A DNA stretch of 64,000 nucleotides from Kiritimatiellia bacterium (GTDB lineage: Bacteria; Verrucomicrobiota; Kiritimatiellia; WLWN01), in NCBI GenBank assembly GCA_012103575.1, contig WLWN01000001.1, forward strand, positions 1,484,538-1,548,537. The letters run 5' to 3'. This document shows, piece by piece, positions 1-64,000 of the stretch (position 1 is the first letter of the stretch; every line of letters begins with the position of its first letter). The position numbers were made by a program, and so were the translations under genes. Below the pieces are notes generated by a model. The model saw only the letters and a program-made list of their open reading frames with translations. It was not told the DNA's origin and ran no database searches.

Positions 1-3000
1 AAAACGTCCATGACCTTATTATCAGGTTCCAGAAACGCGATTTCCTCAGCATGCTCTAAGAGCGGATATAAAGCTTCCAGGCGCTTTTCCTCCACGCTAT
101 CGAACAGATCTTTTAAGCTCGGTATGTGATCGCATCCTGCCTGTTGATAGTTCTTTCGGATAACCCGTAAGTACGAATTCGGCAGGTACGGGGACGTAAA
201 TGCTCCGGCAAATAGTTGACATGGCAAAGGTAATTTACATTCTTGCAGGTGTAACGCCCACCCATAAGCTATCAGAGCCCCTACGCTGTGCCCATACAGG
301 GCATAAGGGTGATCTAGCTCAGAGGCTAATACTTCGGTCAGCACTCTTGAATACTCTTCAATCTCTTCAATAGGCGTCTCAAGAAGACGATCTTCACGCC
401 CGGGCAAATGAACCGGAACGACTTCAATCTTATCGGACATTTGCCCCTGCCAATCACGATAGATCGAAGCGGCTCCGCCGCCATAAGGAAAACAGTACAG
501 TCGCAGTTCGGCCTGTTTTCTCTTAGGACTTCGTATCCATTTCTTTTTATCGAGCGAATACTCTGTTAAGGTTCTGAACAAAGAGTCTGTAGGCCCTTTT
601 CCTTTGGCAGCTCTTTCTTGTAATCCTGCACAGACAAGCTGCTTACGTAGTTCTTCACTCAATTCGGTAATACTCGGTCCTTGAATTAACATGCCCACAG
701 AAATATCCAAGCCTAATCCTTGATCCAGTTTGTTTTTAAATTCCAAGCCCATTAAAGAGTCCATACCCATATCGAGCAGGGATTCGGTCACACTAAGTTC
801 TCCGGACGGTAATTTCAACAGACCGGACAGGTTTGTTCGAAGATAGTTTTCGATGTGATCAATTTGCTCTACTTCGGAGGCCGTTCCCCGCATCACAGCG
901 AGGAACTCTTCGTTGCGTTGCCCTAAAGAGGGACCACTGGCTTTTCTCAAAGCTTCTTTATGAGCTACGGTCAGCTCCTTCATCTGATAGTTTTTACTCC
1001 TGGCGAGCACTCCGCCTTTATCGGTGTAGAGCGTAAGACTTCCTTGCAATAGCCCTTTTTCATTGGGCATTCCGCTCGAACAGGCATGGCACCATAGAGG
1101 CGTTGTTAACTCGGCTTGTTCGAAGGTCAGTTCTCCAAGTTGGGTGACCATAAAACTGGAATCGCCCGCCACCGTCTCAGCCAACGTCGCGTGAAATAGC
1201 TGGGCGCATGCATCCCATATACCTGGGTGAAAAGGGTTTTGGTACGCTGAGCTTTGCTCTGGGTCTGTGGCCATTCGAAATTGGGCTAAGGCCTCTCCTG
1301 CTTTACTCCATACGTATTCTATCCATTGCACCGATCGGCCTAGTTTAATGCCTCGTTCTTCCATGCTTTGATAGAAAACCAGACCCGATTGACCTTTCTT
1401 GAGTTCTTCCTGGAACGCCGTCAAGGAGCGCTTTTGTTCGGACTGATCGATAAAGTCCACGGCCCCATGCACATGTTTCGTCCATTGCTCTGATTTTTGA
1501 TTCCGACTATGAAACGAAAAATTCAGGCCGACTTCAGCCGGTTCAAGCAGGAGTTGAACCTCGACCTCTTCGGTATCAGGAATCATCAACGCCACCTCAA
1601 AAGCCATCTCTCGAATCCGAAAGTCTCGGGTTCCACTTTTTTCCATCCCGGATTGCAACATCTCTAAAAGATATCCGATATGAACCACTCCATGCGTATC
1701 TTTCAGCTCGGGCGTTTGGGATAAACTCAGTTTATAGTGTACCTGTTTTACTTTGGACGGGCTTACTTGAAGCTGACCGATAAAGGGATGAGGGGCCCGC
1801 GTCTTCGAGGAAATGGGCTGGGGAACCCGTACTTCATAGCCTTCCTCCAGTCGCGGGATCCAATACGATCGTTTTCGAAACGGATAGGTCGGAGCCGGCA
1901 CTTTTCTTCGGCAACTTCCTTCATCATATCCTTTCCAATCCACTCCATGGCCTAAACTATAAAATTGCGCTGCCGCGTGAACGAATCCGTTCTCTATTGA
2001 AGCGATATCATACAACATCTTATAGGGCATGGACGTTAAGGCCTCTCCATATAATTGTTTCAGTAAACAAGGGGTTGTATGCAGCTCACACAGGATCGCA
2101 TTTTCTGTGGGCAGCAGCTTCTTCACATCCTGAGGCTGCGATGTTTGATCGTAGGCCTGCTCGATCAAGCCTTCATCGGTTAGATCGCTTCTGTTCAGCG
2201 CTTTCTTTTTCCCGGGCCATATGACCCGAACTCTTGGCATGGTCAAGGAATGTCGGGGCAGCTCTGCGAAGGACTCGGGGGCATAACGATGCACAAGATG
2301 TGGCACGGCCTCTTCCAAAGGTAATAGACCACTGGCAGCTGTCATGGAATACAACCCATCTTTTTGAGCATATACGCTATGTATTTGGATGCCCCAATGT
2401 TCCAATAACCGGAAGCTAGCGTAGGCAAAACTGAAGGTTAAAGCTGCATGGCTCAAGGTGTTCTTCACCGACGGGTCCTCGAGATTCGAGTTCACTTCCA
2501 CTAAACTTTTATGGATGTGGGGTTCAAACAACTCTTCACACTTTTCCCACGTTTTCCGAAAATAAGGCGTGGTGTCCAGAAAAGCTGGCAACCTTTTTAT
2601 CTCTTCGATCATCTCACCCGGAAAGAAAACGGTGATTTTGGCGGCTTTACCCGAAGGCGCATCATCATAATAGACACATGTAGAGGGTTTTTGAGTCTCT
2701 TGAAACCTCACCAGCCCCGACAACAATTCGTCTTGATCCGACCCCACACAGGCCATGCGATGGGCAAAATGAGAACGTCCCGCATTCGCCGTAAAGGCTA
2801 AAGACCCTATATCCATTGAGGGCGAATTTGTTAAAAAATGCCTATACGCTTCGGTTAACTCGGATAATGCCTCGGGGTTTTGGGCTGATAGCGTCAGGAT
2901 ATGCAGGGGCCTATCGGTTTTTCCGGCCGGGCTCTCCGAACACGTCTCTGGCGCTTCTTTGACGATCACATGTGCATTGGTACCGCTAAAACCGAAAGAA

Positions 3001-4319
3001 CTGACTCCCGCCAGACGAGGCGCCCCCTCCGGCGTTTCCCAATCCCGGTATGATGAGGGTAACAGGGCGGGTATAGCCTCCAGTTTTACCCTCGGGTTGA
3101 GTTCAGGACAGTTAATATGCGGTGGGATAGCCTTGTGCTGTAAGCACAACACCGTTTTGATCACTCCGGCAATACCCGCGGCCGCTTCCAAGTGACCTAT
3201 ATTGGCTTTGCATGTGCCCATCATCAAGGGGTTGTCTTGCCTTCGGTTTTGCCCGAAGACTTGTTTTAAAGATTCGAATTCAATCGGATCGCCAAGGGCC
3301 GTTCCCGTCCCATGCGCCTCCAGATAACTGATATCTTCGGGTTCTATGCCGGCTCGTTGAATCGCCTGTTTAAGAAGCGCTTTCTGCGCCTGACCGTTGG
3401 GAACGGTTAACCCACTGCTCGCTCCATCATGATTCACCGCCGATCCTTGTATGAGCGCTAAGATAGGATCCTGGGCACGCTGTGCCGCGCTCAAACGTTT
3501 GAGGACAATCAGACCGGCTCCCTCCCCGCGACCATAACCATCTCCATTGGCCGAGAAAGGCTTACAACGTCCATCCCGGGAAAGGGCCTGCATTTGGCAA
3601 AGTCCTACAAACGATTGAGGCCTCAGCATTAAGCCCACACCGCCGGCCACCGCAAGTTCACACTCATCGTTGTACAAACTTTCACAGGCCTGATGAATCG
3701 CGACCAATGATGACGAACAGGCGATATCAAAAGACAGGGCTGGGCCGTGGAAGCCAAAGACATGGGCAATGCGTCCCGACGCCATATGAGACGTGACACC
3801 TGTTATGGAATAGGGGCTGGTCTTTTCCGGATCTCGAGGCAGCATGGCATATTCCGAACCAATGATACCAATAAACGTACCTGCCGACTTCCCTTCTAAT
3901 TCACCCGGCGCCTGTCCGGCCCGCTCCATCGCTTCCCAGGTCAGTTCTAATAACAGGCGTTGCTGCGGATCCATTTCCTCGGCTTCCCGCGGAGAAATAT
4001 TAAATAACTTAGGATCAAACAAAGAGACATCTTCGGTTAAAAAGTTGCCTTGTTGAATGTAGAGTTTATTCGGTTTAACCTCTTCATCATAAAAGGCCCG
4101 GTTATCCCAACGCTTGGAGGGCACATCAGATAGGCCCTCTTGGCCAGCTTTGAGAAGGTTCCAAAACTTTTCAGGCGTATTGCACCCCCCGGGAAAGCGA
4201 CAGGCCATACTAATAACGGCCAGAGGTTCACGAACCTTTTCCCTCTTTAACGCTTGTTTCAAGCTCCTGATATGGGCCAAGGACTTTCTTAATAACATGG
4301 GTTGAGTCTGTTCAATCAT
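1..4319 (-). CDS. Polyketide synthase, terminal module, partial (C-terminus beyond window start): KS, degenerate AT-like region, DH-like region, ACP, thioesterase
   Basis: Minus-strand start ATG at 4319-4317 ('MIEQTQPMLLRKS...VISMACRFPGG'), overlapping the upstream PKS stop in an ATGATTGA arrangement. KS motifs 'DIACSSSL', 'EAHGTGTALGDP', 'KANIGHLEAAAG'. AT-like stretch 'ITVFFPGE...FAYASFRLLEHWGIQIHSVYAQ' lacks GQGSQ and GHSxG. ACP 'GMDSLMGLEF' near 700-790. TE 'YGHSVGALIAY' near 200-260. The ORF track misses it because the stop lies outside the window. Confidence 0.85.
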   Translation of the reverse strand, partial: MIEQTQPMLLRKSLAHIRSLKQALKREKVREPLAVISMACRFPGGCNTPEKFWNLLKAGQEGLSDVPSKRWDNRAFYDEEVKPNKLYIQQGNFLTEDVSLFDPKLFNISPREAEEMDPQQRLLLELTWEAMERAGQAPGELEGKSAGTFIGIIGSEYAMLPRDPEKTSPYSITGVTSHMASGRIAHVFGFHGPALSFDIACSSSLVAIHQACESLYNDECELAVAGGVGLMLRPQSFVGLCQMQALSRDGRCKPFSANGDGYGRGEGAGLIVLKRLSAAQRAQDPILALIQGSAVNHDGASSGLTVPNGQAQKALLKQAIQRAGIEPEDISYLEAHGTGTALGDPIEFESLKQVFGQNRRQDNPLMMGTCKANIGHLEAAAGIAGVIKTVLCLQHKAIPPHINCPELNPRVKLEAIPALLPSSYRDWETPEGAPRLAGVSSFGFSGTNAHVIVKEAPETCSESPAGKTDRPLHILTLSAQNPEALSELTEAYRHFLTNSPSMDIGSLAFTANAGRSHFAHRMACVGSDQDELLSGLVRFQETQKPSTCVYYDDAPSGKAAKITVFFPGEMIEEIKRLPAFLDTTPYFRKTWEKCEELFEPHIHKSLVEVNSNLEDPSVKNTLSHAALTFSFAYASFRLLEHWGIQIHSVYAQKDGLYSMTAASGLLPLEEAVPHLVHRYAPESFAELPRHSLTMPRVRVIWPGKKKALNRSDLTDEGLIEQAYDQTSQPQDVKKLLPTENAILCELHTTPCLLKQLYGEALTSMPYKMLYDIASIENGFVHAAAQFYSLGHGVDWKGYDEGSCRRKVPAPTYPFRKRSYWIPRLEEGYEVRVPQPISSKTRAPHPFIGQLQVSPSKVKQVHYKLSLSQTPELKDTHGVVHIGYLLEMLQSGMEKSGTRDFRIREMAFEVALMIPDTEEVEVQLLLEPAEVGLNFSFHSRNQKSEQWTKHVHGAVDFIDQSEQKRSLTAFQEELKKGQSGLVFYQSMEERGIKLGRSVQWIEYVWSKAGEALAQFRMATDPEQSSAYQNPFHPGIWDACAQLFHATLAETVAGDSSFMVTQLGELTFEQAELTTPLWCHACSSGMPNEKGLLQGSLTLYTDKGGVLARSKNYQMKELTVAHKEALRKASGPSLGQRNEEFLAVMRGTASEVEQIDHIENYLRTNLSGLLKLPSGELSVTESLLDMGMDSLMGLEFKNKLDQGLGLDISVGMLIQGPSITELSEELRKQLVCAGLQERAAKGKGPTDSLFRTLTEYSLDKKKWIRSPKRKQAELRLYCFPYGGGAASIYRDWQGQMSDKIEVVPVHLPGREDRLLETPIEEIEEYSRVLTEVLASELDHPYALYGHSVGALIAYGWALHLQECKLPLPCQLFAGAFTSPYLPNSYLRVIRKNYQQAGCDHIPSLKDLFDSVEEKRLEALYPLLEHAEEIAFLEPDNKVMDV

Positions 4320-7300
4320 AACGCTTTCCTTGAAGTTCATTGAGTAAATCGCGTTTAACATCTTCATCAGATAATGCGTCAATATCTCTATATACGGAAA
4401 CATCAAACAAATCCCCATCGAATAATTCGATCAACGCAATCTCCGTTTCTGTATCTATTTCTTCGGTTGGCTCCATCAGCCTATCCTGTGAGGGCACTGT
4501 TTGCTGATATAAGTCCTCCCAGGGGATGATCTCTAAAACGTGATCTGTTAATCGAGGCGCCGTTGGATAGTCGAACAATACTGTATCGGACAAGGTGGTC
4601 AGTCCGAACTGTCTGCGACAATCCTGTATCAGTTTTTCTGCTTGAATCGACTCCATGCCCATATTAAAAAATCCCGTTTCCAGATCAACGTCTTCGGTCG
4701 ATGCAAATCCTAAGAGCGCCTTGACTTGTTCTACGATCCATTCTTCTACTTCTTCTTTTCTATCCATGTCCGATAGATCGAGCAATGCTGCTACAAAAGT
4801 AGAGGTCTCTGACCTCGATGGAGGGGGGACCCTTTCAACCCCATTAGCCTGTTTAAGAAAAGAGGTGTCCTCTTTTGCCTGATCTGATACGGATATTATG
4901 GGGCCGGCAAGGGGGTTGCTTAGCCTGCCATTTTGACCCCCGCCTTCTTCTTTTTTGGCTTTGTTTTTCTCGACAATTTCTGTCATCCAATACCGTCTCT
5001 TCAAAAACGGATAGTTAGGCAGAGGCAAACATACACTCCCCCCATTATCTTCATATAGCCTTTCCCAGGGGATCAGCGTCCCCTGCACCCACAGCTGGGC
5101 TAATCGTTCCATCTTTCTTTTTTTCAGTAAGCTAGCCAAATAGTCCTGATCCTCTTTCACACCGTTCAACTTGAGCGCAGCTCCCACTTTTTCCGTATCC
5201 GCTTCATAATATTTCGTCTCTCGACCACCATTCCGGTCCTGATTGACATAGCCCTTCAATTGCTCGATCAAATCCGGTGTATCATTGACAACAAAGGCTA
5301 AACGATGGCGAAACAAGGCCCGTTTGGTTTGCAGGGTAAAGGCTAGATGCTGGATACTGGATACTGGACGCTGGATATTTGATTTTAAATACCCATGAAG
5401 ATTTCTGGCCAGTTCAAGCAGTTGGGACCGCACATGAGCCGAAAGCGGGATAACCACAGAAGATACCGCCCCGTCCATTGTTCGACCGTCTACCGGTTCA
5501 CCTTTCGACCTTTCACCTTTTTGACTTTTTGACTCATCGAGGTATTCCTCGATAATTACATGCACATTCACGCCACCGGCTCCAAAAGAACTGATTCCCG
5601 CACGTCGAGGCCATGCTTTCCCCTCTAGCCGAGGTTGTTCCCAAGTCGTCTTTTTTTCCTGAACATAAAAGGAAGAATTTTTGAAATCTATATTCGGATT
5701 CAACGGGCCATGTAATAAAGAAGGGACCAAAGTTTGGTGCTGCATTTGCAAAACCGTTTTTGTCAATTGCCCAATCCCGGCAGCCGCTTCCCCATGGCCG
5801 ATGTTCGATTTCACCGATCCGATCGCGCAGAATTGTTTTTTGTCTGTATGCTGTGTATAAACGTCCATAAGCCCTTGAATTTCGATCGGATCACCTAAAG
5901 CCGTCCCGGTTCCGTGCGCCTCAACATAGCTAATACTCTCAGGAGAAATACGGGCTTGGGCCAGCGCAGCTCCAATCGCTTTTGATTGAGATACAGGATT
6001 AGGTACTGTATAACTCTGAGTTTTGCCGTCATGGCTCACGCCCGTTCCTTTAATCACCGCTAAAATAGAATCCCCATCCGCTTTGGCCCGTTGATAAGGC
6101 TTCAACAATACCACCCCAACTCCTTCACTGGGAACATAGCCATCCCCATCAGCTGCAAACGCATGACAACGGCCATCACTGGAAGCAAAACCACCGGAGC
6201 AAAGGGTCGCATATTTACTCGGATGAAGCGTTAAATTAACGCCCCCCGCCAAGGCCAGACTACACGCTCCTCGCTTCAAGTTTTCACAGGCTTCATGAAT
6301 CGCAAATAAAGAGGAGGCACAGGCCGTATCCAGGGTAAAACTCGGTCCGGTGAAATTAAAAAAATAAGAAACCCGATTGGCAATCGAAAAGGTTTGTGAA
6401 TTCGCCGGATAACTGGGGCCAGGGCCAGCGGCCTCGGCCATCAACAATTGGTAATTATTAAAGGTGACACCGGCAAACACCCCGATGTTTCGGGCTTCCC
6501 TTTGCCAATGAGGATGGATAAAGCCGGCTGTTTCCAGACATCCCCAAGCCATTTCCAGGAAAAGCCGCTCCTGGGGATCCATAAAACGTGCGTCTTGAGG
6601 CGAAATATTAAAAAAGAGCGGGTCAAATTGATCCACCCCATCAAGAAACCCTCCCCATTTGCAATAGAGGGAATCCGTCCGGCCTTTTTCGGTATTAAAA
6701 TATGAACGATAATCAAATCTGTCTCGTGGAATCTCGGTAATACAATCCTTCCCCTGACTCAAATTATCCCAAAATGCCATCAGATCAGGGGCCTGTGGAT
6801 ATCGTCCACTCATCCCAATAATCGCGATATCCTCATTGGAAACCTGTTTTCCGGAGAACCTCGCGGAGAAACGCGCATGCCCAAAGGAGGTCAGATCCTT
6901 GGAGTGTTGTACCTTGACCTTGCCATTCAATGAGCGCGCACCTATTTTCCGGGGCTGCTCTGCGATCATCATATCTGCAGCATAAGCCTCGCTTAAAAAC
7001 TTCGCCAGAGAAGACAAGGTTTTGTATTTAAAAAAGAGGGTGGCATCTAATTTACCCAACCACTTTTCTACTTGTTGATTCAACGTCGTAATCATAATCG
7101 AATCTAAGCCCAATTCTTCCAGATCGGCTTCTACATTGATTTTTTCCTTGGGAATTTGTGTGATTTCAGTAACGATAGATGTCAACTTATTCAGCGCATA
7201 AGACCTTGCATCGACGTTGGAGAGCTCATTTTTTCCTTGGACTTCTTTATCCGTCTGATTACCGGCGCGGGCTTCTTGCTCTTGGGTGGAATCTTCGGTA

Positions 7301-10300
7301 AAGGGTTCCAGATATGTCTGCATTTCCATGGCCTTCATGCGCACACAAACATGGCCGAGATCATCGCATAGATCTATATCCAATTTCAGCGCCTGTTTCG
7401 ATGATGGGCTGCCCTGGCAGGATTGCACCCACGCCCACATCGACTCGGTACAACGATCAAGGATTTCAAGGCGTTCCAAGGAGGCTAAGAAGGGTTCTTG
7501 GTCTCCTCCTTCGCTCAAAGAGCTGCGAAAGACAGGCTTGGTTATTGGCTTGTCCTCCATAGCTTCCCCCTTCGCGCAGCGCGCGGCGGAGGAAAAGTCG
7601 GTGAACAAGTCAGCCGAGGAGGATTGTTGGTTAGCAAAGTTTAAGCCGATAGAGGCCTGAAGAGCCGAGTCCAACAGGCTGGGGTGCAGGGTGAACGGGT
7701 CCTTCGTATCTGCTATTGAGGAAGGCAGCGTCAGCTTGGCCAACACTTTATTCTCACCAACATAAAGTTTTTCGATCCCTTTATGAGCAGGCCCATACTC
7801 AATACCCATCCTTTTAAAGGCTGCATAGCACTCATCAGCGCTTAAAACACGTTGAGTACATGTTTCCTGTAGACCTTGGACATCGATGGGTTCAGCGGTT
7901 GGAGCCCCCTCAGAGGTCTCGACTCCACACACTTCCACCACCCCTTGACTATGTACAACTCTGGTATCCATGCCGTCGCGAAGCTGTTGTTGTGGAACCG
8001 TAGTTACGGAACCGTTGTCCTTCTCTAGCTCGCTATAGATTTCGTACTGAATCTCCCCATTCTCTTCGGGGAAGAGCCCAATATTCACCTGCCTGGGGTG
8101 GCCATTCACCGCAATCGGCATGGCCCAAACAACATTTTTAAGCTCAATTCTCTGAGGATCTTTGGCCCACTCTCCACAGGCTTGTTTGACGGCTTCTCGG
8201 GCCATTTCCAGATAAGCCGCGCCAGGGAGAACTTTTTCGCCTCTCACCTGGTGATCGGCAAAGAAAAACTCTTTGCCCGTAAAGGTTGAACTGAAACGCA
8301 GCTCGGATACGTCCGAGGTATTTTCATGCAACAACGGATGGAGTTCTTTCCCCGTTTCCGCATTCCGAACTCCGGACTCCGCATTTCCTTTGATCCAATA
8401 TCGTACCCTCGCAAACGGATAGGAGGGAAGACTGATGCGACGAAGTGGGGTATCGCCATACAACTTGTTCCAGTCAAGAATCAGACCCTTAACCCATAGA
8501 TCTAAGAGTTTGGAGTATTTCCCTTTACGAACCCACATATCAATGATTTTGGCCATGTCCTCATCGGCCGTGAAGACGTCCAATGTCTCTTTATTTCGTT
8601 TCACTTGGCCCAAATAAAGATCCTCCACATCTTCTTTACCATCCATAAAACGTTGGAGCTTTTCTTTAAGTTCTTCCATGGAATGAACTATCAAACCCAA
8701 CCGCTCTTCCATGGCTTCGCGACCGACCTGGAGGGTGTAGGCCACATCTTGAAGACATGGCGTCAAAGGTTGGAGATAATCAATAAGATGTTGGACATAG
8801 GCTTTGAGCCGGTCTTCATCTTTCGCCGACAGCACGATCAAATAGGGACCTTCTTTACTTTGTGACTTTGGACCTTCAACCTTTGACTCATCGAGGTATT
8901 CCTCGATGACCGCATGCGCATTCACCCCTCCCGCTCCAAACGAAGAGACTCCGGCAATCCGAGGGTATTCTTTTGTTTCCCCCTTGATCGTAAGGGTGGG
9001 TCGCTTCCAGTCCTCAAGTTGTTGTTGGACAATAAACGGCGTTTTGCTAAAATGAATGTTCGGATTCAATTCCATGGCATGCAGGCTGGGAGCAAGCTGC
9101 CCATACTTCATTTGGAGCACAATCTTAGTAAGCCCCGCAATCCCCGCCGCCGCTTCCAGGTGACCCACATTGGATTTTGCCGAACCCAACGCACAGAAGC
9201 CGGTATCCAACGTATCCTTTTGAAAAGCCTGTGTCAGTCCTGTCACTTCAATCGGATCGCCTAACTCCGTCCCGGTTCCATGCGCCTCCATATAACTAAC
9301 GCTCCGAGCGTCAATCCCGGCTTTTTCCAATGTCTCTCGAATCAGCGCACCCTGGGCTTTGGGGCTGGGAACCGTATAGCCATTGGTTTTACCACCATGA
9401 TTCACACTGGTTGCGCGGATCACAGCGTAAATGTGGTCCTGATCTTCAATCGCTTTCGATAATCTTTTCAGCAACACGACTCCAACACCTTCTCCAGGAA
9501 CAAACCCATTCCCCCCTTTCCCAAAACTTTTGCACTGTCCATCTTTCGAGAGCATCTGTTGTGCGCATAGCTCTATATACGTCGAAGGATGAAGATATAA
9601 ATTCACTCCACCCGCTATCGCCAATTCGCATGCTCCGTGGCGCAAGTGCTCACACGCTTCATGAATCGCGGTTAACGAGGAGGAACACATCGTATCAATC
9701 GGCATACTGGGGCCTTGTATATTCAGGAGATAGGAGACACGGTTGGCCACCGAACTGAATGATGTATGCGGAGAGATACCCCCCCTCTGTTTCTTCAGTT
9801 CAGGCCCATACAAATTAAACCCAGTTTTGGTAATGCCTGCAAAAACACCAACACGTTGGTTAAACTGTGTTGCGAGATGCTCTCTGGTGCAGCCCGCGTC
9901 TTCTAAGGCTTCCCAGCAGGACTGAAGAAACAGCCGTTCCTGCGGATCTATATTCATCGCTTCCCGGGGTGAAATATTAAAAAAGAGCGGATCAAAGTCC
10001 GCAAAGCCTTCCAAAAAACTCCCCCATTTGCTGTAACTCTTTCCTTGAGCCACTGCTTCCTGGGGATCCTCATGGAAAAAGCCATTCAACGACCAACGTT
10101 CCGGAGGAATCTCGGTAATACAGTCTTTGCCGGACTTTAAATGCTCCCAATATTCTTCTATCGTGTTGGCTTGGGGATAACGGCCGCTCATCCCGATAAT
10201 AGCCATCGGATCTTGAGTTCCGGTTCTGCTCATGCTCACGGAAAGTCCACGCCCGCAACCTTGCGTTGATTTTAGAGCCCTCAGAACGGGAAACTCTTCG

Positions 10301-13300
10301 GCTATAGACAGTACCGATCGATTCGGAAGCAGGTACGCTTGCTCTTGAAGACCCGCCCATTGAGCACAAGCTTGCGGATAATCAGCTATAAAATAGTCTG
10401 TTAATGCTTTTAATGTTTGATATTCAAAAAACAAGGTTTTGGAAATCTCTCCAAACACGCCTTCCAGTTTCTGATTCAGCTGCGTGATCAATATCGAGTC
10501 GATCCCATAACGCTCCAAGGGCTCTTCCGAATCGATTTTCGAGATAGATAGCTTGATCATTTCTCCAAACAGTTTTTTGAATTCATACAAGGTTTTTTCT
10601 TGCAAAAGGTGAGGGTCCATGGCCGGTACGGGTGATTCTTTGACAGGCACTACGGTTTGATCGGCAAGGAAAACGTTTCTTATCTTCTCTACATCCCCCT
10701 CCATGACCATCACTTGAGAGGTTCCCGAAGATAAGCCCTGATAAAACGCTTCGATCCCGGTGGATGTTTGCATCGCCACCATGCCCGTTCTCTCTGTGAT
10801 CATCTGCTCGGTGGCTTCATCCACGCTCATTCCCCCTTCTTTCCATAACGGCCAATTCATCGAAAGCGTTTGGCCGCTTCTCTCTGAGTCTATTCGAACA
10901 TTGCGATACCTGGCAAAAGTATCCATAAACGCATTGGCCGTGGCGTAGTCCGCTTGACCCACGTTGCCGATAGCTCCGGATACGGAGGAAAACAAAACAA
11001 AAAAGTCTAAAGACAGATCCTGCGTGGCTTCATCCAGATAAATGACTCCCTCCACCTTCGGCTTTAGCGTCTCTTCAAACTCTTCCCGGGGTTTCTTCAA
11101 AATAAAATTGTCCCGAATCAATCCCGCGCTATGAAGAATGCCATTGATTCCCCCAAAATCGTTTCGAGTCTCTTCAATGAGCCTTTCAACCGCTTGTTGA
11201 TCGGAAACATCCACAGTATGGTATTCAACGTTTGCTCCCAGGCTTTCTAATTCTTTGAGCTTTTCTTTGATCGGTTCGCTGAGCTCTGAACGACCCGTGA
11301 GGATCAGTCTTGCGCTTTTCGTTCTTTCCGCAATCTCTTTGGCAAAGATCAGGCCCAGTCCTCCAGCGCCACCGGTGATTAAATAGACACCTCCTTCTTT
11401 CCAGGGAATCTCTTTCTGAGCATGAGCCGTTGACCTTTCTTCAAAAACCTGCACTAGACGTTTGGTTCCTTCATAGCGAATACACTGATCTTCCGGACAT
11501 TTTACATTCTCTTGGAGTCTAGAGATGATTTCTTTGGGTGGTTCTTCTTCGCCCACTGCAATCACCTGACCCATGAGTTTAGGGTTTTCCAAATGAGCGG
11601 TCTTTAACAACCCTGAAACCCCTGAAAAAGTTTGTTCGAACCCTTCAGCGGGAACCAATACCTGGAGCAAAACAGGACCTTCAGGTTTGCCCTCCACTAT
11701 CTTCTGAGTGCGTTTAAACAGGTCCAAGGCAAACTCTTCAAAGCGTTTTCCAAGCCTTTTTTGATCCGGCTTCAGTTCTATAAAAGATCGTTCAGAGGCT
11801 CTATGACCTACGGATTCATTCCTTTGAGTTAAACCGCACAAGAACACTTGATGGTCCGCATATTCGGGGATGTTTTGCTTTGGATCAACCGCTCTTTCTC
11901 GCCAAACCGGCTGGAACATCAAAGTCCCTGTCGTTTCCGATTTTTCTAAGACTCCTTCCGGGGTTTGGGAAAAGAAATCTCTCAGCTTCACACACACCTT
12001 CCCATTCTCATCACACAGATCAATGTCCAACTTCTGGACACGGGCCGTTGTTCCGCTGCTACCGGAACGGTGTACATGAGCCCACATTTTTTCTGAGCAG
12101 TAATCTATGATTTCAAGGCGGTTCAAGGAGGCTAAGAAGGGTTCTTGGTTTCCTTCTTTGCTCAAAGAGCTGCGAAGGACAGGCTTGGTTGTTGGGTTGT
12201 CCTCCATAGCTTTCTCCTCCGCCAAGCCTTTAGTGAACAAGTCAGCGGAGGCAGATTTTTGGTTCGTAAAGCCTGAGCCGATAGCAGCTTGAAGAGCTGA
12301 ATCCAAAAGGCTGGGATGAAGGGTGAATTGGTCTTTGGTCTCCAACACGCAAGAAGGGATCTTTAATTGGGCCAACACTTCATCATCGCCAACATAGAGT
12401 TTTTCTATTCCTTGGTGAGCGGGACCATATTCAATGCCTATTTTTTTAAAGACCGTATAGCATTCCTCGGCGCTTAAAACACGTTGAGTACACGTTTCCT
12501 GAAGGGCTTTCAGATCGAGCTTAGGGTGTTGGTCCGCTGAGGCGAACACCGCCACCCCTTGACTGTGCACGACGATTTCATCTTTTGAACTTTTTTCGTG
12601 TTTCGAATCTCGAAGTTCGAATTTCCCATCCACCGGAGGGGCCGTGTAGATTTCATAGGCGATTTCTCCATTATCTTCAGGGTAAAGCCCAATATGGACA
12701 TCCTGAGGTTGATCGTCCACAGCAAACGGCCACGCCCACACCACATTTTTGAGCTCTATTATTTGATTCTCTTTAGGAAATTCTCCAGAAGCCTGCTCTA
12801 CTGCCGCGCGCGCCATCTCCAGGTAAGCGACTCCAGGTAAAACCTTTTCTCCCTTTACCTGATGATCTTCCAAAAAGAACTCCTTACCGGTAAACATAGA
12901 GCTGAATCGCTGCTCTTCCAATGTCGAGGTATTCTCATGAACGAACGGATGCAGCCTCTTACTGACCATATCTTCGGCCATGCCGTTGGCTTGGCAAACT
13001 TGGTAAGCCTCTGACTTCTGTCTTCTGCCCTCTGTCCGTTCTACCCAATATCGCTCTCTTTCAAAGGGGTACGTAGGAAGGGATACCCTGTAACTAATTT
13101 TTGGATTGGCAAGGTTCGACCAATTCACCTTATAGCCCTGAACAAAAGCTTCTGCTAGTGTGAATAAATCTTTGTGATAGTTCGACTCATCTTTTGTCCG
13201 TTTATTTTCAAGTTTCGCTAAAATTTGATCACATTTTTCTTTGGTCTCTGTTGAGGCTTTAGAAGACCTTGAACTATACATGACTGAGTCCCGGCATGTT

Positions 13301-14904
13301 TTTCCCGTTAAAATACGCAGAATTTTGTTTCGCAAATCTTGTGCATCTTTTACAACGCAAGCAAAACGATACTTAAAATGCTTGCGCCCGACCTGCAAGG
13401 TATAAGCGATATCACGAATTGAAGGCTGTTCTCCAACCGCTTCGAACCAATCTGATAAATCATTGATTTTTTGGTTAAGAGACCCTTCTGTTTTAGCGGA
13501 TAGAGGGATTAAATAACATGGTGCCTTTTCTTTTCCCTCACGCCTCCCCTGTTCCGGAGCTTCCTCCAAGATTAAAAAAGAATTGGTTCCGCCTATACCT
13601 AAAGAATTTATACACGCTCGCCTGGGGCTTTGGTCTTTCACGGTCCATGGTTTAAGCTTTGTGTTTACATAAAAAGGTGTTTCGTTAAAATCAATCTTAG
13701 GGTTGGCCGTCTTATAGTTTATACAAGGGACTAAGGTTTTGTGTTTTAGACACATCGCTGTTTTTATCAAACTAGCAACTCCCGCTGCGATATCTAGATG
13801 ACCTATATTGTTTTTAACAGAACCCAACGCACAATAGTCCCCTTTATGCGTGGCAGGAGAATCAAACATGCGTGTTAAGGCTGTCACTTCCACCGGATCG
13901 CCCATAGCGGTGCCTGTACCATGCGCCTCAACATAATTCACGGTCTTGGGAGAAACCTTGGCCTTCTCAAAGGCTTTGCGCATACAACGCACTTGTCCGG
14001 TAGCCGTTGTGGCCATGTAGCTCATCTTCTGGCCACCGTCATTATTGAAAGCAGACCCTTTGATCACTGCATAGATTTGGTCATGATCCCTCATGGCCTG
14101 TTCCAGGGGCTTTAACAAAACTAACCCTAAGCCACTCCCAAAAACGATCCCTTGGGCATCGGCGTCAAACGCACGAACGTGACCATCATGGGAGAAGATG
14201 CTGTCTTTCTTTAAAGCATAGCCCACTCGATGGGGGATTCGGATATTCACGCCTCCGGCCAAGGCCATATCGCATTCCTGATGCAGAATACTTTGACACG
14301 CCAGATGAACCGCCACCAAAGAGGTCGAACAGGCCGTCTGCACGTTGATGCTTGGGCCTTTGATGTTCAATTTATAAGAAACCCTTGTACTGACAAAATC
14401 TTTATCATTGCCCAGGTGCTCTATGCCGCCTGTTGCACCACGGATCGTGGAATCATATCTCAGGCATTCCAGCAAATAATTGCTCACAGCTCCACCCGAA
14501 CCGCTAAAGACTCCAACCATAGGCACCAGCTTCTCTGGCACATAACCGGCATCCTCGAACGTGGCCCACGCACATTCGAGTAACAAGCGTTGTTGAGGAT
14601 CTAGTACTTTGGCTTCAACTGGAGGTATATTAAAAAAAGAGGCATCAAACTTGTCTATATCATCTAAAACAGGAGCGGCCTTAATGTAATGGGCCGCTTG
14701 GATAAAAGATTCTTCTACACCGGCTTCTCTCAACTCTTCATCTCTAAAAAAGGTAATGCTTTCTTTACCTTCTTTAAGGTTTTCAAAAAATTCAGGAATG
14801 GATGAGGCGCCGGGAAAGCGTCCGCTCATCCCAATGATGGCAATATCTTCACTCAGGACCTCTTTTTTCTTCTTTAGCATGTGCATCCACATCTTATCAC
14901 TCAA
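4312..14904 (-). CDS. trans-AT type polyketide synthase, 3530 aa: KS-DH-KR-ACP-KS-DH-ACP-KS-ACP, no integrated AT domains
   Basis: Three KS domains with active-site Cys ('TACSTS', 'MCSSSL', 'TACASS') plus 'EAHGTGT' and 'N(I/V)GH' motifs. Each KS is followed by a post-KS linker ('LSAKTEGSL...AYTLQVGRKHF', 'LPxYPFxRxRYW') with no AT. DH motif 'HxxxGxxxxP' appears twice ('DHQVKGEKVLPGVAYLEMA'). KR Rossmann 'ITGGAGGLGLIFAKEIA'. ACP serines 'GIDSI', 'GLDSI', 'GMESI'. Start ATG overlaps the ACP gene stop (ATGA). Confidence 0.9.
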   Translation of the reverse strand: MSDKMWMHMLKKKKEVLSEDIAIIGMSGRFPGASSIPEFFENLKEGKESITFFRDEELREAGVEESFIQAAHYIKAAPVLDDIDKFDASFFNIPPVEAKVLDPQQRLLLECAWATFEDAGYVPEKLVPMVGVFSGSGGAVSNYLLECLRYDSTIRGATGGIEHLGNDKDFVSTRVSYKLNIKGPSINVQTACSTSLVAVHLACQSILHQECDMALAGGVNIRIPHRVGYALKKDSIFSHDGHVRAFDADAQGIVFGSGLGLVLLKPLEQAMRDHDQIYAVIKGSAFNNDGGQKMSYMATTATGQVRCMRKAFEKAKVSPKTVNYVEAHGTGTAMGDPVEVTALTRMFDSPATHKGDYCALGSVKNNIGHLDIAAGVASLIKTAMCLKHKTLVPCINYKTANPKIDFNETPFYVNTKLKPWTVKDQSPRRACINSLGIGGTNSFLILEEAPEQGRREGKEKAPCYLIPLSAKTEGSLNQKINDLSDWFEAVGEQPSIRDIAYTLQVGRKHFKYRFACVVKDAQDLRNKILRILTGKTCRDSVMYSSRSSKASTETKEKCDQILAKLENKRTKDESNYHKDLFTLAEAFVQGYKVNWSNLANPKISYRVSLPTYPFERERYWVERTEGRRQKSEAYQVCQANGMAEDMVSKRLHPFVHENTSTLEEQRFSSMFTGKEFFLEDHQVKGEKVLPGVAYLEMARAAVEQASGEFPKENQIIELKNVVWAWPFAVDDQPQDVHIGLYPEDNGEIAYEIYTAPPVDGKFELRDSKHEKSSKDEIVVHSQGVAVFASADQHPKLDLKALQETCTQRVLSAEECYTVFKKIGIEYGPAHQGIEKLYVGDDEVLAQLKIPSCVLETKDQFTLHPSLLDSALQAAIGSGFTNQKSASADLFTKGLAEEKAMEDNPTTKPVLRSSLSKEGNQEPFLASLNRLEIIDYCSEKMWAHVHRSGSSGTTARVQKLDIDLCDENGKVCVKLRDFFSQTPEGVLEKSETTGTLMFQPVWRERAVDPKQNIPEYADHQVFLCGLTQRNESVGHRASERSFIELKPDQKRLGKRFEEFALDLFKRTQKIVEGKPEGPVLLQVLVPAEGFEQTFSGVSGLLKTAHLENPKLMGQVIAVGEEEPPKEIISRLQENVKCPEDQCIRYEGTKRLVQVFEERSTAHAQKEIPWKEGGVYLITGGAGGLGLIFAKEIAERTKSARLILTGRSELSEPIKEKLKELESLGANVEYHTVDVSDQQAVERLIEETRNDFGGINGILHSAGLIRDNFILKKPREEFEETLKPKVEGVIYLDEATQDLSLDFFVLFSSVSGAIGNVGQADYATANAFMDTFARYRNVRIDSERSGQTLSMNWPLWKEGGMSVDEATEQMITERTGMVAMQTSTGIEAFYQGLSSGTSQVMVMEGDVEKIRNVFLADQTVVPVKESPVPAMDPHLLQEKTLYEFKKLFGEMIKLSISKIDSEEPLERYGIDSILITQLNQKLEGVFGEISKTLFFEYQTLKALTDYFIADYPQACAQWAGLQEQAYLLPNRSVLSIAEEFPVLRALKSTQGCGRGLSVSMSRTGTQDPMAIIGMSGRYPQANTIEEYWEHLKSGKDCITEIPPERWSLNGFFHEDPQEAVAQGKSYSKWGSFLEGFADFDPLFFNISPREAMNIDPQERLFLQSCWEALEDAGCTREHLATQFNQRVGVFAGITKTGFNLYGPELKKQRGGISPHTSFSSVANRVSYLLNIQGPSMPIDTMCSSSLTAIHEACEHLRHGACELAIAGGVNLYLHPSTYIELCAQQMLSKDGQCKSFGKGGNGFVPGEGVGVVLLKRLSKAIEDQDHIYAVIRATSVNHGGKTNGYTVPSPKAQGALIRETLEKAGIDARSVSYMEAHGTGTELGDPIEVTGLTQAFQKDTLDTGFCALGSAKSNVGHLEAAAGIAGLTKIVLQMKYGQLAPSLHAMELNPNIHFSKTPFIVQQQLEDWKRPTLTIKGETKEYPRIAGVSSFGAGGVNAHAVIEEYLDESKVEGPKSQSKEGPYLIVLSAKDEDRLKAYVQHLIDYLQPLTPCLQDVAYTLQVGREAMEERLGLIVHSMEELKEKLQRFMDGKEDVEDLYLGQVKRNKETLDVFTADEDMAKIIDMWVRKGKYSKLLDLWVKGLILDWNKLYGDTPLRRISLPSYPFARVRYWIKGNAESGVRNAETGKELHPLLHENTSDVSELRFSSTFTGKEFFFADHQVRGEKVLPGAAYLEMAREAVKQACGEWAKDPQRIELKNVVWAMPIAVNGHPRQVNIGLFPEENGEIQYEIYSELEKDNGSVTTVPQQQLRDGMDTRVVHSQGVVEVCGVETSEGAPTAEPIDVQGLQETCTQRVLSADECYAAFKRMGIEYGPAHKGIEKLYVGENKVLAKLTLPSSIADTKDPFTLHPSLLDSALQASIGLNFANQQSSSADLFTDFSSAARCAKGEAMEDKPITKPVFRSSLSEGGDQEPFLASLERLEILDRCTESMWAWVQSCQGSPSSKQALKLDIDLCDDLGHVCVRMKAMEMQTYLEPFTEDSTQEQEARAGNQTDKEVQGKNELSNVDARSYALNKLTSIVTEITQIPKEKINVEADLEELGLDSIMITTLNQQVEKWLGKLDATLFFKYKTLSSLAKFLSEAYAADMMIAEQPRKIGARSLNGKVKVQHSKDLTSFGHARFSARFSGKQVSNEDIAIIGMSGRYPQAPDLMAFWDNLSQGKDCITEIPRDRFDYRSYFNTEKGRTDSLYCKWGGFLDGVDQFDPLFFNISPQDARFMDPQERLFLEMAWGCLETAGFIHPHWQREARNIGVFAGVTFNNYQLLMAEAAGPGPSYPANSQTFSIANRVSYFFNFTGPSFTLDTACASSLFAIHEACENLKRGACSLALAGGVNLTLHPSKYATLCSGGFASSDGRCHAFAADGDGYVPSEGVGVVLLKPYQRAKADGDSILAVIKGTGVSHDGKTQSYTVPNPVSQSKAIGAALAQARISPESISYVEAHGTGTALGDPIEIQGLMDVYTQHTDKKQFCAIGSVKSNIGHGEAAAGIGQLTKTVLQMQHQTLVPSLLHGPLNPNIDFKNSSFYVQEKKTTWEQPRLEGKAWPRRAGISSFGAGGVNVHVIIEEYLDESKSQKGERSKGEPVDGRTMDGAVSSVVIPLSAHVRSQLLELARNLHGYLKSNIQRPVSSIQHLAFTLQTKRALFRHRLAFVVNDTPDLIEQLKGYVNQDRNGGRETKYYEADTEKVGAALKLNGVKEDQDYLASLLKKRKMERLAQLWVQGTLIPWERLYEDNGGSVCLPLPNYPFLKRRYWMTEIVEKNKAKKEEGGGQNGRLSNPLAGPIISVSDQAKEDTSFLKQANGVERVPPPSRSETSTFVAALLDLSDMDRKEEVEEWIVEQVKALLGFASTEDVDLETGFFNMGMESIQAEKLIQDCRRQFGLTTLSDTVLFDYPTAPRLTDHVLEIIPWEDLYQQTVPSQDRLMEPTEEIDTETEIALIELFDGDLFDVSVYRDIDALSDEDVKRDLLNELQGKRYD

Positions 14905-15167
14905 CTTGTGTTCAGACTTTTTTCATAGGCCTTTGCTATATCTTCTACTGTTCTCATTTCAGTGATGACGGCACGATTTGTACTAAAAGGGTCCACCTCC
15001 AATTTATTCTCAAGAAAGGCAACTAGACTCGCCACATATAATGAAGAAAAACCCAGATCTTCAACCAGACTATCGTCATCCTGGACTTCAGAAATACCTA
15101 GCTCTTGTTCTTCGTTTATTTGCATAATGAAATCTTTAACCGTTTGATTAATTTCTTTATAGTCCAA
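14901..15167 (-). CDS. Stand-alone acyl carrier protein (probable starter-unit carrier)
   Basis: 88 aa with phosphopantetheine-site motif 'EDLGFSSLYVASLVAF'. Stop overlaps the PKS start (ATGA). Lies between the SDR and the PKS. Confidence 0.8.
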   Translation of the reverse strand: MDYKEINQTVKDFIMQINEEQELGISEVQDDDSLVEDLGFSSLYVASLVAFLENKLEVDPFSTNRAVITEMRTVEDIAKAYEKSLNTS

Positions 15168-15185
15168 TTTATTTTCTCCTTTAAT

Positions 15186-15911
15186 TTAACACGTAAGACC
15201 ACCATCTATAATTAACGTTTGACCCGTTATAAATTCTGCATCTTTAGACAACAGAAAGCGCACCATCCCAACGATGTCTTCAACTTTCCCCAGCCTATTT
15301 AAAGGGGTCCGACGGATAATCTGCTTTCTTTTTGCCTCTCCAAGCATAGCGCCCATCTCTGTATCCATATACCCTGGTGCAATGGCGTTCACACAAATAT
15401 TTCGGCCACCGAGCTCTCGGGCCAAAGACCGAGTAAACCCGTCTAAAGCAGATTTGGTCGCACTGTAGACCGCCACTCCTGAATGTCCTCGAATACCCAC
15501 AATGGAAGATATGTTAATGATTATACCCCTTCCCTGTTGTAACATATATTTTGCACACGTTTGGGTCAGATGAAGCGGACTCTTTAGGTTTAAAGATATC
15601 AGCTGATCAATATCACCTGAATTCATTAAGGTTAGTATTCCATCTGAGGCCATCCCCACGTTATTTATCAACCCATCGATTTGGCCATACTTTCTAAAAA
15701 CTTTCTGCGCAAAGAGCTTCAACGCTTCAAGATCTGTACCCTCTATAGATTCCCAATAGAATCGCTCTGAACTTTCAGCCTCCTGCGTTTTTTCGATAAA
15801 TTCTGTTTTGCTCCTGCTGTACGTTGCTACACTATAGCCATGTCTTAATAAATCTTCGACGACCCCTTTACCCAGACCTTTGCTACCGCCACTCACACAT
15901 ATAACCTTCAT
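15186..15911 (-). CDS. Short-chain dehydrogenase/reductase, FabG-like 3-oxoacyl-ACP reductase family
   Basis: N-terminal 'VSGGSKGLGKGV' Rossmann motif, 'NISSIVGIRG' and catalytic 'YSATKSAL' (YxxxK), 241 aa. Confidence 0.85.
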   Translation of the reverse strand: MKVICVSGGSKGLGKGVVEDLLRHGYSVATYSRSKTEFIEKTQEAESSERFYWESIEGTDLEALKLFAQKVFRKYGQIDGLINNVGMASDGILTLMNSGDIDQLISLNLKSPLHLTQTCAKYMLQQGRGIIINISSIVGIRGHSGVAVYSATKSALDGFTRSLARELGGRNICVNAIAPGYMDTEMGAMLGEAKRKQIIRRTPLNRLGKVEDIVGMVRFLLSKDAEFITGQTLIIDGGLTC

Positions 15912-15935
15912 AGTCTTTGGATCCCTCCTATTATC

Positions 15936-17393
15936 TTAACCCTGCGTTGAGCAATAATGAGCTTCTTGACTTTTGATCCTTTGTTTTTTAAAACGATAGC
16001 CCATAAGAGAGTCTTTACTGATCTGAACGACAACAGGAATTTTAAAAGGCTCTACACAATCTAAACAAAAGGCCTTCATACGCTTTCGCAAATCTATCAC
16101 ACTTTCTTCTCGTTCCAAAACAAACGTGGCGCAAACCACCTGCCCCATTATAGGATTGGACTTACCCTCCACCTTAACATCTTGCACATAAGGCATCTTC
16201 AATAATACGCTTTCGACCTCCACGGGATACACCTTCTCTCCTCCCACATTAATCATGTCACTGACCCGACCTAAAATACGGTAATACTCGCCCTTTTTTT
16301 CCACACGATCACCCGTATTATACCAACCTAGATTATCAAAAGGTGAAGGGGCATTGAGGTACCCACGCATAGCGCCCTGACTACGAATCCAAAGCTCTCC
16401 GTCACGCACTTGCAAAGAAACGCCTTCTCCTGCAATTTTCATCCAATTAGAATCCGAATTTTTCGACTGCGTATTAAAAATATCCAGCTCTGTAAGACCA
16501 TAGGTTTGTTTGAGTTTAACCTCAGGAAAGAGGGCATGTAAGGCCTTTAAGGTAGAATGGGGCATTGGTTCGGTGCCATATGTAATCATTTTTAGACTAG
16601 AAAGATCATGTTTGCGATACAGGGAGGATAATAGAAGCATGTTTAAGAAGCTAGGGGTCGCTGGTAGAAGCTCGATTTTATGCTTTTCAATAGCTTGACA
16701 AACCGCTTCAACCGAACGTTCCTTTGAACAGACCATGCACCCTCCATTTAACCAGATTGAAAGTAGGGTATGAATACCGCCAATGTGATCTAGTTTGAGA
16801 AAGATTAGACTCCTCCACGGCCTCCTCATCTCTTCAAATTTTCTTAAAATATGCTTGGTCTGTAATAACGCGGCCTTGCTTGTACCTGTTGTTCCAGAAG
16901 TAAAAATGACCACGCCTCCATCGTTTTCTTTTTGTAATTCAGTAATCAAACTCGGACAAACAGAGGGAGAACGTTTAACCCATTTACAGTTTGGAGTGTC
17001 AAAATAACCCTCCACTCCGGAAATGCTCCATTTTTCTTCATACTCAGCAACATCTTCAGACAAAGGCACCAGGATGTTCCGATTTAAAAGCAATACCAAA
17101 AAAAGTACCAAACAAGAAAAATCCTCCCGAACCACAACGCCAATCACCTGACCCGGTTGAATATCTAATTCATCGAGTTTTCTTTGCCATTGATAAACTT
17201 CACGTTGCAGGCAGTCATAGGTATAAGTTTCGTCATTACCAATAAAACAAAATGAATCTCCAAAAGAGAACAAGCGTTCTAAAACCCAAGAATAGATTCC
17301 AAACACCCTTACTTCTTCATGTTGGCTCTCTTTATCTTCAGAAAGTCTTTTCTTTTCGATTTTGATATCCTTACGCCTACTTTCTATACCCAA
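15936..17393 (-). CDS. AMP-dependent synthetase/ligase (acyl-AMP or acyl-ACP ligase, probable starter activation)
   Basis: Adenylation motifs 'IFTSGTTGTSKAA', 'TYGLTE', 'YNTGDRV', 'GRVSDMINVGGEKVYPVEVE'. Co-oriented with ACP, SDR and PKS. Confidence 0.85.
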   Translation of the reverse strand: MGIESRRKDIKIEKKRLSEDKESQHEEVRVFGIYSWVLERLFSFGDSFCFIGNDETYTYDCLQREVYQWQRKLDELDIQPGQVIGVVVREDFSCLVLFLVLLLNRNILVPLSEDVAEYEEKWSISGVEGYFDTPNCKWVKRSPSVCPSLITELQKENDGGVVIFTSGTTGTSKAALLQTKHILRKFEEMRRPWRSLIFLKLDHIGGIHTLLSIWLNGGCMVCSKERSVEAVCQAIEKHKIELLPATPSFLNMLLLSSLYRKHDLSSLKMITYGTEPMPHSTLKALHALFPEVKLKQTYGLTELDIFNTQSKNSDSNWMKIAGEGVSLQVRDGELWIRSQGAMRGYLNAPSPFDNLGWYNTGDRVEKKGEYYRILGRVSDMINVGGEKVYPVEVESVLLKMPYVQDVKVEGKSNPIMGQVVCATFVLEREESVIDLRKRMKAFCLDCVEPFKIPVVVQISKDSLMGYRFKKQRIKSQEAHYCSTQG

Positions 17394-17400
17394 ACCTGCC

Positions 17401-17922
17401 TCATGCTGGTTGTGGCTCTTTTTTCGAGGAACTGACTACCTCTTCACTTTTTTTTACAGCTTCATCAAATTCTTTTTTTGCTTTCTTTTTGCAAAAACTT
17501 AATAAGGTTCCGCCTGATTCAAAGTGCTTGATAAAGACCCGACCCACCGCATAGGTAGACGCGCCGGAAAAAATCGGCATGGTCACTGCTCCTATCGTCG
17601 GCCCAACGAGGGGGATCATTTTGATCAAACCCGCCGCTGGCCTGGACAACGTCGATGGAAAAAGTCCGCCCAGTAGAGAACCGATAATATTTTTCGCTGT
17701 ATTTCTGAAAAATTTCACTTCGTAAACCTTGCAGATTCTTCGCAGCATATTGAGCTGGAACCCGGTTACGGCTACTAGATCAACTACCGGAATTGGCACC
17801 AATCCAACGCCAGTCGTCCACAAAATCGTATTCTTTACGATATTATCCGCCTCAAGTTTCTTGGCATTCACCTCTTGATTTTCGCTTTTTTCCACTTCTT
17901 CTACTGTTGGCTTTTTAGGCAT
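17401..17922 (-). CDS. Hypothetical membrane protein, DUF697/YcjF-like
   Basis: 173 aa with hydrophobic core 'GVGLVPIPVVDLVAVTGFQLNMLRRI', Lys-rich N- and C-termini. Family assignment is from memory of the DUF697 pattern. Confidence 0.45.
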   Translation of the reverse strand: MPKKPTVEEVEKSENQEVNAKKLEADNIVKNTILWTTGVGLVPIPVVDLVAVTGFQLNMLRRICKVYEVKFFRNTAKNIIGSLLGGLFPSTLSRPAAGLIKMIPLVGPTIGAVTMPIFSGASTYAVGRVFIKHFESGGTLLSFCKKKAKKEFDEAVKKSEEVVSSSKKEPQPA

Positions 17923-18078
17923 GGTGACCCTCCTTTTCTGATGTTAATATTACCTTCTTATCCTGCTTATTCCATTCGCAGATTCCTCAAATTTGTTTAG
18001 AGACTTATATCATGATTGAAACCGTATCAATCAAAAAATGATTTTTTGTTGGCCCTTCTCGGAAAGCATCCCGTTTAA

Positions 18079-19191
18079 TCAAAGTTTTTTATTACCCAAA
18101 GTTTGGGTTTCACGCATTGAAATATTGATAAGAATACCGACCATCACCATGGTCATAACCAGACTCGACCCTCCAAAACTGATAAAGGGTAATGCCAACC
18201 CTTTTGTGGGCAAACTGCCCGTCACAACACCTATATTGATTGCAGCCTGAAATGTAATAATCATGGTAATGCCCATCCCTAATAACCGGGCAAACAGGTC
18301 AGAGGTATGTGTGCTAATATATAAACCACATATAAAAAACCCTAAAAATAAGGCCACCACAATCATGGAGGCTATCGGTCCTAATTCTTCGCCAATAATC
18401 GCAAATATAAAATCAGTATGCGCTTCGGGCAAATAAAAACGTTTTTGCATACTCTGTCCCAATCCAACGCCTTTAGACCCACCGATGACAAAAGCTTTGA
18501 TCGCATTTAGTAATTGGAAGGCCTCATTCTGCGCATATTTTTCAGGATTTAAAAAGGCAATGATGCGTCGTAATCGTTCAGGGCTCTCCAGAATAGCGGC
18601 TATAAAACAGATACTTCCTAATAGCGCGGATATAAAAAGATACCCAATTTGAGTACCCCCTATAAACATAATGGCCATCCCCACGACGGCGATGAGCATG
18701 GTTGTTCCAAAATCAGGTTCCACAAAGATTAAGATTAACGTAACCCCTAATCCAGCTAATGGAATAAGCAGCCCTTTTTTAAAATCCTGCGCTTTACGTC
18801 GAATATGGGACATCCACCCCGCTAACCAAATGAGGGTCGTTATTTTAGCTAGTTCAGACGGTTGAAAATTCAGAGGCCCTAATTTTAACCAACGACTGCT
18901 GCCTTTCACTTTATGGCCCACTCCTGGGATAAGGACTAAAACCAATAGCACAAAGGAAAAGATGAGTAATGGAACAGCTAGTTTTCGCAAAATAGAATAA
19001 TCTATTCGAGACACTACAACACTAGCAAGGGTCGCTAAAGCAAGCCATATTAGTTGATGCTTAAGAAAGTAATGGGGATCGTCGTATCGAATTTGACCTT
19101 GAACAGCGCTGGTACTCGCTAGCATCACAATGCCAAGGGTTATTAAAATCAGAACAATCCCAACGAGTATACTTCTGGCTTTCCACATCAT
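18079..19191 (-). CDS. ftsW: SEDS-family peptidoglycan glycosyltransferase FtsW
   Basis: 370 aa, multi-TM, conserved FtsW/RodA regions ('PSELAKI', 'EPDFGTTML', 'LPEAHTDFIFA', 'GLALPFISFGGSS'). Positioned in the dcw cluster. Confidence 0.85.
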   Translation of the reverse strand: MMWKARSILVGIVLILITLGIVMLASTSAVQGQIRYDDPHYFLKHQLIWLALATLASVVVSRIDYSILRKLAVPLLIFSFVLLVLVLIPGVGHKVKGSSRWLKLGPLNFQPSELAKITTLIWLAGWMSHIRRKAQDFKKGLLIPLAGLGVTLILIFVEPDFGTTMLIAVVGMAIMFIGGTQIGYLFISALLGSICFIAAILESPERLRRIIAFLNPEKYAQNEAFQLLNAIKAFVIGGSKGVGLGQSMQKRFYLPEAHTDFIFAIIGEELGPIASMIVVALFLGFFICGLYISTHTSDLFARLLGMGITMIITFQAAINIGVVTGSLPTKGLALPFISFGGSSLVMTMVMVGILINISMRETQTLGNKKL

Positions 19192-19273
19192 TTTCAGTTC
19201 ACAGTTCCCGGTTCGTTAAAACAGTTTAGGCGGGTATGAACCCCGAGCCGCAAACCCTGAACCAGGAACCTTT

Positions 19274-20182
19274 TTAATAATCCATCGGAGGAATTTTAAG
19301 TTTTTGGCCAGGTTTGATACTGACTTCATCCTCTATGTTATTTAGCTGAAGGATCTCTTCTTTGAGCACTGCAAAGTCTTTGGCAATACTATCGGGTGTT
19401 TCACCCTCTCTCACGGTATGTTCAAAGATTTGTTCTACAGGAGAGACGGGAGGCTCTGCAGGCGCCTCAGGTAAAACCCGGCGTTCTTCTATGACGTCCT
19501 CCAGCTGAATAATTTCTTTGACTATGGCTCTCTCTGTTGAGGGTGCAGGTTGCTTTAATGGCGCTGATTTTTTCTTGGTCCCCGGAATAAGAAGTTTTTG
19601 GCCAATTAAGATTCTGTCACCTTTTATCTGATTGGCTTCGCGCAAAGCAGGAACGGTTGTTCCATTCCGAAATGCAATTTTAGAAAGGCTATCACCCGAT
19701 TGCACAACATAGGTACTCTCTGAACCCGAAATAATAACCGGTCGTCGAGGTGTAGAAGCTCTTTTCACAGGCGCTTGGGGAACCGTTACACCCGTCGCAT
19801 AAGGGGGGAGAAGAAGTTTTTGGCCTACCCATATGTTATCAGGATTTTTAAGCTGGTTTAGATCAATCAATTCCTGTGTTGAAATATTATGACGCTTTGC
19901 GATTCGAGATAACGAATCGCCCTTTTTTATAATGTAGGTTTTAGGATTAAATTCAGGAGGGACCTCTATAGGTCGGACCGGTCTTTCCCCGGGAGGAATG
20001 AGACGGGACGACACAGGAGGTATAGAACGACGCGGATGACGTTTAGGAGGCATAACAGGAGAGGGAGGTGATTCCACAATAATGGGGCCTCTTTGTGTGC
20101 CACACCCCTGAATAAACACAAAGGCCGCTAAAGCCATCATGTGCAAAGCGACAACAATTGTTATAAGTACCGGTGCTTTCAT
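19274..20182 (-). CDS. Secreted protein with three LysM domains, no recognisable peptidase domain
   Basis: Signal peptide 'MKAPVLITIVVALHMMALAAFVF'. Three LysM-like units ('YIIKKGDSLSRIAKRHNIS', 'YVVQSGDSLSKIAFRNGTT', 'HTVREGETPDSIAKDFAV'). SD GGGAGA lies 8 nt upstream of the ATG. Confidence 0.8.
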   Translation of the reverse strand: MKAPVLITIVVALHMMALAAFVFIQGCGTQRGPIIVESPPSPVMPPKRHPRRSIPPVSSRLIPPGERPVRPIEVPPEFNPKTYIIKKGDSLSRIAKRHNISTQELIDLNQLKNPDNIWVGQKLLLPPYATGVTVPQAPVKRASTPRRPVIISGSESTYVVQSGDSLSKIAFRNGTTVPALREANQIKGDRILIGQKLLIPGTKKKSAPLKQPAPSTERAIVKEIIQLEDVIEERRVLPEAPAEPPVSPVEQIFEHTVREGETPDSIAKDFAVLKEEILQLNNIEDEVSIKPGQKLKIPPMDY

Positions 20183-20199
20183 CTTTTTTCTCCCATGGT

Positions 20200-20362
20200 C
20201 CTGGATCTGTCAGTTAAACGTGGGATTTCTGTGCGAATGCTTTGGAGGCAAAAGGTTGCAAAAAAACGCAGGCGCACCCGCTGGGTGCGTCGAGGCTTTT
20301 TTGTAATTCCTTTTGGCCCAAATGGTTCGTGCAGAAAACCGCGTTTAACTGACGGATCCAGG
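20200..20362 (+). mobile_element. MITE copy 1 (163 bp, ~45-bp imperfect terminal inverted repeats CCTGGATC(T/C)GTCAGTTAAACG..., 5-bp target-site duplication ATGGT)
   Basis: Left end 'cctggatctgtcagttaaacgtggg...', right end '...ccgcgtttaactgacggatccagg'. Flanked by ATGGT on both sides. >97% identical to copies at 53952 and 57816. Internal hairpin 'gcgcacccgctgggtgcg' bracketed by an A7 tract and a T6 tract. Sits 18 bp upstream of the LysM gene start, between murD and ftsW. Confidence 0.85.
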
Positions 20363-20405
20363 ATGGTTTGAGTGTTCAAAATATGTTTCGATATTATTTG
20401 TTTAT

Positions 20406-21746
20406 TCATTTTATCTCCACGTTTTCTAACTGATTAACAATGGTCTGAAAATGGTGACCACGCTCTTGGTAATCCGAAAACTGGTCAAAACTGGCACAGC
20501 CAGGAGAAAGCAAGATGAGTTCTCCTTCCTTCGCATCTTCCCATGCCATCCGTACAGCATTCTCTAATGTAGTACCCTGTGCACATGATATTATGTCAGA
20601 CCAAGTAGAGGTCATTTCCTTTGAGGTTTCTCCTATAAGATATACACGGATTGCGTGCTCAGCCAACATTTCTTTTACCCTTTCGAAATTTTTTTCTTTA
20701 GCTCTGCCTCCTGCTATTAATCGTATGTTTTTCCCCGCCATCTTTAACCCCGCTCTTAAAGCAGCCATGTTGGTTGATTTAGAATCGTTTATAAAACGAA
20801 CACCGTTTATATCGGCGACCTCCTCCATGCGATGAGACAATGGTTCTATGTGGCAAAGCGATTGCTCAACAACCTCACGTTTTATAGAGCAAACATCCAT
20901 TGCTGCCATGATGGCTGCGGCTGTAGGCCCCATGACATCATTATCAAAAATGCTTTCCTTCAGAACGGCTATTTCTTGTCCCTTATGAATAATGCGACCG
21001 CAGTCCCATACATAGTCTGCTTTATCGGTTCGACCAAATGTTCTCCACTGTCCCTGTCCATCTGACCCTTCAGCCAGCGATTTGCTTATTTCTTCAGGCA
21101 CAATACAAAAATCGGTTTTTTGGGTGTGAGCAAAAAAAGTGGCTTTGGTTTTCGTATAGGCCTGTATTGTTCCATGTCGATCTAAATGATTCGGGTATAT
21201 ATTTAAAAGGATCCCAATGTCCGGCCGAAACGATTGTATGGTTTCCAATTGAAACGAGCTGACTTCTAAAACGGTCCAATCTAGATGAGGCTGCTCACAA
21301 ACAACCCGGGACAAAGGAGGACCATAATTCCCTGCAAGAGACACGCGCTGACCGGCTAGAGCAAACGTTTCATAACACCCTTTAGCCGTTGTACTTTTAC
21401 CGTTTGTTCCCGTTATAGCAAAGATCTTCGAATGACTTCGAGTCCATGCCAATTCGATTTCAGAAACATAATAGATCCTGCGTTTTTTTACTTCGTGCAG
21501 CCACGGAGAATCAATGGATACACCTGGACTTACAATACAAATGTCGTATGGTTCTGGAGGAATATCGGGGGCGTTTAAGACCAGTTTGGCTCCACGTTTT
21601 TTTAAGGCTTCTAGGCATTCTAAAGAAATGGAACCTTTGCCCGCATCTAAAAGAGTCACTTTAGAACCTTCGTTTAACAGTAAATGTGCTGCAGCTTCAC
21701 CACTGAGACCTGCACCTAAAATTAATGCATGTTCGTATGTTTTCAT
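20406..21746 (-). CDS. murD: UDP-N-acetylmuramoylalanine--D-glutamate ligase
   Basis: 446 aa with 'ILGAGLSGEAAA' N-terminus and 'AITGTNGKSTT' P-loop. dcw context. Confidence 0.9.
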   Translation of the reverse strand: MKTYEHALILGAGLSGEAAAHLLLNEGSKVTLLDAGKGSISLECLEALKKRGAKLVLNAPDIPPEPYDICIVSPGVSIDSPWLHEVKKRRIYYVSEIELAWTRSHSKIFAITGTNGKSTTAKGCYETFALAGQRVSLAGNYGPPLSRVVCEQPHLDWTVLEVSSFQLETIQSFRPDIGILLNIYPNHLDRHGTIQAYTKTKATFFAHTQKTDFCIVPEEISKSLAEGSDGQGQWRTFGRTDKADYVWDCGRIIHKGQEIAVLKESIFDNDVMGPTAAAIMAAMDVCSIKREVVEQSLCHIEPLSHRMEEVADINGVRFINDSKSTNMAALRAGLKMAGKNIRLIAGGRAKEKNFERVKEMLAEHAIRVYLIGETSKEMTSTWSDIISCAQGTTLENAVRMAWEDAKEGELILLSPGCASFDQFSDYQERGHHFQTIVNQLENVEIK

Positions 21747-21761
21747 CGGTACTCGTTCAAA

Positions 21762-22898
21762 TTATCTGATTTTTAAAATGGCTACGCCAATTAAGGCAAA
21801 AATAATTGATAAAATCCAAAACCGGATTGTAATCATAGTTTCGACCACTTCTATATCACGCCCTTCACGACCCGCGCGTTCTTTTTCTAATAGTTCAAAG
21901 TGATGATGGAGAGGAGAACATCTAAAGATACGTTTCCCTGTTATCTTAAAAGAAGCTACTTGTAATACGACACTCAGGGCTTCTATAACAAAAACGCCCC
22001 CTACAATCACCAGTACAAGCTCTTGTTTGATAAGAATTGCAATCATGGCAATAGCTCCACCAATCGCCATACTCCCCGTATCTCCCATAAAGAGTTTAGC
22101 AGGATGGCAATTAAACCAAAGAAACCCCAATCCCGCCCCGAGTAATCCACCTGTAAAAACAGCTAACTCACCACTACCCGATATATAAGGAATGTGAAGA
22201 TAATCTGCAAACAGAGCATGACCCGCAAGATAGGACATAATCAAATAGGCGAAAGCTACTGAATTCGTACACCCAATCGCCAACCCATCTAATCCATCGG
22301 TAAGGTTTACGGCATTGGTTGAACCCAAGATGACCATGCTGACAAAGAGAAAGCTCCCTATAAGCCCGATGTTTTCAATCATGGGCTCTTTTAAAAACGG
22401 AGCCATTAAATGGCCTACGGTCTCCCGTGTTCCTGGCCACATCCAAAGAAAACAAATAACAATACACACCCACGCTCCTTGCAGGTATAGCTTTGAACGC
22501 GCGCGAAGACCTTTAGACTGTTTTTGTGTAATTTTAAGATAGTCATCCCAAAACCCGATTCCTCCCATATAAAGAAACGTCATAACAACAAACCATACGT
22601 GAATATTACTGGGTACAGCCCATAACCATGTAGAAACCACTACTGAAAAAATGATCAGAAGTCCGCCCATGGTAGGCGTCCCCTGTTTTTTGCCATGAAA
22701 CTCATATAAATGTATGGCTTCCTCTTTTCTAACTTGTTGTCCAACTTTTAAACGTTGCAAAACGCCTATGATCCATGGGCCAAGGATTAACGTGATGATA
22801 AAGGCAGTACCCGCAGCGGCAAAAGCTCGGACGGTAATATATTGGAACACCCGTAGCGGTGAATATAAATCTGTTAGATAGTGTAGGTAGTATAGCAT
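21762..22898 (-). CDS. mraY: Phospho-N-acetylmuramoyl-pentapeptide transferase
   Basis: 378 aa polytopic protein with MraY motifs ('NAVNLTDGLDGLA', 'FMGDTGSMAIGG'). Confidence 0.9.
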   Translation of the reverse strand: MLYYLHYLTDLYSPLRVFQYITVRAFAAAGTAFIITLILGPWIIGVLQRLKVGQQVRKEEAIHLYEFHGKKQGTPTMGGLLIIFSVVVSTWLWAVPSNIHVWFVVMTFLYMGGIGFWDDYLKITQKQSKGLRARSKLYLQGAWVCIVICFLWMWPGTRETVGHLMAPFLKEPMIENIGLIGSFLFVSMVILGSTNAVNLTDGLDGLAIGCTNSVAFAYLIMSYLAGHALFADYLHIPYISGSGELAVFTGGLLGAGLGFLWFNCHPAKLFMGDTGSMAIGGAIAMIAILIKQELVLVIVGGVFVIEALSVVLQVASFKITGKRIFRCSPLHHHFELLEKERAGREGRDIEVVETMITIRFWILSIIFALIGVAILKIR

Positions 22899-22921
22899 TT
22901 TGTTTTCTACGCTCAGTTATT

Positions 22922-24304
22922 TTACATTTCATTAGCAACGGGAAGACCTGGTTCCTGCCCTATAACTAATTCCAACTGCTCTGCCCTGGATGCTTTCAAC
23001 AAAACAGCATCACCAGGGCGAATTAGACCCTTCAAAACAACACCCGCTTCCGAAGGAGTCAAACATTCTTGTACCAATTCAAATTTTTCTCCCATAGCTC
23101 CCTGGGCAATCAGCGAACCTAATTTCCCAACCGTAATTAAACCTGCCCAATCTCCATGAGCCACTTCATGACCTAAAGCAATATGGGCATCCTTCTCTAA
23201 AGCACCCAGTTCATTCATCCCCCCTAAAACAAGCCACTTATTTCCTTCTACGTGAAAATCCTTAAATGTTTCGAGAGCAGCTCTCATGCTTACCGGATTT
23301 GCATTGTACGCATCATTAATCCATTGAACACCCTGTATAATCGTTGTATTCCATCGCATGGATAAAGGAGTATACTGTTTAAGGCCTTGACCAATGGAAT
23401 CCGCACCCAAATCATGTTCACGACCCACAGCAATCGCTATTAAGGCATCGCGCATGATGTATTCGCCGGGTAATGGCATTTGGTAAATAAAGGTATCTCC
23501 CGTACGAACTTCGGTTACCTCTAATCGATGGCCTTCTAATAATTTTCCGCTGTAATCAGCTTGCCCGGCAAGTGAAATGGTTATTACAGGACATGGCATC
23601 ATCTCTTGGAAAAAAGAATACCAGGGCTCATCCTTACTTAAAACCGCTCTTCCACCTTCCGGCAAAGCGTTTAGGAGTGTTGCTTTTTCTTTAGCCACAT
23701 CTTTAACAGAGTCAAAGTGAACCATATGGGCCAGTCCAATCGTTGTGATAATCCCCCACGATGGTTCCAATAAATCACACAAAGGCTCTAATTCGCCCGG
23801 TTCGCTCATACCGATTTCGAACACACCAAATTGATCTTCTGGAGATATAGACAAAAGGCTGAGAGGAACCCCAATATGATTGTTCCAATTGCCAGGCGTT
23901 CGAGTGGTTTTCCCTTTTTGAGCAAGTACACAAGCAACGAGTTCTTTCACGGTTGTCTTCCCAACACTACCCGTTATCCCGAAAATTTTCCCAGGCCATG
24001 TAGATCGATACCCTTGCGCAAGGTTTGTCAACGCCTCACAGGTATCGTCAACAGTTAACAGGGGAACGTGCAAAGATGAAGTGGAAGAAAAATCACGATC
24101 AACCAACGCACATGAGGCGCCTTTCCTAAAGGCTTCCTCAACGAATTCGTGTCCATCCAAACGGTCTCCTCTAATCGCTACGTATAAATTTCCCGAGGTA
24201 ATGGAACGCGTATCATGACACACCCCCTCAATACGATCAAGCGGCGATTGGAGCCATGTTCCCCTACTCCATCTTTCTAAATCGTTTGGAAAAAATGTAG
24301 ACAT
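22922..24304 (-). CDS. murF: UDP-MurNAc-tripeptide--D-alanyl-D-alanine ligase
   Basis: 460 aa with 'ITGSVGKTTVKE' P-loop and Mur ligase middle and C-terminal domains. Confidence 0.9.
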   Translation of the reverse strand: MSTFFPNDLERWSRGTWLQSPLDRIEGVCHDTRSITSGNLYVAIRGDRLDGHEFVEEAFRKGASCALVDRDFSSTSSLHVPLLTVDDTCEALTNLAQGYRSTWPGKIFGITGSVGKTTVKELVACVLAQKGKTTRTPGNWNNHIGVPLSLLSISPEDQFGVFEIGMSEPGELEPLCDLLEPSWGIITTIGLAHMVHFDSVKDVAKEKATLLNALPEGGRAVLSKDEPWYSFFQEMMPCPVITISLAGQADYSGKLLEGHRLEVTEVRTGDTFIYQMPLPGEYIMRDALIAIAVGREHDLGADSIGQGLKQYTPLSMRWNTTIIQGVQWINDAYNANPVSMRAALETFKDFHVEGNKWLVLGGMNELGALEKDAHIALGHEVAHGDWAGLITVGKLGSLIAQGAMGEKFELVQECLTPSEAGVVLKGLIRPGDAVLLKASRAEQLELVIGQEPGLPVANEM

Positions 24305-24313
24305 TCTACTTCC

Positions 24314-25780
24314 TTAACAGGTCCTTAACCATTGTTTTACGAATTCTTTATCATCAAAGGGAATGATGGTGTGGTTGAGTTCTTGATAGGTTTCATGACC
24401 TTTTCCTGCAATGATAATACTGTCTCCTGAACGTCCAAAGTTTAGGGCTTTTGAAATGGCTTTTTCTCGATCCAATTCAATCTCATAGTGATTAGAAACA
24501 TTAAATCCTGTGATAATTTGTTGTGCGATTTCGGTGGGATCTTCATCGCGTGGATTATCACTCGTAATAATGGAATAGTCGGCAAAACGATCAGCGATCT
24601 CCCCCATTAAGGGACGTTTTTTCGGGTCCCGATTCCCGCCGCAACCAAATACTAATAGGATTTTCCCCGACGTAATTCGGCGCACAATCGTTAGCGTCTT
24701 TTTCAAAGCATCATGGGTATGAGCATAGTCTATAAAGATATTAAATCCTCTGTCATTACGTAAACGCTCTAGACGGCCAGGAACAGAATCTAGACCTGCC
24801 ACGCCTTCGACCATTTCCGAAACCGGTATGCCTAAAGCGCCACAAGAGGCCATCGCAAGAATGGTATTCCTTATATTAAATGACCCTAAGAGATTAAGAT
24901 GCACAGGCGCATGGCCCCACGGGCTTTGGAAATTAAACGTACACCCCCGCTCACTTAACTGAACATCTTCCGCACGAACCTGTGCATATTGACGCGTCCC
25001 ACAGGTAATGATCGCACTCTCTATGTCATTCATCCGGAAAAGCTTCTCTCCCCACGGGTCGTCCGTGTTAATAATAGCTGTAGCGGATTTATCCATTGTT
25101 CCTATCGATCGAAATATAGACGTTTTAGATTCAAAATATTTTTCGATCGTTCCATGATAATCTAAATGATCGTGGGTTAAATTTGTGAAAACCATTACAT
25201 CAAAATCCGTCCCCACAACTCTTTTCTGGTCAAGGCCATGAGACGAAACCTCCAACACACCTGACTGACAGTTTGATTGGACCATATCAAATAACAGCGC
25301 TTGTAACTCGGGCGCTTCAGGTGTTGTTCGATTCGACACAATCACGCGATCTCCTATTTGATACTGAACCGTTCCTATTAAACCAGGTGATCGACCGGCT
25401 CTTTCAAGTATAGCGTGAGCAATATATGATGTAGTTGTCTTTCCATTCGTCCCTGTAATCCCAATGAGTTGTAAGTCTTTCGATGGATTCCCATAAAAAT
25501 GACAGGACACTTTGGCTAAAGCCAACCGTGCATCTTCAACTTGAATATGGGTCACATCACCCGCCGGACATTGATCGGATTCGGACATAACGGCTACTGC
25601 ACCCCGCGAGATAGCTTCCTCAACAAATTCGGTCCCATGGTGCTGATGCCCCTGACAAGCCACAAATAATGAATCCGTACGGACCTGCCTCGAATCAAAA
25701 GCGACCGCTTTTATTTTATGAGACTGAGAGCCCCGGACGTTAATAGGCTCTATTCTTTTGATCAGTGTTTCTATTTTCAT
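24314..25780 (-). CDS. murE: UDP-MurNAc-L-Ala-D-Glu--2,6-diaminopimelate ligase
   Basis: 488 aa with 'GITGTNGKTTTSY' and 'DNPRDEDP' C-terminal motif typical of MurE. Confidence 0.9.
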   Translation of the reverse strand: MKIETLIKRIEPINVRGSQSHKIKAVAFDSRQVRTDSLFVACQGHQHHGTEFVEEAISRGAVAVMSESDQCPAGDVTHIQVEDARLALAKVSCHFYGNPSKDLQLIGITGTNGKTTTSYIAHAILERAGRSPGLIGTVQYQIGDRVIVSNRTTPEAPELQALLFDMVQSNCQSGVLEVSSHGLDQKRVVGTDFDVMVFTNLTHDHLDYHGTIEKYFESKTSIFRSIGTMDKSATAIINTDDPWGEKLFRMNDIESAIITCGTRQYAQVRAEDVQLSERGCTFNFQSPWGHAPVHLNLLGSFNIRNTILAMASCGALGIPVSEMVEGVAGLDSVPGRLERLRNDRGFNIFIDYAHTHDALKKTLTIVRRITSGKILLVFGCGGNRDPKKRPLMGEIADRFADYSIITSDNPRDEDPTEIAQQIITGFNVSNHYEIELDREKAISKALNFGRSGDSIIIAGKGHETYQELNHTIIPFDDKEFVKQWLRTC

Positions 25781-27503
25781 AGTTCACAAATTGCAAATAG
25801 GGTTTGACTTCTCCAGGTGGTACATCCAGATAACGCAAAACCTCTTCAGCTATCTCCTTAAATACAGGCGCGGACACCCGCCCCCCTGTGTGTAAAGGCT
25901 GAGGCTCGTCCACAACAACAATAATACCGATCTCCGGGTTTTCTACGGGGGCAAACCCAACAAAAGATGCAATATTTGCTGTATCTGAGTATCCACCGGG
26001 AACCGGCTTTTGAGCCGTGCCCGTTTTGCCAGCAACATCATATCCATCTATACAGGCGCGGGTTCCTGTGCCCCCTCTTTCGGTAATCCGATGCATCAAA
26101 TAACGCATTTCTTTTGCTGTATCTCTACGTATAGGTCGGGCGATCACTTCGGGGTCAGGGTCAAAAACAGTACGTCCGTGAACATCAACCACTTTTTCAA
26201 TGACAATCGGACGCATTAAAAATCCATCATTGGCAATCGCACATACGGCATTGAGCATTTGTAAGGCCGTCACCGCTATTTCATGTCCCATCGCAATACG
26301 CGTAGAGCTAATCGCTGACCAGCTAGAATAACGGTGGAAAATACCTGCTTCTTCACCGGGCAAATTAAGTCGGTTGGGTTTACCAAAACCAAATGCTCTG
26401 ATGTAGTTCTCCAAACGTCTTTTACCTAGAGATAAGGCTATTTTTGCAGCACCAATATTACTTGATTTTTTTAAAACATCTGCCACAGAAAGGCTGCCAT
26501 ACGGATGAAAATCCCTTAAAGGTCTTCGTTGATAGATCCAACGCCCATGTTCACAATCTATGAGTTGGTCGGACCGTGCAACACCTTCATTTAAAGCCGA
26601 AGCAATCACAATCGCTTTAAATGTAGAACCTGGTTCGTACACATAACTAATAGAACGATTTCGGCGGACCTCTGCAGAAGTGTTTCGGAAACCGTTTAAG
26701 TCATAGCAAGGTCTTGAGACCATGGCTAAAATCTCACCCGTTCTTACTCTTTGAACAATCGCCCAAGCCCCTTTTGGCTGATGCGTTTCCATGGCTCTAT
26801 CCAGCGCTTCCTCAACCATAAATTGTATATTTTGATCCAGTGTCAAATAAATGTCAGAACCTGTTTGCCCTTTAATTTCTAACGTTCGCCGACTGTATAA
26901 TTCACGACGACGACCATCGCGTTCGCTCACACGTAATCCAGACCGGCCCTTTAAATAACGATTCATTTTTTGTTCAATACCTGCACTCCCAACACCTTCC
27001 CAATTTGAAAACCCAATCGCATGACACATCAATGCCCCCTGTGGATAATGACGAGCTGTATGGTCCTCAAAATGAATACCTGTAAGTTGCAAACGGGCAA
27101 TCTCATCTGCCAAATCATTCTTGACAAAGCGTTTCACATAAACAAAACGCTTACCGGGGCGATTTAAACGATCGAAGAGTATTTTCCCATTAAGGTTAAG
27201 GAGTCGGGCAAGGTGGGAAACAACAAACTGTAGATGCCCTTTATCAATAATCACTTTCGGATCAGCAAATATATCTTTGACCGGCAGATCAAGCGCCAAG
27301 ATATTTCCGTTTCGATCTAAAATACGCCCTCTCCCTACTAAAATTTCTTCTTCTGAATGCCTACTCTTTAGGATACGGGTTCTAAGTGCATCATGTGATG
27401 AACCAAAATGTAAAAAGGCTAGGCGGACGCCTAGCCCTGACAGAGCCGTTATGGCAATAGATGCTATCACCCATATACGCCATCTATGACCCAAATCAAT
27501 CAT
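25740..27503 (-). CDS. ftsI: Penicillin-binding protein 3, FtsI-type transpeptidase
   Basis: 587 aa with N-terminal TM, 'STFK' (SxxK), 'SSN' and 'KTGT' transpeptidase motifs. Confidence 0.9.
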   Translation of the reverse strand: MIDLGHRWRIWVIASIAITALSGLGVRLAFLHFGSSHDALRTRILKSRHSEEEILVGRGRILDRNGNILALDLPVKDIFADPKVIIDKGHLQFVVSHLARLLNLNGKILFDRLNRPGKRFVYVKRFVKNDLADEIARLQLTGIHFEDHTARHYPQGALMCHAIGFSNWEGVGSAGIEQKMNRYLKGRSGLRVSERDGRRRELYSRRTLEIKGQTGSDIYLTLDQNIQFMVEEALDRAMETHQPKGAWAIVQRVRTGEILAMVSRPCYDLNGFRNTSAEVRRNRSISYVYEPGSTFKAIVIASALNEGVARSDQLIDCEHGRWIYQRRPLRDFHPYGSLSVADVLKKSSNIGAAKIALSLGKRRLENYIRAFGFGKPNRLNLPGEEAGIFHRYSSWSAISSTRIAMGHEIAVTALQMLNAVCAIANDGFLMRPIVIEKVVDVHGRTVFDPDPEVIARPIRRDTAKEMRYLMHRITERGGTGTRACIDGYDVAGKTGTAQKPVPGGYSDTANIASFVGFAPVENPEIGIIVVVDEPQPLHTGGRVSAPVFKEIAEEVLRYLDVPPGEVKPYLQFVNYENRNTDQKNRAY

Positions 27504-27900
27504 TCATAACGGATCCGGAATACTGTGCATACTGATTTTTTGCCGAGATGGAGTCTTCTTCTCTCGAAGAAAAGACACGAACAATTTGATCTTCGTTTGG
27601 CCATGACATCACACTCCCATTCCGCAACAAAGCGGCTTTAATATTCGGCAATGTTTTCATATTAGACCATTTATACTCTTCATTTAGAAACTGATTATAA
27701 ATCTTCTCCTTTTGAGCCTCTAAGTCCTGTATATAAACCCCTAATGCTTCACATCGACCATGTACCCACAAATAGGATAATGACAATATCGCCGCTAATA
27801 AAAGAATAGATGCTAATGGAGCGGGAAATGCAAATCCCCCTTCTTGTTTCTTCCTATTTTGTTTTTGTTTTTTTCTCTTCGGCATTTTTAATCCTTTCAA
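27496..27900 (-). CDS. Small bitopic membrane protein, FtsL-like by position
   Basis: 134 aa, Lys-rich N-terminus, one TM 'ILLLAAILSLSYLWV', then a coiled-coil-like segment. Located between rsmH and ftsI as ftsL is in dcw clusters. The true start is probably internal, since the ORF overlaps rsmH by 47 nt. Confidence 0.5.
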   Translation of the reverse strand: MKGLKMPKRKKQKQNRKKQEGGFAFPAPLASILLLAAILSLSYLWVHGRCEALGVYIQDLEAQKEKIYNQFLNEEYKWSNMKTLPNIKAALLRNGSVMSWPNEDQIVRVFSSREEDSISAKNQYAQYSGSVMND

Positions 27901-28807
27901 TGACTCTTAATTTAGAGGATCTAGCACGAGGATTTTGCTGAACCTCCTCCTGATCAGGTACAACGAATGTATGCGTTATCCATTGTGCGACCGGCATTGA
28001 ACCTTTCCAACGACTTCCTCCTTCGTTCAACGACTCCCAGCGGCCAACATGCTGGGAAAAGCACTGTTTAACGTTTCTATCTTCCAAACTATGATAAGAA
28101 ATAACAGCCAATCGGCCTCCCTCTCTCAACAATCCCACAGCTTCTTCCAACCCTTTAGACAAAGATTCGAGCTCTCTATTGACCGCTATTCGTAATGCCT
28201 GAAAAGTTTTGGTCGCTGGATGAATCCGCCCCCGCCTTCCCCCTTTTGCATCCGAAACAATCTGAGCAAGCTCCTTTGTCGTCTTAATCCGACCTTTCTG
28301 TCTGGCTAAAACGATCCTATTAGCAACACGCGAAGAGGCTTTTTCCTCGCCGAAATTCCATAAAATATCTGCGATTTCACCGCGATCATATGTATTCACA
28401 ATTTTTTCCGCGGTTACAGCCTGTGTTCGATCCATTCGCATATCCAATAACCCTTCATGCATAAAACTGAACCCTCTATCTCCCTGGTCAATTTGCTCTG
28501 AACTCATGCCCAAATCCATCACAATTCCATCGACTTCTTTTACACGTGCTTTCTGCGCCAACCCTTTAATATCTGAAAAGTTACCTAACAAAAGTTGACA
28601 TTGACCTTCCCGGTCTAACAACCGTTTTTCGGTCCGTTTAATAGCATCCTCATCACGATCAATACCTAATAATCGGCCGTCAACGCCTAACCGCTCTAAA
28701 AGGGCCTTTGCATGTCCACCACTCCCGACTGTTGCATCTATATAGACACCCTCTTTCTTTACGCTTAAAAGCTCCATCATCTGTATGAGCATGACCGGTT
28801 TATGCAT
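27854..28807 (-). CDS. rsmH: 16S rRNA (cytosine1402-N4)-methyltransferase
   Basis: 317 aa, 'HKPVML...YIDATVGSGGHA' SAM-MTase N-terminus characteristic of RsmH/MraW. Confidence 0.9.
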   Translation of the reverse strand: MHKPVMLIQMMELLSVKKEGVYIDATVGSGGHAKALLERLGVDGRLLGIDRDEDAIKRTEKRLLDREGQCQLLLGNFSDIKGLAQKARVKEVDGIVMDLGMSSEQIDQGDRGFSFMHEGLLDMRMDRTQAVTAEKIVNTYDRGEIADILWNFGEEKASSRVANRIVLARQKGRIKTTKELAQIVSDAKGGRRGRIHPATKTFQALRIAVNRELESLSKGLEEAVGLLREGGRLAVISYHSLEDRNVKQCFSQHVGRWESLNEGGSRWKGSMPVAQWITHTFVVPDQEEVQQNPRARSSKLRVIERIKNAEEKKTKTK

Positions 28808-28885
28808 CCGAACCCATTCATCATTTAACGCCTTACTCGTTTAGAGGGGCTAAGAAATCTGTGAGCCTCTTTCAAAACAAGGCTC

Positions 28886-29095
28886 CTATGTAGCCTTTTT
28901 AGGTCTTGTCGTCCTCGCTGCCAAAGGTTTATTCATCATAATCCACTCCCCTTCAGCCATAGCCGGCCCTCCCCATAGCTGAAAACACAACCGGTCACGT
29001 CCATTTGGCAGCATCAAATACCGATTTTCATCTTTCTGAACACCATATAACCCCCGGTTAACTTTCAAAAATTTTGCAATTTTAAACATACTCAT
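28886..29095 (-). CDS. Hypothetical small protein (69 aa)
   Basis: Good SD (AAAGGAACT ACA ATG) and sits between mraZ and rsmH. No recognisable domain. Confidence 0.3.
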   Translation of the reverse strand: MSMFKIAKFLKVNRGLYGVQKDENRYLMLPNGRDRLCFQLWGGPAMAEGEWIMMNKPLAARTTRPKKAT

Positions 29096-29112
29096 TGTAG
29101 TTCCTTTTTTTT

Positions 29113-29204
29113 AGTCAAAAGTCGAAGGTTGAAAGACACATCCTCGAACTTTTGACTTTTATTGACACTGATTCTTCATATTAGACATTTGACTTTCGAC
29201 CCTC
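29113..29204 (-). repeat. Palindromic GTCGAAAG/GTCAAAG-type repeat element (copy R-a) immediately 3' of the mraZ stop
   Basis: 'agtcaaaagtcgaagg ... cctcgaacttttgact' forms a hairpin, and 'gacatttgactttcgaccctc' abuts the mraZ stop TAA at 29205-29207. Same motif family as 37248-37300, 42410-42510 and 42878-42995. Confidence 0.6.
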
Positions 29205-29672
29205 TTAAAATCCAACATACCTCGCTGCTTCGCCCAGCCCAGACTGATTTATAGAACCCTCCACTTCATTCCACTGATCAGGGTTCCACAATTCAAACCC
29301 ATCAAAAGTTCCGACTAAAACAACTTGATTGACCAGACTAGCAAATTCGAGTAGTTCGTCTTTTACGCGAATTCGTCCTTGACTATCCCAGGGCACTAAA
29401 TCAGAGCGAGAGGCGAGCGTACGAGCAAGCTGTCGGCCTTTGGCATCTGCAATTGAAAGGTTTCGCAGTCTTTCAAGCCTTCGGGTCATTTCACGGGCAG
29501 GGTAAACACACAGGCACTTGTCGTTTACCCCAGGCAGTACAAACAACCGCTTTGGTGCTCCCGCCAACTCTCTCCAATCTGAAGGAACCGTTAATCTCTT
29601 CTTCGGATCCAAATTGTGAACATAGGTATTTACAAAAACACCTTGCGAACTTATCCCACTATCCATATGCAT
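29205..29672 (-). CDS. mraZ: Transcriptional regulator MraZ
   Basis: 'VHNLDPKKRLTVPSDWR' matches the MraZ DxxGR motif, and the C-terminal half repeats it. The longest ORF starts at 29720, but a TTGACA-N17-TTTAAA promoter overlaps that 5' end, so the start is more likely the ATG at 29672 or 29666 ('MHMDSG'). Confidence 0.8.
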   Translation of the reverse strand: MHMDSGISSQGVFVNTYVHNLDPKKRLTVPSDWRELAGAPKRLFVLPGVNDKCLCVYPAREMTRRLERLRNLSIADAKGRQLARTLASRSDLVPWDSQGRIRVKDELLEFASLVNQVVLVGTFDGFELWNPDQWNEVEGSINQSGLGEAARYVGF

Positions 29673-29703
29673 ATCTTTTTGGTCCACTTTTCCGTATCTC
29701 CAT

Positions 29704-29738
29704 GACACTTTAAACCACATCGCCCCACTTTATGTCAA
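29704..29738 (-). promoter_or_regulatory. Putative Pmra promoter with MraZ-operator-like direct repeats
   Basis: Minus strand reads 'TTGACAtaaaGTGGGgcgatGTGGTttaaaGTGTC'. A sigma70-like -35/-10 pair overlaps three GTGGG-like repeats at 10-bp spacing, the arrangement bound by MraZ in E. coli. Confidence 0.4.
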
Positions 29739-30130
29739 CAGATTTATTTTATTTTTTTTCAGATAATACATATCCATCTGCGTCCCAAAGATTTGCTTCG
29801 GTGAATTATCGGTTATTGGCGAGTGTAAAAACCTGTTGGTTAAATTTTTTTTCTTCCCTCAAATACATTCCTCTTCATTTCTCAGAAGTTGACTGAAAAC
29901 GGATTTTCCTTGTAGGCCGGATCTCTGACCCGGCACGCTTCCAGATATTGAAATGTTGAATCACAAAAACCTCCAATCATTGTGAGACATAGATCAAAAA
30001 GGTTCCATTCTCTGTAAATGAGCTTTAAAAACCCTTCCAACCCTTGGCAAATCGAAGATCCGCCGTGGTGGAATAGAGCCTCAAAAAATCGTAAATTTTT
30101 TCTTATTGATCTCGCGCAAAAAAGGAAAAT

Positions 30131-30568
30131 TCACTTAAATTTTAATAAAAAATATAAAATGATTTGGCGCAACGCTTCTATTTTCCTGATCGTTTTCAAG
30201 GCCCCTAAAAGTTCTGGATCGCCATAATAGCTTTTGCGTCCTCGTGGCTTGCTTGAACGATGAATTTTACGGCCAAGCAGCTTCGTTGCGTATTTGCGCT
30301 CATCGCCACAGACTTGGCACACTTCATCAAGCAGGTTTGTTTAATACCGTTTGCTAGCCCGTTTATACCGGCGTCGCATTCGCTGTACATATTCTTTTCT
30401 TGATTCGTAACTCATCCTTTTCATCCCCCTTTTTTGGGTGTCATCTTTTGTGAGGCAATTCGGTGACAATAAAAATATATAAACTAGCTTGACAGCACAG
30501 ACAAAAACAGATATAATAACATTATTTTTGCTGTTCCACCACAGCAGATCTTTGAGTTTCGCGGGCAA
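30131..30568 (-). pseudogene. Remnant ORF with zinc-ribbon-like CxxC motif, interrupted by an in-frame TAA
   Basis: 'MSYESRKEYVQRMRRRYKRASKRY' is followed by TAA at 30341-30343 and then, in the same frame, 'TNLLDEVCQVCGDERKYATKLLGRKIH...'. Lies in the AT-rich 29.7-30.6 kb intergenic region. Function unknown, possibly a transposase or regulator N-terminus. Confidence 0.3.
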
Positions 30569-30592
30569 AAAAAATAACTATCAAAGGCTACC

Positions 30593-31585
30593 ATGAAAAA
30601 ATTGAGGTCCATGCTGGGTCAATGTAGATTGGGGATACTGCTATTCCTTGTGTTCATCGGGACGCTGGTTTTGTCTCTGAACTTTCTCTTCGCTCAAGAA
30701 TTTCGGATCACTGATTTCTTCATCGATTCATCCAATGAAGTCCATGTGGTCTATGAGACCGATACCAATTTTTATTATATCCTCGAAAGGGGCCAGGCTG
30801 TTACGGGTATGTGTCTAGCGCCATGGAAATAACCCTGGATCAAGCAGGGACTATGGAACCACGCCAAACACCGACAAACAACTCCACTTCCTTCAACATT
30901 ATGAGAATCCCTACTACCAATGCGATGGACACCGATGGGGACGGTATTGATGACGTATACGAATTGATTCAAAGTCCCCTGGACCCCTTAGACGGCAATG
31001 ATGGGAGTCAAGATTTTGATAATGATGGCAGATCAAGTCTAGAGGAATACCAGATTGGCACGGATCCCTCTTCTCCAAATTTGCCCCCATCGATTACGTT
31101 CTCACACCCCCTTAACAACTCCACATTTGTTGGACCGACCTCCATCGTACTAAACGTTACAGCATCAGATGAAGACGGATCATTAAATGATGTTCGCTTT
31201 TATCAGGGAACAAACTATATCGGGAACGATATCACGAGTCCTTATGAACTTACCTGGAGTAACGTGTTGCCCGGTGGCTATCTATTTACCGCAGAAGCCA
31301 CCGACAATTTTGGAACAACCGTTACCTCCACACCTGTAAATATAGCGGTCAACATCGCGCCCCCCTACGGTCATCCCTCCGCCTTCATCCACGTCGGCCT
31401 CTTTCATCAACCTGACCGGTGCCACCCTTCCCAACGCGCAAATCACGATTGTTGGTGGGGCCTCAAATATAACAGCCACAGCCGATTCTAACGGCATTTA
31501 TTCCGTCAATCTCCCATTACAATCCAATCGGATCAACCGTCTTTTTGTTAGCAGTTCTGATGACCAGGGCAATGTCAGCTCATAA
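30593..31585 (+). pseudogene. Secreted TSP3-repeat (calcium-binding, 'DTDGDGIDD') surface protein, disrupted by frameshifts
   Basis: Signal peptide 'MKKLRSMLGQCRLGILLFLVFIGTLVLSL'. Reading frame switches near 30811-30832 and again at a C6 tract (31360-31365). The tail 'ITIVGGASNITATADSNGIYSVNLPLQSN' resumes in the original frame. TAA at 31583-31585 is in-frame with the next gene. Confidence 0.5.
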
Positions 31586-31600
31586 GTCCCAATCTATGTC

Positions 31601-34477
31601 ATGCAGGATTCAGAGCCCCCGTTCCTTTTCATTGATTTCCCCATCAACAACGCCGTGTTAACCGTGAGCAATACCGTTATCGCTGGACGAGTAGGAGACA
31701 TGCTCAGCGGGTATATGGGGCTTAACGTTATGGTTAATACCCAGGCGGCTAATGTTATCGTGGGTATCGGTCAGAACGGGACCTATGAGCGCGGTAACGT
31801 GCCCTTGGTCATGGGGTCAAATCTGATTACGGCTGTAGCCTCTGATGTCCATGGGAATAGCGTGACGCAACAAGTGAATGTTTTTCGGGCGGCTATCACA
31901 GGCGCCAACATGGTGGCTGTTTCCGGAGATGGCCAAATCACCAATATTTTACAACAATTGGCAGAGCCTATTGTTGTTGAGGTTAAAAAAGCAAATGGCG
32001 CCCCCTTTGCCAACAAGCTGGTTACCTTTGACGTTACCCGCAGTAACGGTCGCTTATTTATAAACGCGGTATCGACCAATGCCGGGACCATGAGTCTACA
32101 GGTCTTTACGGATACAAACGGGTTAGCTCAGGCTTATTGGCGTTTAGGAATGGATGCCGGATGCGGGAATAATCGTATTGCTGTGACCAGCCAGAGTATT
32201 TCAGGGAACGCCTTCTTCTGTGCCTCAGCCATGCCAGGGCCAGCCGGACAAATCAATATCGGTTCGGGGAACAATCAGCGGGTTGAAGCCGGGACCGTCG
32301 CCCCGGAAAAATTACGGGTATGGGTCAGTGATGGGTGTAACGGGGTAACGAACGTTCTAGTTACCTTTACGAGCATTTACGGCGGAGGCCAATTCAATGG
32401 GGCCAACAGCATCACGATCAACACCTCCATAACCGGCCACGCTCAAGTCGATTTTACCCTCGGTCCCGCCGCTGGGAAAAATATGGTTGAAGCCACCTTC
32501 CCAGGCAACACCAACAAATATCCAGTTATTTTCATCCTGTATGGTGTAACGCGCAACATCACTCAACCCACCACCTTTAAGGGTATTGTTATGGACGATG
32601 CCAGTTGTTCTGTGGGGGGCGCCCATTGCATGTTGACCATGGGCAGCGAAACCCTGTCCAATGTGTATAGCGATGATGCCCAGGGCCAATTCACATTCAC
32701 GGCCATGACTAACTCCGGCCCAGCTCATTTAAAGGTGGACGGCAGTGTGGCGACCTTATTAAACAGCAATGCGATTCCTGCGGGTACCTTTCCAGCATTA
32801 GGCTATGATTTAATGGTGATCCCTAACGCACAAAACCAGTTGCCAACGCCCGTCTTCATCCCTCCCCTCAACCCGACGAACGCCGTGCTGTACGACGGCA
32901 CACAAGACGTGATCTTAACCTGTGAAGGGATTGATGAATTAAAGATGATTGTCAAAGCAGGTTCCATGAGGAATAAGGATGGCTCCATTCCCAATCCAGC
33001 CAACCCGGCCTATCTTTCCATTAACCAGGTTCATCACGACGAAATCCCCATGCCAATCCCCGACGGCGCATCCCCGCCTTTTGCGTGGACCTTACAACCG
33101 GGCGGAGCGATGTTTGATCCGCCCGTTCAAATCCAATATCCTAATATATCAGGTTTACCCGCCGGGGCCATTGCCTACTTCTTAAGCTTTAATCACGACA
33201 CCGAACAGTTTAATATCGTTGCCACTGGGAGTGTGGTGCCTGACGGGTCCTGCATCGTCACCGATTCGGGCATGGGCATAAGCGTGGCGGGTTGGGGGTG
33301 CAACTGCCCTCCTTATTCAGCCTCCGGGGACGCGTCAAAAGTCGATCTGGAGATAGATGGTGTTTCTGAAAGCGACGAAACAAGTGTAGGCGCATTTATA
33401 TGTTTAAACAATACGGTGCCTTTATCTCTTTCTGTTGATCCAAGTTATACCACAGGAACCGTTACCATGAGTGTCCTCTCCGGAAACGATAAGATTAAAA
33501 TCGTAGATGATCAAACCAACGAAGTATCCAATCTGACCTGGAACTTGCCGTCAACCTTTCCGGCCCTTTTTGTAAAAGTGATTTTACCCAGTAGCTCTCC
33601 ACGGGATGTGACCTTAGAGTTATTTTATGAAAACGATGATATTGAGTGTCGAGATACCGTTAAATTAACCGTATTTAAAGTCGATATTGCATCGGACGCG
33701 ATAAATCAGTATGATCCTATAAACGCTACGTTTGACCTTATAAATCCAACAGTTGTTTATGGCGGTTCAGAAAATTCAACGGCCGAGAATCTTGAACTGA
33801 CCGCAATGATCGTTCCTTTAGGCCCTGTGCCTGTTAGCTATACATGGTCCTTCTCAAATATCGTTGAAACTGGATTCAACCCAACTCCACCATCTCCTTC
33901 ATCAGCGATAAGTAAGTGGGATGTTGGGGATGTTATTGCATCTTTTGCAGGGCGAGTTACCTTTACTGTGGTGCTCGAATTCCAAGGTGGTACTACCTGC
34001 AAAACAACTAAAGAGTTTGAGGTAGGTATACGTACCGATGATACTATCGTCATCGGTTGGATAGACCCGAACCTAGTGACATTGCCGGGAGGCGCAGCAG
34101 TGTGGCTCACAACAAAGTTCCCGCCTGCAGGCCCTCCTGTTCCTAGTCCATTATGGTCTTCTCTTTTCTTGTTAGACCTTAGTGAGAACTCCACCACTCC
34201 TAACTTTCAGACGCTCACCTTGGCAGACCGCGACTACATCCTAAAATGGATGTTCAAATATTCAGGCGACCCAAATCCGGCAGGAGTTATTCCCGGTGGT
34301 AACTTTAGAGGTAGCACCAACACACACATAGATGAACAGGAGGTCTTAACTTTCAAAGCCTTTCTGACAAATTATAAGTTGTTTAACCGCCTCCAAATCA
34401 AATACCGAGCTAATTCTGTAGGCTTTGTTGGTTTACCCGTTATCTTGAAAGCAAGTACGGGGTTGGGTCTACTATAA
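31601..34477 (+). CDS. Large surface protein with multiple Ig-like/invasin-type beta domains (958 aa); may be the cut-off continuation of the upstream pseudogene
   Basis: Repeated beta-rich segments ('VAVSGDGQITNILQQLAEPIVVEVKKANGAPFANKLVTFDV', 'VTSQSISGNAFF...'). No signal peptide of its own. In the same frame as the end of 30593-31585, separated only by a TAA. Confidence 0.65.
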   Translation: MQDSEPPFLFIDFPINNAVLTVSNTVIAGRVGDMLSGYMGLNVMVNTQAANVIVGIGQNGTYERGNVPLVMGSNLITAVASDVHGNSVTQQVNVFRAAITGANMVAVSGDGQITNILQQLAEPIVVEVKKANGAPFANKLVTFDVTRSNGRLFINAVSTNAGTMSLQVFTDTNGLAQAYWRLGMDAGCGNNRIAVTSQSISGNAFFCASAMPGPAGQINIGSGNNQRVEAGTVAPEKLRVWVSDGCNGVTNVLVTFTSIYGGGQFNGANSITINTSITGHAQVDFTLGPAAGKNMVEATFPGNTNKYPVIFILYGVTRNITQPTTFKGIVMDDASCSVGGAHCMLTMGSETLSNVYSDDAQGQFTFTAMTNSGPAHLKVDGSVATLLNSNAIPAGTFPALGYDLMVIPNAQNQLPTPVFIPPLNPTNAVLYDGTQDVILTCEGIDELKMIVKAGSMRNKDGSIPNPANPAYLSINQVHHDEIPMPIPDGASPPFAWTLQPGGAMFDPPVQIQYPNISGLPAGAIAYFLSFNHDTEQFNIVATGSVVPDGSCIVTDSGMGISVAGWGCNCPPYSASGDASKVDLEIDGVSESDETSVGAFICLNNTVPLSLSVDPSYTTGTVTMSVLSGNDKIKIVDDQTNEVSNLTWNLPSTFPALFVKVILPSSSPRDVTLELFYENDDIECRDTVKLTVFKVDIASDAINQYDPINATFDLINPTVVYGGSENSTAENLELTAMIVPLGPVPVSYTWSFSNIVETGFNPTPPSPSSAISKWDVGDVIASFAGRVTFTVVLEFQGGTTCKTTKEFEVGIRTDDTIVIGWIDPNLVTLPGGAAVWLTTKFPPAGPPVPSPLWSSLFLLDLSENSTTPNFQTLTLADRDYILKWMFKYSGDPNPAGVIPGGNFRGSTNTHIDEQEVLTFKAFLTNYKLFNRLQIKYRANSVGFVGLPVILKASTGLGLL

Positions 34478-34530
34478 TAAATCCTCTGGGAGGACTATTC
34501 GGTGGTTTTGGCAGCATCCTGCCGGGAGTA

Positions 34531-34941
34531 ATGGGCCCTGCAAATGGGCCACCCTCTATACTAAGTTCGTCACCTTCGCGTGTTTCCCTTATAAATGATG
34601 GGAGTTCAGATGCAGCCGGCATCAGGGTGTTTAACACGTTAAAAGGGAAAGGTCTGCCTGCAGGTGTCACGCCCGTTTTTTGGGAAAACATTGGATCGCG
34701 CATCAAATTTATTTTCAACGGCGGGCCAACACCAACCGTCACCCTTCAACCTTACCCAACCTACTTTGAATATCGCAATGGAAGGCATGTCATTACGATG
34801 CCACAAGCGCCTACACCAGCAGCCAATTTTGGAACAGTTCCTTGTACCGGACTTGGAGGGGTTACACCAGGAGGTAGATGTGGAAACGCGTCTTTACCGC
34901 CAGCCGCCTCTGCAAGAATACCTGCGTACACATTGCCTTGA
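34531..34941 (+). CDS. Hypothetical Gly/Pro-rich ORF
   Basis: 136-aa ORF whose frame is open from about 34414 and overlaps the 3' end of the upstream gene. May be a frameshifted C-terminal extension rather than a separate gene. Confidence 0.25.
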   Translation: MGPANGPPSILSSSPSRVSLINDGSSDAAGIRVFNTLKGKGLPAGVTPVFWENIGSRIKFIFNGGPTPTVTLQPYPTYFEYRNGRHVITMPQAPTPAANFGTVPCTGLGGVTPGGRCGNASLPPAASARIPAYTLP

Positions 34942-34978
34942 ATAATAGTAACCCATGAACAAAATCAGGAGATAATTA

Positions 34979-35377
34979 ATGAGAACCCTTTTGCTGATAA
35001 TCGTTTTTCTTTCCGCGAAGACATTGCTCGATGGGGTAGAAGATTACGAGATGACACTTGCCGATACCCCCATTAATATTACTCTACAGTCTAATGGGAT
35101 GTGGAGAGCCTCGACTAGCTCCGAAACACAACTCGGTCTGTACAATGTGAATGGCAATGAACTCCATATCATCACCGAAACAGAAACGAATACCGTGGAC
35201 ATGAGCCAGTGCTTAGTGATACCACAGGGTATTGATTGGGATACTGTGCAGGAGATAGACATGGCGAAAATAGAGTTTGGTTCTCCGATTGTAATCAATA
35301 GATCCACGGGGTACTTGGGGTTTTACCAAACCAACGGTTATCTAGATACGAATTTCGTTGTTACTTGGACCAATTAG
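34979..35377 (+). CDS. Hypothetical secreted protein (132 aa)
   Basis: Signal peptide 'MRTLLLIIVFLSAKTLL', good coding look, no recognised domain. Confidence 0.5.
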   Translation: MRTLLLIIVFLSAKTLLDGVEDYEMTLADTPINITLQSNGMWRASTSSETQLGLYNVNGNELHIITETETNTVDMSQCLVIPQGIDWDTVQEIDMAKIEFGSPIVINRSTGYLGFYQTNGYLDTNFVVTWTN

Positions 35378-35959
35378 AACCATTCGCCAACCATGAGTTG
35401 GATAGGGAGATTTTCGAGGATTCGGAGCCAGTTAATATGTAAAGCGTTAGCTTTTGTGAAAGGGCAGAATAAGTAGAGAAAAGCAGGTAGCGGTTAAATA
35501 TAAATTACAATTTAACCAGAGAGATAAGTTTTAGGGACGGAAGAGTCAGAGAGATTAGTAAAAGCTTGAAATTGAAGGGGTAAAATGAAGAGGATACCAA
35601 TAAAAGATTGTGCCTTAGTTATTCAGTATAGACAAGCAGCCAAATGTATCCACTCGTTGTTCAAAGCAGTAAGATGCAGAATGAATCTTTTGGCAAGATT
35701 TCTGGCCCACGAAACACACGAATGTTCACGAAAAAAAGAGTCATTAATTCCTTGTCTTAAATTTGTGCTGATTCGTGTGTTTCGTGGGCAGAAATTTTTC
35801 TGTTTCCTTTGGTTGCAGCTCTGCTGCTCCATGCTCTTTGCGCTCTCCCTGTTAAACATAACCATCTTTGCCCAGAACCTCAATGAAAGTTGGACGGTAA
35901 CGGTGGCCGGCCAAATTGTGTAAGTCAATCCCAATGGAACCTTTCGTATCCCTAATATC

Positions 35960-37249
35960 TTGACCCCTGACCAATTTGGCAATGCGGGACCGGGATCTCC
36001 GCCCGGTTTTTTAGGCGATGACTTGGTCCGCCTCACCGGATACACGACCGTGAGCGGTCAAACCACCTATGTGTATAGTGATTACTTTCAGATCAAACAG
36101 GCCGGGACCTATGGCGTAACGAACTTGACCTTTACGAATACGCCCCCTCCCCTTCCGGTGTCGATTCGGGCTGTTGTTGACGATCCGACGTTGACGACTC
36201 AAACTCAAGTTCACGTAACCGCCCTCTATGCAAATGGTGGTTCCAGTGATGTAACGCCCCGAGCCCAAGGATCGATTTATCGCATCAGTAATCTAAGCAT
36301 TGCTACGGTCAGTAGCAACGGTCTTGTTACAGCTCTTAAGGAGGGTACGGCCGTGGTGACGGTGGTGAATGATGGCGCTACGTCGGTTACGCGAATAGAC
36401 GTTCTTCCAGGGGCGACTTTAACGACATTAACTGGTTTTGTCCAAGATCAGAATGGGGCTCCTGTGGCTAACTCAACAATCAATTTGCTTGGTGTAGTGG
36501 GTTCAACAACAACGGATTCTCAAGGGCGTTTTACCCTTCCGGGACTAGCGGTCTCCTCTAACATTTTTGAGGTCATCGTTCAGGTCTTTACAACAAACAA
36601 TACGCTTTTTGGAGTCCCTGTTTCAGTGCCCCTGGTGTCCGGAGGATTTACAGATGTTGGAATCATGACCATTGATAGCTTATGTGATGTGTCTCCAATA
36701 AACTGTGTGGATACCGATAGCGATGGTCTTTCTGATACGTTGGAGGTTGCCTTGGGATACAATGCCAATAGCGTTGACTCTGATACAAACGGTGTTCTTG
36801 ATGGGGCAGAGAATTATGATGCAGATGGCCTTTCTAACACAGGCGAAGCATTAGTCGGCGCTGATCCCACCAATATGGATACGGATAATGACAGCATTCT
36901 GGATGGAGACGAAGATAGTGATTTTGATGGACTCCTGGATGGCCAGGAACTCTCTCTTGGCACCGATCCCTTAGATCCAGATACGGATAACGATTGGTGG
37001 AACGATGAAGTGGAGAATCAATTTAATAGTGATCCATTAGATCCTACAGTGACTCCTGATGCATTAGTTGTAGCAACGCCCCTTGTAGAGACATTTGTTT
37101 CCGACACAACAGGAACCGGGGTGGACCTAAGTTTAACAGTGGGTCAACCTCCGGTCTCTACCTTTGTTTCTGATGTAACAGGGAATGGGGTAGAATTGGG
37201 TTTAACAGTGGGTCAGCCCCCTGTGACCGTTTCAACGAATGCGCCATGA
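35960..37249 (+). CDS. Surface protein with BIG2 Ig-like domain, carboxypeptidase-regulatory-like domain, TSP3-type Ca-binding repeats and a 23-aa tandem repeat; N-terminal signal-peptide exon cut off by an in-frame TAA
   Basis: 'SNLSIATVSSNGLVTALKEGTAVVTVV' (BIG2). 'DTDSDGLSDTLE...DSDTNGVLDG...DTDNDSILDGDEDSDFDGLLDG' (TSP3). Tandem 'TFVSD(T/V)TG(T/N)GV(D/E)L(S/G)LTVGQPPV' at 37088-37237. The upstream ORF at 35585-35923 in the same frame carries a signal peptide ('FFCFLWLQLCCSMLFALSLLNITIFAQN') and ends 'WTVTVAGQIV' with TAA at 35924-35926. The sequence 'VNPNGTFRIPNI' then continues in frame. Confidence 0.7.
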   Translation: MTPDQFGNAGPGSPPGFLGDDLVRLTGYTTVSGQTTYVYSDYFQIKQAGTYGVTNLTFTNTPPPLPVSIRAVVDDPTLTTQTQVHVTALYANGGSSDVTPRAQGSIYRISNLSIATVSSNGLVTALKEGTAVVTVVNDGATSVTRIDVLPGATLTTLTGFVQDQNGAPVANSTINLLGVVGSTTTDSQGRFTLPGLAVSSNIFEVIVQVFTTNNTLFGVPVSVPLVSGGFTDVGIMTIDSLCDVSPINCVDTDSDGLSDTLEVALGYNANSVDSDTNGVLDGAENYDADGLSNTGEALVGADPTNMDTDNDSILDGDEDSDFDGLLDGQELSLGTDPLDPDTDNDWWNDEVENQFNSDPLDPTVTPDALVVATPLVETFVSDTTGTGVDLSLTVGQPPVSTFVSDVTGNGVELGLTVGQPPVTVSTNAP

Positions 37250-37300
37250 GAAGAGAAGAAGTCAAATGTCAGAAATCAGAAGTCAAAGGTCATAAGTCCG
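37248..37300 (+). repeat. GTCAAAG-type repeat element (copy R-b) immediately after the stop codon
   Basis: 'TGAGAAGAGAAGAAGTCAAATGTCAGAAATCAGAAGTCAAAGGTCATAAGTCCGAG'. Shares the 'TGAGAAGAGAAGAGTCAAAGGTC' head with copy R-c at 42410. Confidence 0.5.
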
Positions 37301-37420
37301 AGAAATAGAGAATCCTCTCCTGGGAAAGGATTGAGGTGAGGGTCTTTTGGTCAGGTATGAGGAATCAGGAACATTATATGGAGTGCGATGACTTATCACT
37401 GCCTATCATAAAAGCTAAAT

Positions 37421-38627
37421 TTGATTAGAAAGACGAACCAAAAAAAGGAGAAAAAGATGAAAAGAAAAGAGATGATTATAGCTGGGTTCATATCATGGAT
37501 AATCAGTGTTCCTTTTGCCTATGAGCAATTCACTAATTTTAATTCAGGCAGTACGGGCTCAGATGGAGCGCTGAATGTTACGGTAAACACAAATATTGAT
37601 TTACCTCCAGATGGTATATTCCACTTTACAACCATCAATATTGCTCAAAATGTTACAGTTACCTTCAATCGAAATACCTTAAATACCCCCGTTTATCTAT
37701 TAGCACAGGGCGACATTACCATTGATGGAGATATTGATGTATCAGGACAAAATTCACCCCCTGGTGGAGTTGGCGCAGGGGGTCCGGGAGTTTGATGGGG
37801 GGATGTTAGGGTTTTTGAACACCCTGCCAGGTGCTGGGCAGGGATCTGGTGGTGGTCTTGGAGGTGCGTGTGTTTCTTCGGGTACAAACACCGTTGGCGC
37901 TGGGTCATACCAAAGTGTTCCCACCTCTTCTTTTCAAGACGGTAGAGATGGAAGTATATACGGGAGTCCTTTACTGGTTCCCTTGGTGGGAGGATCTGGA
38001 GGAGGGGGGTCAACGGGCACACCTGGGCTTGGAGGTGGAGGTGGTGGCGACGCTATTCTGTTAGCTTCGAATACAAGAATTGAGTTCACTAGTGCGAATA
38101 TATATGCGAAAGGAGCACAAGCAGTAGGTTGTTCTTATAACGAAGGAAGTGGTGGTGCCATATGTTTAGTTGCCCCGATTGTTACAGGAACTGCAGGATG
38201 TCATGCTAATGGGTATAGCACGCGGGCAGGGAATGGGTATATACGTGTTGACGCCATTGATCGTAGTGGAATGAGCGGAATAACATTTAATCCTACACCG
38301 AGTGTGGGAAGCTTTATGGCCGTATTTCAAAATCCTCTCCCTCGTTTAGATGTTATTGAAGCCGCTGGGCAAACAATTCCGGAGGGAGCCAGTACAGCTT
38401 ATCATGTCCATTTACCCTCTGGTTCGCCAAGTAATCAGACTGTTTTGGTTCAAGCAAAAGATTTTTCCGGGACAAATCTACCCATACGGGTTACATTAAC
38501 GCCTGAAAGTGGAGATCCTCTTTCTTATGATGCCGATATTGATATAACTGGGGGTACGGCGACCGGAACGGTTAATGCTGTGTTCCCTGTCAACATCCTC
38601 ACGCATGTACACGCATGGACCAGGTAA
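37421..38627 (+). pseudogene. Secreted Gly-rich surface protein, beta-helix-like by composition, split by a frameshift at a G5 tract
   Basis: Signal peptide 'MKRKEMIIAGFISWIISVPFA' and 'ITIDGDIDVSG' repeats. The first frame ends '...GGVGAGGPGV*' at 37795. The second frame runs from 'ELAQGVREFDGGMLGFLNTLPGAGQGSGGG' to 38627. Removing one G from 'caGGGGGtcc' (37778-37782) fuses them into one ORF of about 402 aa. Confidence 0.55.
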
Positions 38628-38949
38628 CCGATTGAGGATTTCAGATTTCGGATTAGCCGATTGTGGATTGCGGGAAAACAAGAGAATGGATTTAGAGTTA
38701 CCATGTAAGAAGACTAGGAGTAAAGTCCTCCCTTGGGGCATTCATGAAGATGTCCTGGGGATCGTTAACCAAAACTATCGGATCGAGGTTGTGGTCTAGC
38801 AGTGATCGAAAAAATTCCAGGTAACAGTTCGTGTTCTCAAAAATTTAAAGTGGGGGGCGGAGCCGCCTCCCACTTTAGAAAAATGATTACGGGGTAATGA
38901 ATAAACCTCTCGGTTAGCCGCTCAATCCCTAAGCTGTAGTCCAAGCTAT

Positions 38950-39213
38950 TTGGACGTCTATTATCGAAAAATGAAAGCCCGCTTAGGCGCCCCTAAAGCG
39001 ATTACCGCTACAGCTCACAAATTGGCTCGGATTTTCTATAAAATATGGAATGAAAGTCAAGATTTTGACCCTACTCTTTTTGAGCAGCTCAAACAGAAAG
39101 CTCGTACGCGAACTGAAACCTATGTTCGAAAAAAGGCTTATGACTTAGGGTTTGAGTTAATCCTGAATCCGTCAGCTATCGCTTCGGAAGGCGTTTTGGG
39201 GCTCAAAAGTTGA
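38950..39213 (+). mobile_element. IS110-family transposase, C-terminal fragment only
   Basis: 'YRKMKARLGAPKAITATAHKLARIFYKIW' matches the conserved C-terminus of IS110/IS1111 transposases. The roughly 300 upstream residues are absent. A strong hairpin 'AAAGTGGGGGGCGGAGCCGCCTCCCACTTT' lies at 38851-38880. Confidence 0.6.
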
Positions 39214-39378
39214 AAACTTTTTCCTTGAGATGCTCGCTTTTGGGCGGATTGGGACCGGCAAGTATCACCCTGATGAATTTTTTGAGCGTACAGGTCAGAC
39301 TCACTCTGATTTGGCCATTTTGGGGCGTAGGCCTCCTTGGGCAGTCGCCTTAGAGTATTGTTAAAGGTGCACGGAGGG

Positions 39379-40820
39379 CTATGCGAAGGAATGGGCAATA
39401 TCTTGTATCACTTCAAACCAGCGATAACGCTTGCCAAAGTGAAGTTCAATTCGTCCGGCGTGGCGGACCAATCGAACCGCGCAATAAACGATATTTTTGA
39501 GAACCGTTTTGATTCGCCAGCACGGGATGTTGATTTTCTGCGGGGCAAGCCCAGCCCGTTTGATGACCTCTTGGCCAAGACCGCGCAATAGGTTGAAGGC
39601 CACCATGGCGCATAACAGAATAATCTTATTGGCACAGGGTCTCCCCGAAGGCAATCGCTCAACATCAAGATCGCTTTTGAGTTCACTGTGGTACTGCTCG
39701 CTGGGGCCATGTCCATGATAGAGATCTAGCACCGTCTTGGCACGACAAGAGAGGTTCGTCCACCAGGTGTTCACCTCAAGTTTAGGAACCAGAAGTTTCT
39801 GACCATCGATATCGATGGTGCGTTCAATCACTTCGAAGGCCACCGGGACACAAGGGCGGTTTTGGTCACCACCGGGATGGAAATGATCGAAAAAGCCTGT
39901 GTAAACGTTCTTGCCTTCACGACTGTCTTGTTTGTCTCCAACTCGGCGTGCAAGGGCCAGCATTTGTTCAGGACATTCGCGGCGAGGATTTCGCTTTACG
40001 ATAAAATAATGATCCCCAAAAGCGTCGAAGTTATCGGCCGCAGCGTTGCCACTATCAAGCCGAAGCAAACATTTTCCACCTAGGCCCAGGGTTTGGAGCG
40101 TTTCAACGCTGCGGGCAATAAACGCGGTCGTTCCCGACTGACAATGTTGTTTACCGGGTCGAAGTTCGCACTCAAGCATGTGGCCTTGAGTGCCCACATA
40201 GGCAAATATCGGGGCGTAACCATCATGGCCCTTCTAGGTGTAGGAAACGCCTTCTTTCGAAGAGCCTGAGTGATCCAAAGGGCTCACATCGATATCGACG
40301 GGAACAAGATCAAGCCCTTCGACATCTACCTAGCCAAAGGGGCCCAAGGAAAGAAGTTCGGTGTTGAGTTTGCGTAGCCCCACATGGGTTCTGGCTGGGG
40401 GCAGGTCGTCGAAACGACGTCGGAACACCGGCTCAGAGGCTACCCTTTTTAACTCCCCTTTTTAAGTCCAAAGGCATTCATAAAAATCTCATCACCCCGG
40501 TACAGGTCGATATCATTGAAATCGGTTCGACCGTTGCAAAGTAAGCCGATCTGGGTAAGGAGGATCTCCCGATCAGAGATCGCATCGGAGCGGCGTGGTT
40601 GAAAATTGGAGGGAAGAATCCGTTGAGCATGATCCTCAAGCAGCAGGCCGCAAAGATGATTTCCGCTTGTGCTGTTGAGTTCGCCCTTGCCAGTCTTTAT
40701 TTTATATTGTTTCATATACACACCTGTTGGGGTGGGGTTGTTTGTTTGAATACGGGTATGCTCCCCGCTTTAGCCCAACAGGTAATGAAAAATTATCAGA
40801 TTTTATCTGACGGATTCAGG
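39379..40820 (-). mobile_element. Degraded IS1380-family insertion sequence; transposase broken into at least three pieces
   Basis: 272-aa ORF 39379-40197 ('RLDSGNAAADNFDAFGDHYFIVKR', 'DLYHGHGPSEQYHSELKSD...ANKIILLCAMVAFNLLRGLG') resembles the ISEcp1-type DDE transposase middle and C-terminus. In-frame TAG at 40234-40236. N-terminal fragment ORF 40449-40721 ('LCNGRTDFNDIDLYRGDEIFMNAFGL'). Terminal IR 'CCTGAATCCGTCAGATAAAA' reads inward from 40820 and matches the MITE terminus CCTGGATCCGTCAG. Confidence 0.7.
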
Positions 40821-40984
40821 TTAATCACTAAACTGGCTGTTCCCTAAAAAGGTTTCTTAGGAGGATAAAGCTCTAACGCACCTCACACCGCTACTACCAA
40901 CGCTTGTAAACACCTAAAATTCAGTTTCACATTTCATGGATAAATAGATATGTTATCGCTCGCAAATGCGTATAGTTTAGTGAA

Positions 40985-42412
40985 ATGAATTTTAAAGATT
41001 ATGAAGTCGGAAATTTTTATGATGAGATGTTTGAGTCTAATCAAACGGCACGCACGTGCGCTCAACTTCTGACGAAGAAAATTGAATCATTACCGCCGGG
41101 CGAACTTAAACGACGGCAAGCCGCCGCAGAACGTTCTCTATACAGCATGGGCATTACGTTTAATGTATATGGAGAAGAAGCAGAGCGGGAAAAAATATGG
41201 CCTTTTGATGTCATACCCCACGTCATTGAATCCACTGAGTGGAATCGGATTGAAAAAGGTTTGAAACAAAGGATACAAACTTTAAACCTTTTCCTTGATG
41301 ATGTTTATAACGATCAAAAAATAATAAAGGACAAGGTTATTCCAGAAGAGATCATCCGATCCTCTTCAGGTTTTCTAGAAGCATGCATCGGTCTAAAACC
41401 GCCCCACGGAATCTGGCCGCATATTACTGGAACAGACTTAATTCGGGATCAAGAGGGTCAACTGTATGTGCTAGAAGACAATATGCGCGTTCCATCGGGA
41501 GTCTCCTATGTACTCGCCAATCGCAATCTGATGAAGCGTACGTTTCCAGAAGTGTTCAACACCTTAAACGTGAAACGTATTAATGATTATCCAACTCACT
41601 TACTTGACATGCTATCCGGTATCGCCCCACCCCATCATGATAATCCACAAGTGGCTCTTTTAACACCCGGCATCCACAACTCCGCCTATTTCGAACACAC
41701 GTTTTTAGCACAGCAGATAGGAGCTGAACTCGTAGAAGGCCGTGATCTTGTAGTTTCGGATGGGTATGTATCTATGCGTACAACACACGGACTCCAACGT
41801 GTGGATATGATTTATCGTCGTATTGATGATTTATTTTTAGATCCTAACGTGTTCCACAAACATTCAACATTAGGCGCGGCCGGATTAATGGACGCCTACC
41901 GAGCAGGCCGTGTAGCCATCGCCAATGCCCCTGGAACAGGTGTTGCTGATGATAAAGTCATATATGCGTTTGTTCCTCAAATGATTAAGTATTATCTCGA
42001 TCAAGAATCGCTTATACCCAATGTCCCAACGTATATATGTGCCGATGAAAAGAGCTTGGCATATACCCTTTCGAATTTAGATACACTGGTCGTTAAACCC
42101 GCTAGCGAAGCAGGAGGGTATGGGATGTTAGTAGGGCCCCCTTCTTCGAAAAAAGAACAAGAAAAGTTCGCGGATAAAATTAAAAAGAATCCTCGAAATT
42201 ATATTGCCCAACCCACGATCGCGCTTTCCCGAGCCCCTGTTATTGTCGACGATCATTTTGAAGGTCGTCATGTGGATCTCCGACCTTTGATTCTGTACGG
42301 AAAAGATATTTATGTCCTGCCGGGGGGACTAACCCGAGTCGCTTTACCCAAAGATTCACTCGTTGTAAACTCTTCGCAAGGGGGAGGCAGCAAAGATACA
42401 TGGGTGGTGTGA
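40985..42412 (+). CDS. Circularly permuted ATP-grasp type 2 protein (Anbu-operon gene 1)
   Basis: 475 aa. The family-typical gene order with alpha-E, Anbu and transglutaminase follows. Confidence 0.85.
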
Positions 42413-42510
42413 GAAGAGAAGAGTCAAAGGTCGAAAGTCGTAAAGTCGAAAGTCATAAAGAGAAAGAACAGTCTTGGCCTTAACGACCTTCGACTTTCGA
42501 CCAACAAAAG
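42410..42510 (+). repeat. Palindromic GTCGAAAG repeat element (copy R-c) with a 12-bp perfect stem
   Basis: 'TGAGAAGAGAAGAGTCAAAGGTCGAAAGTCGtaaagtcgaaagtcataaag...CGACTTTCGACC'. GGTCGAAAGTCG (42428-42439) pairs with CGACTTTCGACC (42491-42502). Begins at the stop codon of the ATP-grasp gene. Confidence 0.6.
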
Positions 42511-42524
42511 AAAGGAAAGATGTT

Positions 42525-42869
42525 GTGTCTAACGTTGAAACATTTGAAGATTTAAGAATTTGGCAAGAGGCTCGGGGTCTAGTAAAAGAAATATATTCAG
42601 ACGTTGGAAGAGGCACACCTGCTGGTACTGATTATGGATTTATAAGCCAAATTCAACGAGCCGGCATCTCTATCATGAACAATATCGCTGAAGGTTTCGA
42701 ACGGTCATCTGATGCTGATTTTCTAGATCTCTTGATATTTCAAAGGGGTCATGTGGAGAGGTTCGAAGCATGTACTACCCGGCAGAAGATCTGGGATATA
42801 TTACAACCGATATTGCACATCAACGACGTGATAAAGCGAAACAAATCGCGAGAGGAGTGGCATCATTAA
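42525..42869 (+). CDS. Four-helix-bundle protein (TIGR02436 / 23S rRNA intervening-sequence protein family)
   Basis: 'FEDLRIWQEARGLVKEIY...ISQIQRAGISIMNNIAEGFERSSDADFLDLL' fits the family consensus. GTG start at 42525 preceded by SD AAGGAAAG. Flanked by repeats R-c and R-d. Interrupts the ATP-grasp to alpha-E adjacency. Confidence 0.8.
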   Translation: MSNVETFEDLRIWQEARGLVKEIYSDVGRGTPAGTDYGFISQIQRAGISIMNNIAEGFERSSDADFLDLLIFQRGHVERFEACTTRQKIWDILQPILHINDVIKRNKSREEWHH

Positions 42870-42877
42870 CCCATCAT

Positions 42878-42995
42878 CTCAGACCTTGAAGACAGAGAGT
42901 CAAAAGTCGAAAGGTCTAAAGTCGAAGGAAGGAGAAAATTCTTTCTCTTATCGGCCTTGGACTTTCGACTTTCAGACCTTCGACCAAAAAGCTCC
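42878..42995 (+). repeat. Palindromic GTCGAAAG repeat element (copy R-d)
   Basis: 'agtcaaaagtcgaaaggtctaaagtcgaagg ... ccttggactttcgactttcagaccttcgacc' forms an imperfect ~18-bp stem hairpin between the four-helix-bundle gene stop and the alpha-E start. Confidence 0.6.
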
Positions 42996-42998
42996 CCC

Positions 42999-43935
42999 AT
43001 GCTAAGTCGAGTTGCAAATGCTATATACTGGATGAGCCGATATGTTGAGCGGGCCGCCAACATCGCACGCTTCATTGAAGTAAATTGGTACCTGATGCTA
43101 GATTTACCCACGGAAACCCGAGAACAATGGAAACCGCTTGTCGACGTCACGGGCGATGGAGATGTATTTAAAGAAAAATACAAAACACCGACCCGCGAAC
43201 ATGTCATCTCTTTTCTCACCTTTGAGACCTCATATGCACACTCCGTTATTTCATGTATTCAATCCGCTCGAGAAAATGCATTGGCTGTACGTGACAGAAT
43301 TTCACCTGAAATGTGGGAGCATATGAACGCTCTTTATCATCTTCTCACGGATGCATCAAAAAATGCCTATAGGCATAACGAAAACCCCGAATTTTATAAC
43401 CAGATTAAGATAGCGGGCATGTTGATGGGCGGCATTGCTCATGACACCATGAACCATGATGAAGGATGGCACTTCTTTCGATTAAGACGACAGCTCGAAC
43501 GCGCGGATAAAACGTCGCGGATGCTCGATGTAAAATACTTTATCCTTCTTCCCAGTATAGACTACGTAGGAACCCCCTACGATGATGTACAATGGGCCGC
43601 CCCTCCAATCTGTAAGTGGTCTAGAAAGTTATCGGCAACGATACGGACGCATTGCTCCAGATCGCATTGTACAAATGCTTCTTTTAGATCGAACGTTCCC
43701 CCGTTCCGCTCAGAACTGTCTGATCGCCACGGAAAATTCTCTACGGGTTATATCAAGCACGCCTATAGGAACGTTCCAAAATGAAGCCGAACAACACTTA
43801 GGGCAATTATGCTCAGAATTAATGTATACGGACGTGAGCCAAATCTTTGAAATCGGTGTCCATGAATTTGTTATTGGCCTTCAAGCAAAGATCAATTTGG
43901 CAAATAACGCTATTTTTGATACCTTCTTCGCATAA
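42999..43935 (+). pseudogene. Alpha-E domain protein (Anbu-operon gene 2), frameshifted
   Basis: Starts 'MLSRVANAIYWMSRYVERAANIARFIEVN' (ATG 42999). Frame 1 becomes junk ('CKWSRKLSATIRTHCSRSHC') after 'DDVQWAA'. The family-like C-terminus 'LQSVSGLESYRQRYGRIAPDRIVQMLLLDRTFPRSAQNCL...' continues in the +1 frame. The shift is at a C4 tract, 43600-43603. Confidence 0.7.
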
Positions 43936-43964
43936 CCAACATCTAGATCAACAGGAGCAAATGA

Positions 43965-44703
43965 ATGACATTTTGTTTAGGCATTCGGGTAAAAGAAGGA
44001 TTAGTGAGGATTGCAGATACACGCGTTGTTTCCGGCAGCGAATGTATCACAGCTCGAAAGGCCATCTCATATCATATTGATGAAGGCGCGTTTTTTGTGA
44101 TGTCTTCAGGATTGAGATCGGTACGTGATAAAACATTAACCTACTTTTCCGAAGTCGTTGAAGAGCCTGACCAACCTTTTGATCGTCTTTTCAAAGTGGT
44201 CAATACATGGGCGAATCAAATTCGTCGCGTTGCTGAAGAAGACAAAAAAATACTTGAAGAAAGTGGGATGCATTTTAATACACACGCGCTTGTAGGCGGA
44301 CAATTATCCGGAGATAAAGAACACAAAGCTCTACCTCATTTGTCTGGAAGCAAACTGGGTAGAGATCGGGCCTGGAACCCCTTACGGCATCATTGGTTCA
44401 GGGCAGTATGGGAAACCTGTACTAGACCGCACCCTGAAATTTGACGACCCTATGCATCACGCGTTTAAAGTCGGAAGCCTAGCCTTTGACTCAACACAGA
44501 TTAGTGCAGCCGACGTCGACTTCCCGATCGACACGATTATGTATCTGAAGGATTCCAATTATATTGTTGAGCATCGATATGAAAAATCAGACCTCCAAGA
44601 AATATTAACATGGTGGCAAGAACATTTACGAGATGGCATTGGGAATTTGCCCTCGAGTTGGATCAATCCACTCTACGAAAAGCTTCCGGGCCGTCAACCA
44701 TGA
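43965..44703 (+). pseudogene. Anbu (ancestral beta-subunit, proteasome homologue), frameshifted
   Basis: N-terminus 'MTFCLGIRVKEGLVRIADTRVVSG' is Ntn-hydrolase/Anbu-like. After '...VGGQLSGDKEHK' the conserved continuation 'LYLICLEANWVEIGPGTPYGIIGSGQYGKPVLDRTLKFDDPMHHAFKVGSLAFDST' is in the +1 frame (shift near 44326-44332). Stop TGA overlaps the transglutaminase ATG. Confidence 0.7.
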
Positions 44704-45551
44704 AATATCAAATCCACCATCAAACCCATTATACCTACAGTAAACCTGTATTCCTTGAACCTCATATCGTGCGGTTAAAGCCCCCCTCCAATGGATCTCA
44801 ACAACGTGTTGATTACACCCTCGACGTGATACCCTCGCCGGCCGGTATGTCTGAAGGAGACGATCCGAGCGGGAACGATTTTACAAAAATTTGGTTTGAT
44901 GAGTTTCACGAAACACTGGAACTCAGCACATCTGTCATGGTTGAGACAAGTCGAAACAATCCTTTCGACTACCTGCCTGAACCGTATGCAAGCATCATCC
45001 CCATCCAGTTTGAGCATGACGAATTAGATCACCTGAACCCTTTTTTAAAAAGGCCTGTGACCTCTGATTTAGATCCCGTCGAAGCGTTGGCTGAAAGACT
45101 CGCCATCAAAGTGGAACACGAAACGCTTATATTCTTAGATGTGCTCAATAGACACTTATATGACACTACGAAAGTCATTGTACGTGAAGAAGGAGCGCCC
45201 CACCCTCCCTCCAAAACCCTCGAATCTCGAGAAGGTGCGTGTCGGGATTTAACCGTTTTATTTATAGATGCCTGTCGATCTTTAGGTATTCCTGCTCGAT
45301 ACGTTAGCGGCTACCAAGAAAGAGACTCCAATCAAACCCTTCGCTATCTTCATGCATGGGCTGAAGTCTATATACCGGGTGGAGGTTGGCGGGGGTATGA
45401 CCCCACACAAGGCTTAGTCGTTGCAGATCGGCACATCACCTTAACCGCAACCCCTGAACCCGCCGAGACACTCCCCGTTCAAGGGACTTTTAGAGGCACT
45501 CAAGCAACCAGTCATATGGTTGCCTCTACTCAACTTATATGCATTTCTTAA
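44700..45551 (+). CDS. Transglutaminase-like cysteine protease family protein (Anbu-operon gene 4)
   Basis: Starts 'MKYQIHHQTHYTYSKPV' (ATG 44700, ATGA overlap with Anbu). Core motif 'REGACRDLTVLFIDACRSLGIPARYVSGY'. Confidence 0.8.
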   Translation: MKYQIHHQTHYTYSKPVFLEPHIVRLKPPSNGSQQRVDYTLDVIPSPAGMSEGDDPSGNDFTKIWFDEFHETLELSTSVMVETSRNNPFDYLPEPYASIIPIQFEHDELDHLNPFLKRPVTSDLDPVEALAERLAIKVEHETLIFLDVLNRHLYDTTKVIVREEGAPHPPSKTLESREGACRDLTVLFIDACRSLGIPARYVSGYQERDSNQTLRYLHAWAEVYIPGGGWRGYDPTQGLVVADRHITLTATPEPAETLPVQGTFRGTQATSHMVASTQLICIS

Positions 45552-46750
45552 ACCCAGATAATATAGCTAGGCTCGGGAATAGTCTTTTCTGGTCTCATAT
45601 CGTTGTCCACTTTGATGAGATCGCTTTAAAAGGTGGCAATCGACAACCGTTTACATATCGGCTTTGGAAAAACATTACACTCGCTTTAACTCCTTTTGCC
45701 CCCAAATTTGATAAATTTCATGATCGCTTAGTCATCGTCCCGGCTTCACCAGACCATATTTCACCTATCCTGACAGCCACCGCCCAACTATTTGGCGTAG
45801 CCTACACCATCCCCATCAAAAGACTCGAACTGTCTATCGAAGCTATGAGTCAGGCCGGCGTCAAACTATATAAAACTCTCGCAAAACCTAATGATTCATT
45901 TCGGGTCACCGTAAAAAGAGTGCATAAAAAATTTCCCATGACCTCAACAGAAATACAGCAACAAATAGGTCATGATCTCCAACAAGCAACACACGCTCCG
46001 GTTGATTTACATCAACCAGACATAACGCTCTTTTTTCGCATGTATAAGGATTATGTTTATCTCGAAGGCCCACGATGTCTCGGACCCGGTGGACTCCCTG
46101 TCGGCACAGCCGGAAGCGTGCTCACGCTCTTTTCCGGCGGCATTGATTCACCTGCTGCTGCTTGGCTCATTATGCGACGTGGGTGCATAACGCACTTTGT
46201 CCACTTTCATGTATTTTCCAACGCTGAATCTGTTCGCGAAACCAAAATACCTGCGCTCATAAGGAAGGTGCTGAATCCTCATAGATTAACCGCAAAATTA
46301 TTCCTCGTTCCCTATCATCCATTTTCATTCGAATGTTTGAAGACACACATCCCTGAACGTCTTGAACTAGCCTTTTTTCGACGTTTTATGATGCGAACCG
46401 CTGATGCGTTAGCCGAAAGAGAAAAGCTTAGTGCACTCATCACTGGAGACAATTTATCTCAAGTCGCTTCTCAAACCATTGAAAATCTAACGGCACTTGA
46501 AGGCACCTTTACACGGCCCGTATTTCGACCTTTGCTAACCTATAACAAGCCTGAAATCATCCAACTAACCAAACGCATTGACACCTATGAACAATCAACG
46601 ACCCCCTATAAAGATTGTTGCTCACTGGTGACCAAACATCCACATACGAAACCTAAACAGGAAAAAGTACTCGAAGCAGAATCTTCTCTCGATACAAAGA
46701 AGATGACAGAACAAGCGTTAGATGAAACGGTTATATGGACAATAGAATAG
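45539..46750 (+). CDS. thiI: tRNA 4-thiouridine synthase ThiI (THUMP + PP-loop ATPase)
   Basis: PP-loop 'LFSGGIDSPAAAW' and conserved C-terminal 'PYKDCCSL'. 403 aa. Confidence 0.8.
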   Translation: MHFLNPDNIARLGNSLFWSHIVVHFDEIALKGGNRQPFTYRLWKNITLALTPFAPKFDKFHDRLVIVPASPDHISPILTATAQLFGVAYTIPIKRLELSIEAMSQAGVKLYKTLAKPNDSFRVTVKRVHKKFPMTSTEIQQQIGHDLQQATHAPVDLHQPDITLFFRMYKDYVYLEGPRCLGPGGLPVGTAGSVLTLFSGGIDSPAAAWLIMRRGCITHFVHFHVFSNAESVRETKIPALIRKVLNPHRLTAKLFLVPYHPFSFECLKTHIPERLELAFFRRFMMRTADALAEREKLSALITGDNLSQVASQTIENLTALEGTFTRPVFRPLLTYNKPEIIQLTKRIDTYEQSTTPYKDCCSLVTKHPHTKPKQEKVLEAESSLDTKKMTEQALDETVIWTIE

Positions 46751-47598
46751 CTGTGTTCCCTTCATTTCACATTGGAAAAGTTATAGGTATACCCATTAAG
46801 GTGCATATCACCTTGCTGGTTCTATTCCCTTTTTTTGTATTGCGAATCACCGAGGTCAGTGAAGCATTGACTCTTTTCTGGTCTTTTCTCTCCGTGATAG
46901 GACTTTTTGCTAGCATCACATTACACGAGTTAGGCCATGCCTATGTAGCGATTCGAAAACGGTTAAGAGTTCGTCAAATTCTGCTGCTGCCCATAGGAGG
47001 CATCGCACAACTCGAAGGCATGCCAATACAACCGAAAGATGAATTTCAGATCGCGATCGCAGGTCCAGCCGTCAGCTTTGTGCTCGCGCTAGGAGCCTAT
47101 CTTTTAGCCAATGGAGCTTTTATGCTAGGATTTCCTGACGCCCCCGTACTTTTTTTATTGGTTTTATCTACGACCAATGCAGCGCTCGCACTATTCAACT
47201 TGATCCCTTCCTTTCCCATGGATGGCGGCCGTATTTTTCGTGCATGGATGACCCCCCGCGTGGGTAGACTAGAGGCCACACGGATCGCTAGTAAAATAGG
47301 TCGAATCATAGCGATTGGGTTTGGTCTTATAGCGCTCTTTCAATTCAATTTTATTTTAGGTGCGATAGCCCTCTTTATTTATTATACCGCTCAATCGGAA
47401 TATCGAACAGTCCGCGCTCAAGAAACGTATACCCCATATACTTCCTCACCGTTCCATACGACCCGGTTTTCAAAAGAGGATAACGATGAAGTTACTGTCA
47501 GCCCGCCTCCGTACGAACGCAAAGACAATGAACCAAGATCTAAGAAAGCAACGCGTATCCGACGGAACCTTTTTAATGACCTCTTTGGAGGAAGGTAG
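46735..47598 (+). CDS. Site-2 protease family (M50) membrane metalloprotease
   Basis: 'HELGHAYVA' HExxH inside a TM helix and the second motif 'NLIPSFPMDGGRIF'. Confidence 0.75.
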   Translation: MDNRIAVFPSFHIGKVIGIPIKVHITLLVLFPFFVLRITEVSEALTLFWSFLSVIGLFASITLHELGHAYVAIRKRLRVRQILLLPIGGIAQLEGMPIQPKDEFQIAIAGPAVSFVLALGAYLLANGAFMLGFPDAPVLFLLVLSTTNAALALFNLIPSFPMDGGRIFRAWMTPRVGRLEATRIASKIGRIIAIGFGLIALFQFNFILGAIALFIYYTAQSEYRTVRAQETYTPYTSSPFHTTRFSKEDNDEVTVSPPPYERKDNEPRSKKATRIRRNLFNDLFGGR

Positions 47599-47955
47599 TT
47601 ATCGGCTGTCTGGTATTCGTGGGTCATAAAGAGGAACCTCTGGAGAACCTTCTTCATGTAACAATCCTTCTTCTGCATGGATCACCTTTAACAACATCGA
47701 CCGGGCCATAAAGAACCAAACCATCACCACCACAAAGAAGCTAAGAAACAATAGAAACTTCCTCTTTGCGGGCACCTTTCTTTTCACCGAAGCTCTTTGT
47801 CGGGGGACAGGCTCCACTTTTAAAGGGGGAACAGACGGGTTCACTGAAACCGATTCAGAAACCCGTGAGGATTCTTTCGTTTCTGCTCTGCGGGGCTTTG
47901 AAAAAGATCGAAACTGCTTTGCTTTCGGATCGTGTATAAAGTTGTCTTTATTCAT
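47599..47955 (-). CDS. Hypothetical single-TM protein
   Basis: 118 aa with one hydrophobic helix 'FLLFLSFFVVVMVWFFMA'. Its stop abuts the M50 stop (convergent). Weak support. Confidence 0.3.
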   Translation of the reverse strand: MNKDNFIHDPKAKQFRSFSKPRRAETKESSRVSESVSVNPSVPPLKVEPVPRQRASVKRKVPAKRKFLLFLSFFVVVMVWFFMARSMLLKVIHAEEGLLHEEGSPEVPLYDPRIPDSR

Positions 47956-48010
47956 GAAGAGAACTATAATGATTTAAATTACATTATCAACCTAGATCCG
48001 GCATCCAGCT

Positions 48011-49038
48011 ATGGTAACGCAAAATTCATCAGATTCCCTGTGGGCAAACCGATCCGACGAAGAACTGCTCAAGATACGAATATGCGATTTTAACCTTGAG
48101 ATTGAAGGATCCGAACTAGCGCCCCGTATCGACAAATTATATAAAGAACTTGAATCAAAAGGGATCTTTTTCAAACCTACCTGTTACCTGACAACGGAAT
48201 GGTTATGCCCAGATAAGATCCCCATGATTGGTATTCCATTTTGCCTGGCCCATCCACGATTAAAACAACTCGAAAGAAATATGATGCTTGAAGTTGAGGG
48301 GGGAACCGAAACAACCTGCATCCAACTTTTGCGCCATGAAATGGGCCACGCTATAAACTATGCATATCGACTCTATCGGCGTACACGTTGGCGGGAATTA
48401 TTTGGCCCTTTTTCAACTGAATACAATGAACATAACTATTACTCAAGGCCGTATAGCAAACAGTATGTCCTTCATTTACCCGATAACTATGCCCAAGCTC
48501 ATCCCGATGAAGATTTTGCCGAAACGTTTTCTGTATGGCTTACACCGAATCTTGATTGGCAAAAAAATATAAAGGATGGGGCGCGATAAAAAAGCTAGAA
48601 TACGTCAACCATCTCATGAAACAGATAGGTTCAACATCACCTCTGGTCACCCGAGGACAGAAATTATGGGCTATTCATCGACTACGATCCACACTGGCTA
48701 CCTATTATAAAAAGAAACGAGAGGAATTTGCCGAAACCTACGCAGGGTACTATGATCCCGATCTACTCAAAATATTCGCCCCTGAACCTAAAGAAACACA
48801 CGTAAAGGCTGACCGTTTTCTCCGCCAGCACCAACGTATTCTCACCGATACCGTTGCCCAATGGGCGCATGCAAGAAAATATGCTATTGACCATTTAGTA
48901 CGTCGCTTAGCAAACCGATCCAAAGAACTATCGCTCTACATTAAAGGGGAAGAGAAAGAGACGCTTCTACACATTGGCGTTTATTTAACAACCTTAATAT
49001 GTGAACAAAGAGATGTGAAAGCTCAACACAATCCATAG
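48011..49038 (+). pseudogene. Putative zinc-binding metallopeptidase (HExxH), frameshifted at an A7 tract
   Basis: 'LLRHEMGHAINYAY' zinc motif. First frame ends '...DWQKNIKDGAR*'. Downstream ORF 48556-49038 continues in the +1 frame. An A8 in place of the A7 at 48561-48567 would fuse them ('DWQKKYKGWGAIKK...'). Confidence 0.6.
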
Positions 49039-49047
49039 CTAGTACGC

Positions 49048-50058
49048 ATGAAAGTCCTCGTCCTCGTAGACCCCGAATCCATACATCCCGAAGACCCTCA
49101 ATTCGAAAACGGTCATGAATCAACCCTCACCGAGGTAGAATATCATGTGCCCGAAGCCCTCCGCCATTTAGGTCATGAAGTTTCTGTGCTGCCGTTTGAC
49201 CCGAATATTCTGACGACGATCCATGAAATCAAGGCTTCTGCACCTCAACTTATTTTCAATTTAACAGAACATTACTCAGGGAATAGACAGATGGACTTAC
49301 ATATTGTCGCTCTTTTAGATATGCTGCATCTTCCCTATACAAGTACATCGCCTACCGGACTCATGCTGTGCCGACATAAAGGAATCTGCAAACGCATTCT
49401 CGGCCATCACAGAGTCAAAATTCCTACCTTCGTTACAGTCCCCCTTGGAAAAGCAAGAGTGACTAAACGGCTGCGCTACCCCATCATCGTAAAACCCGTT
49501 ATGGAAGATGGATCCGATGGCATTTCATTATCCTCCTTAGTCCATAACGAACAGGAGCTCAAAGAACGCATCATACAAGTGCATGAACGCATGAAACAAG
49601 CAACCATCTGTGAAGAATTCATTGAAGGTCAAGAGTTGTATGTCGGCATTCTCGGCAATAAGAGACTTCACGTTTTGCCTCCACGAGAAATTGCTTTTGA
49701 CCACCATGATGTCTCAGGTCCCATCATTGCTACATCTAAAGTGAAGCGCGATGAAGCCTATCGGAAAAAATGGAAGATCACGTACCGGCATGCCGAACTT
49801 GACCCAGTACTAGAAAAACGAGTCGCTAAAATCGGAAAACGGATTTATCGCCTGTTACAGCTTAAAGATTATGGCCGTATTGATCTGCGTGTGACGCCTG
49901 AAAAAGAGATCTATTTCTTAGAAGCCAATCCAAACCCCGATTTGTCCATGGGTGATAAAGTTGCCGAAGCCGCCGAAAAGGCAGGTATTCATTACAGCCA
50001 ACTCATTGACCGGATTCTGCGTTTAGCCATAAAAAGGAAAACACTTCACAAATCCTGA
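49048..50058 (+). CDS. ATP-grasp enzyme of the D-alanine--D-alanine ligase family
   Basis: 336 aa. 'HYSGNRQMDLHIVALLDMLHLPYTSTSP' (Ddl N-domain-like), 'IIVKPVMEDGSDGIS', 'EEFIEGQELYVGILG', 'YFLEANPNPDL'. Not in the dcw cluster. Confidence 0.65.
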   Translation: MKVLVLVDPESIHPEDPQFENGHESTLTEVEYHVPEALRHLGHEVSVLPFDPNILTTIHEIKASAPQLIFNLTEHYSGNRQMDLHIVALLDMLHLPYTSTSPTGLMLCRHKGICKRILGHHRVKIPTFVTVPLGKARVTKRLRYPIIVKPVMEDGSDGISLSSLVHNEQELKERIIQVHERMKQATICEEFIEGQELYVGILGNKRLHVLPPREIAFDHHDVSGPIIATSKVKRDEAYRKKWKITYRHAELDPVLEKRVAKIGKRIYRLLQLKDYGRIDLRVTPEKEIYFLEANPNPDLSMGDKVAEAAEKAGIHYSQLIDRILRLAIKRKTLHKS

Positions 50059-50121
50059 CTCAACCTTCCTCCATATGCATCTATTAAATGTTTAAATTGT
50101 TTAAAGATAGGAATTCAACCC

Positions 50122-53100
50122 ATGAAGCCTTCAATAGAAAAGTTAAAATCCCTTTGCCCAGATATTAGCGAGCCTGTCCTTCAGCAACACTTGGATCGAC
50201 TTGATCTGTCCTATTTTCAGCACTTTGAACCCTCTGCCATTGCCCAGCATATTAAAGGACTGGCTCAACTTTCTCCAACGTATCCGGTCCATATCATCAC
50301 ATCCTTTGACCCTAAAAATCATACGGCAAACTGCACCCTGCTCGCTTTCGACTATCTCTCAGAATTCTCTTTAATTACCGGCATTCTTGCTGGCATGGAA
50401 ACCAGTATACAATCAGGCGAAGTTTTTACCTATAAACGAACAAAGACACCCTCTCACAGTCATCGACAAAAAATGTATCGTTCCCGATCACACGTAGACC
50501 CTGAGCAGCGGCGTAAAATCATCGATCATTTTCGATGTCGAATCACCCCAAAACAAACTTACAAATACTGGAACCGAGAGATCCAAAAATGGCTTGTGGA
50601 AATTATTACATTACTCGAAAAAGGAGATAAACCATCCATACAAAAAGCTGAACATCGTGTCAACGAACACGTCACACAAAAATTGGCTGTACTGCAATCG
50701 AGCGACAACCCTGTTTTGTATCCCGTAGATATCGAAATTAATAATGAGTGTGGACCCTTTACAAGACTACGTGTTGTTTCTCAAGATACGCCCGCTTTTC
50801 TCTATACATTAACAACGGTGTTATCACTTCACAATCTTTCCATCGAACATGTAGAGATCCATACGCAAGAAAACCAAATCGAAGATATAGTAGATATCGT
50901 CACAACACGGGGAGAATCTATTCGCGATATACATTCGTTAAACAAAATTAAGCTGGCCGTCCTACTCACCAAACAGTTCACCTATTTTTTGGATAGAGCG
51001 CCTGATCCCTATTCAGCACTTGCCCGATTTGAACAGCTCGTCGAAGAAGTTGTTCAACTTCCGGATAGTCAGCAATGGATCGCGTCTCTTTCTGATCCGT
51101 ACGCCATGCAAAAGCTTGCCCGCGTATTAGGCGCCAGCGACTATCTGTGGGAAGACTTTATCCGGCTCCAATACGAAACGTTGATTCCCCTTTTCTCTTC
51201 ACACGTAAATGAGACTTCGTTCCATGTAAAAAACATGGATACACTTCCCGAACGACTCGATCAAGCGCTAGGCTTTGCTGAAACCTATGAAGATAAACGG
51301 AGGACGCTGAATCAATTTAAGAATCAAGAAATATTTCTGATTGATTTAGCCTATATTCTCGACCCTGAAAAAAATCTTAAACGCTTGGCTAGTCACCTAA
51401 CGCGATTAGCCGAAAACATTGTCAATACCGCAACATCGGTCGTTTATAACGACCTTGCTGAAAAATACGGGAGCCCGAAGACTATAGGAGGTTTAGAGGC
51501 AACGTATTCTATACTAGGATTAGGTAAACTCGGTGGAAGAGCTCTCGGCTACGCATCCGATATCGAACTACTCTTCGTCTATAGTGATAATGGAGAGACC
51601 GATGGTCATACCCCTCTAGGCAACCAAAAATTCTTCTCTGATATGGCCCGGGAACTTTCGCAATTCATTGAAACAAAACGGGAAGGTATTTTTCATATCG
51701 ACCTACGTCTTCGCCCTCATGGACACAGCGGACCGATGGCATGCAGCCTTGAAAGTTTTATAAGTTACTACGGTCCGGGAGGCGAAGAAGCCCATTCCTA
51801 CGAAAGACTGGCGTTGGTGCGTATGCGCGCGATTGGGGGACATATGGAATTAGGAGGCCGATTGGAGCGTCTTAGAAATGAATTCATATATGCTACATCA
51901 AGTATCAAACTAGAAGAATTACAAACCCTGCGAATCAAACAATTTAAAGAAAAAAGAAAATCGGGGAGCTATAACGCAAAGTTTAGTCCAGGGGCCTTAG
52001 TCGATTTAGAATATACCGTACAGATTCTTCAGGTAAAACATGGAAAAGAGATACCCACGTTACGAACACCCCAGATTCATCAAGCCCTCGAAGGTCTAAA
52101 GCATGCAGGGGTCTTACAACAAAAAGAATGTGAACGCCTTATCGCGGCCTATCAGTTTTTCAGGCATCTCATCAATGGACTACGGATGCTTCGTGGTTCC
52201 GCTCAAGATCTCTTCCTCCCTTTTGTAGAGTCCTACGAATTTGTCCATCTTGCTAGGCGTATGGGCTATGAGCGTCAAGAAGAACTCGAACCGGCTCAAC
52301 AATTACATGTAGATTTTCAAACCCATACAGCTATCATACGTACTTTTGTTCAAACACATCTTGGTTCCAAATCCTTACCCGCTCCGACCATGGGCAATGT
52401 CGCGGATCTAATCCTTTCCCACACTGATGATGTGGGAAAAAGAGACAAAGTTTTAAGGGCTTCTGGATTCAAAGATCTACATAAAGCAACCAAAAATCTA
52501 CGTAGTCTCGCGGGCACAGGAAAACGCCAAGAGCTATTTGTGAAGCTTGCGATTTTAGCGTGTGACGTCCTACAACATGAGCCTGATCCAGATATGGCAT
52601 TAAATAATTGGGAACGCTTTATAAACAGGGTTCGCGATGTAGAAAAAGTATATCGAAAATTTCTAGCGCAACCCAAACATCTAGAGCTTATGCTTTCAAT
52701 TTTTTCGCGCAGCCAATTTTTGGCCGATTCACTAATATGCCATCCCGAATACCTCGAATGGGTCACCAACCCTGAAATCCTCCATAAAGAACTCTCCAAA
52801 GAAGAATGGGGAAAAGAATGGAACGATTTGACTCCAGCGATTGAACAAGATGAAGAGTGGCTTAATAGACTAAGAGGGTATCGGAAAAGAGAAATGCTGC
52901 GTATCGGCGTTCGCGATATGTGCCTTTGCATACCTATACAAGATATTATGGCCGACTTAAGTGGTTTAGCTGAAACAATCACACAAATCGCTCTTGATCG
53001 TGTTTGGCTTAACCTTCAAAAGGAATATAAACTCTCGAAAGAGACCATCCATATCCTCGCAGATCATTTTTGCATCATGGCCTTTGGGAAGTTAGGTGGC

Positions 53101-53925
53101 CAAGAATTGAACTATAGCTCAGACATCGATCTACTCGGTCTTTACGATAATACGGCTCAACCAGTAAACAGTTCTCTGACCCTTGCAGAGTATTACGCTA
53201 AAGTAATGGAAAAACTACGTGCTGATTTAGCCACCCCCATGCTCCAAGGACATGCTTATCGAGTAGATTACCGACTGCGCCCCTATGGGAGCGCAGGTCT
53301 AATCGCCTGCACCTTTTCCGAAGTTAAAACCTATTATATAGAAAAGGCTTCTTTATGGGAAATACAGGCGTTACTAAAACTACGGGCGATTGCAGGGAAC
53401 CTATCTATGGGGCACGCTTTAAAAAAAGGACTCCACCCTTTACTCTGTCAACAGCGTACCGCCCAAGAGATTTTTCAATCGATTCACCATATGCGCGAAA
53501 TGGCTATTCAACAACAGTCCATAAAAAAAGGGGGACTTCTCGATGTTAAAACCGGAATCGGAGGGATACGAGACATCGAATTTCTCGTACAAGGACTACA
53601 ATTTTTTCATGGGCACAACAACCCTGACCTTCTAGGTGGAAATACGCTGAATGGACTGCATGCATTAGCCACGTCAAAGATTTTAGAACCCCATATCACC
53701 AAAGAACTTCAGGATGATTATATCTTCTTACGCCGTATAGAACATACCCTTCAAATTCTCCACGACCAACAAAGCCATTCAATCCCTGAAGACGAAAATG
53801 AATTAGAGGTCCTCGCTAAACGCGTGTTAGGCACAGAATACAATGCTAAAAAGTTTATTGATCATCTTGAAGCCCGACTCACCCATATCCGTACACTCTA
53901 TCTGAAATATTTATCGGTTGAATAG
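50122..53925 (+). CDS. glnE: Bifunctional glutamine synthetase adenylyltransferase/adenylyl-removing enzyme with ~300-aa N-terminal extension
   Basis: Two nucleotidyltransferase motifs ('LGLGKLGGRALGYASDIELLFVYSD', 'MAFGKLGGQELNYSSDIDLLGLYD'), each followed by a GlnE helical domain. 1267 aa versus about 950 typical. Extension residues 1-320 contain ACT-like segments ('FTRLRVVSQDTPAFLYTLTTVLSLHNLSIEHVEIHT'). Confidence 0.85.
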   Translation: MKPSIEKLKSLCPDISEPVLQQHLDRLDLSYFQHFEPSAIAQHIKGLAQLSPTYPVHIITSFDPKNHTANCTLLAFDYLSEFSLITGILAGMETSIQSGEVFTYKRTKTPSHSHRQKMYRSRSHVDPEQRRKIIDHFRCRITPKQTYKYWNREIQKWLVEIITLLEKGDKPSIQKAEHRVNEHVTQKLAVLQSSDNPVLYPVDIEINNECGPFTRLRVVSQDTPAFLYTLTTVLSLHNLSIEHVEIHTQENQIEDIVDIVTTRGESIRDIHSLNKIKLAVLLTKQFTYFLDRAPDPYSALARFEQLVEEVVQLPDSQQWIASLSDPYAMQKLARVLGASDYLWEDFIRLQYETLIPLFSSHVNETSFHVKNMDTLPERLDQALGFAETYEDKRRTLNQFKNQEIFLIDLAYILDPEKNLKRLASHLTRLAENIVNTATSVVYNDLAEKYGSPKTIGGLEATYSILGLGKLGGRALGYASDIELLFVYSDNGETDGHTPLGNQKFFSDMARELSQFIETKREGIFHIDLRLRPHGHSGPMACSLESFISYYGPGGEEAHSYERLALVRMRAIGGHMELGGRLERLRNEFIYATSSIKLEELQTLRIKQFKEKRKSGSYNAKFSPGALVDLEYTVQILQVKHGKEIPTLRTPQIHQALEGLKHAGVLQQKECERLIAAYQFFRHLINGLRMLRGSAQDLFLPFVESYEFVHLARRMGYERQEELEPAQQLHVDFQTHTAIIRTFVQTHLGSKSLPAPTMGNVADLILSHTDDVGKRDKVLRASGFKDLHKATKNLRSLAGTGKRQELFVKLAILACDVLQHEPDPDMALNNWERFINRVRDVEKVYRKFLAQPKHLELMLSIFSRSQFLADSLICHPEYLEWVTNPEILHKELSKEEWGKEWNDLTPAIEQDEEWLNRLRGYRKREMLRIGVRDMCLCIPIQDIMADLSGLAETITQIALDRVWLNLQKEYKLSKETIHILADHFCIMAFGKLGGQELNYSSDIDLLGLYDNTAQPVNSSLTLAEYYAKVMEKLRADLATPMLQGHAYRVDYRLRPYGSAGLIACTFSEVKTYYIEKASLWEIQALLKLRAIAGNLSMGHALKKGLHPLLCQQRTAQEIFQSIHHMREMAIQQQSIKKGGLLDVKTGIGGIRDIEFLVQGLQFFHGHNNPDLLGGNTLNGLHALATSKILEPHITKELQDDYIFLRRIEHTLQILHDQQSHSIPEDENELEVLAKRVLGTEYNAKKFIDHLEARLTHIRTLYLKYLSVE

Positions 53926-53951
53926 CCATCCACCTACTAAGTAGAATAAAA

Positions 53952-54114
53952 CCTGGATCCGTAAGTTAAACGTAGGATTTCTGTGCGAATGCTTTGGAGG
54001 CAAAAGGTTGCAAAAAAACGCAGGCGCACCCGCTGGGTGCGTCGAGGCTTTTTTGTAATTCCTTTTGGCCCAAATGGTTCGTGCAGAACACCGCGTTTAA
54101 CTGACGGATCCAGG
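53952..54114 (+). mobile_element. MITE copy 2 (TSD TAAAA)
   Basis: Same 163-bp element, flanked by TAAAA on both sides. Lies between convergent glnE and menE. Confidence 0.85.
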
Positions 54115-54260
54115 TAAAACACATATAACAAAAACTCTGCAGAAGCATCCGATTCCGACTTTTTATTACACAACTGATAATTTTTCGGACTATGAAAACT
54201 CGACATCTGAGTCAAATAATCATTGATGATGTGTTAGTGGACGTTCGTTAAAGTCACTTA

Positions 54261-55688
54261 TTATGATATGTAGCCAGATAGACGTTTACGATCTACTTTC
54301 ATCCTATCCGGTTCCATTTCTTCTGGCCAGGGATAGAAAACGACCGGAATTTTGAATCGAGGCAAAACCTGTTCCAAACAGTAAACTATTTTTTGTATAT
54401 CTATATCCCCATTTTTTCCCTGAATAAAAGCCACCGGTCTAGACCCGAATTCTTCATCAGAAACAGGGACAACAATGGCTTGATCAACATCTTCTAACAT
54501 GCAGATAGCCCGTTCGATTTCTTCGGGTTGGATATTTTCACCGCCTGAAATAAACATATTGTCTTTACGACCTAACACAATTAAATAACCTTCTTCGTCT
54601 AGATACCCCCTATCACCCGTGGCAAACCATCCTTCATGATTAACAGGACAATGAGCATCTTGACCGTCGACATATCCGGCAAATAAAGTCTTTCCTCTCA
54701 CCCAGATTTCTCCGTCTTTTTCAATTTTAAGCTCTCGGTGTTTTAAAAGTTGACCCGAGGTTATCCTTTTTACAGGCGGAGAATCAGGACGCATACTGGT
54801 TACTTGTGAAGCCATTTCCGTAAGTCCATAGGTTATATAAACGGGGAGTTTCTTTTTATAGGCCTCTTTTAATAATGTAGAGGATACAGAACTCCCCCCT
54901 AAAAGAATAACCTGAAGGTTTTGAAAATCGGCTTGTTTGAATTTGCTTTTTGATAAACGGTATAATTGTGCAGGAACAAGAGAACAATGCGTGATACCCT
55001 CTTCTTTTAAAGAGGTATCAATGGCTCTTTTTCTTTCAGGGATAACCATAGTGGCGCCGGTAATAAGACAACGAAAAAGTATCGCCAATCCTCCCACATG
55101 ATAAAGGGGCAGGGATATAAGCCATCGATGTTTTGAACGTAAACGAAGGATCAAATTACTTCCCTGTGCACTATAATAATGATTTCCGTAGGTTAGCAAA
55201 ACAGGTTTAGGAGCTGAAGAAGAGCCTGAAGTAAAAACGATCGTTGTGGGTTGTGATAACGAAATCATATCATCTTCGATAGATTTCTTTTGGGTTAAGG
55301 TTTTTATAATAAGGTCATCCGGACTCCATCTCTCCACACCTGCAAGAAGCTTAAGGCCCTTTCCCTCTACATAGGCTATTAACTTTTTATAGTCAATCGC
55401 GTCTAATTGATTTCTTAAAGTTTGTGCAGGCAGCCTTGTACTCATATGACAGGCAATGGCTCCTATACGCAACAAACTCAACGTCAAAACAATAGTTTGC
55501 CAATCGTTATTCATAAAAATAGCAATGCGATCACCCGGTTTACAATGTCTCTCACGCAATCGTCTCGTCGTTGACGTAACTATTAGATCAAGTTGATTGT
55601 ACAAAAGTTTGACCTCTCCACTTATAATAGCCGTTGCTTCACCTGAGATATTTGCTGTTTCCCTTAAGGGACATTTTATCTTAGTCAT
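54261..55688 (-). CDS. menE: o-Succinylbenzoate--CoA ligase
   Basis: AMP-binding motifs 'VFTSGSSSAPKPVLL', 'YGLTE', 'GWFATGDRG', 'GRKDNMFISGGENIQPEEIE'. Overlaps menC by 8 nt. Co-operonic with menC and menA. Confidence 0.75.
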   Translation of the reverse strand: MTKIKCPLRETANISGEATAIISGEVKLLYNQLDLIVTSTTRRLRERHCKPGDRIAIFMNNDWQTIVLTLSLLRIGAIACHMSTRLPAQTLRNQLDAIDYKKLIAYVEGKGLKLLAGVERWSPDDLIIKTLTQKKSIEDDMISLSQPTTIVFTSGSSSAPKPVLLTYGNHYYSAQGSNLILRLRSKHRWLISLPLYHVGGLAILFRCLITGATMVIPERKRAIDTSLKEEGITHCSLVPAQLYRLSKSKFKQADFQNLQVILLGGSSVSSTLLKEAYKKKLPVYITYGLTEMASQVTSMRPDSPPVKRITSGQLLKHRELKIEKDGEIWVRGKTLFAGYVDGQDAHCPVNHEGWFATGDRGYLDEEGYLIVLGRKDNMFISGGENIQPEEIERAICMLEDVDQAIVVPVSDEEFGSRPVAFIQGKNGDIDIQKIVYCLEQVLPRFKIPVVFYPWPEEMEPDRMKVDRKRLSGYIS

Positions 55689-56781
55689 AGGTTAAATCCT
55701 GTAGCTCCTCACATCGTATTTCAGGGGGGGATTTTTCTAACTCATCCAACTTAATACATCCACCCCTAAAAGGGATTGGCATAGATAAAACATCTTTTTT
55801 AAGCCATCGATAAGTATCTAGACCCGCAGAAGTAACTCTGTCACCGATGGCAGCAGCCAGTTGCACGAGGGCACAGATTCCAACGCCGGATTCAAAAGTA
55901 GAACTGATAACCGATCTAATTCCTAATGATCGGGCTTTATTCGAAAGATTCAAAGCCTGTAAAATCCCTCCCAAAAGAGTGGGTTTTATAATGACGGCTT
56001 TTATCCCTTGCCAATCCTCTATATTGGATCTGTTTATAAGGCTTTCATCTAAAGCAACGGGTAATGAACTCTCTGCCATGAAGACGGCTAAATCTTCAGA
56101 TGCTTTGAGAGGTTCCTCAATATACTCGACCTTGTCTGATTGAATGGTACGGCTAAAGGTTAAAGCTTCATCTAATGTCCATGCTTGGTTTGCATCCAAT
56201 CGTATCGTCATATCTTTATTGGCAATGTCACATACTTTATTTATACACTCTATATCGTCAACGAGAGCCCCCTGCCCTACTTTAACTTTCAAAGTTTTAT
56301 ACCCATTGTGCTTCGCTTGTTCTGCAGATTCACAGATAGTATCCATACCTCCCGTTAATAAAGCATTAATGAATACAAAATCATTTATTCGGGTCGATAG
56401 GATCGAAGAAACAGATGTTGCCCATTCTTCAGCAGCGAGATTACACATCGCTGTCTCAAGACCGAAACGTACAGAAGGGTAAAGGGTCATGGTTGAGAGA
56501 GGTTCTAATAGACGTTCTAAAGACACGGTGGTTTTGTCGATAGTTACGCCTATCATGTTTTGGGTAAATTCGGGTACCTGTTCTTTGATGGTTTCCCATG
56601 TTTCTGAACTAAATTGGGGGATCGGTGCAATATCCCCCCACCCTACACCTCCTGACTCAGCGATACATTTGATGAGAAACCCTGACCGAAAATGGATGGA
56701 TAATCCCTTTAGAGAAAGAGGGTTGATCAATGGAAGTGTATACCCCCACACTTCACACGCGACAATTCTCATAGATTCCAA
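55681..56781 (-). CDS. menC: o-Succinylbenzoate synthase (enolase superfamily)
   Basis: 366 aa with 'YKTLKVKVGQ', 'RLDANQAW' and 'EEP' enolase-superfamily metal-ligand motifs. Confidence 0.8.
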   Translation of the reverse strand: MESMRIVACEVWGYTLPLINPLSLKGLSIHFRSGFLIKCIAESGGVGWGDIAPIPQFSSETWETIKEQVPEFTQNMIGVTIDKTTVSLERLLEPLSTMTLYPSVRFGLETAMCNLAAEEWATSVSSILSTRINDFVFINALLTGGMDTICESAEQAKHNGYKTLKVKVGQGALVDDIECINKVCDIANKDMTIRLDANQAWTLDEALTFSRTIQSDKVEYIEEPLKASEDLAVFMAESSLPVALDESLINRSNIEDWQGIKAVIIKPTLLGGILQALNLSNKARSLGIRSVISSTFESGVGICALVQLAAAIGDRVTSAGLDTYRWLKKDVLSMPIPFRGGCIKLDELEKSPPEIRCEELQDLTYD

Positions 56782-57668
56782 CCCATTGCAAAAAGGACGC
56801 TATATAGCAAAAGCAGCTTGGCCGTGTAGCCTAAGAGGGGATTCAATACTGTTCCACTTGTTGCATTAAACATTTTACGGATAGCGGGTAGCGCTAAAAT
56901 TAAAATAAGGATTGTCGTTAAAGCGTACATACGTTCGCTCAACCGGAAAACTAGAAAGACAGGTATGATGACTGCTCCGCCAATACACGTGACATATTCT
57001 AACCGAGCAAACGTTTTTCCAAAACGCACGGCCCATGTTTTTTTTCCTACTTTAGCGTCCTCTTCTCTATCCCTAAGATTGTTTACAACTAATATAGCCA
57101 CAGACAAAAAACCAGGGGGAAACCCAGCCAAAATAACGATCCAATTTATTTCTAAAGCTTGGACATAATAGGTCGTTACCACCGCTACCGGACCAAAAAA
57201 CACTAATACAAATAGGTCGCCCAGACCGTGATATCCCAATGGAAACGGACCTGCTGTATACAAGATACCGAACAGGATAGAAAAAATTCCTATTATAGCA
57301 ATAGGCCAACCAGCTCTATATATTAAATAAAGACAAAAAAGGAAAGCGATGCCAAAGGCAAGAGATGTGGCCCATATCATCGTCTGCGGGCTCACAAGAC
57401 CAGCTTGTGTGGCTCTAAGAGGACCTTTCCGTTCTTTGGTATCCGCTCCTTTTTTAAAATCGGCAACATCATTACAAAAATTTGTGCCTATTTGGATGAA
57501 AACCGCAAATAACAATGCCACACTAGCAGATAAAAGATGTACAAAACCATCGGAATAGGCGATCGCCGTTCCGATCAAAACTGGGGAAAAAGCCGCCCAG
57601 AGCGTCTTAGGTCTACATGCTATAATCCAAATCGCGGAAGAGCTTAACTGAGTTCTTTTTATATTCAT
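56769..57668 (-). CDS. menA: 1,4-dihydroxy-2-naphthoate polyprenyltransferase (UbiA family)
   Basis: 299 aa polytopic protein with 'NDVADFKKGADTKER' and second 'NNLRDREED' Asp-rich motifs. Confidence 0.85.
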   Translation of the reverse strand: MNIKRTQLSSSAIWIIACRPKTLWAAFSPVLIGTAIAYSDGFVHLLSASVALLFAVFIQIGTNFCNDVADFKKGADTKERKGPLRATQAGLVSPQTMIWATSLAFGIAFLFCLYLIYRAGWPIAIIGIFSILFGILYTAGPFPLGYHGLGDLFVLVFFGPVAVVTTYYVQALEINWIVILAGFPPGFLSVAILVVNNLRDREEDAKVGKKTWAVRFGKTFARLEYVTCIGGAVIIPVFLVFRLSERMYALTTILILILALPAIRKMFNATSGTVLNPLLGYTAKLLLLYSVLFAMGWNL

Positions 57669-57815
57669 TAACGGTATTTGGCGATCGAATGTCCTCGACT
57701 TTTCCGAAAGTTGATGTACATTTTTATCATGTTAAAAATTTTAACCCATATAGCGTGTCTTATTAACAGGGTTATTAACAGAAAAAGCAAGAAGAGTCCG
57801 TTGAAGACTTCTTCT

Positions 57816-57976
57816 TGGATCCGTCAGTTAAACGTGGGATTTCTGTGCAAATGCTTTGGAGGCAAAAGGTTGCAAAAAAACGCAGGCGCACCCGCTGGGT
57901 GCGTCGAGGCTTTTTTGTAATTCCTTTTGACCCAAATGGTTCGTGCAGAAAACCGCGTTTAACTGACGGATCCAGG
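57816..57976 (+). mobile_element. MITE copy 3 (TSD TTCTT)
   Basis: Same element with the left terminus mutated to CTTGGATCC. Flanked by TTCTT on both sides. Sits in the divergent menA/exonuclease promoter region. Confidence 0.85.
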
Positions 57977-58001
57977 TTCTTATAAGCTTTCTCTTGGGTT
58001 A

Positions 58002-58628
58002 GTGATTATCATATTAATCGCACCTACTTTATCAACGGCCAATAAGAAAACTACGATTAAAAAATCTTCGCTCGTCTCCGACATAACTTTTGTAGCTTTT
58101 GACACTGAAACGACGGGTATTAATCCGAAAAAAGACCGAATTGTAGAAGTCGGTGCCGTAAAATTTCGTTCTGGGATAATTATTGAGGAAAAGAGTTGGT
58201 TAATTAACCCTAAACGAAAAATTCCTCATCGCGTCCAAAAAGTTCACGGGATCACTCATGAAATGGTTAAAGATAGTCCGTCATTTGTAGATATCTATCC
58301 TGAATTCAAAGCGTTTATCAAAGGCTCTGTCTTACTCGCTCATAATGCGCGCTTCGATGTTTCTTTTGTAGGAGAGGAGATCAAAAGAAACAAACAGGAA
58401 CTACCCAATAATGACGTGTTAGATAGTCTAAGACTTTTTAGAAAGTGGTTTCCCAAATCAAAGCCTCATTCACTCTCTGCCTTAGCGGATTATGCAAAAA
58501 TTGGGGAAGATCCTAATCATCGTGCATTAGCCGATTCCATTGCCGTAGCTCTCATTTTTGAAAAAGGGATTAAAACGAAAAGGCTAAGTAAAGTCTACAA
58601 AGATGCTGGAGGGGCGCTGCGATTTTAA
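58002..58628 (+). CDS. DnaQ-like (DEDDh) 3'-5' exonuclease
   Basis: Exo motifs 'FVAFDTETTG', 'LLAHNARFDVSFV', 'HRALADS'. The GTG at 58002 is the longest start; the true start may be further downstream. Confidence 0.7.
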   Translation: MIIILIAPTLSTANKKTTIKKSSLVSDITFVAFDTETTGINPKKDRIVEVGAVKFRSGIIIEEKSWLINPKRKIPHRVQKVHGITHEMVKDSPSFVDIYPEFKAFIKGSVLLAHNARFDVSFVGEEIKRNKQELPNNDVLDSLRLFRKWFPKSKPHSLSALADYAKIGEDPNHRALADSIAVALIFEKGIKTKRLSKVYKDAGGALRF

Positions 58629-58769
58629 GAAAAATTGCAGAGTTAGACAACCCGTCACCTTATATCCCCATCTTTTTCAAAAGCGTCAAATTTAAACTTC
58701 TTTGTTGCCTTTGTTTCCTTCTGTAAATAATCTCCTGTGACTTCTACATTAAAGCAAAGGAAAAAGATT

Positions 58770-61478
58770 ATGAAACCATTTGAGTACAGTTTAAAAAAAC
58801 TAACCCTATCGACGGGGACATCCTATTTTTATTATGATCTACACACACTCGAAAATAAAGGGTTAGGCGCTATATCAAAGTTTCCTTTTTCCCTGAAAAT
58901 ACTGCTTGAATCTCTTTTAAGAATGCAAAGCCATCCCGCCTATACCGAAGAACATGTGACTGAATTTTGTGAATGGCAACCGGGCAAAGAAACGCGCAGA
59001 GAATTTCCGTATATGCCTGCCAGAGTGTTATTGCAAGATTTTACGGGCGTACCCTGTGTCGTCGATTTGGCGGCGCTGAGAAGTACTCTCGAAAGAGCCG
59101 GACAAGACCCAAGCCTTATCGAACCTCAGATTCCCGTTGATCTAGTCATCGATCATTCTGTGCAGATTGATGACTACGGAAAGAAACCTGCGTTTGACTA
59201 TAACCTCGAAAAAGAATTTGAGCGCAATAAAGAAAGATATAGTTTTCTACATTGGGGCCAAAACGCGTTTAAAAAACTCAATGTATTACCACCAGGCCTT
59301 GGTATCTGTCATCAAGTGAATATGGAATATCTGGGTTCTTGCATTACTAGTGATACCGATGATCAAGGACAATCTATCGCCTTTCCAGATACCCTTGTTG
59401 GGACAGATTCACATACGACCATGATCAATAGTATGGGTATCCTCGGTTGGGGTGTTGGGGGCATTGAAGCAGAAGCCGCTATGCTAGGCCAACCGATTCC
59501 TCTGCTCACACCTATTGTGATAGGGGTGCGGATTGCAGGAGAGATGCAATCAGGTGTTACGCCTACAGATATTGCATTAGCGATTACCCAAATGCTACGT
59601 GAAAAAGGAGTCGTTGGCCATTTTGTAGAATTTTTTGGATCGGGCCTCGACCATTTAAGTTTGGCTGACCGTGCCCCAATAGCCAATATGTCCCCTGAAT
59701 ACGGGGCCACCATGGGATATTTTCCGATCGATGATAACACTCTAAAGTATTTACGTACAACGAGCCGGTCTGAGAAACAAATAGAATTGGTGGAACGTTA
59801 CTGCAAAGAACAGGGTCTATTCCGTACTTCAAATGCTAGCGAGCCTGAGTATGACCAAGTTGTTGAGTTAGATCTTTCCACAGTAGAGTCCAGCGTCGCA
59901 GGCCCTAAACGGCCTCAAGATCGTGTCTTAGTAAAAAACCTGCACACCTCATTCAACAAAGGATTAACCGCACCTGTGGCTGAGCGTGGATTTGGTCTTG
60001 CTGACGATCAAGTAGATAAAACGGGATCTGCTAATCCCTATGGTACATTGACACACGGGTCTGTTGTGATCGCGGCCATTACGAGTTGTACCAATACTTC
60101 AAATCCATCGTTACTTATCGGTGCAGGTCTTGTAGCAAAAAAGGCCACAGAACGAGGTCTTGCTGTTCCAGCTTATGTCAAAACAAGTTTGGCACCTGGT
60201 TCACGTGTTGTAACAGAATATCTCAAACGAGCTGCACTATTGCCGTATCTCGAAACACTTGGATTTCATGTTGTTGCATACGGGTGCACAACCTGTATTG
60301 GTAATAGCGGCCCCTTGCGACCCGAAATCGAGACAGCCATTAAAGAGAATGATCTTGTAGTCGCTGCGGCATTAAGCGGAAACAGAAATTTCGAAGGTCG
60401 AATCCATCCCTTAACCAAAGCAAACTATTTATGCTCACCCCCTTTAGTGGTAGCCTATGCCCTAAAAGGTTCTGTAGAAGGTGACTTATTAAATGATCCA
60501 CTCGGAGCAGACACCAATGGGCAACCTGTTTATTTAAAAGATATCTGGCCAACCCGGGAAGAAATAGAGTCCTTACTCGATATAGCTTTTGACCCTACAA
60601 TGTATCGTACGTTATATGAAGATGTTATGAACGCATCTCCTACCTGGAACGAAATATCGAGCGCCAAAAATGCTGTATACCCATGGGAACCAACATCTAC
60701 CTACATTCAGGAACCCTCTTTTTTTGAGGACTTAGAAGAAACACCTCAAGCGCTCGAAGATATTACAAACGCATCCATTTTAGGATATTACGGGGACTTT
60801 GTCACAACCGATCATATCTCTCCTGCGGGCGCTATTGCATTAGATGGCCCTGCAGCAAAATATCTTATAAAGGAAGATGTCCAGCCAGAAGCATTTAACT
60901 CCTTTGGCTCTCGACGTGGAAACCATGAAGTAATGATGAGAGGAACCTTTGCGAATATCCGTATTCGTAACAAGCTCGTTGACAAGGAAGGCGGATGGAC
61001 CGTTTACCATCCTACGAGTGAAGAAACCTCCATATACGATGCAGCGATGAAATATAAAGAAACAAAAACGCCTCTGGTTGTCGTTGCAGGCAAACTGTAT
61101 GGCGCAGGCTCATCACGAGATTGGGCCGCAAAAGGCACTTTTCTACTTGGTGTCAAAGCTGTATTGGCTGAAAGTTTTGAGCGTATACATCGAAGCAATT
61201 TAGTGGAAATGGGCGTACTCCCCTTAGAATTTGTAGAGAACCAAAATGCAGAGACCCTAAAATTAACCGGCAAAGAACAGATAACCATTACGGGCATTGC
61301 TGATAATCTTCAACCCGTAAAATTAATGGAAGTTATAGCTAAAGGTTCAGATGGCAACGAAATTTTCTTCAACGCTAAATGCAGGATCGATACCCCGATT
61401 GAAGTAGAATACTATCAACATGGTGGAATCCTTCAATACGTATTAAGAGACGTGATGAGAGGTAGAGACAGTGATTAG
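58770..61478 (+). CDS. acnA: Aconitate hydratase A
   Basis: About 900 aa with aconitase Fe-S cluster ligand regions ('ITSCTNTSNP', 'GCTTCIGNSG') and swivel-domain 'SRRGNHEVMMRGTF'. ATG at 58770 has SD AAGGAAAAAG. The longest ORF starts at GTG 58737. Confidence 0.9.
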   Translation: MKPFEYSLKKLTLSTGTSYFYYDLHTLENKGLGAISKFPFSLKILLESLLRMQSHPAYTEEHVTEFCEWQPGKETRREFPYMPARVLLQDFTGVPCVVDLAALRSTLERAGQDPSLIEPQIPVDLVIDHSVQIDDYGKKPAFDYNLEKEFERNKERYSFLHWGQNAFKKLNVLPPGLGICHQVNMEYLGSCITSDTDDQGQSIAFPDTLVGTDSHTTMINSMGILGWGVGGIEAEAAMLGQPIPLLTPIVIGVRIAGEMQSGVTPTDIALAITQMLREKGVVGHFVEFFGSGLDHLSLADRAPIANMSPEYGATMGYFPIDDNTLKYLRTTSRSEKQIELVERYCKEQGLFRTSNASEPEYDQVVELDLSTVESSVAGPKRPQDRVLVKNLHTSFNKGLTAPVAERGFGLADDQVDKTGSANPYGTLTHGSVVIAAITSCTNTSNPSLLIGAGLVAKKATERGLAVPAYVKTSLAPGSRVVTEYLKRAALLPYLETLGFHVVAYGCTTCIGNSGPLRPEIETAIKENDLVVAAALSGNRNFEGRIHPLTKANYLCSPPLVVAYALKGSVEGDLLNDPLGADTNGQPVYLKDIWPTREEIESLLDIAFDPTMYRTLYEDVMNASPTWNEISSAKNAVYPWEPTSTYIQEPSFFEDLEETPQALEDITNASILGYYGDFVTTDHISPAGAIALDGPAAKYLIKEDVQPEAFNSFGSRRGNHEVMMRGTFANIRIRNKLVDKEGGWTVYHPTSEETSIYDAAMKYKETKTPLVVVAGKLYGAGSSRDWAAKGTFLLGVKAVLAESFERIHRSNLVEMGVLPLEFVENQNAETLKLTGKEQITITGIADNLQPVKLMEVIAKGSDGNEIFFNAKCRIDTPIEVEYYQHGGILQYVLRDVMRGRDSD

Positions 61479-61598
61479 CTATTGGAGCCGCTTGCGCGGC
61501 TACTACAAACCATCAAATAGCTTGACCCTATGTTTACACGTGTTTGCGTCACAAGACACATCAGCGTTTATCCATTCGGTTGGCAAGAGGGTTATTGG

Positions 61599-62402
61599 TT
61601 ATTCGTTATCAGGGTTTTCCTTGTATAATTTCATCATCGCGGTAGTAGCAACTTCAATGGCCCCTTGAATATTTTGATCAAGCTTAATCACATCTTGGCC
61701 TGGTCCTGACCAAGGTGTACGATCTGAGACCGTACAAATACAGCCTGCACGCAAACCAAACAGATTGGCCAAAGTCAAAATCGTTGAGGATTCCATTTCA
61801 ACGTTAAGCACTTTCGCCTGTTTCATATCCTCTACAAGAGGATTCATCCAACTCTGCTGGTATCCTTGAAATGACATGGGCAATAGCTTTTCATCTTTAC
61901 CGATGACTTTATTCCGAGCATAGAACCCATCCACAGACCACGTGATTCCTATGTGAAAAGAATGATCCGTCATTTTTACGGTATCGACTAACGCTGATAC
62001 AATCTCGTAATGAGCAGAAGCAGGATATGCAGGACAGATATAAGACGTTGATGTTCCTTCATCTCGAATCGATGCAGTTGTAATAACGTAGTCGCCTAAA
62101 GCAACGTCTTCAGCCAAAGCGCCGCTGTTGCCGATGCGAATAAATGTATGAGCACCTAGCTTGGCGAGTTCTTCAAACAAAACAGCCGTAGAGGGTCCAC
62201 CGACCCCTGTAGACGCGGCTGTTAAAGGCACCTCTCCTTTTTTGCCGGTATGAACAACAAATTCACGAACGCGACACACCTCATTCGCTTCATCCCATTG
62301 TTGTGAAATTTTTGGTACGCGTTCAGGATCTCCACAAAGGAATACGTAAGGGGCAATATCGCCTTCTCCACAGCCTGTAATCGGTTGCACATTCTTTTTC
62401 AT
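61599..62402 (-). CDS. Nucleoside phosphorylase, PNP/UDP family 1 (DeoD/Udp-like)
   Basis: 'GDIAPYVFLCGDPERVPKI', 'FIRIGNSGAL', 'EMESSTILTLA' match the phosphate- and ribose-binding regions of DeoD/Udp phosphorylases. Confidence 0.75.
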   Translation of the reverse strand: MKKNVQPITGCGEGDIAPYVFLCGDPERVPKISQQWDEANEVCRVREFVVHTGKKGEVPLTAASTGVGGPSTAVLFEELAKLGAHTFIRIGNSGALAEDVALGDYVITTASIRDEGTSTSYICPAYPASAHYEIVSALVDTVKMTDHSFHIGITWSVDGFYARNKVIGKDEKLLPMSFQGYQQSWMNPLVEDMKQAKVLNVEMESSTILTLANLFGLRAGCICTVSDRTPWSGPGQDVIKLDQNIQGAIEVATTAMMKLYKENPDNE

Positions 62403-62476
62403 CCAACCCTCCTTATAAACAAACGTTCAGCATCTAGTACCAAGAATTCATGATCATACATTTATGGCTTCACACA

Positions 62477-63239
62477 CTACCTATCCCACCAAACCGTATC
62501 TGTGCTTTCAAAAAGAGCATCGGCCTCTTTCGGTCCCCAGGACCCGGCATCGTATTGATGTATAGGGATCGTGTTATCTTTTTCCCAAGCCCTTAGAACA
62601 GGGTCTACAATCTTCCAAGCAGTTTGAACCTCATCCGACCTCATAAAGAGCGTAGAATCACCACGCATGACATCCACTAAAAGACGTTCATAGGCTTCGG
62701 GCAAGGTATGTTGCCAGGTATCCGCATAGGTGAAATCCATGTCTACACTTTCCACTTGTACTTGTAAAGCCGGTCGTTTAGCAGAAAATTTTAATGAGAT
62801 CCCTTCTTCGGGCTGAATGCAAAACACGATCACATTAGGCTGTGTTTTTGTTAAATCACAAACATCCCCATCACATTCAACCGTTCGAAAAAATTCCAGT
62901 GGAGGCGTTTTAAATTGCACCACAATTTCGGCCACCCGTTCAGGTAATCGTTTACCCGTCCGAAGATAAAAGGGAACACCTGAGCATCTCCAATTCTGCA
63001 AATATCGATTCAATCACATGCTCGCGAAAAATAGCATCTGTATAATCACGACGGGCAAATCCAATAATAGCCAGCGTTTCAGGAATGAGTCCCTGGAGAT
63101 ACATCGCATATAAAGCGGGAATAAGTTTGCGGCGAGTCAAATCCCCTGACGCCCCAAAAATGGTGAGGGTTAAGGGTTCGATCACCTTACTCAAAACGAA
63201 ATCCTCAGCGATGTTATCTGCATGTATCTTATTTTTCAT
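62477..63239 (-). pseudogene. zwf: Glucose-6-phosphate 1-dehydrogenase remnant with ~750-bp internal out-of-frame deletion
   Basis: N-terminal 85 aa ('IFGASGDLTRRKLIPALYAMYLQGLIPETLAIIGFARRDY') and C-terminal 170 aa ('NWRCSGVPFYLRTGKRLPERVAEIVVQFKTPP...YERLLVDVMRGDSTLFMRSDEV...GSWGP') are present. They join near 62995-63010 in different frames. The NADP-binding-fold core and 'RIDHYLGKE' substrate site are missing. Confidence 0.8.
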
Positions 63240-63333
63240 CTTTGTGTCTATTGACGTATAGGTATGAGGAAGATAATATAAGTCTTATCAATAGTAAACA
63301 TATATGCCAACGGCACTAAGAATAGGCGTGACT

Positions 63334-64000
63334 ATGAGTTATATCCGAAAACGTAAAGGCTGGGAAATCCCTGAACGAAGCGTAACTTCAGAAGATATCT
63401 ACTGGAATCGGCGACGTTTTATCAAGGCAATGGGATTGGGCAGTATTGGAGCCCTCTCTTTAGCGACAGGGTGTGAAGCAGGTGAGACTTCTACGAAAGA
63501 AGTCATGAGCCCAACGATTCGCAACCCTCTAGATGCACCCGCTCGTGATTTATATCCCGTCAAACGCAATCTATCCTTCACCGCGAATCGATCCTTAACA
63601 CCCGAGGATATAGCAGCTGGATATAACAACTTTTATGAGTTTACAACCGACAAAGAAGGCGTATGGCCTCTCGCCCAAAAATTAAATATCAAACCTTGGG
63701 AAATAGAAATCACAGGTCTTGTTGATAGACCCCAAAAATGTGATATCGATAAACTCATTCGCATGATGCCTCTAGAAGAGCGCATTTACCGGTTTCGTTG
63801 TGTTGAAGCCTGGGCCATGACCGTTCCCTGGACGGGATTCCCCTTAAAAGCTTTAATCGACAAAGTGAAACCTAAATCCTCCGCTAAATATCTTCGCTTT
63901 ATTACCTTTATGCGACCCACTGAAGCGCCCGGACAATACAGCGCTTCTTGGTATCCTTGGCCATACTTCGAAGGGTTGACCATGGCAGAAGCAACGAACG
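63334..64000 (+). CDS. msrP: Protein-methionine-sulfoxide reductase catalytic subunit MsrP (molybdopterin oxidoreductase), 5' part
   Basis: Tat signal 'RRRFIKAMGLGSIGALSLATG', then 'NNFYEFTTDK...RFRCVEAWAMTVPWTGFPL' typical of YedY/MsrP. Continues past the window end, so it is absent from the ORF track. Confidence 0.8.
   Translation, partial: MSYIRKRKGWEIPERSVTSEDIYWNRRRFIKAMGLGSIGALSLATGCEAGETSTKEVMSPTIRNPLDAPARDLYPVKRNLSFTANRSLTPEDIAAGYNNFYEFTTDKEGVWPLAQKLNIKPWEIEITGLVDRPQKCDIDKLIRMMPLEERIYRFRCVEAWAMTVPWTGFPLKALIDKVKPKSSAKYLRFITFMRPTEAPGQYSASWYPWPYFEGLTMAEATN

Follow-up and report, generated by a model that had tools for sequence, protein, structure and literature searches.

Is a polyketide synthase (PKS) without a working built-in acyltransferase (AT) still intact, and what would it make? 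This question is raised by a locus from an uncultured PVC-superphylum MAG, which we analysed in a 64-kb window (the whole stretch of 64,000 nucleotides). All genes of the PKS locus are on the minus strand (Table 1). The initial annotation described them as consistent with one operon, with ATGA-type overlaps. The common orientation stands, but overlaps were found at only two junctions, ACP/PKS1 (TTGA, given a TTG start) and PKS1/PKS2 (ATGATTGA), and gaps of 24 nt and 18 nt separate the ligase from the SDR and the SDR from the ACP, respectively. The ligase starts 7 nt after the end of the DUF697 gene, which is possibly co-transcribed with the PKS locus. Both giant ORFs, with 15.2 kb of PKS coding sequence, have no stop or frameshift. 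The window is identical to the ENA assembly (L001) across 14.3 kb, and PKS2 is the same in the NCBI MAG contig (L002). Both short-read assemblies end just downstream of the locus, at a probable repeat. PKS2 is 1531 aa in full length and 1439 aa in the window, with 100% identity to P0001. It ends with ACP and thioesterase (TE) domains as described before, but the TE is not complete within the window, the edge of which removes 92 aa including its Asp and His; in P0001, the full TE has GSKDD and GDHFF.

Table 1. Features of the PKS locus, with positions in the window
Feature	Position	Strand	Description
DUF697 gene	17401..17922	-	directly upstream of ligase; cluster membership uncertain
Adenylate-forming acyl ligase	15936..17393	-	485 aa, TTG start; Pfam AMP-binding + AMP-binding_C
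FabG-like SDR, free-standing	15186..15911	-	241 aa; Pfam adh_short_C2/adh_short
Free-standing acyl carrier protein (ACP)	14901..15167	-	88 aa, Ser in LGFSSL; Pfam PP-binding barely over cut-off
PKS1	4312..14904	-	3530 aa; KS1-DH1-KR-ACP1 / KS2-DH2-ACP2 / KS3-ACP3 + C-terminal tail; no AT
KS1	13585..14868	-	Cys in VQTACSTS, HGTGT, NIGH
DH1	12112..12960	-	canonical: HQVKGEKVLP, DSALQ
KR	10837..11775	-	GGAGGLG, YATAN; sole KR of the assembly line
ACP1	10375..10590	-	
KS2	8935..10236	-	IDTMCSSS, HGTGT, NVGH; trans-AT type
DH2	7465..8349	-	canonical motifs
ACP2	6970..7209	-	LGLDSI
KS3	5545..6834	-	trans-AT type
ACP3	4510..4752	-	GMES
PKS2	1..4319	-	KS4-AT0-DH*-ACP4-TE; crosses left edge of window
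KS4	3000..4229	-	FDIACSSS, HGTGT, NIGH; cis-AT type
AT0	1815..2654	-	dead acyltransferase relic
DH*	900..1796	-	non-canonical double-hotdog domain, putative aldol cyclase ('PT-like DH')
ACP4	651..845	-	GMDSL
Thioesterase, N-terminal 167 aa	1..503	-	GHSVG; found by Pfam

Self-BLAST and motif search bore out the proposed domain order, KS-DH-KR-ACP / KS-DH-ACP / KS-ACP / KS-AT0-DH*-ACP-TE. By Pfam, PKS1 contains three KS, two DH, one KR and three PP-binding domains, and PKS2 contains KS, PS-DH, PP-binding and Thioesterase. The post-KS linkers were likewise confirmed; KAsynt_C_assoc, RhiE-like_linker and CurL-like_PKS_C have three matches each in PKS1 and one each in PKS2, and every linker closes with (L/S)P(T/S/N)YPFxxxRYW. 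Pfam Acyl_transf_1 has no match in the 4969 aa of PKS1 and PKS2. The catalytic motifs of the four KSs, two DHs, KR, 4+1 ACPs and TE are all intact, and the Cys-His-His triad, for which a check had been proposed, is present in 4/4 KSs (Cys, HGTGT and N(I/V)GH). DH2 is 61% identical to DH1, and its module has no KR. As judged by its sequence, the locus is a real, intact four-module PKS without a working built-in AT.

We typed the KSs by bit scores against solved PDB structures. KS2 (4z37, 872; 7zmc, 670; 4zdn, 661; CurL, 416; DEBS, 347 bits) and KS3 (7zmc, 557; 5erb, 551; CurL, 381 bits) score 520-870 bits against trans-AT structures versus 320-420 against CurL/DEBS, and by this measure both are clearly of the trans-AT type. 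The best single-KS matches of KS1 are 4wky, 8xjy, 4oqj, 6mhl and ClbC (403-508 bits; CurL 349, DEBS ~270), and KS1 is closest to hybrid or starter-accepting KSs, which take non-polyketide or starter acyl groups. KS4 scores 518 bits against CurL and 443 against DEBS, with trans-AT KSs at <=399. These scores give the terminal module a cis-AT ancestry, which makes the assembly line a chimera. In a KS tree, KS3 groups with the penultimate KSs of five other loci (56-78% identity) and KS4 with the terminal KSs of other loci (54-74% identity); by this grouping, KS3 and the terminal module are a conserved bimodule.

The earlier claim that the modules have no functional integrated AT is supported. The only AT-like stretch has PGEMIE where GQGSQ is expected and AQKDG where GHSxG is expected, and alignment with intact ATs revealed that AT0 has no Ser nucleophile and that, through a deletion of ~80 aa, it has also lost the HAFH motif along with its small subdomain. 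AT0 query residues 4-131 match the AT of CurL. A cis-AT modular PKS was rejected; in a refutation test set beforehand, an intact AT (GQGSQ, GHSxG, HAFH/YASH) was absent from the modules. The same dead AT is common to ~40 full-length homologues (Bacillus, Paenibacillus, Streptomyces, PVC MAGs), and two family members, P0171 and P0217, keep an intact cis-AT. Within the 64-kb window or 3.1 kb downstream (L001), neither a free-standing trans-AT gene nor a PPTase gene was found. Related loci carry a stand-alone AT beside the terminal module (L084, 651 aa; L089, 624 aa; L090, 282 aa).

DH* holds THGVVHIGYLLEM at PKS2 residues 875-887 (nt 1659..1697). Its motif DTHGVVH(880)IGY stands in place of HxxxGxxxxP, and D1036 lies in HPGIWDACAQ. 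AT motifs are absent from every one of the ~40 full-length homologues (1450-1620 aa, 37-55% identity to PKS2), whereas DTHGxxH(V/I)GY is present in all of them, with D-T-x-x-x-x-H-(V/I)-G-Y as the common pattern. A search with a DH* profile gave 399 cluster representatives at E<=1e-30, and the motif was found in 40 of the new ones; in matches with a C-terminal TE, GHSxG falls ~400-480 aa past the motif. Across the DH* family, the His is invariant and the Asp is mostly conserved. The invariant His adjoins the Pro position of HxxxGxxxxP; the position of the canonical catalytic His, to which the catalytic His of CurJ aligns, is variable. The AT-like and DH-like regions had been taken for a local degenerate state, but alignments with homologues revealed that both are conserved family-wide across phyla. 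The AlphaFold model of DH* (pLDDT 87) is a confident double hotdog, its best folds are the DHs of CurJ/F/K (TM about 0.8), and CurJ DH matches DH* at E 3.5e-41. In L003, L084, L086, L088 and L089, the terminal module closes AT-less PKSs, after KS-ACP, KS-ACP; L003, L084 and L089 have homologues of ACP2 in their antepenultimate module (57-62% identity). A phenol-type O-methyltransferase (Methyltransf_2/Dimerisation) is encoded directly after the homologue in L084 and L089, which is an indirect hint of an aromatic product. The only Legionella homologue found (P0123; DH*-ACP-TE, 30% identity, motif DTNNLMHVGYFIE) lies in a transposase-disrupted remnant.

The initial annotation saw no obvious textbook match for the domain order. 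We found one, as the order fits a known series of terminal modules that forms a benzene ring and includes a 'PT-like DH' (PMC7318616, PMC7586987); in benzolactone PKSs, this PT-like DH in the terminal module is the proposed salicylate former (PMC7318616). Going by architecture and published description, the terminal module fits the benzene-forming series of necroxime, lobatamide, psymberin and legioliulin. The benzolactone-enamide trans-AT PKSs (necroxime, oximidine, lobatamide, apicularen; Niehs et al. 2020, Ueoka et al. 2020) have, as here, a non-canonical DH in the last module, immediately before ACP-TE, and this module closes an AT-less assembly line. Their benzene ring is ascribed to a series of four terminal modules, and a figure legend names AT and 'possibly inactive domains' (PMC7318616, PMC7586987). 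They are long NRPS/PKS lines, whereas here four modules are the entire line, and an AMP-ligase with a free ACP putatively supplies the starter; the penultimate KS-ACP leads us to expect a resorcylate-type ring (two OH) instead of their salicylate, and the host, a PVC-group MAG, is also different. The terminal series of psymberin and legioliulin forms benzene/isocoumarin, but an isocoumarin lactone is not expected here because module 1 has a DH. The orsellinic acid synthases AviM and CalO5 (iterative KS-AT-PT-ACP) also have a DH-like double hotdog after KS-AT, and their active AT has a parallel in the cis-AT of P0171 and P0217. They are iterative, however, whereas the present line is modular; in addition, it includes a TE, its AT is dead and its His motif differs. 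The DH-like PT of AviM carries out a C2-C7 aldol reaction on a 3,5,7-triketo thioester using a His/Asp dyad, and its H949A mutant gives a lactone (pyrone) (PMC9135731). Identity with an AviM-type PT or orsellinic acid synthase was rejected; neither single-sequence phmmer nor the family profile matched AviM PT in the PDB, and DH* has no detectable homology to it beyond the general DH fold. The closest solved structures are from the curacin cis-AT PKS: KS4 and the AT relic match CurL best by sequence, and DH* matches the CurJ/CurK/CurF dehydratases best by both sequence and fold. Unlike in curacin, AT0 lacks the nucleophile and small subdomain and DH* lacks HxxxGxxxxP, although DH* keeps the Asp of DxxxQ.

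In our judgement, there is about an even chance that the locus is a functional chimeric AT-less four-module PKS making a small aromatic polyketide, of the resorcylate type, via aldol cyclisation by DH*. The AMP-ligase would adenylate a carboxylic acid (aryl, cinnamoyl-like or fatty) and load the free ACP, from which KS1 would accept the starter, and ACP1-4 would be malonylated by an acyltransferase encoded elsewhere. Module 1 (KS-DH-KR-ACP) would give an alpha,beta-enoyl chain. Modules 2, 3 and 4 would add three C2 units and leave the keto groups unreduced, because there is no second KR and KS3 groups with KSs that follow reduction-free modules. With no KR in module 2 and only KS-ACP in module 3, keto groups would be available for ring closure. 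The product on ACP4 would be a 3,5,7-triketo thioester, which DH*, as a C2-C7 aldol cyclase like bacterial or fungal PT domains, would convert to a 2,4-dihydroxy-6-alkenyl-benzoyl (resorcylate-type) thioester, and the TE would free the product. Several observations speak against this aromatic model. The nearest relatives of DH* are ordinary Cur dehydratases and its canonical His position is variable, the AT and PPTase are missing from the window and the 3.1 kb downstream, and the accessory genes have no counterparts in five loci. Furthermore, the canonical DH2 is left without a task in the KR-less module 2, and the FabG-like SDR could reduce the C7 keto group and block aldol closure.

If the SDR were instead the KR of module 2 in trans, DH2, which has full canonical motifs in a module without KR, would dehydrate to a dienoyl chain, modules 3 and 4 would give a 3,5-diketo thioester, and the TE would release a non-aromatic 4-hydroxy-6-dienyl-2-pyrone, either DH*-aided or spontaneously. 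The best family of the SDR is indeed 3-oxoacyl-ACP reductase, such chains spontaneously become pyrones, as the lactone from AviM H949A illustrates (PMC9135731), and the O-methyltransferases near the homologues suit 4-methoxy-pyrones as much as phenols. We still regard the pyrone as unlikely, since in five loci the orthologues of ACP2-KS3 come after KS-ACP modules free of reduction (KS3 56-78% identical), the sequence of a trans-AT KS follows the type of incoming substrate (PMC7586987), and the other five loci have no SDR homologue. Spontaneous lactonisation is also hard to square with a DH* that is conserved and specialised and has an invariant His.

Among the upstream genes, the ligase is a putative starter-activating enzyme, and its translation shows the core motifs TSGTTG, YGLTE, GWYNTGD and GRVSD..GGEK. 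NCBIfam gave only sub-threshold matches to fatty-acid/MenE-type ligases, and in the PDB even the best relatives, namely 4-coumarate-, 4-chlorobenzoate- and fatty-acid-CoA ligases, match weakly (~80 bits). The starter of legioliulin is a free acid, cinnamic acid (PMC5126622), which can be likened, by description only, to the weak 4-coumarate/4-chlorobenzoate-CoA-ligase affinity here. The SDR matches 3-oxoacyl-ACP reductase TIGR01830 with 215 bits, under the cut-off of 298, and it may serve either in starter tailoring or as a trans-acting ketoreductase. Starter loading by the ligase and free ACP, as previously proposed, is consistent with KS1, which resembles KSs taking non-polyketide or starter acyl groups. 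Alternatively, the three genes might not be a starter-loading set but have another compound to load or tailor, or the starter might be modified by the SDR, with the PKS primed otherwise, e.g., by malonyl-ACP decarboxylation. In the five loci used for comparison, no counterparts of the ligase, SDR and free ACP occur, the ligase has no above-threshold family, and the intergenic gaps of 18-24 nt are not overlaps; nevertheless, the genes are tightly spaced on the same strand and the ACP stop overlaps the PKS1 start. No loading domain precedes the KS at the start of PKS1, and KS1 is of the kind described above. Moreover, the Streptomyces locus L088 also has an AMP-binding enzyme beside a small ACP-sized ORF, and legioliulin uses an acid starter (PMC5126622). 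Thus, we consider priming by another route to be quite improbable.

It is very doubtful that the locus is a decaying non-functional remnant which lost its AT (PKS2 relic and missing trans-AT) in a pseudogene-gathering genome. In favour of decay, the same window contains a zwf gene that has an internal deletion, an Alpha-E gene with a frameshift and an IS fragment (truncated transposase), no AT or PPTase was found nearby, and both assemblies break just downstream. Against it, the PKS coding sequence is uninterrupted, its catalytic motifs are intact, and the AT0 and DH* states are common to homologues in free-living Bacillus, Paenibacillus and Streptomyces. Regarding the symbiont-like genome decay suggested earlier, some pseudogenes are present, but there is no sign that the organism lives as a symbiont.

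In summary, the locus is a fresh example of an already known kind of PKS. A bolder reading, which we put forward tentatively and think unlikely to hold in full, is that it is a minimal stand-alone 'benzene-ring cassette' that would turn a ligase-loaded acid into an alkenyl-/styryl-resorcylic acid. DH* would then be an aldol cyclase of a third, independently evolved kind, namely a DH of the Cur type that is unrelated to fungal PT and AviM PT and whose catalytic His has been relocated, and the line would have no dedicated AT and borrow FabD of the cell. Such a cassette would share the tetraketide logic of plant stilbene-carboxylate synthases, here on a modular line. The four-module assembly line is compact enough for use as a test system.

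The arrangement of four KSs without ATs described in the initial annotation proved correct, and Pfam, self-BLAST and motif searches confirmed the domain layout of the two PKS proteins, PKS1 and PKS2. Pfam gave no match to Acyl_transf_1 in any protein of the locus. Cys, HGTGT and N(I/V)GH are kept in all four KSs, and each KS is followed by a flanking linker that closes with (L/S)P(T/S/N)YPFxxxRYW. DH1 and DH2 are canonical (HxxxGxxxxP, DxxxQ), the NADPH and Tyr motifs are present in the single KR of the assembly line, and no carrier protein lacks the Ser. DH1 (12112..12960) and DH2 (7465..8349, both on the minus strand) are 61% identical, C-terminal extensions included, which looks like an intragenic duplication. 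DH2 has no obvious substrate because its module lacks a KR. All genes of the locus are on the minus strand; the overlaps proposed for the operon were found at two junctions, but not at the remaining ones. A DUF697 gene abuts the ligase. The annotated TE is present but cut by the window edge.

Coordinates of the PKS genes and of damaged genes in the window
Feature	Position	Strand	Remarks
DUF697 gene	17922..17401	-	First in reading order; abuts ligase
Adenylate-forming ligase	17393..15936	-	After DUF697 gene
FabG-like SDR	15911..15186	-	After ligase
ACP, 88 aa	15167..14901	-	After SDR
PKS1, 3530 aa	14904..4312	-	KS1-DH1-KR-ACP1 / KS2-DH2-ACP2 / KS3-ACP3
PKS2	Start 4319, off window edge	-	KS4-AT0-DH*-ACP4-TE
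DDE_Tnp_1_4 transposase, truncated	39379..40197	-	Profile positions 178-427 of 435; IS remnant
CP_ATPgrasp_2 / Alpha-E / transglutaminase operon	40985..45551	+	Alpha-E frameshifted
zwf (glucose-6-phosphate dehydrogenase)	62477..63239	-	Two fragments, different frames

PKS2 is 100% identical to the full-length database protein P0001 (1531 aa), and therefore 92 of its C-terminal residues are missing from the window. Over 14.3 kb, the window is identical to L001, the ENA scaffold encoding P0001, and the same PKS2 is encoded on an NCBI MAG contig (L002, GCA_012267705.1). Downstream of PKS2 and outside the window (L001 14636..17121), genes for a 216-aa SnoaL_4 protein and a PEP-utilizer/Rph-like protein of 612 aa are followed by a convergent ORF, where both short-read assemblies end. 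The 612-aa protein corresponds to the swivel/C-terminal part of PEP-utilising enzymes alone (RedH/PigC/Rph-like), with no ATP-grasp part. Its best match in a metagenome scan was 38% identical, and no homologue there adjoined a PKS or SnoaL_4 gene; thus, the scan neither extended the locus nor supported this gene as a PKS accessory.

The AT-like and DH-like regions of PKS2 (AT0 and DH*) had been called degenerate. The motif losses are real, but they are not a local degeneration, because about 40 full-length proteins (1450-1620 aa; 37-55% identical to PKS2 where computed) share the KS-AT0-DH*-ACP-TE architecture as a conserved module type. Their sources are Bacillus cereus, Priestia, Paenibacillus, Clostridia, Streptomyces, Actinokineospora as well as several MAGs. 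Neither GQGSQ nor the Ser of GHSxG is present in any of their ATs, and alignment with intact ATs revealed a deletion of about 80 residues, by which the small subdomain and the HAFH motif are lost. The DH region of all of them has D-T-H-G-x-x-H-(V/I)-G-Y-(Y/F)-x-E instead of HxxxGxxxxP. The second His of this motif is invariant (H880 in PKS2), and most members keep the Asp in an HPGxxDACAQ segment (D1036 in PKS2). A profile search of 1.84 billion representatives with the DH* region (E<=1e-30) yielded 399 proteins, and the motif was found in 40 of the new ones. In those with a C-terminal TE, about 400-480 residues separate the DH* motif from the downstream GHSxG of this domain. DH* occurs in four forms: with AT0, without any AT region (about 1290 aa), at the end of PKSs of 3-6 kaa, and, in two cases (P0171 and P0217), with an intact cis-AT. 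A 'GHSVG' in another homologue, P0121, was rejected as an active AT site because its aligned position precedes the start of the AT. Word-indexed searches gave five uninformative matches for the AT0-DH* region and none for the DH* profile. Among the cluster members of 20 representatives there was no characterised producer, the only names being Vallitalea, Clostridium, Streptomyces and Actinophytocola.

Structural comparisons point to the origin of this module. The closest solved structures to KS4 and the AT relic are CurL and DEBS, and those closest to DH* are the CurJ/K/F dehydratases. The confident AlphaFold model of DH* (pLDDT 87) has a double-hotdog fold, with a TM score of about 0.8 to these DHs. 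In the profile-CurJ alignment, the catalytic His of CurJ falls on a non-conserved position of the family, and the invariant His of the family adjoins the Pro position. KS2 and KS3 scored far above the cis-AT level against trans-AT KS structures, and the nearest structures to KS1 are hybrid or starter-accepting KSs. These matches suggest that the assembly line is a chimera of three trans-AT-type modules and a terminal, cis-AT-descended module with a dead AT.

In five related loci (L003, L084, L086, L088 and L089), an AT-less PKS ends with the homologue as its last protein, and domain mapping placed two KS-ACP modules without reductive domains directly ahead of the terminal module. Our locus differs from these five in having a DH in module n-2 and in consisting of the terminal series and nothing more; they hold no homologues of its ligase, SDR, ACP, SnoaL_4 or PEP-utilizer-like genes. 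In a KS tree of six loci, the penultimate KSs group together (with 56-78% identity of KS3 to the others), and the terminal KSs make up a second group (54-74% identical). KS(n-1)-ACP / KS(n)-AT0-DH*-ACP-TE is thus a unit of inheritance across phyla. Stand-alone ATs lie near the homologue in L084, L089 and L090, beta-branching cassettes are among its neighbours in the related loci, and a Dimerisation/Methyltransf_2 O-methyltransferase gene is directly downstream in L084 and L089. L090 (JGI 3300020906, Ga0207155_1003) is very compact: a single 5722-aa AT-less PKS with an AprA-like N-terminus and five KSs ends in DH*-ACP-TE without an AT relic; its neighbours are a 282-aa AT, an HMGS cassette and a PPTase.

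In its AT-less modules and post-KS linkers, the locus matches a trans-AT PKS. A search for a free-standing AT close by gave none, and neither an acyltransferase nor a PPTase is among the housekeeping genes in the rest of the window. In the PKSs of necroxime, oximidine, lobatamide and apicularen, the DH of the terminal module is markedly non-canonical ('PT-like DH') and was proposed to form the salicylate ring (Niehs et al., PMC7318616). [quoted passage not shown] DH* can be likened to the PT-like DHs in lying in the terminal module, in the departure of its motif and in following non-reducing modules. In AviM, a DH-like bacterial PT catalyses C2-C7 aldol closure through a His, whose loss results in a pyrone (PMC9135731). 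DH* has no detectable homology to the AviM PT that would place it in this family. The predicted function of our locus resembles that of the terminal series by which known trans-AT PKSs form benzene rings, and its predicted mechanism resembles AviM-type PT cyclisation. A tblastn search against plasmids found no necroxime-type cluster (matches of 21-29% only), P0123 from Legionella was rejected as a link to legioliulin because it is a transposase-disrupted remnant, and no mention by accession was found in the literature.

By analogy with these systems, the locus most likely encodes an aromatic pathway from a ligase-loaded acid to 2,4-dihydroxy-6-alkenylbenzoate. The ligase would load the acid onto the free ACP, module 1 would produce an enoyl chain, and modules 2-4 would add three keto units. 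Three successive extensions without ketoreduction would leave the last ACP with a 3,5,7-triketo thioester, DH* would close C2-C7, and the TE would release the product. The matches of the ligase to 4-coumarate-, 4-chlorobenzoate- and fatty-acid-CoA ligases are too weak to point firmly to a starter. In the main rival scenario, the SDR would act in trans as the KR of module 2, which would lead to a dienyl-pyrone; ACP2-KS3 is orthologous to units that follow reduction-free modules, which makes this scenario less likely.

Another alternative, that the locus is in decay, draws on the pseudogenes that the window does contain. Real gene damage affects zwf, Alpha-E and a transposase. zwf is a genuine pseudogene that has lost an internal segment, its 95-aa ORF covering G6PD_N positions 2-54 only and its 178-aa ORF G6PD_C 135-296 only. 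Alpha-E is split by a frameshift into 42957..43784 (profile 1-183) and 43582..43935 (profile 185-294). The ATP-grasp and Alpha-E genes are separated by a 23S-rRNA-intervening-sequence-protein ORF (42474..42869). At 48011..49038 (plus strand), a 192-aa Peptidase_Mx-like ORF that matches part of the profile overlaps a following 160-aa ORF without a Pfam match; the two may be another frameshifted gene. The PKS locus itself has 15 kb of uninterrupted ORFs with intact motifs, and therefore its decay is unlikely. Large ORFs at 30811..38627 (plus strand) have Ig-like, glucodextranase-B, CarboxypepD_reg or TSP3 repeats alone, or no Pfam match (e.g., 958 aa, 31601..34477), and probably encode surface or secreted proteins.

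The PKS island is preceded by mraZ-rsmH-ftsL-ftsI-murE-murF-mraY-murD-LysM-ftsW (29720..18079, minus strand). Since it follows this run, it lies inside the cell-division/wall (dcw) cluster, at the expected place of murG. It is directly 3' of ftsW and the DUF697 gene, where murG is the usual occupant; murG, murC and ftsQAZ are absent from the window. The identity of MraY to proteins of Verrucomicrobiota, Kiritimatiellia and Lentisphaerota MAGs reaches 72% at most, and the order murD-LysM-ftsW is common to 20 related PVC MAG loci; the host is thus an uncultured member of the PVC superphylum. A scan of representative genomes with PKS2, in which the host species has no representative, found no relative, and MraY was the one protein that placed the host.

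Other PKS types were rejected: heterocyst-glycolipid and PUFA-type synthases carry ATs, and enediyne and 6-MSA-type iterative PKSs differ in architecture. Pyran synthase and enoyl-isomerase type domains retain HxxxGxxxxP but not the Asp; DH* shows the reverse and is probably neither. The locus is a real, intact and unusually small representative of a known PKS type from an unexplored phylum, not a new type of machinery. Benzene-ring formation by AT-less PKSs via a PT-like DH is so far a proposal from bioinformatics only, and the searched literature held no biochemical test of it. Here the whole presumed ring-forming series fits into a single short operon, with PKS genes of about 15 kb, and this compactness makes the locus handy for heterologous expression and point mutants of DH*. 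It also adds a PKS of this type to a little-explored PVC/Kiritimatiellia-like lineage. Across the surveyed family, the terminal modules form a clean evolutionary series from an active cis-AT through a dead, truncated AT to no AT at all, which documents the absorption of a cis-AT module into trans-AT assembly lines. In summary, the value of the locus is mainly that of a minimal experimental system and of one point in this visible cis-to-trans series of AT loss.

What the first reader, a model, noticed from the sequence alone, without database searches (positions are those of the whole stretch)
20200..20362. Active MITE family: three near-identical 163-bp copies with 5-bp target-site duplications, one inside the dcw operon
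Copies at 20200-20362, 53952-54114 and 57816-57976 share about 45-bp imperfect terminal inverted repeats (CCTGGATC[T/C]GTCAGTTAAACG...). They are >97% identical and are flanked by different 5-bp direct duplications (ATGGT, TAAAA, TTCTT), the signature of recent transposition. Each carries an internal GC hairpin (GCGCACCCgctGGGTGCG) bracketed by A7 and T6 tracts, a bidirectional-terminator-like module. Copy 1 is inserted 18 bp upstream of the LysM gene start, between murD and ftsW, where it could attenuate read-through into ftsW. Six-frame ORFs inside the copies are artefacts.
Basis: seen in the sequence. Interest (0 to 1): 0.75.

Follow-up and report, generated by a model that had tools for sequence, protein, structure and literature searches.

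The report
New MITE family with its parent IS1380
The three 163-bp repeats are real copies of a small non-autonomous transposon (MITE) that spread through the genome of an uncultivated sponge symbiont, and the insertion sequence that most likely moved it lies in the same window; this is an ordinary kind of element, though this family has not been described.

Summary
Three 163-bp copies lie at 20200-20362, 53952-54114 and 57814-57976. They are 96-98% identical, homology stops exactly at their ends, and each is flanked by a different perfect 5-bp duplication.

Pooling related contigs gave 42 distinct insertion sites, all from Mycale hentscheli sponge metagenomes. Thirty have perfect 5-bp duplications, 12 copies equal the consensus, and the target consensus is symmetric and AT-rich (A-C|WWNWW|G-T). 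The host is a Kiritimatiellae symbiont, probably 'Ca. Patea custodiens'.

It is a 1659-bp IS1380-family element at 39162-40820 with a 5-bp duplication (TTAAT). Its termini, CCTGAATCCGTCAG, match the MITE termini at 13 of 14 bases. Nothing beyond those 14 bases is shared.

"Active" is not shown. No empty site was seen in any assembly. All three IS copies that span the site carry the same frame-breaking 13-bp duplication. No full-length transposase closer than 76% identity was found.

The central hairpin with flanking A and T runs looks like a terminator. However, copies sit in either orientation inside tight operons (dcw, S10 ribosomal), so strong polarity is unlikely.

This is a new member of a known kind, of modest interest.

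The parts
20200..20362 (+). MITE copy 1 (163 bp), between murD and the LysM gene in the dcw cluster; 1 difference from the family consensus
   Evidence: TSD ATGGT at 20195-20199 and 20363-20367
53952..54114 (+). MITE copy 2 (163 bp), between the convergent 3' ends of glnE (+) and an AMP-binding/menE-like gene (-)
   Evidence: TSD TAAAA at 53947-53951 and 54115-54119
57814..57976 (+). MITE copy 3 (163 bp; first bases CT instead of CC), between the divergent 5' ends of the UbiA/menA-like gene (-) and the RNase T gene (+)
   Evidence: TSD TTCTT at 57809-57813 and 57977-57981
39162..40820 (-). Full-length IS1380-family insertion sequence (1659 bp), the probable mobiliser. Its 14-nt perfect terminal inverted repeat CCTGAATCCGTCAG matches the MITE ends at 13 of 14 bases. 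The transposase gene is disrupted here by a 13-bp duplication plus one extra G, and by an in-frame stop
   Evidence: TSD TTAAT at 39157-39161 and 40821-40825; the 98.6% identical copy L032:7016-8673 scores 234 bits on NCBIfam NF033539 transpos_IS1380
20271..20291 (.). Central GC hairpin of copy 1, bracketed by A7 and T6; terminator-like on both strands
   Evidence: core hairpin -17.8 kcal/mol abutting U6 in the + orientation, -13.4 kcal/mol abutting U7 in the - orientation
20179..20409 (-). 76-aa ORF that runs through the whole of copy 1 in frame, overlapping the murD stop and the LysM start by ATGA; most likely an artefact of the element's open frame
   Evidence: no Pfam hit; offset-1 frame open on both strands; same internal peptide with different ends at other copies
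20406..21746 (-). murD, upstream neighbour of copy 1
   Evidence: Mur_ligase_M, Mur_ligase_C
19274..20182 (-). LysM-repeat gene, downstream neighbour of copy 1; its Shine-Dalgarno is left intact by the insertion
18079..19191 (-). ftsW (FtsW/RodA/SpoVE family), next gene downstream

Best explanation
[quoted passage not shown] Each is 163 bp, non-coding and almost a perfect palindrome. The family lives in the roughly 3.1-Mb genome of a Kiritimatiellae symbiont of the sponge Mycale hentscheli, probably 'Ca. Patea custodiens'. The elements were most likely moved in trans by the DDE transposase of an IS1380-family insertion sequence that is itself highly expanded in this genome and has one full-length copy in the window. 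Shown: the two element types share the outermost 14 bp at 13 of 14 positions, the same 5-bp duplication length and similar copy-to-copy divergence. Inferred: the transposase binds those terminal repeats, makes cuts staggered by 5 bp at a symmetric AT-rich target (A-C|WWNWW|G-T), and gap repair creates the duplication. The MITE body is unrelated to the IS interior, so it is not a simple internal-deletion derivative of this IS. The family expanded in a recent burst from one master sequence. It now appears fixed and may no longer be mobile, because all three IS copies that span the site carry the same frameshifting 13-bp duplication. Effects on neighbouring genes are side effects. When transcribed, the element forms a long hairpin and a terminator-like core, which could modulate read-through or mRNA processing. 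Its presence in both orientations inside essential operons argues that any polar effect is weak.
For: Structure and duplications. Family size and duplications: 42 distinct sites, of which 30 have perfect 5-bp duplications, 1 an apparent 6-bp and 3 match at 4 of 5. Recent burst: 12 of 42 copies equal the consensus and mean divergence from it is 1.1%. Symmetric AT-rich target. Cognate IS: the window copy at 39162-40820 has TTAAT duplicated on both sides and termini CCTGAATCCGTCAG, against CCTGGATCCGTCAG for the MITE. IS1380 family assignment: NF033539 at 234 bits against a 180-bit cut-off, plus PF13701. IS expansion: at least 162 distinct ORF fragments on the 3,096,896-bp contig, and many contigs end inside the IS. 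IS copies differ from each other by about 1.4%, similar to the MITE copies. Host: the proteins are named 'Kiritimatiellae bacterium', locus tags GKR87_*; every contig that matched the MITE core is from an M. hentscheli assembly; the organism is described in PMC7157528 and PMC7196800. No coding capacity: no Pfam hit. Hairpin.
Against: One terminal base differs (G in the MITE, A in the IS at position 5). Nothing beyond 14 nt is shared (z no higher than 1.7), so an unseen IS variant with exactly matching ends could be the true partner. No functional transposase was found. The same 13-bp duplication breaks the frame in all three IS copies that span the site. The longest ORF is 365 aa, against 440 aa in intact relatives, which are at most 76% identical. 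None of the 56 cluster members read, of which 30 are listed with lengths, is full length. Thirteen of 44 flank pairs lack a perfect duplication. Three of these match at 4 of 5, and at least three are hybrids of the flanks of other copies, from chimeric assembly or recombination. No polymorphic or empty site was seen. Transposition was not observed directly.
Confidence: 0.85

Rival explanations
1. The MITE is mobilised by a different, unsampled autonomous element whose ends match CCTGGATCCGTCAGTTAAACG exactly. This could be another IS1380-family subgroup or another family. The IS in the window would then be only a relative with similar tips.
For: Only 13 of 14 terminal bases match, and the next 7 conserved MITE bases (TTAAACG) are absent from the IS. 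Only about 0.4 Mb of a 3.1-Mb genome was inspected. All three IS copies spanning the site have broken transposase genes.
Against: No other element with these tips appeared in any locus examined. The IS shares the duplication length, is highly expanded in the same genome and has similar copy-to-copy divergence.
Confidence: 0.1
2. The element is a Tn3-derived inverted-repeat miniature element (TIME). These also make 5-bp AT-rich duplications.
For: It has a 5-bp duplication and an AT-rich target preference, as described for TIMEs (PMC4133298).
Against: From my own knowledge, Tn3-family terminal repeats are about 38-40 bp and begin with GGGG. This element begins with CCTGG and has a 21-nt perfect repeat. 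No Tn3-family transposase was seen in any locus. An IS1380-family element with matching tips and the same duplication length is present.
Confidence: 0.02
3. The element has been domesticated as a regulatory module that the host keeps for tuning operon expression. It could act as a bidirectional intrinsic terminator or attenuator, or as an RNase III processing site. This can hold in addition to its origin as a MITE.
For: The core hairpin directly abuts a U run in both orientations (-17.8 and -13.4 kcal/mol). The whole element folds into a 70-pair hairpin. Precedents exist in Correia elements (RNase III), ERIC and SPRITE (review PMC10969869). The insertions look fixed across specimens.
Against: There is no orientation bias relative to transcription: 9 antisense against 5 sense in co-directional gene pairs. 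Copies occur between divergent, convergent and co-directional genes alike. The copies are too young for conservation to show selection (1.1% divergence). The 6 to 1 excess of G-U pairs on one strand is not significant. Fixation is expected anyway in a bottlenecked symbiont.
Confidence: 0.1
4. The repeats are not mobile. They would be remnants of a segmental duplication or an assembly artefact.
For: Short-read contigs frequently break or join wrongly at the element.
Against: Homology ends exactly at the element tips, with unrelated flanks. Thirty different perfect 5-bp duplications were found. The same insertions occur in independent assemblies from two laboratories, WLW* and JAAHT*.
Confidence: 0.01

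Closest known systems
Chunjie MITE of Geobacter uraniireducens Rf4 (Chen et al. 2008, cited in PMC10969869)
   Same: Both are recently expanded bacterial MITEs of similar size, with conserved terminal repeats and direct duplications. Both have dozens of mostly intergenic copies, and one copy inserted inside an operon apparently without destroying it. Both have partial or deleted derivatives.
   Different: The sequence, host phylum and presumed parent IS are different. The element here is a near-perfect palindrome with a terminator-like core. Operon integrity was not tested here.
Correia elements (NEMIS) of Neisseria
   Same: Both are MITEs of about 100-160 bp with many copies close to genes. 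Both are transcribed as part of mRNAs and fold into long hairpins through their terminal repeats. Correia hairpins are RNase III substrates.
   Different: From my own knowledge, Correia elements duplicate TA and no cognate transposase is known. Here the duplication is 5 bp and a cognate IS1380-family element is present. No processing data exist for this element.
IS1380 family insertion sequences (e.g. IS1380, ISEcp1, IS1678)
   Same: The partner IS has a single DDE transposase that matches NF033539 and PF13701, a length of 1659 bp, short terminal repeats beginning with CC, and a 5-bp duplication. From my own knowledge of the ISfinder definition, these are the family's features.
   Different: It is only 27-38% identical to plasmid-borne named members. 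The closest relatives (76% or less) are unnamed metagenomic sequences, plus a Spartobacteria MAG at 69%. The copies here carry a frame-breaking 13-bp duplication. The review I checked (PMC10969869) does not mention IS1380 at all, and the other papers sampled from 21 that hold both 'IS1380' and 'MITE' show no such link.
[quoted passage not shown]
   Same: Like SPRITE, this is a small repeat carrying a terminator-like stem-loop. Like RPEs, it is a palindromic element of about 150 bp with an open reading frame on both strands.
   Different: All 42 insertions here are intergenic. The one ORF-internal call is an ORF running through two adjacent MITE copies, and no in-frame insertion into a real gene was seen. 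Unlike RPEs, clear terminal repeats, duplications and a partner IS are present.
QMITE1/QMITE2 of Coxiella burnetii (PMC5896051)
   Same: Both are MITE families of about 50 copies in a host-associated bacterium. Both encode spurious basic peptides and overlap annotated ORFs.
   Different: QMITE1 is 300-400 bp with 2-3-nt duplications. QMITE2 has 7-11-nt duplications and a GTAG REP. The sequences are unrelated.

Membership tests
MITE (miniature inverted-repeat transposable element) | Small size (about 50-500 bp) with no transposase gene | tested here: met
   The element is 163 bp. The only ORFs are 54-codon read-throughs with no Pfam match.
MITE (miniature inverted-repeat transposable element) | Terminal inverted repeats | tested here: met
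   The consensus has a 21-nt perfect inverted repeat that is imperfect beyond.
MITE (miniature inverted-repeat transposable element) | Target-site duplications of fixed length and variable sequence | tested here: met
   Three of three copies in the window, and 30 of 44 flank pairs overall, have perfect 5-bp duplications of differing sequence.
MITE (miniature inverted-repeat transposable element) | Multiple dispersed, homogeneous copies | tested here: met
   At least 42 distinct sites were found, with a mean of 1.1% divergence from the consensus.
MITE (miniature inverted-repeat transposable element) | A related autonomous element with matching termini in the same genome | tested here: met
   The IS1380-family element at window 39162-40820 matches at 13 of 14 terminal bases and has the same duplication length.
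MITE (miniature inverted-repeat transposable element) | Demonstrated mobility (polymorphic insertion, empty site or experimental transposition) | tested here: not met
   No empty or polymorphic site was seen in any of the M. hentscheli assemblies examined. Experimental transposition cannot be tested with these tools.
IS1380 family (for the partner IS at 39162-40820) | DDE transposase of the IS1380 type | tested here: met
   NF033539 scores 234 bits against a 180-bit cut-off on the L032 copy, which is 98.6% identical to the window copy. PF13701 also matches.
IS1380 family (for the partner IS at 39162-40820) | Length about 1.5-2 kb, short terminal repeats starting with CC, 4-5-bp duplication (ISfinder definition, from my own knowledge) | tested here: met
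   The element is 1659 bp with a 14-nt perfect repeat CCTGAATCCGTCAG and the duplication TTAAT.
IS1380 family (for the partner IS at 39162-40820) | A single intact transposase ORF of about 440 aa | tested here: not met
   A 13-bp duplication splits the gene into 88-aa and 365-aa ORFs. The window copy has an extra G and a stop codon as well. No intact copy was found.
Intrinsic (rho-independent) terminator, for the MITE core | GC-rich stem-loop immediately followed by a U tract | tested here: inconclusive
   The strong 7-9-bp stem is separated from the U run by 5-6 nt. A 2-bp lower stem across an internal loop brings the hairpin up to the U run. The element passes the scan tool's loose criteria on both strands.
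Intrinsic (rho-independent) terminator, for the MITE core | Transcripts end at the site | not testable with these tools
   This needs RNA 3'-end mapping. Indirectly, copies lie in both orientations inside tight co-directional gene pairs, including rplW-rplB and murD-LysM-ftsW.
Tn3-derived TIME | Terminal repeats of about 38-40 bp of the Tn3 type (GGGG... tip) | tested here: not met
   The tip is CCTGGATCC and the perfect repeat is 21 nt.

The most novel reading that the evidence does not exclude
The IS1380-family element may still be active despite its split transposase gene, either through recoding or transcriptional slippage at the duplicated TTAAAAAGG motif, or as a two-piece enzyme. In that case it would keep spreading a palindromic, terminator-bearing MITE that the symbiont tolerates, or even exploits, as a movable attenuator or RNase III site inside essential operons (dcw, S10 ribosomal, rpsI-argJ). 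That would be a case of a mobile element rewiring operon expression during the early genome erosion of a chemically defensive sponge symbiont.
Probability: 0.08. Interest if true: 0.55.

Novelty: new member of a known kind. Interest (0 to 1): 0.3.

Why it matters
MITE and IS blooms are a hallmark of bacteria that have recently become host-restricted. Documenting one in the pateamine-producing Kiritimatiellae symbiont has several uses.

- It dates and characterises an early stage of genome erosion in this lineage.
- It explains why short-read assemblies of this genome fragment, join wrongly and are mis-binned at these repeats, which matters for recovering its biosynthetic gene clusters.
- It flags dozens of spurious 'hypothetical proteins' in the public annotation.
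- It pairs a MITE with an IS1380-family element, with a defined symmetric target consensus that can be tested experimentally.

It does not open a new class of mechanism.

Tried and rejected
1. My first scan of the GTDB genome collection used an 18-nt tip pattern with only 16 specified bases. This was my error, and genome-wide copy counts across species were lost as a result.

2. Coxiella as host, with QMITE1/2 identity, was rejected. Sizes and duplication lengths differ, and the host turned out to be Kiritimatiellae.

3. Orientation bias looked promising in the first 13 copies: 6 to 1 in co-directional gene pairs. With 42 copies it is 9 to 5, which is not significant, so I rejected it.

4. Selection for RNA structure on one strand was not supported. 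There are 6 G-U pairs on the + strand against 1 on the - strand, which is not significant.

5. The MITE is not an internal-deletion derivative of the IS. Beyond 14 nt there is no similarity (z between 0.3 and 1.7).

6. Transfer of the MITE between symbionts was rejected. The one contig labelled 'Gammaproteobacteria MH1_Bin6' encodes proteins that sit on the 3.1-Mb Kiritimatiellae contig, so it was mis-binned.

7. The search for an intact transposase failed. The best full-length relatives are 76% identical or less, and the only long cluster member (551 aa) is a fusion with an IS630-type transposase.

8. Three of the context look-ups (P0009, P0026, P0032) found nothing on record.

9. Rfam gave no match anywhere in the window at gathering thresholds.

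10. ISEcp1 as a close relative was not supported. Plasmid-borne IS1380 members are 38% identical or less, and ISEcp1 was not among the hits listed.

Full report
**Observation**

Reading the three sites directly and aligning them with 20 nt of flank shows three 163-bp elements: 20200-20362, 53952-54114 and 57814-57976.
- Pairwise identity is 96.3-97.5%.
- Similarity ends exactly at the tips and the flanks are unrelated.
- Each copy is bounded by a perfect 5-bp direct duplication of a different sequence: ATGGT, TAAAA and TTCTT.
- The 18-nt terminal motif occurs six times in the window, once at each end of each copy, against 0.03 expected.

The consensus has a 21-nt perfect terminal inverted repeat, CCTGGATCCGTCAGTTAAACG. 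Beyond it the two halves remain imperfectly complementary, so the whole element is a near-palindrome.
- As RNA it folds into a single hairpin of about 70 pairs: -105 kcal/mol (z -13.4) for the + strand and -80 kcal/mol (z -10.9) for the - strand.
- The central GC stem, bracketed by A7 and T6, is flagged terminator-like on both strands.
- Rfam has no match anywhere in the window.

**Context in the window**

- Copy 1 lies between murD (20406-21746, -) and a gene with three LysM domains (19274-20182, -), which is followed by ftsW (18079-19191, -). It sits 17 nt upstream of the LysM ATG. The duplicated ACCAT abuts an intact GGGAGA Shine-Dalgarno.
- Copy 2 lies between the convergent 3' ends of glnE and an AMP-binding (menE-like) gene.
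- Copy 3 lies between the divergent 5' ends of a UbiA/menA-like gene and an RNase T gene.
- A 76-aa ORF (20179-20409, -) runs through copy 1 in frame, because 163 + 5 = 168 nt is 56 codons and the offset-1 frame of the element is open on both strands. It has no Pfam match.

**Host and family size**

I searched the translated read-through frames as 'proteins' and found 11 clusters.
- All come from Mycale hentscheli sponge metagenome assemblies.
- Several lie on a 3,096,896-bp contig whose proteins are named 'Kiritimatiellae bacterium' (GKR87_*).
- The cluster representatives share the same internal peptide but have different ends, as expected for spurious ORFs.
- The LysM protein look-up shows the same dcw locus, with the element, in independent assemblies. 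A trans-AT polyketide synthase lies a few kb beyond ftsW.
- The two genome papers place the pateamine producer 'Ca. Patea custodiens' in the Kiritimatiellaeota (PMC7157528, PMC7196800). Neither mentions these repeats.

Every one is from the M. hentscheli WGS sets WLWD/E/F/G/I or JAAHTG/H. Pooling all loci gave 42 distinct insertion sites.
- Of 44 flank pairs scored, 30 have perfect 5-bp duplications, one has an apparent 6-bp duplication and three match at 4 of 5.
- At least three of those without a duplication are hybrids of flanks that belong to two other copies. For example, L040 joins the left flank of window copy 3 to the right flank of the L047 copy. This indicates chimeric assembly or recombination between copies.
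- Twelve of 42 copies are identical to the consensus, and the mean distance from it is 1.1%. This is the star-like pattern of a recent burst from one master sequence.
- The reconstructed empty sites give a symmetric consensus: A at -2, C at -1, an AT-rich pentamer (83-93% A+T at four of its five positions, against 56% background), then G and T. Symmetric target recognition of this kind fits a transposase complex.
- All insertions are intergenic and often lie within 2-30 nt of a gene end. The single ORF-internal call is an ORF running through two adjacent MITE copies.

**The partner IS**

Pfam marks on genes near other copies pointed to PF13701, and NCBIfam confirmed an IS1380-family transposase at 234 bits against a 180-bit cut-off.
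- The element in L032 (7016-8673) is bounded by CCTGAATCCGTCAG and its complement.
- A 98.6% identical full-length copy lies in the window at 39162-40820 on the - strand. It is flanked by a perfect 5-bp duplication, TTAAT. A weak 19-nt hit of the MITE tip at 40802-40820 had been the first sign of it.
- The IS and the MITE therefore share 13 of 14 terminal bases at the exact tips and the same duplication length.
- Beyond position 14 there is no significant similarity, so the MITE is not a simple internal-deletion derivative of this IS.
- The IS is highly expanded. Two protein clusters with 146 and 16 distinct members all lie on the 3.1-Mb contig, and many short-read contigs end inside the IS.
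- IS copies differ by about 1.4%, comparable to the MITE copies.

**Is the family active?**

Intact relatives of the transposase are single 440-aa ORFs, but the best is only 76% identical and comes from other metagenomes.
- In all three IS copies that span the site there is a 13-bp tandem duplication, TTAAAAAGGGGAG, where relatives read GL(K/T)(N/S)VASEP. It shifts the frame after codon 88.
- The window copy has an additional G and an in-frame stop.
- The longest ORF seen is 365 aa.
- The only long cluster member (551 aa) is a fusion with an IS630-type transposase.
- No assembly shows an empty site for window copies 1-3. Contigs either contain the element or break inside it.

The data therefore support a recent expansion but not current activity. 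I cannot exclude an intact copy elsewhere in the genome, or rescue of the split gene.

**Effect on neighbouring genes**

In the + orientation the core hairpin (-17.8 kcal/mol, including a 2-bp lower stem across an internal loop) directly abuts U6. In the - orientation a weaker hairpin (-13.4 kcal/mol) abuts U7. 'Bidirectional terminator-like' is a fair description, but the structure is not canonical.

Three points argue against strong polarity.
- Copies lie inside tight co-directional gene pairs in both orientations, 9 antisense and 5 sense.
- These include rplW-rplB in the S10 ribosomal-protein operon and rpsI-argJ, as well as murD-LysM-ftsW.
- An early impression of orientation bias (6 to 1) disappeared with more copies.

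No sigma-70-like promoter was found inside the element. Attenuation or RNase III processing, as shown for Correia elements, remains possible but is untested.

**Comparison and novelty**

Every structural criterion of a MITE is met. Only direct evidence of mobility is missing.
- The partner meets the IS1380-family criteria except for an intact ORF.
- A Tn3-derived TIME also makes 5-bp AT-rich duplications, but it is excluded by the tip sequence.
- The closest analogue in behaviour is Chunjie of Geobacter, a recently expanded MITE inserted into an operon. Correia, SPRITE, RPE and QMITE elements share individual features.
- The one contig labelled Gammaproteobacteria that carries the element is a mis-binned Kiritimatiellae contig. 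There is therefore no evidence of spread between symbionts.
- Neither genome paper mentions the family, and the MITE literature I sampled shows no MITE linked to IS1380.

It is a new member of a known kind, and an expected feature of a recently host-restricted symbiont with an IS bloom.

**Verdict**

The main additions are the cognate IS1380-family element in the same window, the host identity, the family-wide duplication and target statistics, and the caveat that the transposase source appears dead. Interest is modest (0.3).

Noticed in passing
window 39162-40820 (IS position about 360-390); L032:7016-8673; L028:10502-11801: All three IS1380-family copies that span the site carry the same 13-bp tandem duplication (TTAAAAAGGGGAG). 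It splits the transposase gene into 88-aa and 365-aa ORFs. The IS seems to have multiplied to well over 100 copies after acquiring this lesion, or the lesion is bypassed in some way.
   Followed up: partly
window below about 14900, - strand (seen as L024:15303 onward): A very large trans-AT polyketide synthase gene (more than 3500 aa, many PKS domains) starts about 3 kb beyond ftsW. Before it come DUF697, AMP-binding, short-chain dehydrogenase and 88-aa genes. This is one of the symbiont's polyketide clusters, sitting right next to the dcw cluster.
   Followed up: no
window 20363-20409 plus 20179-20199: Removing copy 1 and one duplication leaves a 20-codon ORF (MNKQIISKHILNTQTMGEKR). Its ATG overlaps the murD stop and its TGA overlaps the LysM ATG, both as ATGA. 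It may be chance or a small coupling ORF. Its conservation in relatives was not checked.
   Followed up: no
L031:1912-1995 (same as L032:10030-10113): An 84-bp internal-deletion derivative of the MITE: the right half is joined to the last 9 nt of the left tip. It still has a perfect 5-bp duplication (TGGGA).
   Followed up: partly
L035: about 1209-1303: A degenerate, shorter relative of the MITE lies 150 nt from a full copy. Recognisable arm sequence is present (GTTAAAGGTGGGATTTCTGTGCGAATGCTTTG ... GTGTTTAACTACTGGATCC) but the central GC hairpin is missing. It suggests an older or ancestral subfamily.
   Followed up: no
L040:1146-1308; L074:2181-2343; L072:3998-4160: These MITE copies have left and right flanks that belong to two different insertions bearing normal duplications (for example window copy 3 on the left and the L047 copy on the right). 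They are either chimeric joins in short-read assemblies or real recombination between copies.
   Followed up: partly
L060:10184-10346 (same as L028:3358-3520) and L053:8876-9038: In two copies the flanking pentamers are reverse complements of each other (TCTGA / TCAGA) rather than direct repeats. They differ only at the central base of a TCWGA palindrome. In L060 the wider flanks are also inverted repeats, so the insertion may have hit the centre of a pre-existing hairpin.
   Followed up: no
L023 (JAALKB010000137.1, 'Gammaproteobacteria bacterium MH1_Bin6'): This GTDB-listed contig starts inside a MITE copy, and its proteins are identical to NKB25556-NKB25558 of the Kiritimatiellae 3.1-Mb contig. 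It is therefore a mis-binned contig in a public MAG.
   Followed up: yes
L040:1-399; L038:680-1076; L037:7793-8017; L035:1-131: A second repeated sequence, 93-98% identical between loci and often at contig ends, is unrelated to the MITE and to the IS1380-family element. It is probably another repeat or IS family. IS630-, ISL3- and IS3-type transposase fragments are also nearby (L032, L037).
   Followed up: no
P0001-P0011; e.g. GKR87_16450: Gene callers and the public annotation list MITE read-through ORFs (43-93 aa, basic) as hypothetical proteins. These are very likely annotation artefacts.
   Followed up: partly

Follow-up and report, generated by a model that had tools for sequence, protein, structure and literature searches.

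Heptamer-array hairpins after stop codons in a Kiritimatiellae genome and across phyla, and their link with genes for 23S rRNA intervening-sequence proteins (PF05635)

Introduction

REP elements stabilise the mRNA upstream of them, and those within about 15 nt of a stop codon reportedly lower expression through ribosome stalling. Heptamer repeats (STRR/LSSR) have, to our knowledge, been known since about 1990 without a function, and we know of no characterised relative other than Avd in the very large orphan "23S rRNA IVS / four-helix bundle" family.

RAYTs were tied to REPINs by one gene flanked by repeats, most repeats being solitary (PMC3116915). ORF-bearing intervening sequences (IVSs) of rRNA, which RNase III cuts out, hold S23p ORFs within a 28-bp terminal stem (PMC4990558). 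In Avd, all five protomers take part in binding an RNA stem-loop, and the same residues of each touch flipped-out bases (bioRxiv 10.1101/2023.10.23.563531). TAACTGA heptamer repeats occur in sets of 2-6 copies in Beggiatoaceae, Cyanobacteria and Bacteroidetes (PMC4679880), GAC(C/T)AAT arrays occur in Nostoc (bioRxiv 10.1101/2022.06.06.494920), and long simple-sequence repeats with 7-nt units are known in some bacterial genomes (Mrazek 2007, as cited in PMC4679880). PF05635-type genes inserted between cas genes were noted in one paper (PMC3936711). We found neither the repeat described here as an element nor a link between the PF05635 gene and heptamer arrays in the literature; the gene goes unmentioned in the papers on heptamer repeats, as do flanking repeats in those on the gene.

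Results

Four related elements in the window

The window is the whole 64-kb stretch of DNA that was analysed. An initial annotation had described four intergenic elements in it, R-a, R-b, R-c and R-d, as a dispersed family of palindromes placed at stop codons. We found all four, with the following features.

29184-29207, minus strand: R-a part 1, the mraZ stop TAA (29205-29207), GAG and the one-armed array GGTCGAA-AGTCAAA-TGTC
29113-29157, minus strand: R-a part 2, the ORF-less hairpin AGTCAAAAGTTCGAGG...CCTTCGACTTTTGACT
37247-37300, plus strand: R-b, the TGA of a Big_2/TSP3 gene (37247-37249), the leader GAAGAGAAGAA and a degenerate GTC array (AGTCAAATGTCAGAAATCAGAAGTCAAAGGTCATAAGTC)
40985-42412, plus strand: host gene on the upstream side of the cassette, encoding a circularly permuted ATP-grasp type 2 protein
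42410-42985, plus strand: whole cassette, predicted to fold with the ORF in the loop, the 5' arm of each of R-c and R-d pairing with the 3' arm of the other
42410-42502, plus strand: R-c, the TGA of the CP_ATPgrasp_2 gene (42410-42412), the leader GAAGAGAAGA, five GTC units (42423-42454), a loop and three GAC units (42485-42501)
42525-42889, plus strand: PF05635/TIGR02436 gene with a GTG start at 42525, encoding a 23S rRNA IVS protein (four-helix bundle)
42887-42985, plus strand: R-d, the ancestral TGA of the IVS-protein gene, the leader AGACAGAGA, four GTC units (42899-42923), a loop and four GAC units (42960-42984)
42999-43935, plus strand: Alpha-E domain gene, downstream of the cassette and also frameshifted, with its ATG at 42999

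All four elements consist of tandem 7-8-nt repeats, (R)GTC(R)AA, the units being GTCGAAA, GTCAAAA and GTCGTAAA. They share one plan: the stop codon is followed by a purine-rich leader of about 10 nt and then by 3-5 tandem units, and in R-a, R-c and R-d a loop and mirror-image complementary units come after the GTC units. TRF reported a period of 7/15 for two stretches, 42422-42460 and 42898-42926, and placed the complementary arrays at 42484-42502 and 42951-42985.

GTCRAAAG occurs 18 times in the window, against 5.1 ± 2.3 times in shuffles, and half of the occurrences (9/18) fall inside the elements, which together make up about 290 nt. Six arrays of at least three units at 7-8-nt spacing were counted, compared with 1.46 in shuffles; all six are inside the four elements and none is in coding sequence. 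The proposal of a discrete dispersed family is thus borne out, and the similar motif density in coding sequence that would mark a compositional artefact was not found. The non-repeat leader TGAGAAGAGAAGA is common to R-b and R-c, and R-c and R-d have loop and tail features in common, as expected from copying and not from slippage at each site separately. R-a, R-b, R-c and R-d are paralogues within a single dispersed family: in the window, R-c and R-d with the gene between them form one ORF-bearing cassette, R-a is an ORF-less hairpin and R-b is a decayed copy with one arm only. A related array also lies in-frame within a 3530-aa ORF (5481-5533).

The long hairpins that had been ascribed to all four elements were recovered for three of them: the R-a core (29110-29160; -18.9 kcal/mol, z = -5.9), R-c (42420-42505; -27.9 kcal/mol, z = -4.2) and R-d (42895-42988; -36.3 kcal/mol, z = -3.8). 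R-b (37248-37300) showed no fold (-1.5 kcal/mol, z = +0.2) and has the 5' (GTC) arm only, without a complementary arm. The 12-bp perfect stem reported for R-c is present (GGTCGAAAGTCG/CGACTTTCGACC). R-b and R-c both begin at TGA as described, while the longer start string given for the two, TGAGAAGAGAAGAGTCAAAGGTC, occurs in R-c only and R-b reads TGAGAAGAGAAGAAGTCAAATGTC. R-a does adjoin the stop codon of mraZ (PF02381), lying 3 nt after the TAA, and its hairpin is confined to 29113-29157; 29184-29204 is a separate one-armed array, seen on the plus strand as a GAC array at 29184-29200. On the mraZ strand the hairpin is followed by A8, and a 69-aa ORF begins with its ATG 17 nt further along.

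Rfam gave no match at the gathering score in the whole window and only chance-level miRNA and snoRNA matches in 42350-43050; with no Rfam match, a known RNA family was rejected for the elements. With regard to MITE criteria, the arms behave as inverted repeats, and the flanks of R-a, R-c and R-d carry no direct duplication by inspection.

A PF05635 gene between R-c and R-d

The gene enclosed by R-c and R-d has a 1-nt deletion in a T run (42719-42722), and its ancestral stop is the TGA at 42887-42889. The unrepaired protein matches positions 1-69 of the 106 in PF05635 (E 1e-18), and the repaired protein of 121 aa matches positions 1-102 (E 8e-31); the IVS protein also matches PDB 2GSC (E 1e-11), and tblastn finds the gene in two frames. 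The sequence is identical in three other assemblies. Once the frameshift is repaired, R-d starts at the ancestral TGA. The PF05635 gene itself, the make-up of the elements as tandem heptamer arrays, and the recurrence across phyla with its tight link to that gene family, described below, were not part of the initial annotation.

The window thus has one complete hairpin on each side of the gene. The whole-cassette fold reached an MFE of -172.1 kcal/mol, compared with -147.9 ± 6.4 in shuffles (z -3.8), and the long-range pairing of R-c with R-d was predicted in both the MFE and the centroid structures, the local hairpins being an alternative fold. The cassette has no rRNA setting: the window contains no Rfam rRNA match, and a search for three conserved 23S motifs in the window and the loci collected by that stage yielded a single isolated match, judged spurious, and no 23S context for the fetched loci.

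The elements lie inside conserved operons, namely mraZ-rsmH and ATP-grasp/Alpha-E/transglutaminase. The ATP-grasp protein ends directly after the conserved DTWV[VLI] and has the shortest C-terminus among the 45 homologues inspected; the Alpha-E orthologues are 322-333 aa long. In the window 586 nt separate the ATP-grasp and Alpha-E genes, compared with 59 and 75 nt, without arrays, in two loci from other taxa (L205 and L206). This comparison covers distant operons only: among usable contigs the closest ATP-grasp homologue has 69% identity, and L124 ends 226 nt past the ATP-grasp gene. Judged from these sequences, the cassette is inserted between two operon genes, and the R-c/R-d pair around an inserted gene agrees with the suggestion of insertion hotspots.

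Heptamer-array hairpins in more than a dozen phyla

We scanned genomes with the pattern GTCGAAAGTC-N24-54-GACTTTCGAC, which enforces 2 units per arm only. The scan returned at least 120 loci in more than a dozen phyla, the taxa including Flavobacterium, Mucilaginibacter, Gemmataceae, Nitrospira, Acidobacteriota, Chloroflexota, Armatimonadota, Patescibacteria and Kiritimatiellae. The raw match count was rejected as a statistic, since real genomes are hairpin-rich and natural hairpins make a 10-mer with its complement far commoner than random expectation; the argument rests instead on periodic units that the pattern does not enforce. Among the matches listed, 82/120 have at least three units on both arms, period 7 exceeds period 8 (283 vs 52), and 12/120 are plain hairpins. 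Once the scan match was masked, 44 further GTC arrays were found, compared with 4-17 for control trinucleotides. Matched arms folded better than arms swapped between elements (-41.4 vs -34.2 kcal/mol, p = 4e-10).

Without an ORF, the element is a hairpin of about 45-145 bp occupying the spacer that follows a stop codon. Among the matches listed, about 80 of 119 gene-tail flanks have a stop codon -1 to +32 nt from the first GTC (mode 3-7 nt), and the usual distance of GTC-heptamer hairpins from the stop codon is 0-10 nt. The GTC arm came first in all eight cases outside the ascertained matches (8:0), two of which are R-c and R-d of the window, and in all seven on viral contigs (7:0; 4 distinct sequences). 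The unit count per arm in the 120 listed hairpins peaks at 4-5 and drops sharply at 6. Exactly five units per arm, considered as the signature of a pentamer, was kept as suggestive only, because the hairpin set is pattern-constrained and the arrays adjacent to PF05635 genes peak at 4 units and reach a maximum of 12.

Orthologous-site hairpins are retained in 4-5 Flavobacterium species, where the ATG of the next gene follows about 4 nt after the hairpin. At one site the stems are near-invariant and the loop is variable; the other site shows whole-unit indels. Hairpins in L021 and L042 flank housekeeping genes (YbaK-like, GlmU-like and NUDIX), and in L077 a 6-kb stretch carries about 10 arrays, placed between HicA, PIN, DUF433 and nucleotidyltransferase genes. 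An all-against-all BLAST of 1573 ORFs within 1.5 kb of the ORF-less hairpins revealed no recurrent transposase, reverse transcriptase or nuclease, and only the orthologous Flavobacterium neighbourhoods recurred. We also observed that arrays break assemblies, with N-gaps inside arrays in L094 and L077.

Arrays beside PF05635 genes

On the gene side, we analysed 80 metagenomic loci carrying relatives 42-69% identical, with some near-duplicates among them (e.g., L163-L166, L171/L181 and L134/L138). Arrays numbered 84 in the 37 kb within 250 nt of the gene and 22 in the 239 kb elsewhere, a 25-fold higher density. A unit-free test, which looked for a 5-mer at least three times upstream with its reverse complement at least three times downstream, was positive for 27/68 genes vs 1/134 control ORFs. 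Detectable arrays are absent in about 40% of the relatives. Where the polarity around the gene was scored, the GTC arm was upstream and the GAC arm downstream at 11 loci and the reverse at 1; the window cassette, with a full hairpin per side, differs from this commonest layout. The relatives are spread across many phyla and have arrays on both sides in many different unit flavours, such as the GTCAACA/GTCAATA arrays flanking the IVS-protein gene in L168.

On the hairpin side, a PF05635 gene was present within 8 kb at 2/120 ORF-less hairpin loci among the matches listed (L094 and L096), the same two being found with a single sequence and with a 74-sequence family HMM. Both genes have an array close by: the one in L094 is adjacent, and the one in L096 lies about 250 nt beyond the end of the ORF. 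A PF05635 gene beside every hairpin was accordingly rejected, and the two forms are linked only through their shared architecture and the enrichment seen from the gene side. Host hairpins that were already there might simply be preferred landing sites for the gene. The window family is one member of a class of heptamer-array inverted repeats that spans phyla, of which the ORF-bearing form encloses a PF05635 gene (Avd-like four-helix bundle).

Comparison with described systems

The 23S rRNA IVS of Leptospira and Coxiella burnetii carries an ORF of the same family as the cassette (PF05635/S23p). In both, complementary termini pair into a long stem with the ORF in its loop, a predicted fold in our case, and ORF-less and ORF-bearing forms exist side by side. 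The Coxiella IVS has a 28-bp stem and a length of 428-444 nt, compared with about 576 nt for the window cassette (PMC4990558), and the ORF is often in decay, by reductive evolution in Coxiella and with a frameshift here. The IVS lies in rRNA helices 9, 25 or 45, whereas the window elements lie in protein-coding operons after stop codons, their stems are tandem heptamers and their copies are dispersed. Excision by RNase III is a property of the rRNA IVS and would apply to the window cassette by analogy.

The initial annotation had likened the elements to REP/BIME, and the likeness holds for position and general form: both are short, dispersed, extragenic, hairpin-forming imperfect palindromes inside operons, here after stop codons. 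It does not hold for sequence design, since the arms are heptamer arrays like STRR/LSSR, and the four window copies have neither a REP-type palindrome nor a GTAG/CTAC head. As in REPIN-RAYT systems, one characteristic gene is flanked by repeats, most repeats stand alone, and lineage-specific flavours are built on a shared architecture. The REPIN-RAYT partner is a Y1/HUH transposase, while in the window, 64 kb of a genome of at least 3.1 Mb, the gene flanked by the repeats encodes a small four-helix bundle (PF05635), so no catalytic mobility function is evident.

STRR, LSSR and TAACTGA repeats share with the window elements their tandem 7-nt intergenic units in few copies that abut or overlap start or stop codons; the TAACTGA sets have 2-6 copies and the arms here mostly 3-5 units. 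STRR/LSSR are described as direct repeats, mostly upstream of starts and without a linked gene, whereas the present arrays are mostly paired as inverted arms and have a link with PF05635. STRR sensu stricto (CCCCAGT, TTGGTCA and CAACAGT) belongs to heterocystous cyanobacteria and does not cover these elements, whose host is a Kiritimatiellae MAG. When re-phased, these STRR1-3 units become RGTC heptamers.

Avd, from DGRs, is a homologous pentameric barrel and offers a precedent for periodic hairpin recognition by the PF05635 fold. The hairpin it binds is a single 11-bp stem beside the template, whereas the window arms are heptamer arrays. No reverse transcriptase or TR/VR pair was found beside the IVS-protein gene, whose neighbours are the ATP-grasp and Alpha-E genes. 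Integron attC cassettes resemble the window cassette in having a small ORF and an imperfect palindrome directly after the stop, and the runs of small genes parted by the repeat in L077 look integron-like. By inspection there were no GTTRRRY/RYYYAAC core sites, and no integrase was evident next to the cassette. Unlike integron cassettes, the repeats also follow ordinary housekeeping genes; the cassette-junction reading prompted by L077 was rejected as a general one because the hairpins of L021 and L042 flank such genes.

Discussion

Our preferred explanation, to which we give a probability of roughly 0.55, is that the hairpins represent an IVS-like, REP-like element that exists with and without an ORF. 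Its long stems probably act as RNase III sites and exonuclease barriers, a function argued from analogy. The arms would form long RNA stems in the polycistronic transcript, of about 12-17 pairs locally in R-a and R-c, some 30 in R-d and some 45-50 in the long-range stem predicted around the ORF. On the model of the rRNA intervening sequences, such stems may be cut by RNase III, block 3' exonucleases, or both, which would uncouple the cassette mRNA from its host operon and determine how stable the upstream cistron is. With a stem so near a stop codon, translation termination could also be disturbed. Array length would shift by slippage, and the complementarity of the arms could be kept by palindrome-correcting template switching, by selection, or by both. 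Transcript stabilisation, already proposed in the initial annotation, is a plausible, putative role.

A more specific and speculative idea, which we regard as doubtful, is that the PF05635 pentamer is the cognate binder of the heptamer arrays, with one protomer per unit (arms mostly having 3-5 units) and the ORF-less hairpins as non-autonomous partners, in a REPIN-RAYT-like or IVS-like selfish system at work in mRNA operons of many phyla.

It is possible, though on the whole we think it unlikely, that the hairpins are host-owned, REP/BIME-like regulatory structures (3'-end stabilisers or termination attenuators) without shared ancestry with the PF05635 gene, which would then be a selfish cassette inserting in or beside them. 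Most of the hairpins among the matches listed have no PF05635 gene nearby, their neighbours are ordinary housekeeping genes (L021, L042, and mraZ here), they are conserved at orthologous Flavobacterium sites, and no other gene family recurs beside them, all of which suits such an origin. It would leave unexplained why the GTC-first polarity is fixed (8:0, and 7:0 in viral contigs) in the same sense as around the gene, and why gene relatives in many phyla carry many-flavoured arrays on both sides. Transcription termination, as suggested in the initial annotation, found no such footing. Stable stem-loops directly after stop codons do recall Rho-independent terminators, but none was predicted in 28700-29400 or 42300-43100, no stem is followed by a U-tract (R-a has A8 on the mraZ strand), the elements lie within operons, and in Flavobacterium the ATG of the next gene is only about 4 nt away; we consider this reading very improbable.

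Neutral origin would make the elements functionless by-products, that is, heptamer microsatellites that grow by replication slippage, become quasi-palindromes through template switching and build up just beyond the last constrained codon, where selection is weakest. The variation of unit number between strains at one locus (L163-L166) and between Flavobacterium species, the 7-nt-unit simple-sequence repeats of some other bacterial genomes and the in-frame array of the 3530-aa ORF would all be expected from it. What makes it improbable to us is the leader TGAGAAGAGAAGA shared by R-b and R-c together with the loop and tail features shared by R-c and R-d, the recurrence of the RGTC core in more than a dozen phyla, the Flavobacterium site with near-invariant stems and a variable loop, and the 25-fold association with a single gene family.

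If the hairpins are ORF-less forms of an IVS-like cassette in operons, the heptamer repeats would gain a concrete candidate partner, and a role of the protein in repeat binding and RNase III processing would be directly testable. They would also form a new REP-like class placed at stop codons, with representatives in Bacteroidota, Planctomycetota, Acidobacteriota, Chloroflexota, Nitrospirota and further phyla; several of these phyla include bacteria that can be cultivated and manipulated genetically. Such very stable structures a few nucleotides from stop and start codons bear on gene calling and expression models. If the PF05635 pentamer does bind the arrays, the cyanobacterial STRR heptamers would be accounted for and the orphan family would gain a function. 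Heptamer repeats, the orphan IVS-protein family and the origin of rRNA intervening sequences may be one phenomenon.

Heptamer arrays at stop codons

We examined four repeat elements, R-a to R-d, which lie in the window among genes that also include a transglutaminase gene.

Repeat elements and flanking genes
27854-28807, minus strand: rsmH
29113-29204: R-a
29205-29720, minus strand: mraZ
35960-37249: Big_2/TSP3 protein gene
37248-37300: R-b
40985-42412: circularly permuted ATP-grasp protein gene
42410-42510: R-c
42525-42889: PF05635 gene
42878-42995: R-d
start 42999: Alpha-E protein gene

All four elements were composed of tandem (R)GTC(R)AA units of 7-8 nt, in agreement with the AGTCAAA(A)G-type units of the initial annotation. 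Tandem Repeats Finder detected a period of 7, with 15 as the doubled unit, at 42422-42460 and 42898-42926, and placed the arrays of the complementary arms at 42484-42502 and 42951-42985. In R-a, R-c and R-d, an inverted-repeat search found paired arms. Compared with shuffles, stable folds were obtained for the R-a core (29110-29160, -18.9 kcal/mol, z -5.9), R-c (42420-42505, -27.9 kcal/mol, z -4.2) and R-d (42895-42988, -36.3 kcal/mol, z -3.8), but not for R-b (37258-37300, -1.5 kcal/mol, z +0.2), which consists of the purine-rich arm only. Three of the four elements are thus hairpins, whereas the long hairpin first described for R-b was not recovered; the 12-bp perfect stem described in R-c was present. 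GTCRAAAG occurred 18 times in the window against 5.1 ± 2.3 expected, nine copies lying in the ~290 nt that the elements occupy. GTC arrays (tandem units of one arm) or GAC arrays (those of the complementary arm) with at least three units at 7-8-nt spacing numbered six, against 1.46 in shuffles. All six fell within R-a, R-b, R-c and R-d, which is not the equal density in coding sequence of a compositional artefact.

In R-b and R-c, the TGA of the preceding gene is followed by a common leader, GAAGAGAAGA, and R-a starts 3 nt past the mraZ TAA on a minus-strand reading, so that the proposed placement at stop codons held for these three copies. With its frame restored, the PF05635 gene has its stop codon, TGA, at 42887-42889, and AGACAGAGA and GTCAAAAGTC come next in that order; R-d therefore likewise begins at a stop codon. 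In each of the four copies a stop codon precedes a purine leader, which leads into a GTC array, and the four form one family of heptamer-array repeats beginning at stop codons. A match of the elements to an Rfam family was not supported, nor was their identity as REP sensu stricto or a reading as terminators. In the mraZ-rsmH spacer, which at ~400 nt is probably unusually long, we also observed a 69-aa ORF (28886-29095, minus strand) without a Pfam or NCBIfam match. Its start lies 17 nt past the hairpin of R-a, and a small GAGCCT/AGGCTC hairpin marks its end.

Heptamer hairpins across phyla

We scanned one genome per species for inverted pairs with the pattern GTCGAAAGTC-N24-54-GACTTTCGAC and obtained at least 120 loci. 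Naturally occurring hairpins raise the number of matches to any pattern of this kind, so the count was not taken as statistical evidence; the evidence lies in periodic units beyond those the pattern enforces. Among the matches listed, at least three units were present on both arms in 82 of 120 and at least four in 52, and only 12 were plain hairpins. In these listed matches the RGTC core was constant and the 3-5-nt spacer varied with lineage (AGTCTTA and AGTCTTG in Mucilaginibacter, AAGTCATA in Flavobacterium, AGTCGAG and AGTCCAA in Acidobacteriota), and a Gemmataceae string, GGTCGAAAGTCGTAAAGTCGAAG, was identical to that in R-c. Carriers among them were Bacteroidota, Planctomycetota, Acidobacteriota, Chloroflexota, Nitrospirota, Armatimonadota, Verrucomicrobiota/Kiritimatiellae, Patescibacteria, Gemmatimonadota, Marinimicrobia and some Bacillota. 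In about 80 of 119 gene-tail flanks of the listed matches, the distance between stop codon and first GTC was -1 to +32 nt (mode 3-7 nt), and TAG or TAA often overlapped the first AGTC unit.

With the ascertained hairpin masked, the same 874 kb still contained 44 GTC/GAC arrays with four or more units, compared with 4-17 for unrelated control trinucleotides. Outside the ascertained hairpins, the GTC arm preceded the GAC arm 8:0 (two of the eight being R-c and R-d), and viral contigs yielded seven matches (four distinct sequences) to the GTC-first pattern versus none to the reversed pattern. Arms of the same element paired at -41.4 kcal/mol versus -34.2 kcal/mol when swapped between elements (p = 4e-10). 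Two orthologous intergenic hairpin sites were kept in four and five Flavobacterium species (L014/L047/L058/L067 and L032/L043/L044/L066/L116, respectively). At one site the stems were almost invariant and the loop variable; the other showed whole-unit gains or losses on both arms, and its hairpin extended from the stop codon of the preceding gene to within ~4 nt of the next ATG.

In a Cytophagia MAG locus (L077, 1000-6800), a 6-kb stretch carried about 10 GTC arrays, most of them one-armed and sharing a single orientation. These arrays lie between small toxin-antitoxin-like genes (nucleotidyltransferase, HicA, DUF5615/DUF433, PIN) and also separate three paralogous coiled-coil ORFs of ~130 aa; the run adjoins the N-terminal fragment of a GDP-mannose-dehydratase-like gene.

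An inserted PF05635 gene between R-c and R-d

In the PF05635 gene between R-c and R-d, the remaining part of the protein is encoded in a different frame. Adding back one T in the run 42719-42722 gave a 121-aa protein that matched PF05635 (positions 1-102, E = 8e-31), TIGR02436 "four helix bundle protein" and 2GSC, the structure of pentameric XCC0516. The window sequence was identical in three other assemblies across 4.6 kb, indicating that the frameshift is real. The ATP-grasp and Alpha-E genes were separated by 59 and 75 nt, without arrays, in two distant operons of the same gene order, and by 586 nt in the window, all of it R-c, gene and R-d. These results showed that one element pair encloses an inserted, decaying PF05635 gene. 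The window ATP-grasp C-terminus was the shortest among 45 homologues inspected, ending directly past the conserved DTWV[VLI], which fits a TGA belonging to the element.

We then folded 42405-43000 as a single RNA. In the predicted MFE and centroid structures, the R-c 5' arm paired with the R-d 3' arm and the R-c 3' arm with the R-d 5' arm, with the ORF in the loop (-172.1 versus -147.9 ± 6.4 kcal/mol in shuffles, z = -3.8); the local R-c and R-d hairpins are an alternative fold, equally available. The unit is an insertion that is predicted to fold like an intervening sequence.

The Alpha-E gene (42999-43935) is likewise frameshifted, with ORFs at 42957-43784 and 43582-43935 and orthologues of 322-333 aa. 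Its state is the same in the three other assemblies, so the operon with the cassette may be in decay.

Association of arrays with PF05635 genes

Not every hairpin lies beside a PF05635 gene: among the 120 loci listed, a search that included a 74-sequence family HMM found one at L094 and L096 only. In the reverse direction, we analysed 80 metagenomic loci, each with a gene for a relative of the window protein (42-69% identity). Up to 250 nt from the gene (37 kb in total) there were 84 GTC/GAC arrays with three or more units, compared with 22 in the other 239 kb, a 25-fold higher density, with an effective sample somewhat smaller than 80 since some loci are near-duplicates. In the usual layout, a GTC array follows the host stop codon, the ORF comes 1-50 nt later and a GAC array lies 1-40 nt past the stop of the ORF, of which the Marinimicrobia MAG locus L094 is a clear example; GTC lay upstream and GAC downstream at 11 loci, and the reverse held at one. 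Many relatives showed the same plan with other units (GAGTTAC with AACTCAG, AAGAGTT with AACTCTT, AAGTTAAA with TTTAACTT, GAGTAAC with GTTACTC; also GTCAACA). In a unit-free test, a 5-mer occurring at least three times upstream, with its reverse complement at least three times downstream, was found for 27 of 68 PF05635 genes versus only 1 of 134 control ORFs from the same loci. Tandem arrays of any kind accompanied 40/68 and 10/134, respectively, and the duplex energy between the two flanks was -48 versus -36 kcal/mol for control ORFs (p = 1.6e-4). The results showed that the heptamer-hairpin architecture is widespread and strongly associated with the PF05635 gene family.

Four human-gut metagenome contigs (L163-L166, ~2880-3500) carry the same IVS-protein locus from different samples with differing array length. 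The number and order of the upstream GAGTTAC/GAGTTGC/GAGTTAT units and downstream AACTCAG/AACTCTA units vary, which is array-length polymorphism within a population. The L094 IVS-protein gene (6746-7090, minus strand) contains an in-frame TGA at a position that is Trp in its relatives (IIA*QKAKDL), and is either a pseudogene or read with TGA as Trp; an assembly gap lies inside the long GAC array adjoining it.

Other repeats in the window

A MITE-like element of ~165 bp, unrelated to the heptamer family, was present in three copies (20199-20363, 53951-54115 and 57816-57974) with near-identical bodies (88% mean column identity when the alignment includes flanks), terminal inverted repeats of 22-25 nt, CCTGGATCCGTCAGTTAAACGTGG, and different flanks in each copy. 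An imperfect hairpin at 35705-35789 (35-nt arms, 80% complementary, 15-nt loop, GCCCACGAAACACACGAATG) sits ~170 nt upstream of the Big_2/TSP3 gene. Heptamer arrays at 5342-5377 and 5481-5533 are in frame in a 3530-aa ORF (4312-14904, minus strand). One reads GAGTCAAAAAGTCAAAAAGGTGAAAGGTCGAAAGGTGAA on the coding strand and encodes a Ser/Lys/Glu/Gly-rich stretch, ESKSQKGERSKGE, with a CCAGTAT-type array ~120 nt away. These arrays appear to belong to the repeat class of the four elements and to be tolerated within a protein linker.

Interpretation

In the literature searched, heptamer repeats have been described without a linked gene, among them TAACTGA repeats (PMC4679880), Nostoc arrays (bioRxiv 10.1101/2022.06.06.494920) and LSSR in so far as these two papers cite them. 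PF05635 genes have been described without flanking repeats (PMC4990558, PMC10053308, a CPR preprint), and PF05635-type genes inserted between cas genes (PMC3936711). The repeat sequence was not found as an element in the literature searched, and with the caveat that this coverage is incomplete, the gene-array link appears to be new.

The predicted folded architecture of R-c, gene and R-d is the same as that of the ORF-bearing Coxiella IVS, in which the S23p ORF lies inside a 28-bp terminal stem and RNase III excises the unit (PMC4990558). We infer that the ORF-less hairpins are a miniature counterpart of the ORF-bearing cassette, as supported by their shared polarity; the same relation holds between ORF-less and ORF-bearing IVS, and between REPINs and RAYT-flanking REPs (PMC3116915). 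On the main alternative reading, the hairpins would belong to the host and the PF05635 gene would tend to insert into them. The RNA stems are probably RNase III substrates and exonuclease barriers, and would insulate the operon from the cassette.

To our knowledge, Avd of diversity-generating retroelements is the only characterised relative of the PF05635 protein. Avd is a pentameric barrel in which, by cryo-EM, all five protomers bind an RNA stem-loop, contacting flipped-out bases through the same residues in every protomer (bioRxiv 10.1101/2023.10.23.563531). The hairpin arms mostly contain 3-5 units, and it is therefore conceivable, by analogy with Avd, that a PF05635 pentamer would read one repeat unit per protomer.
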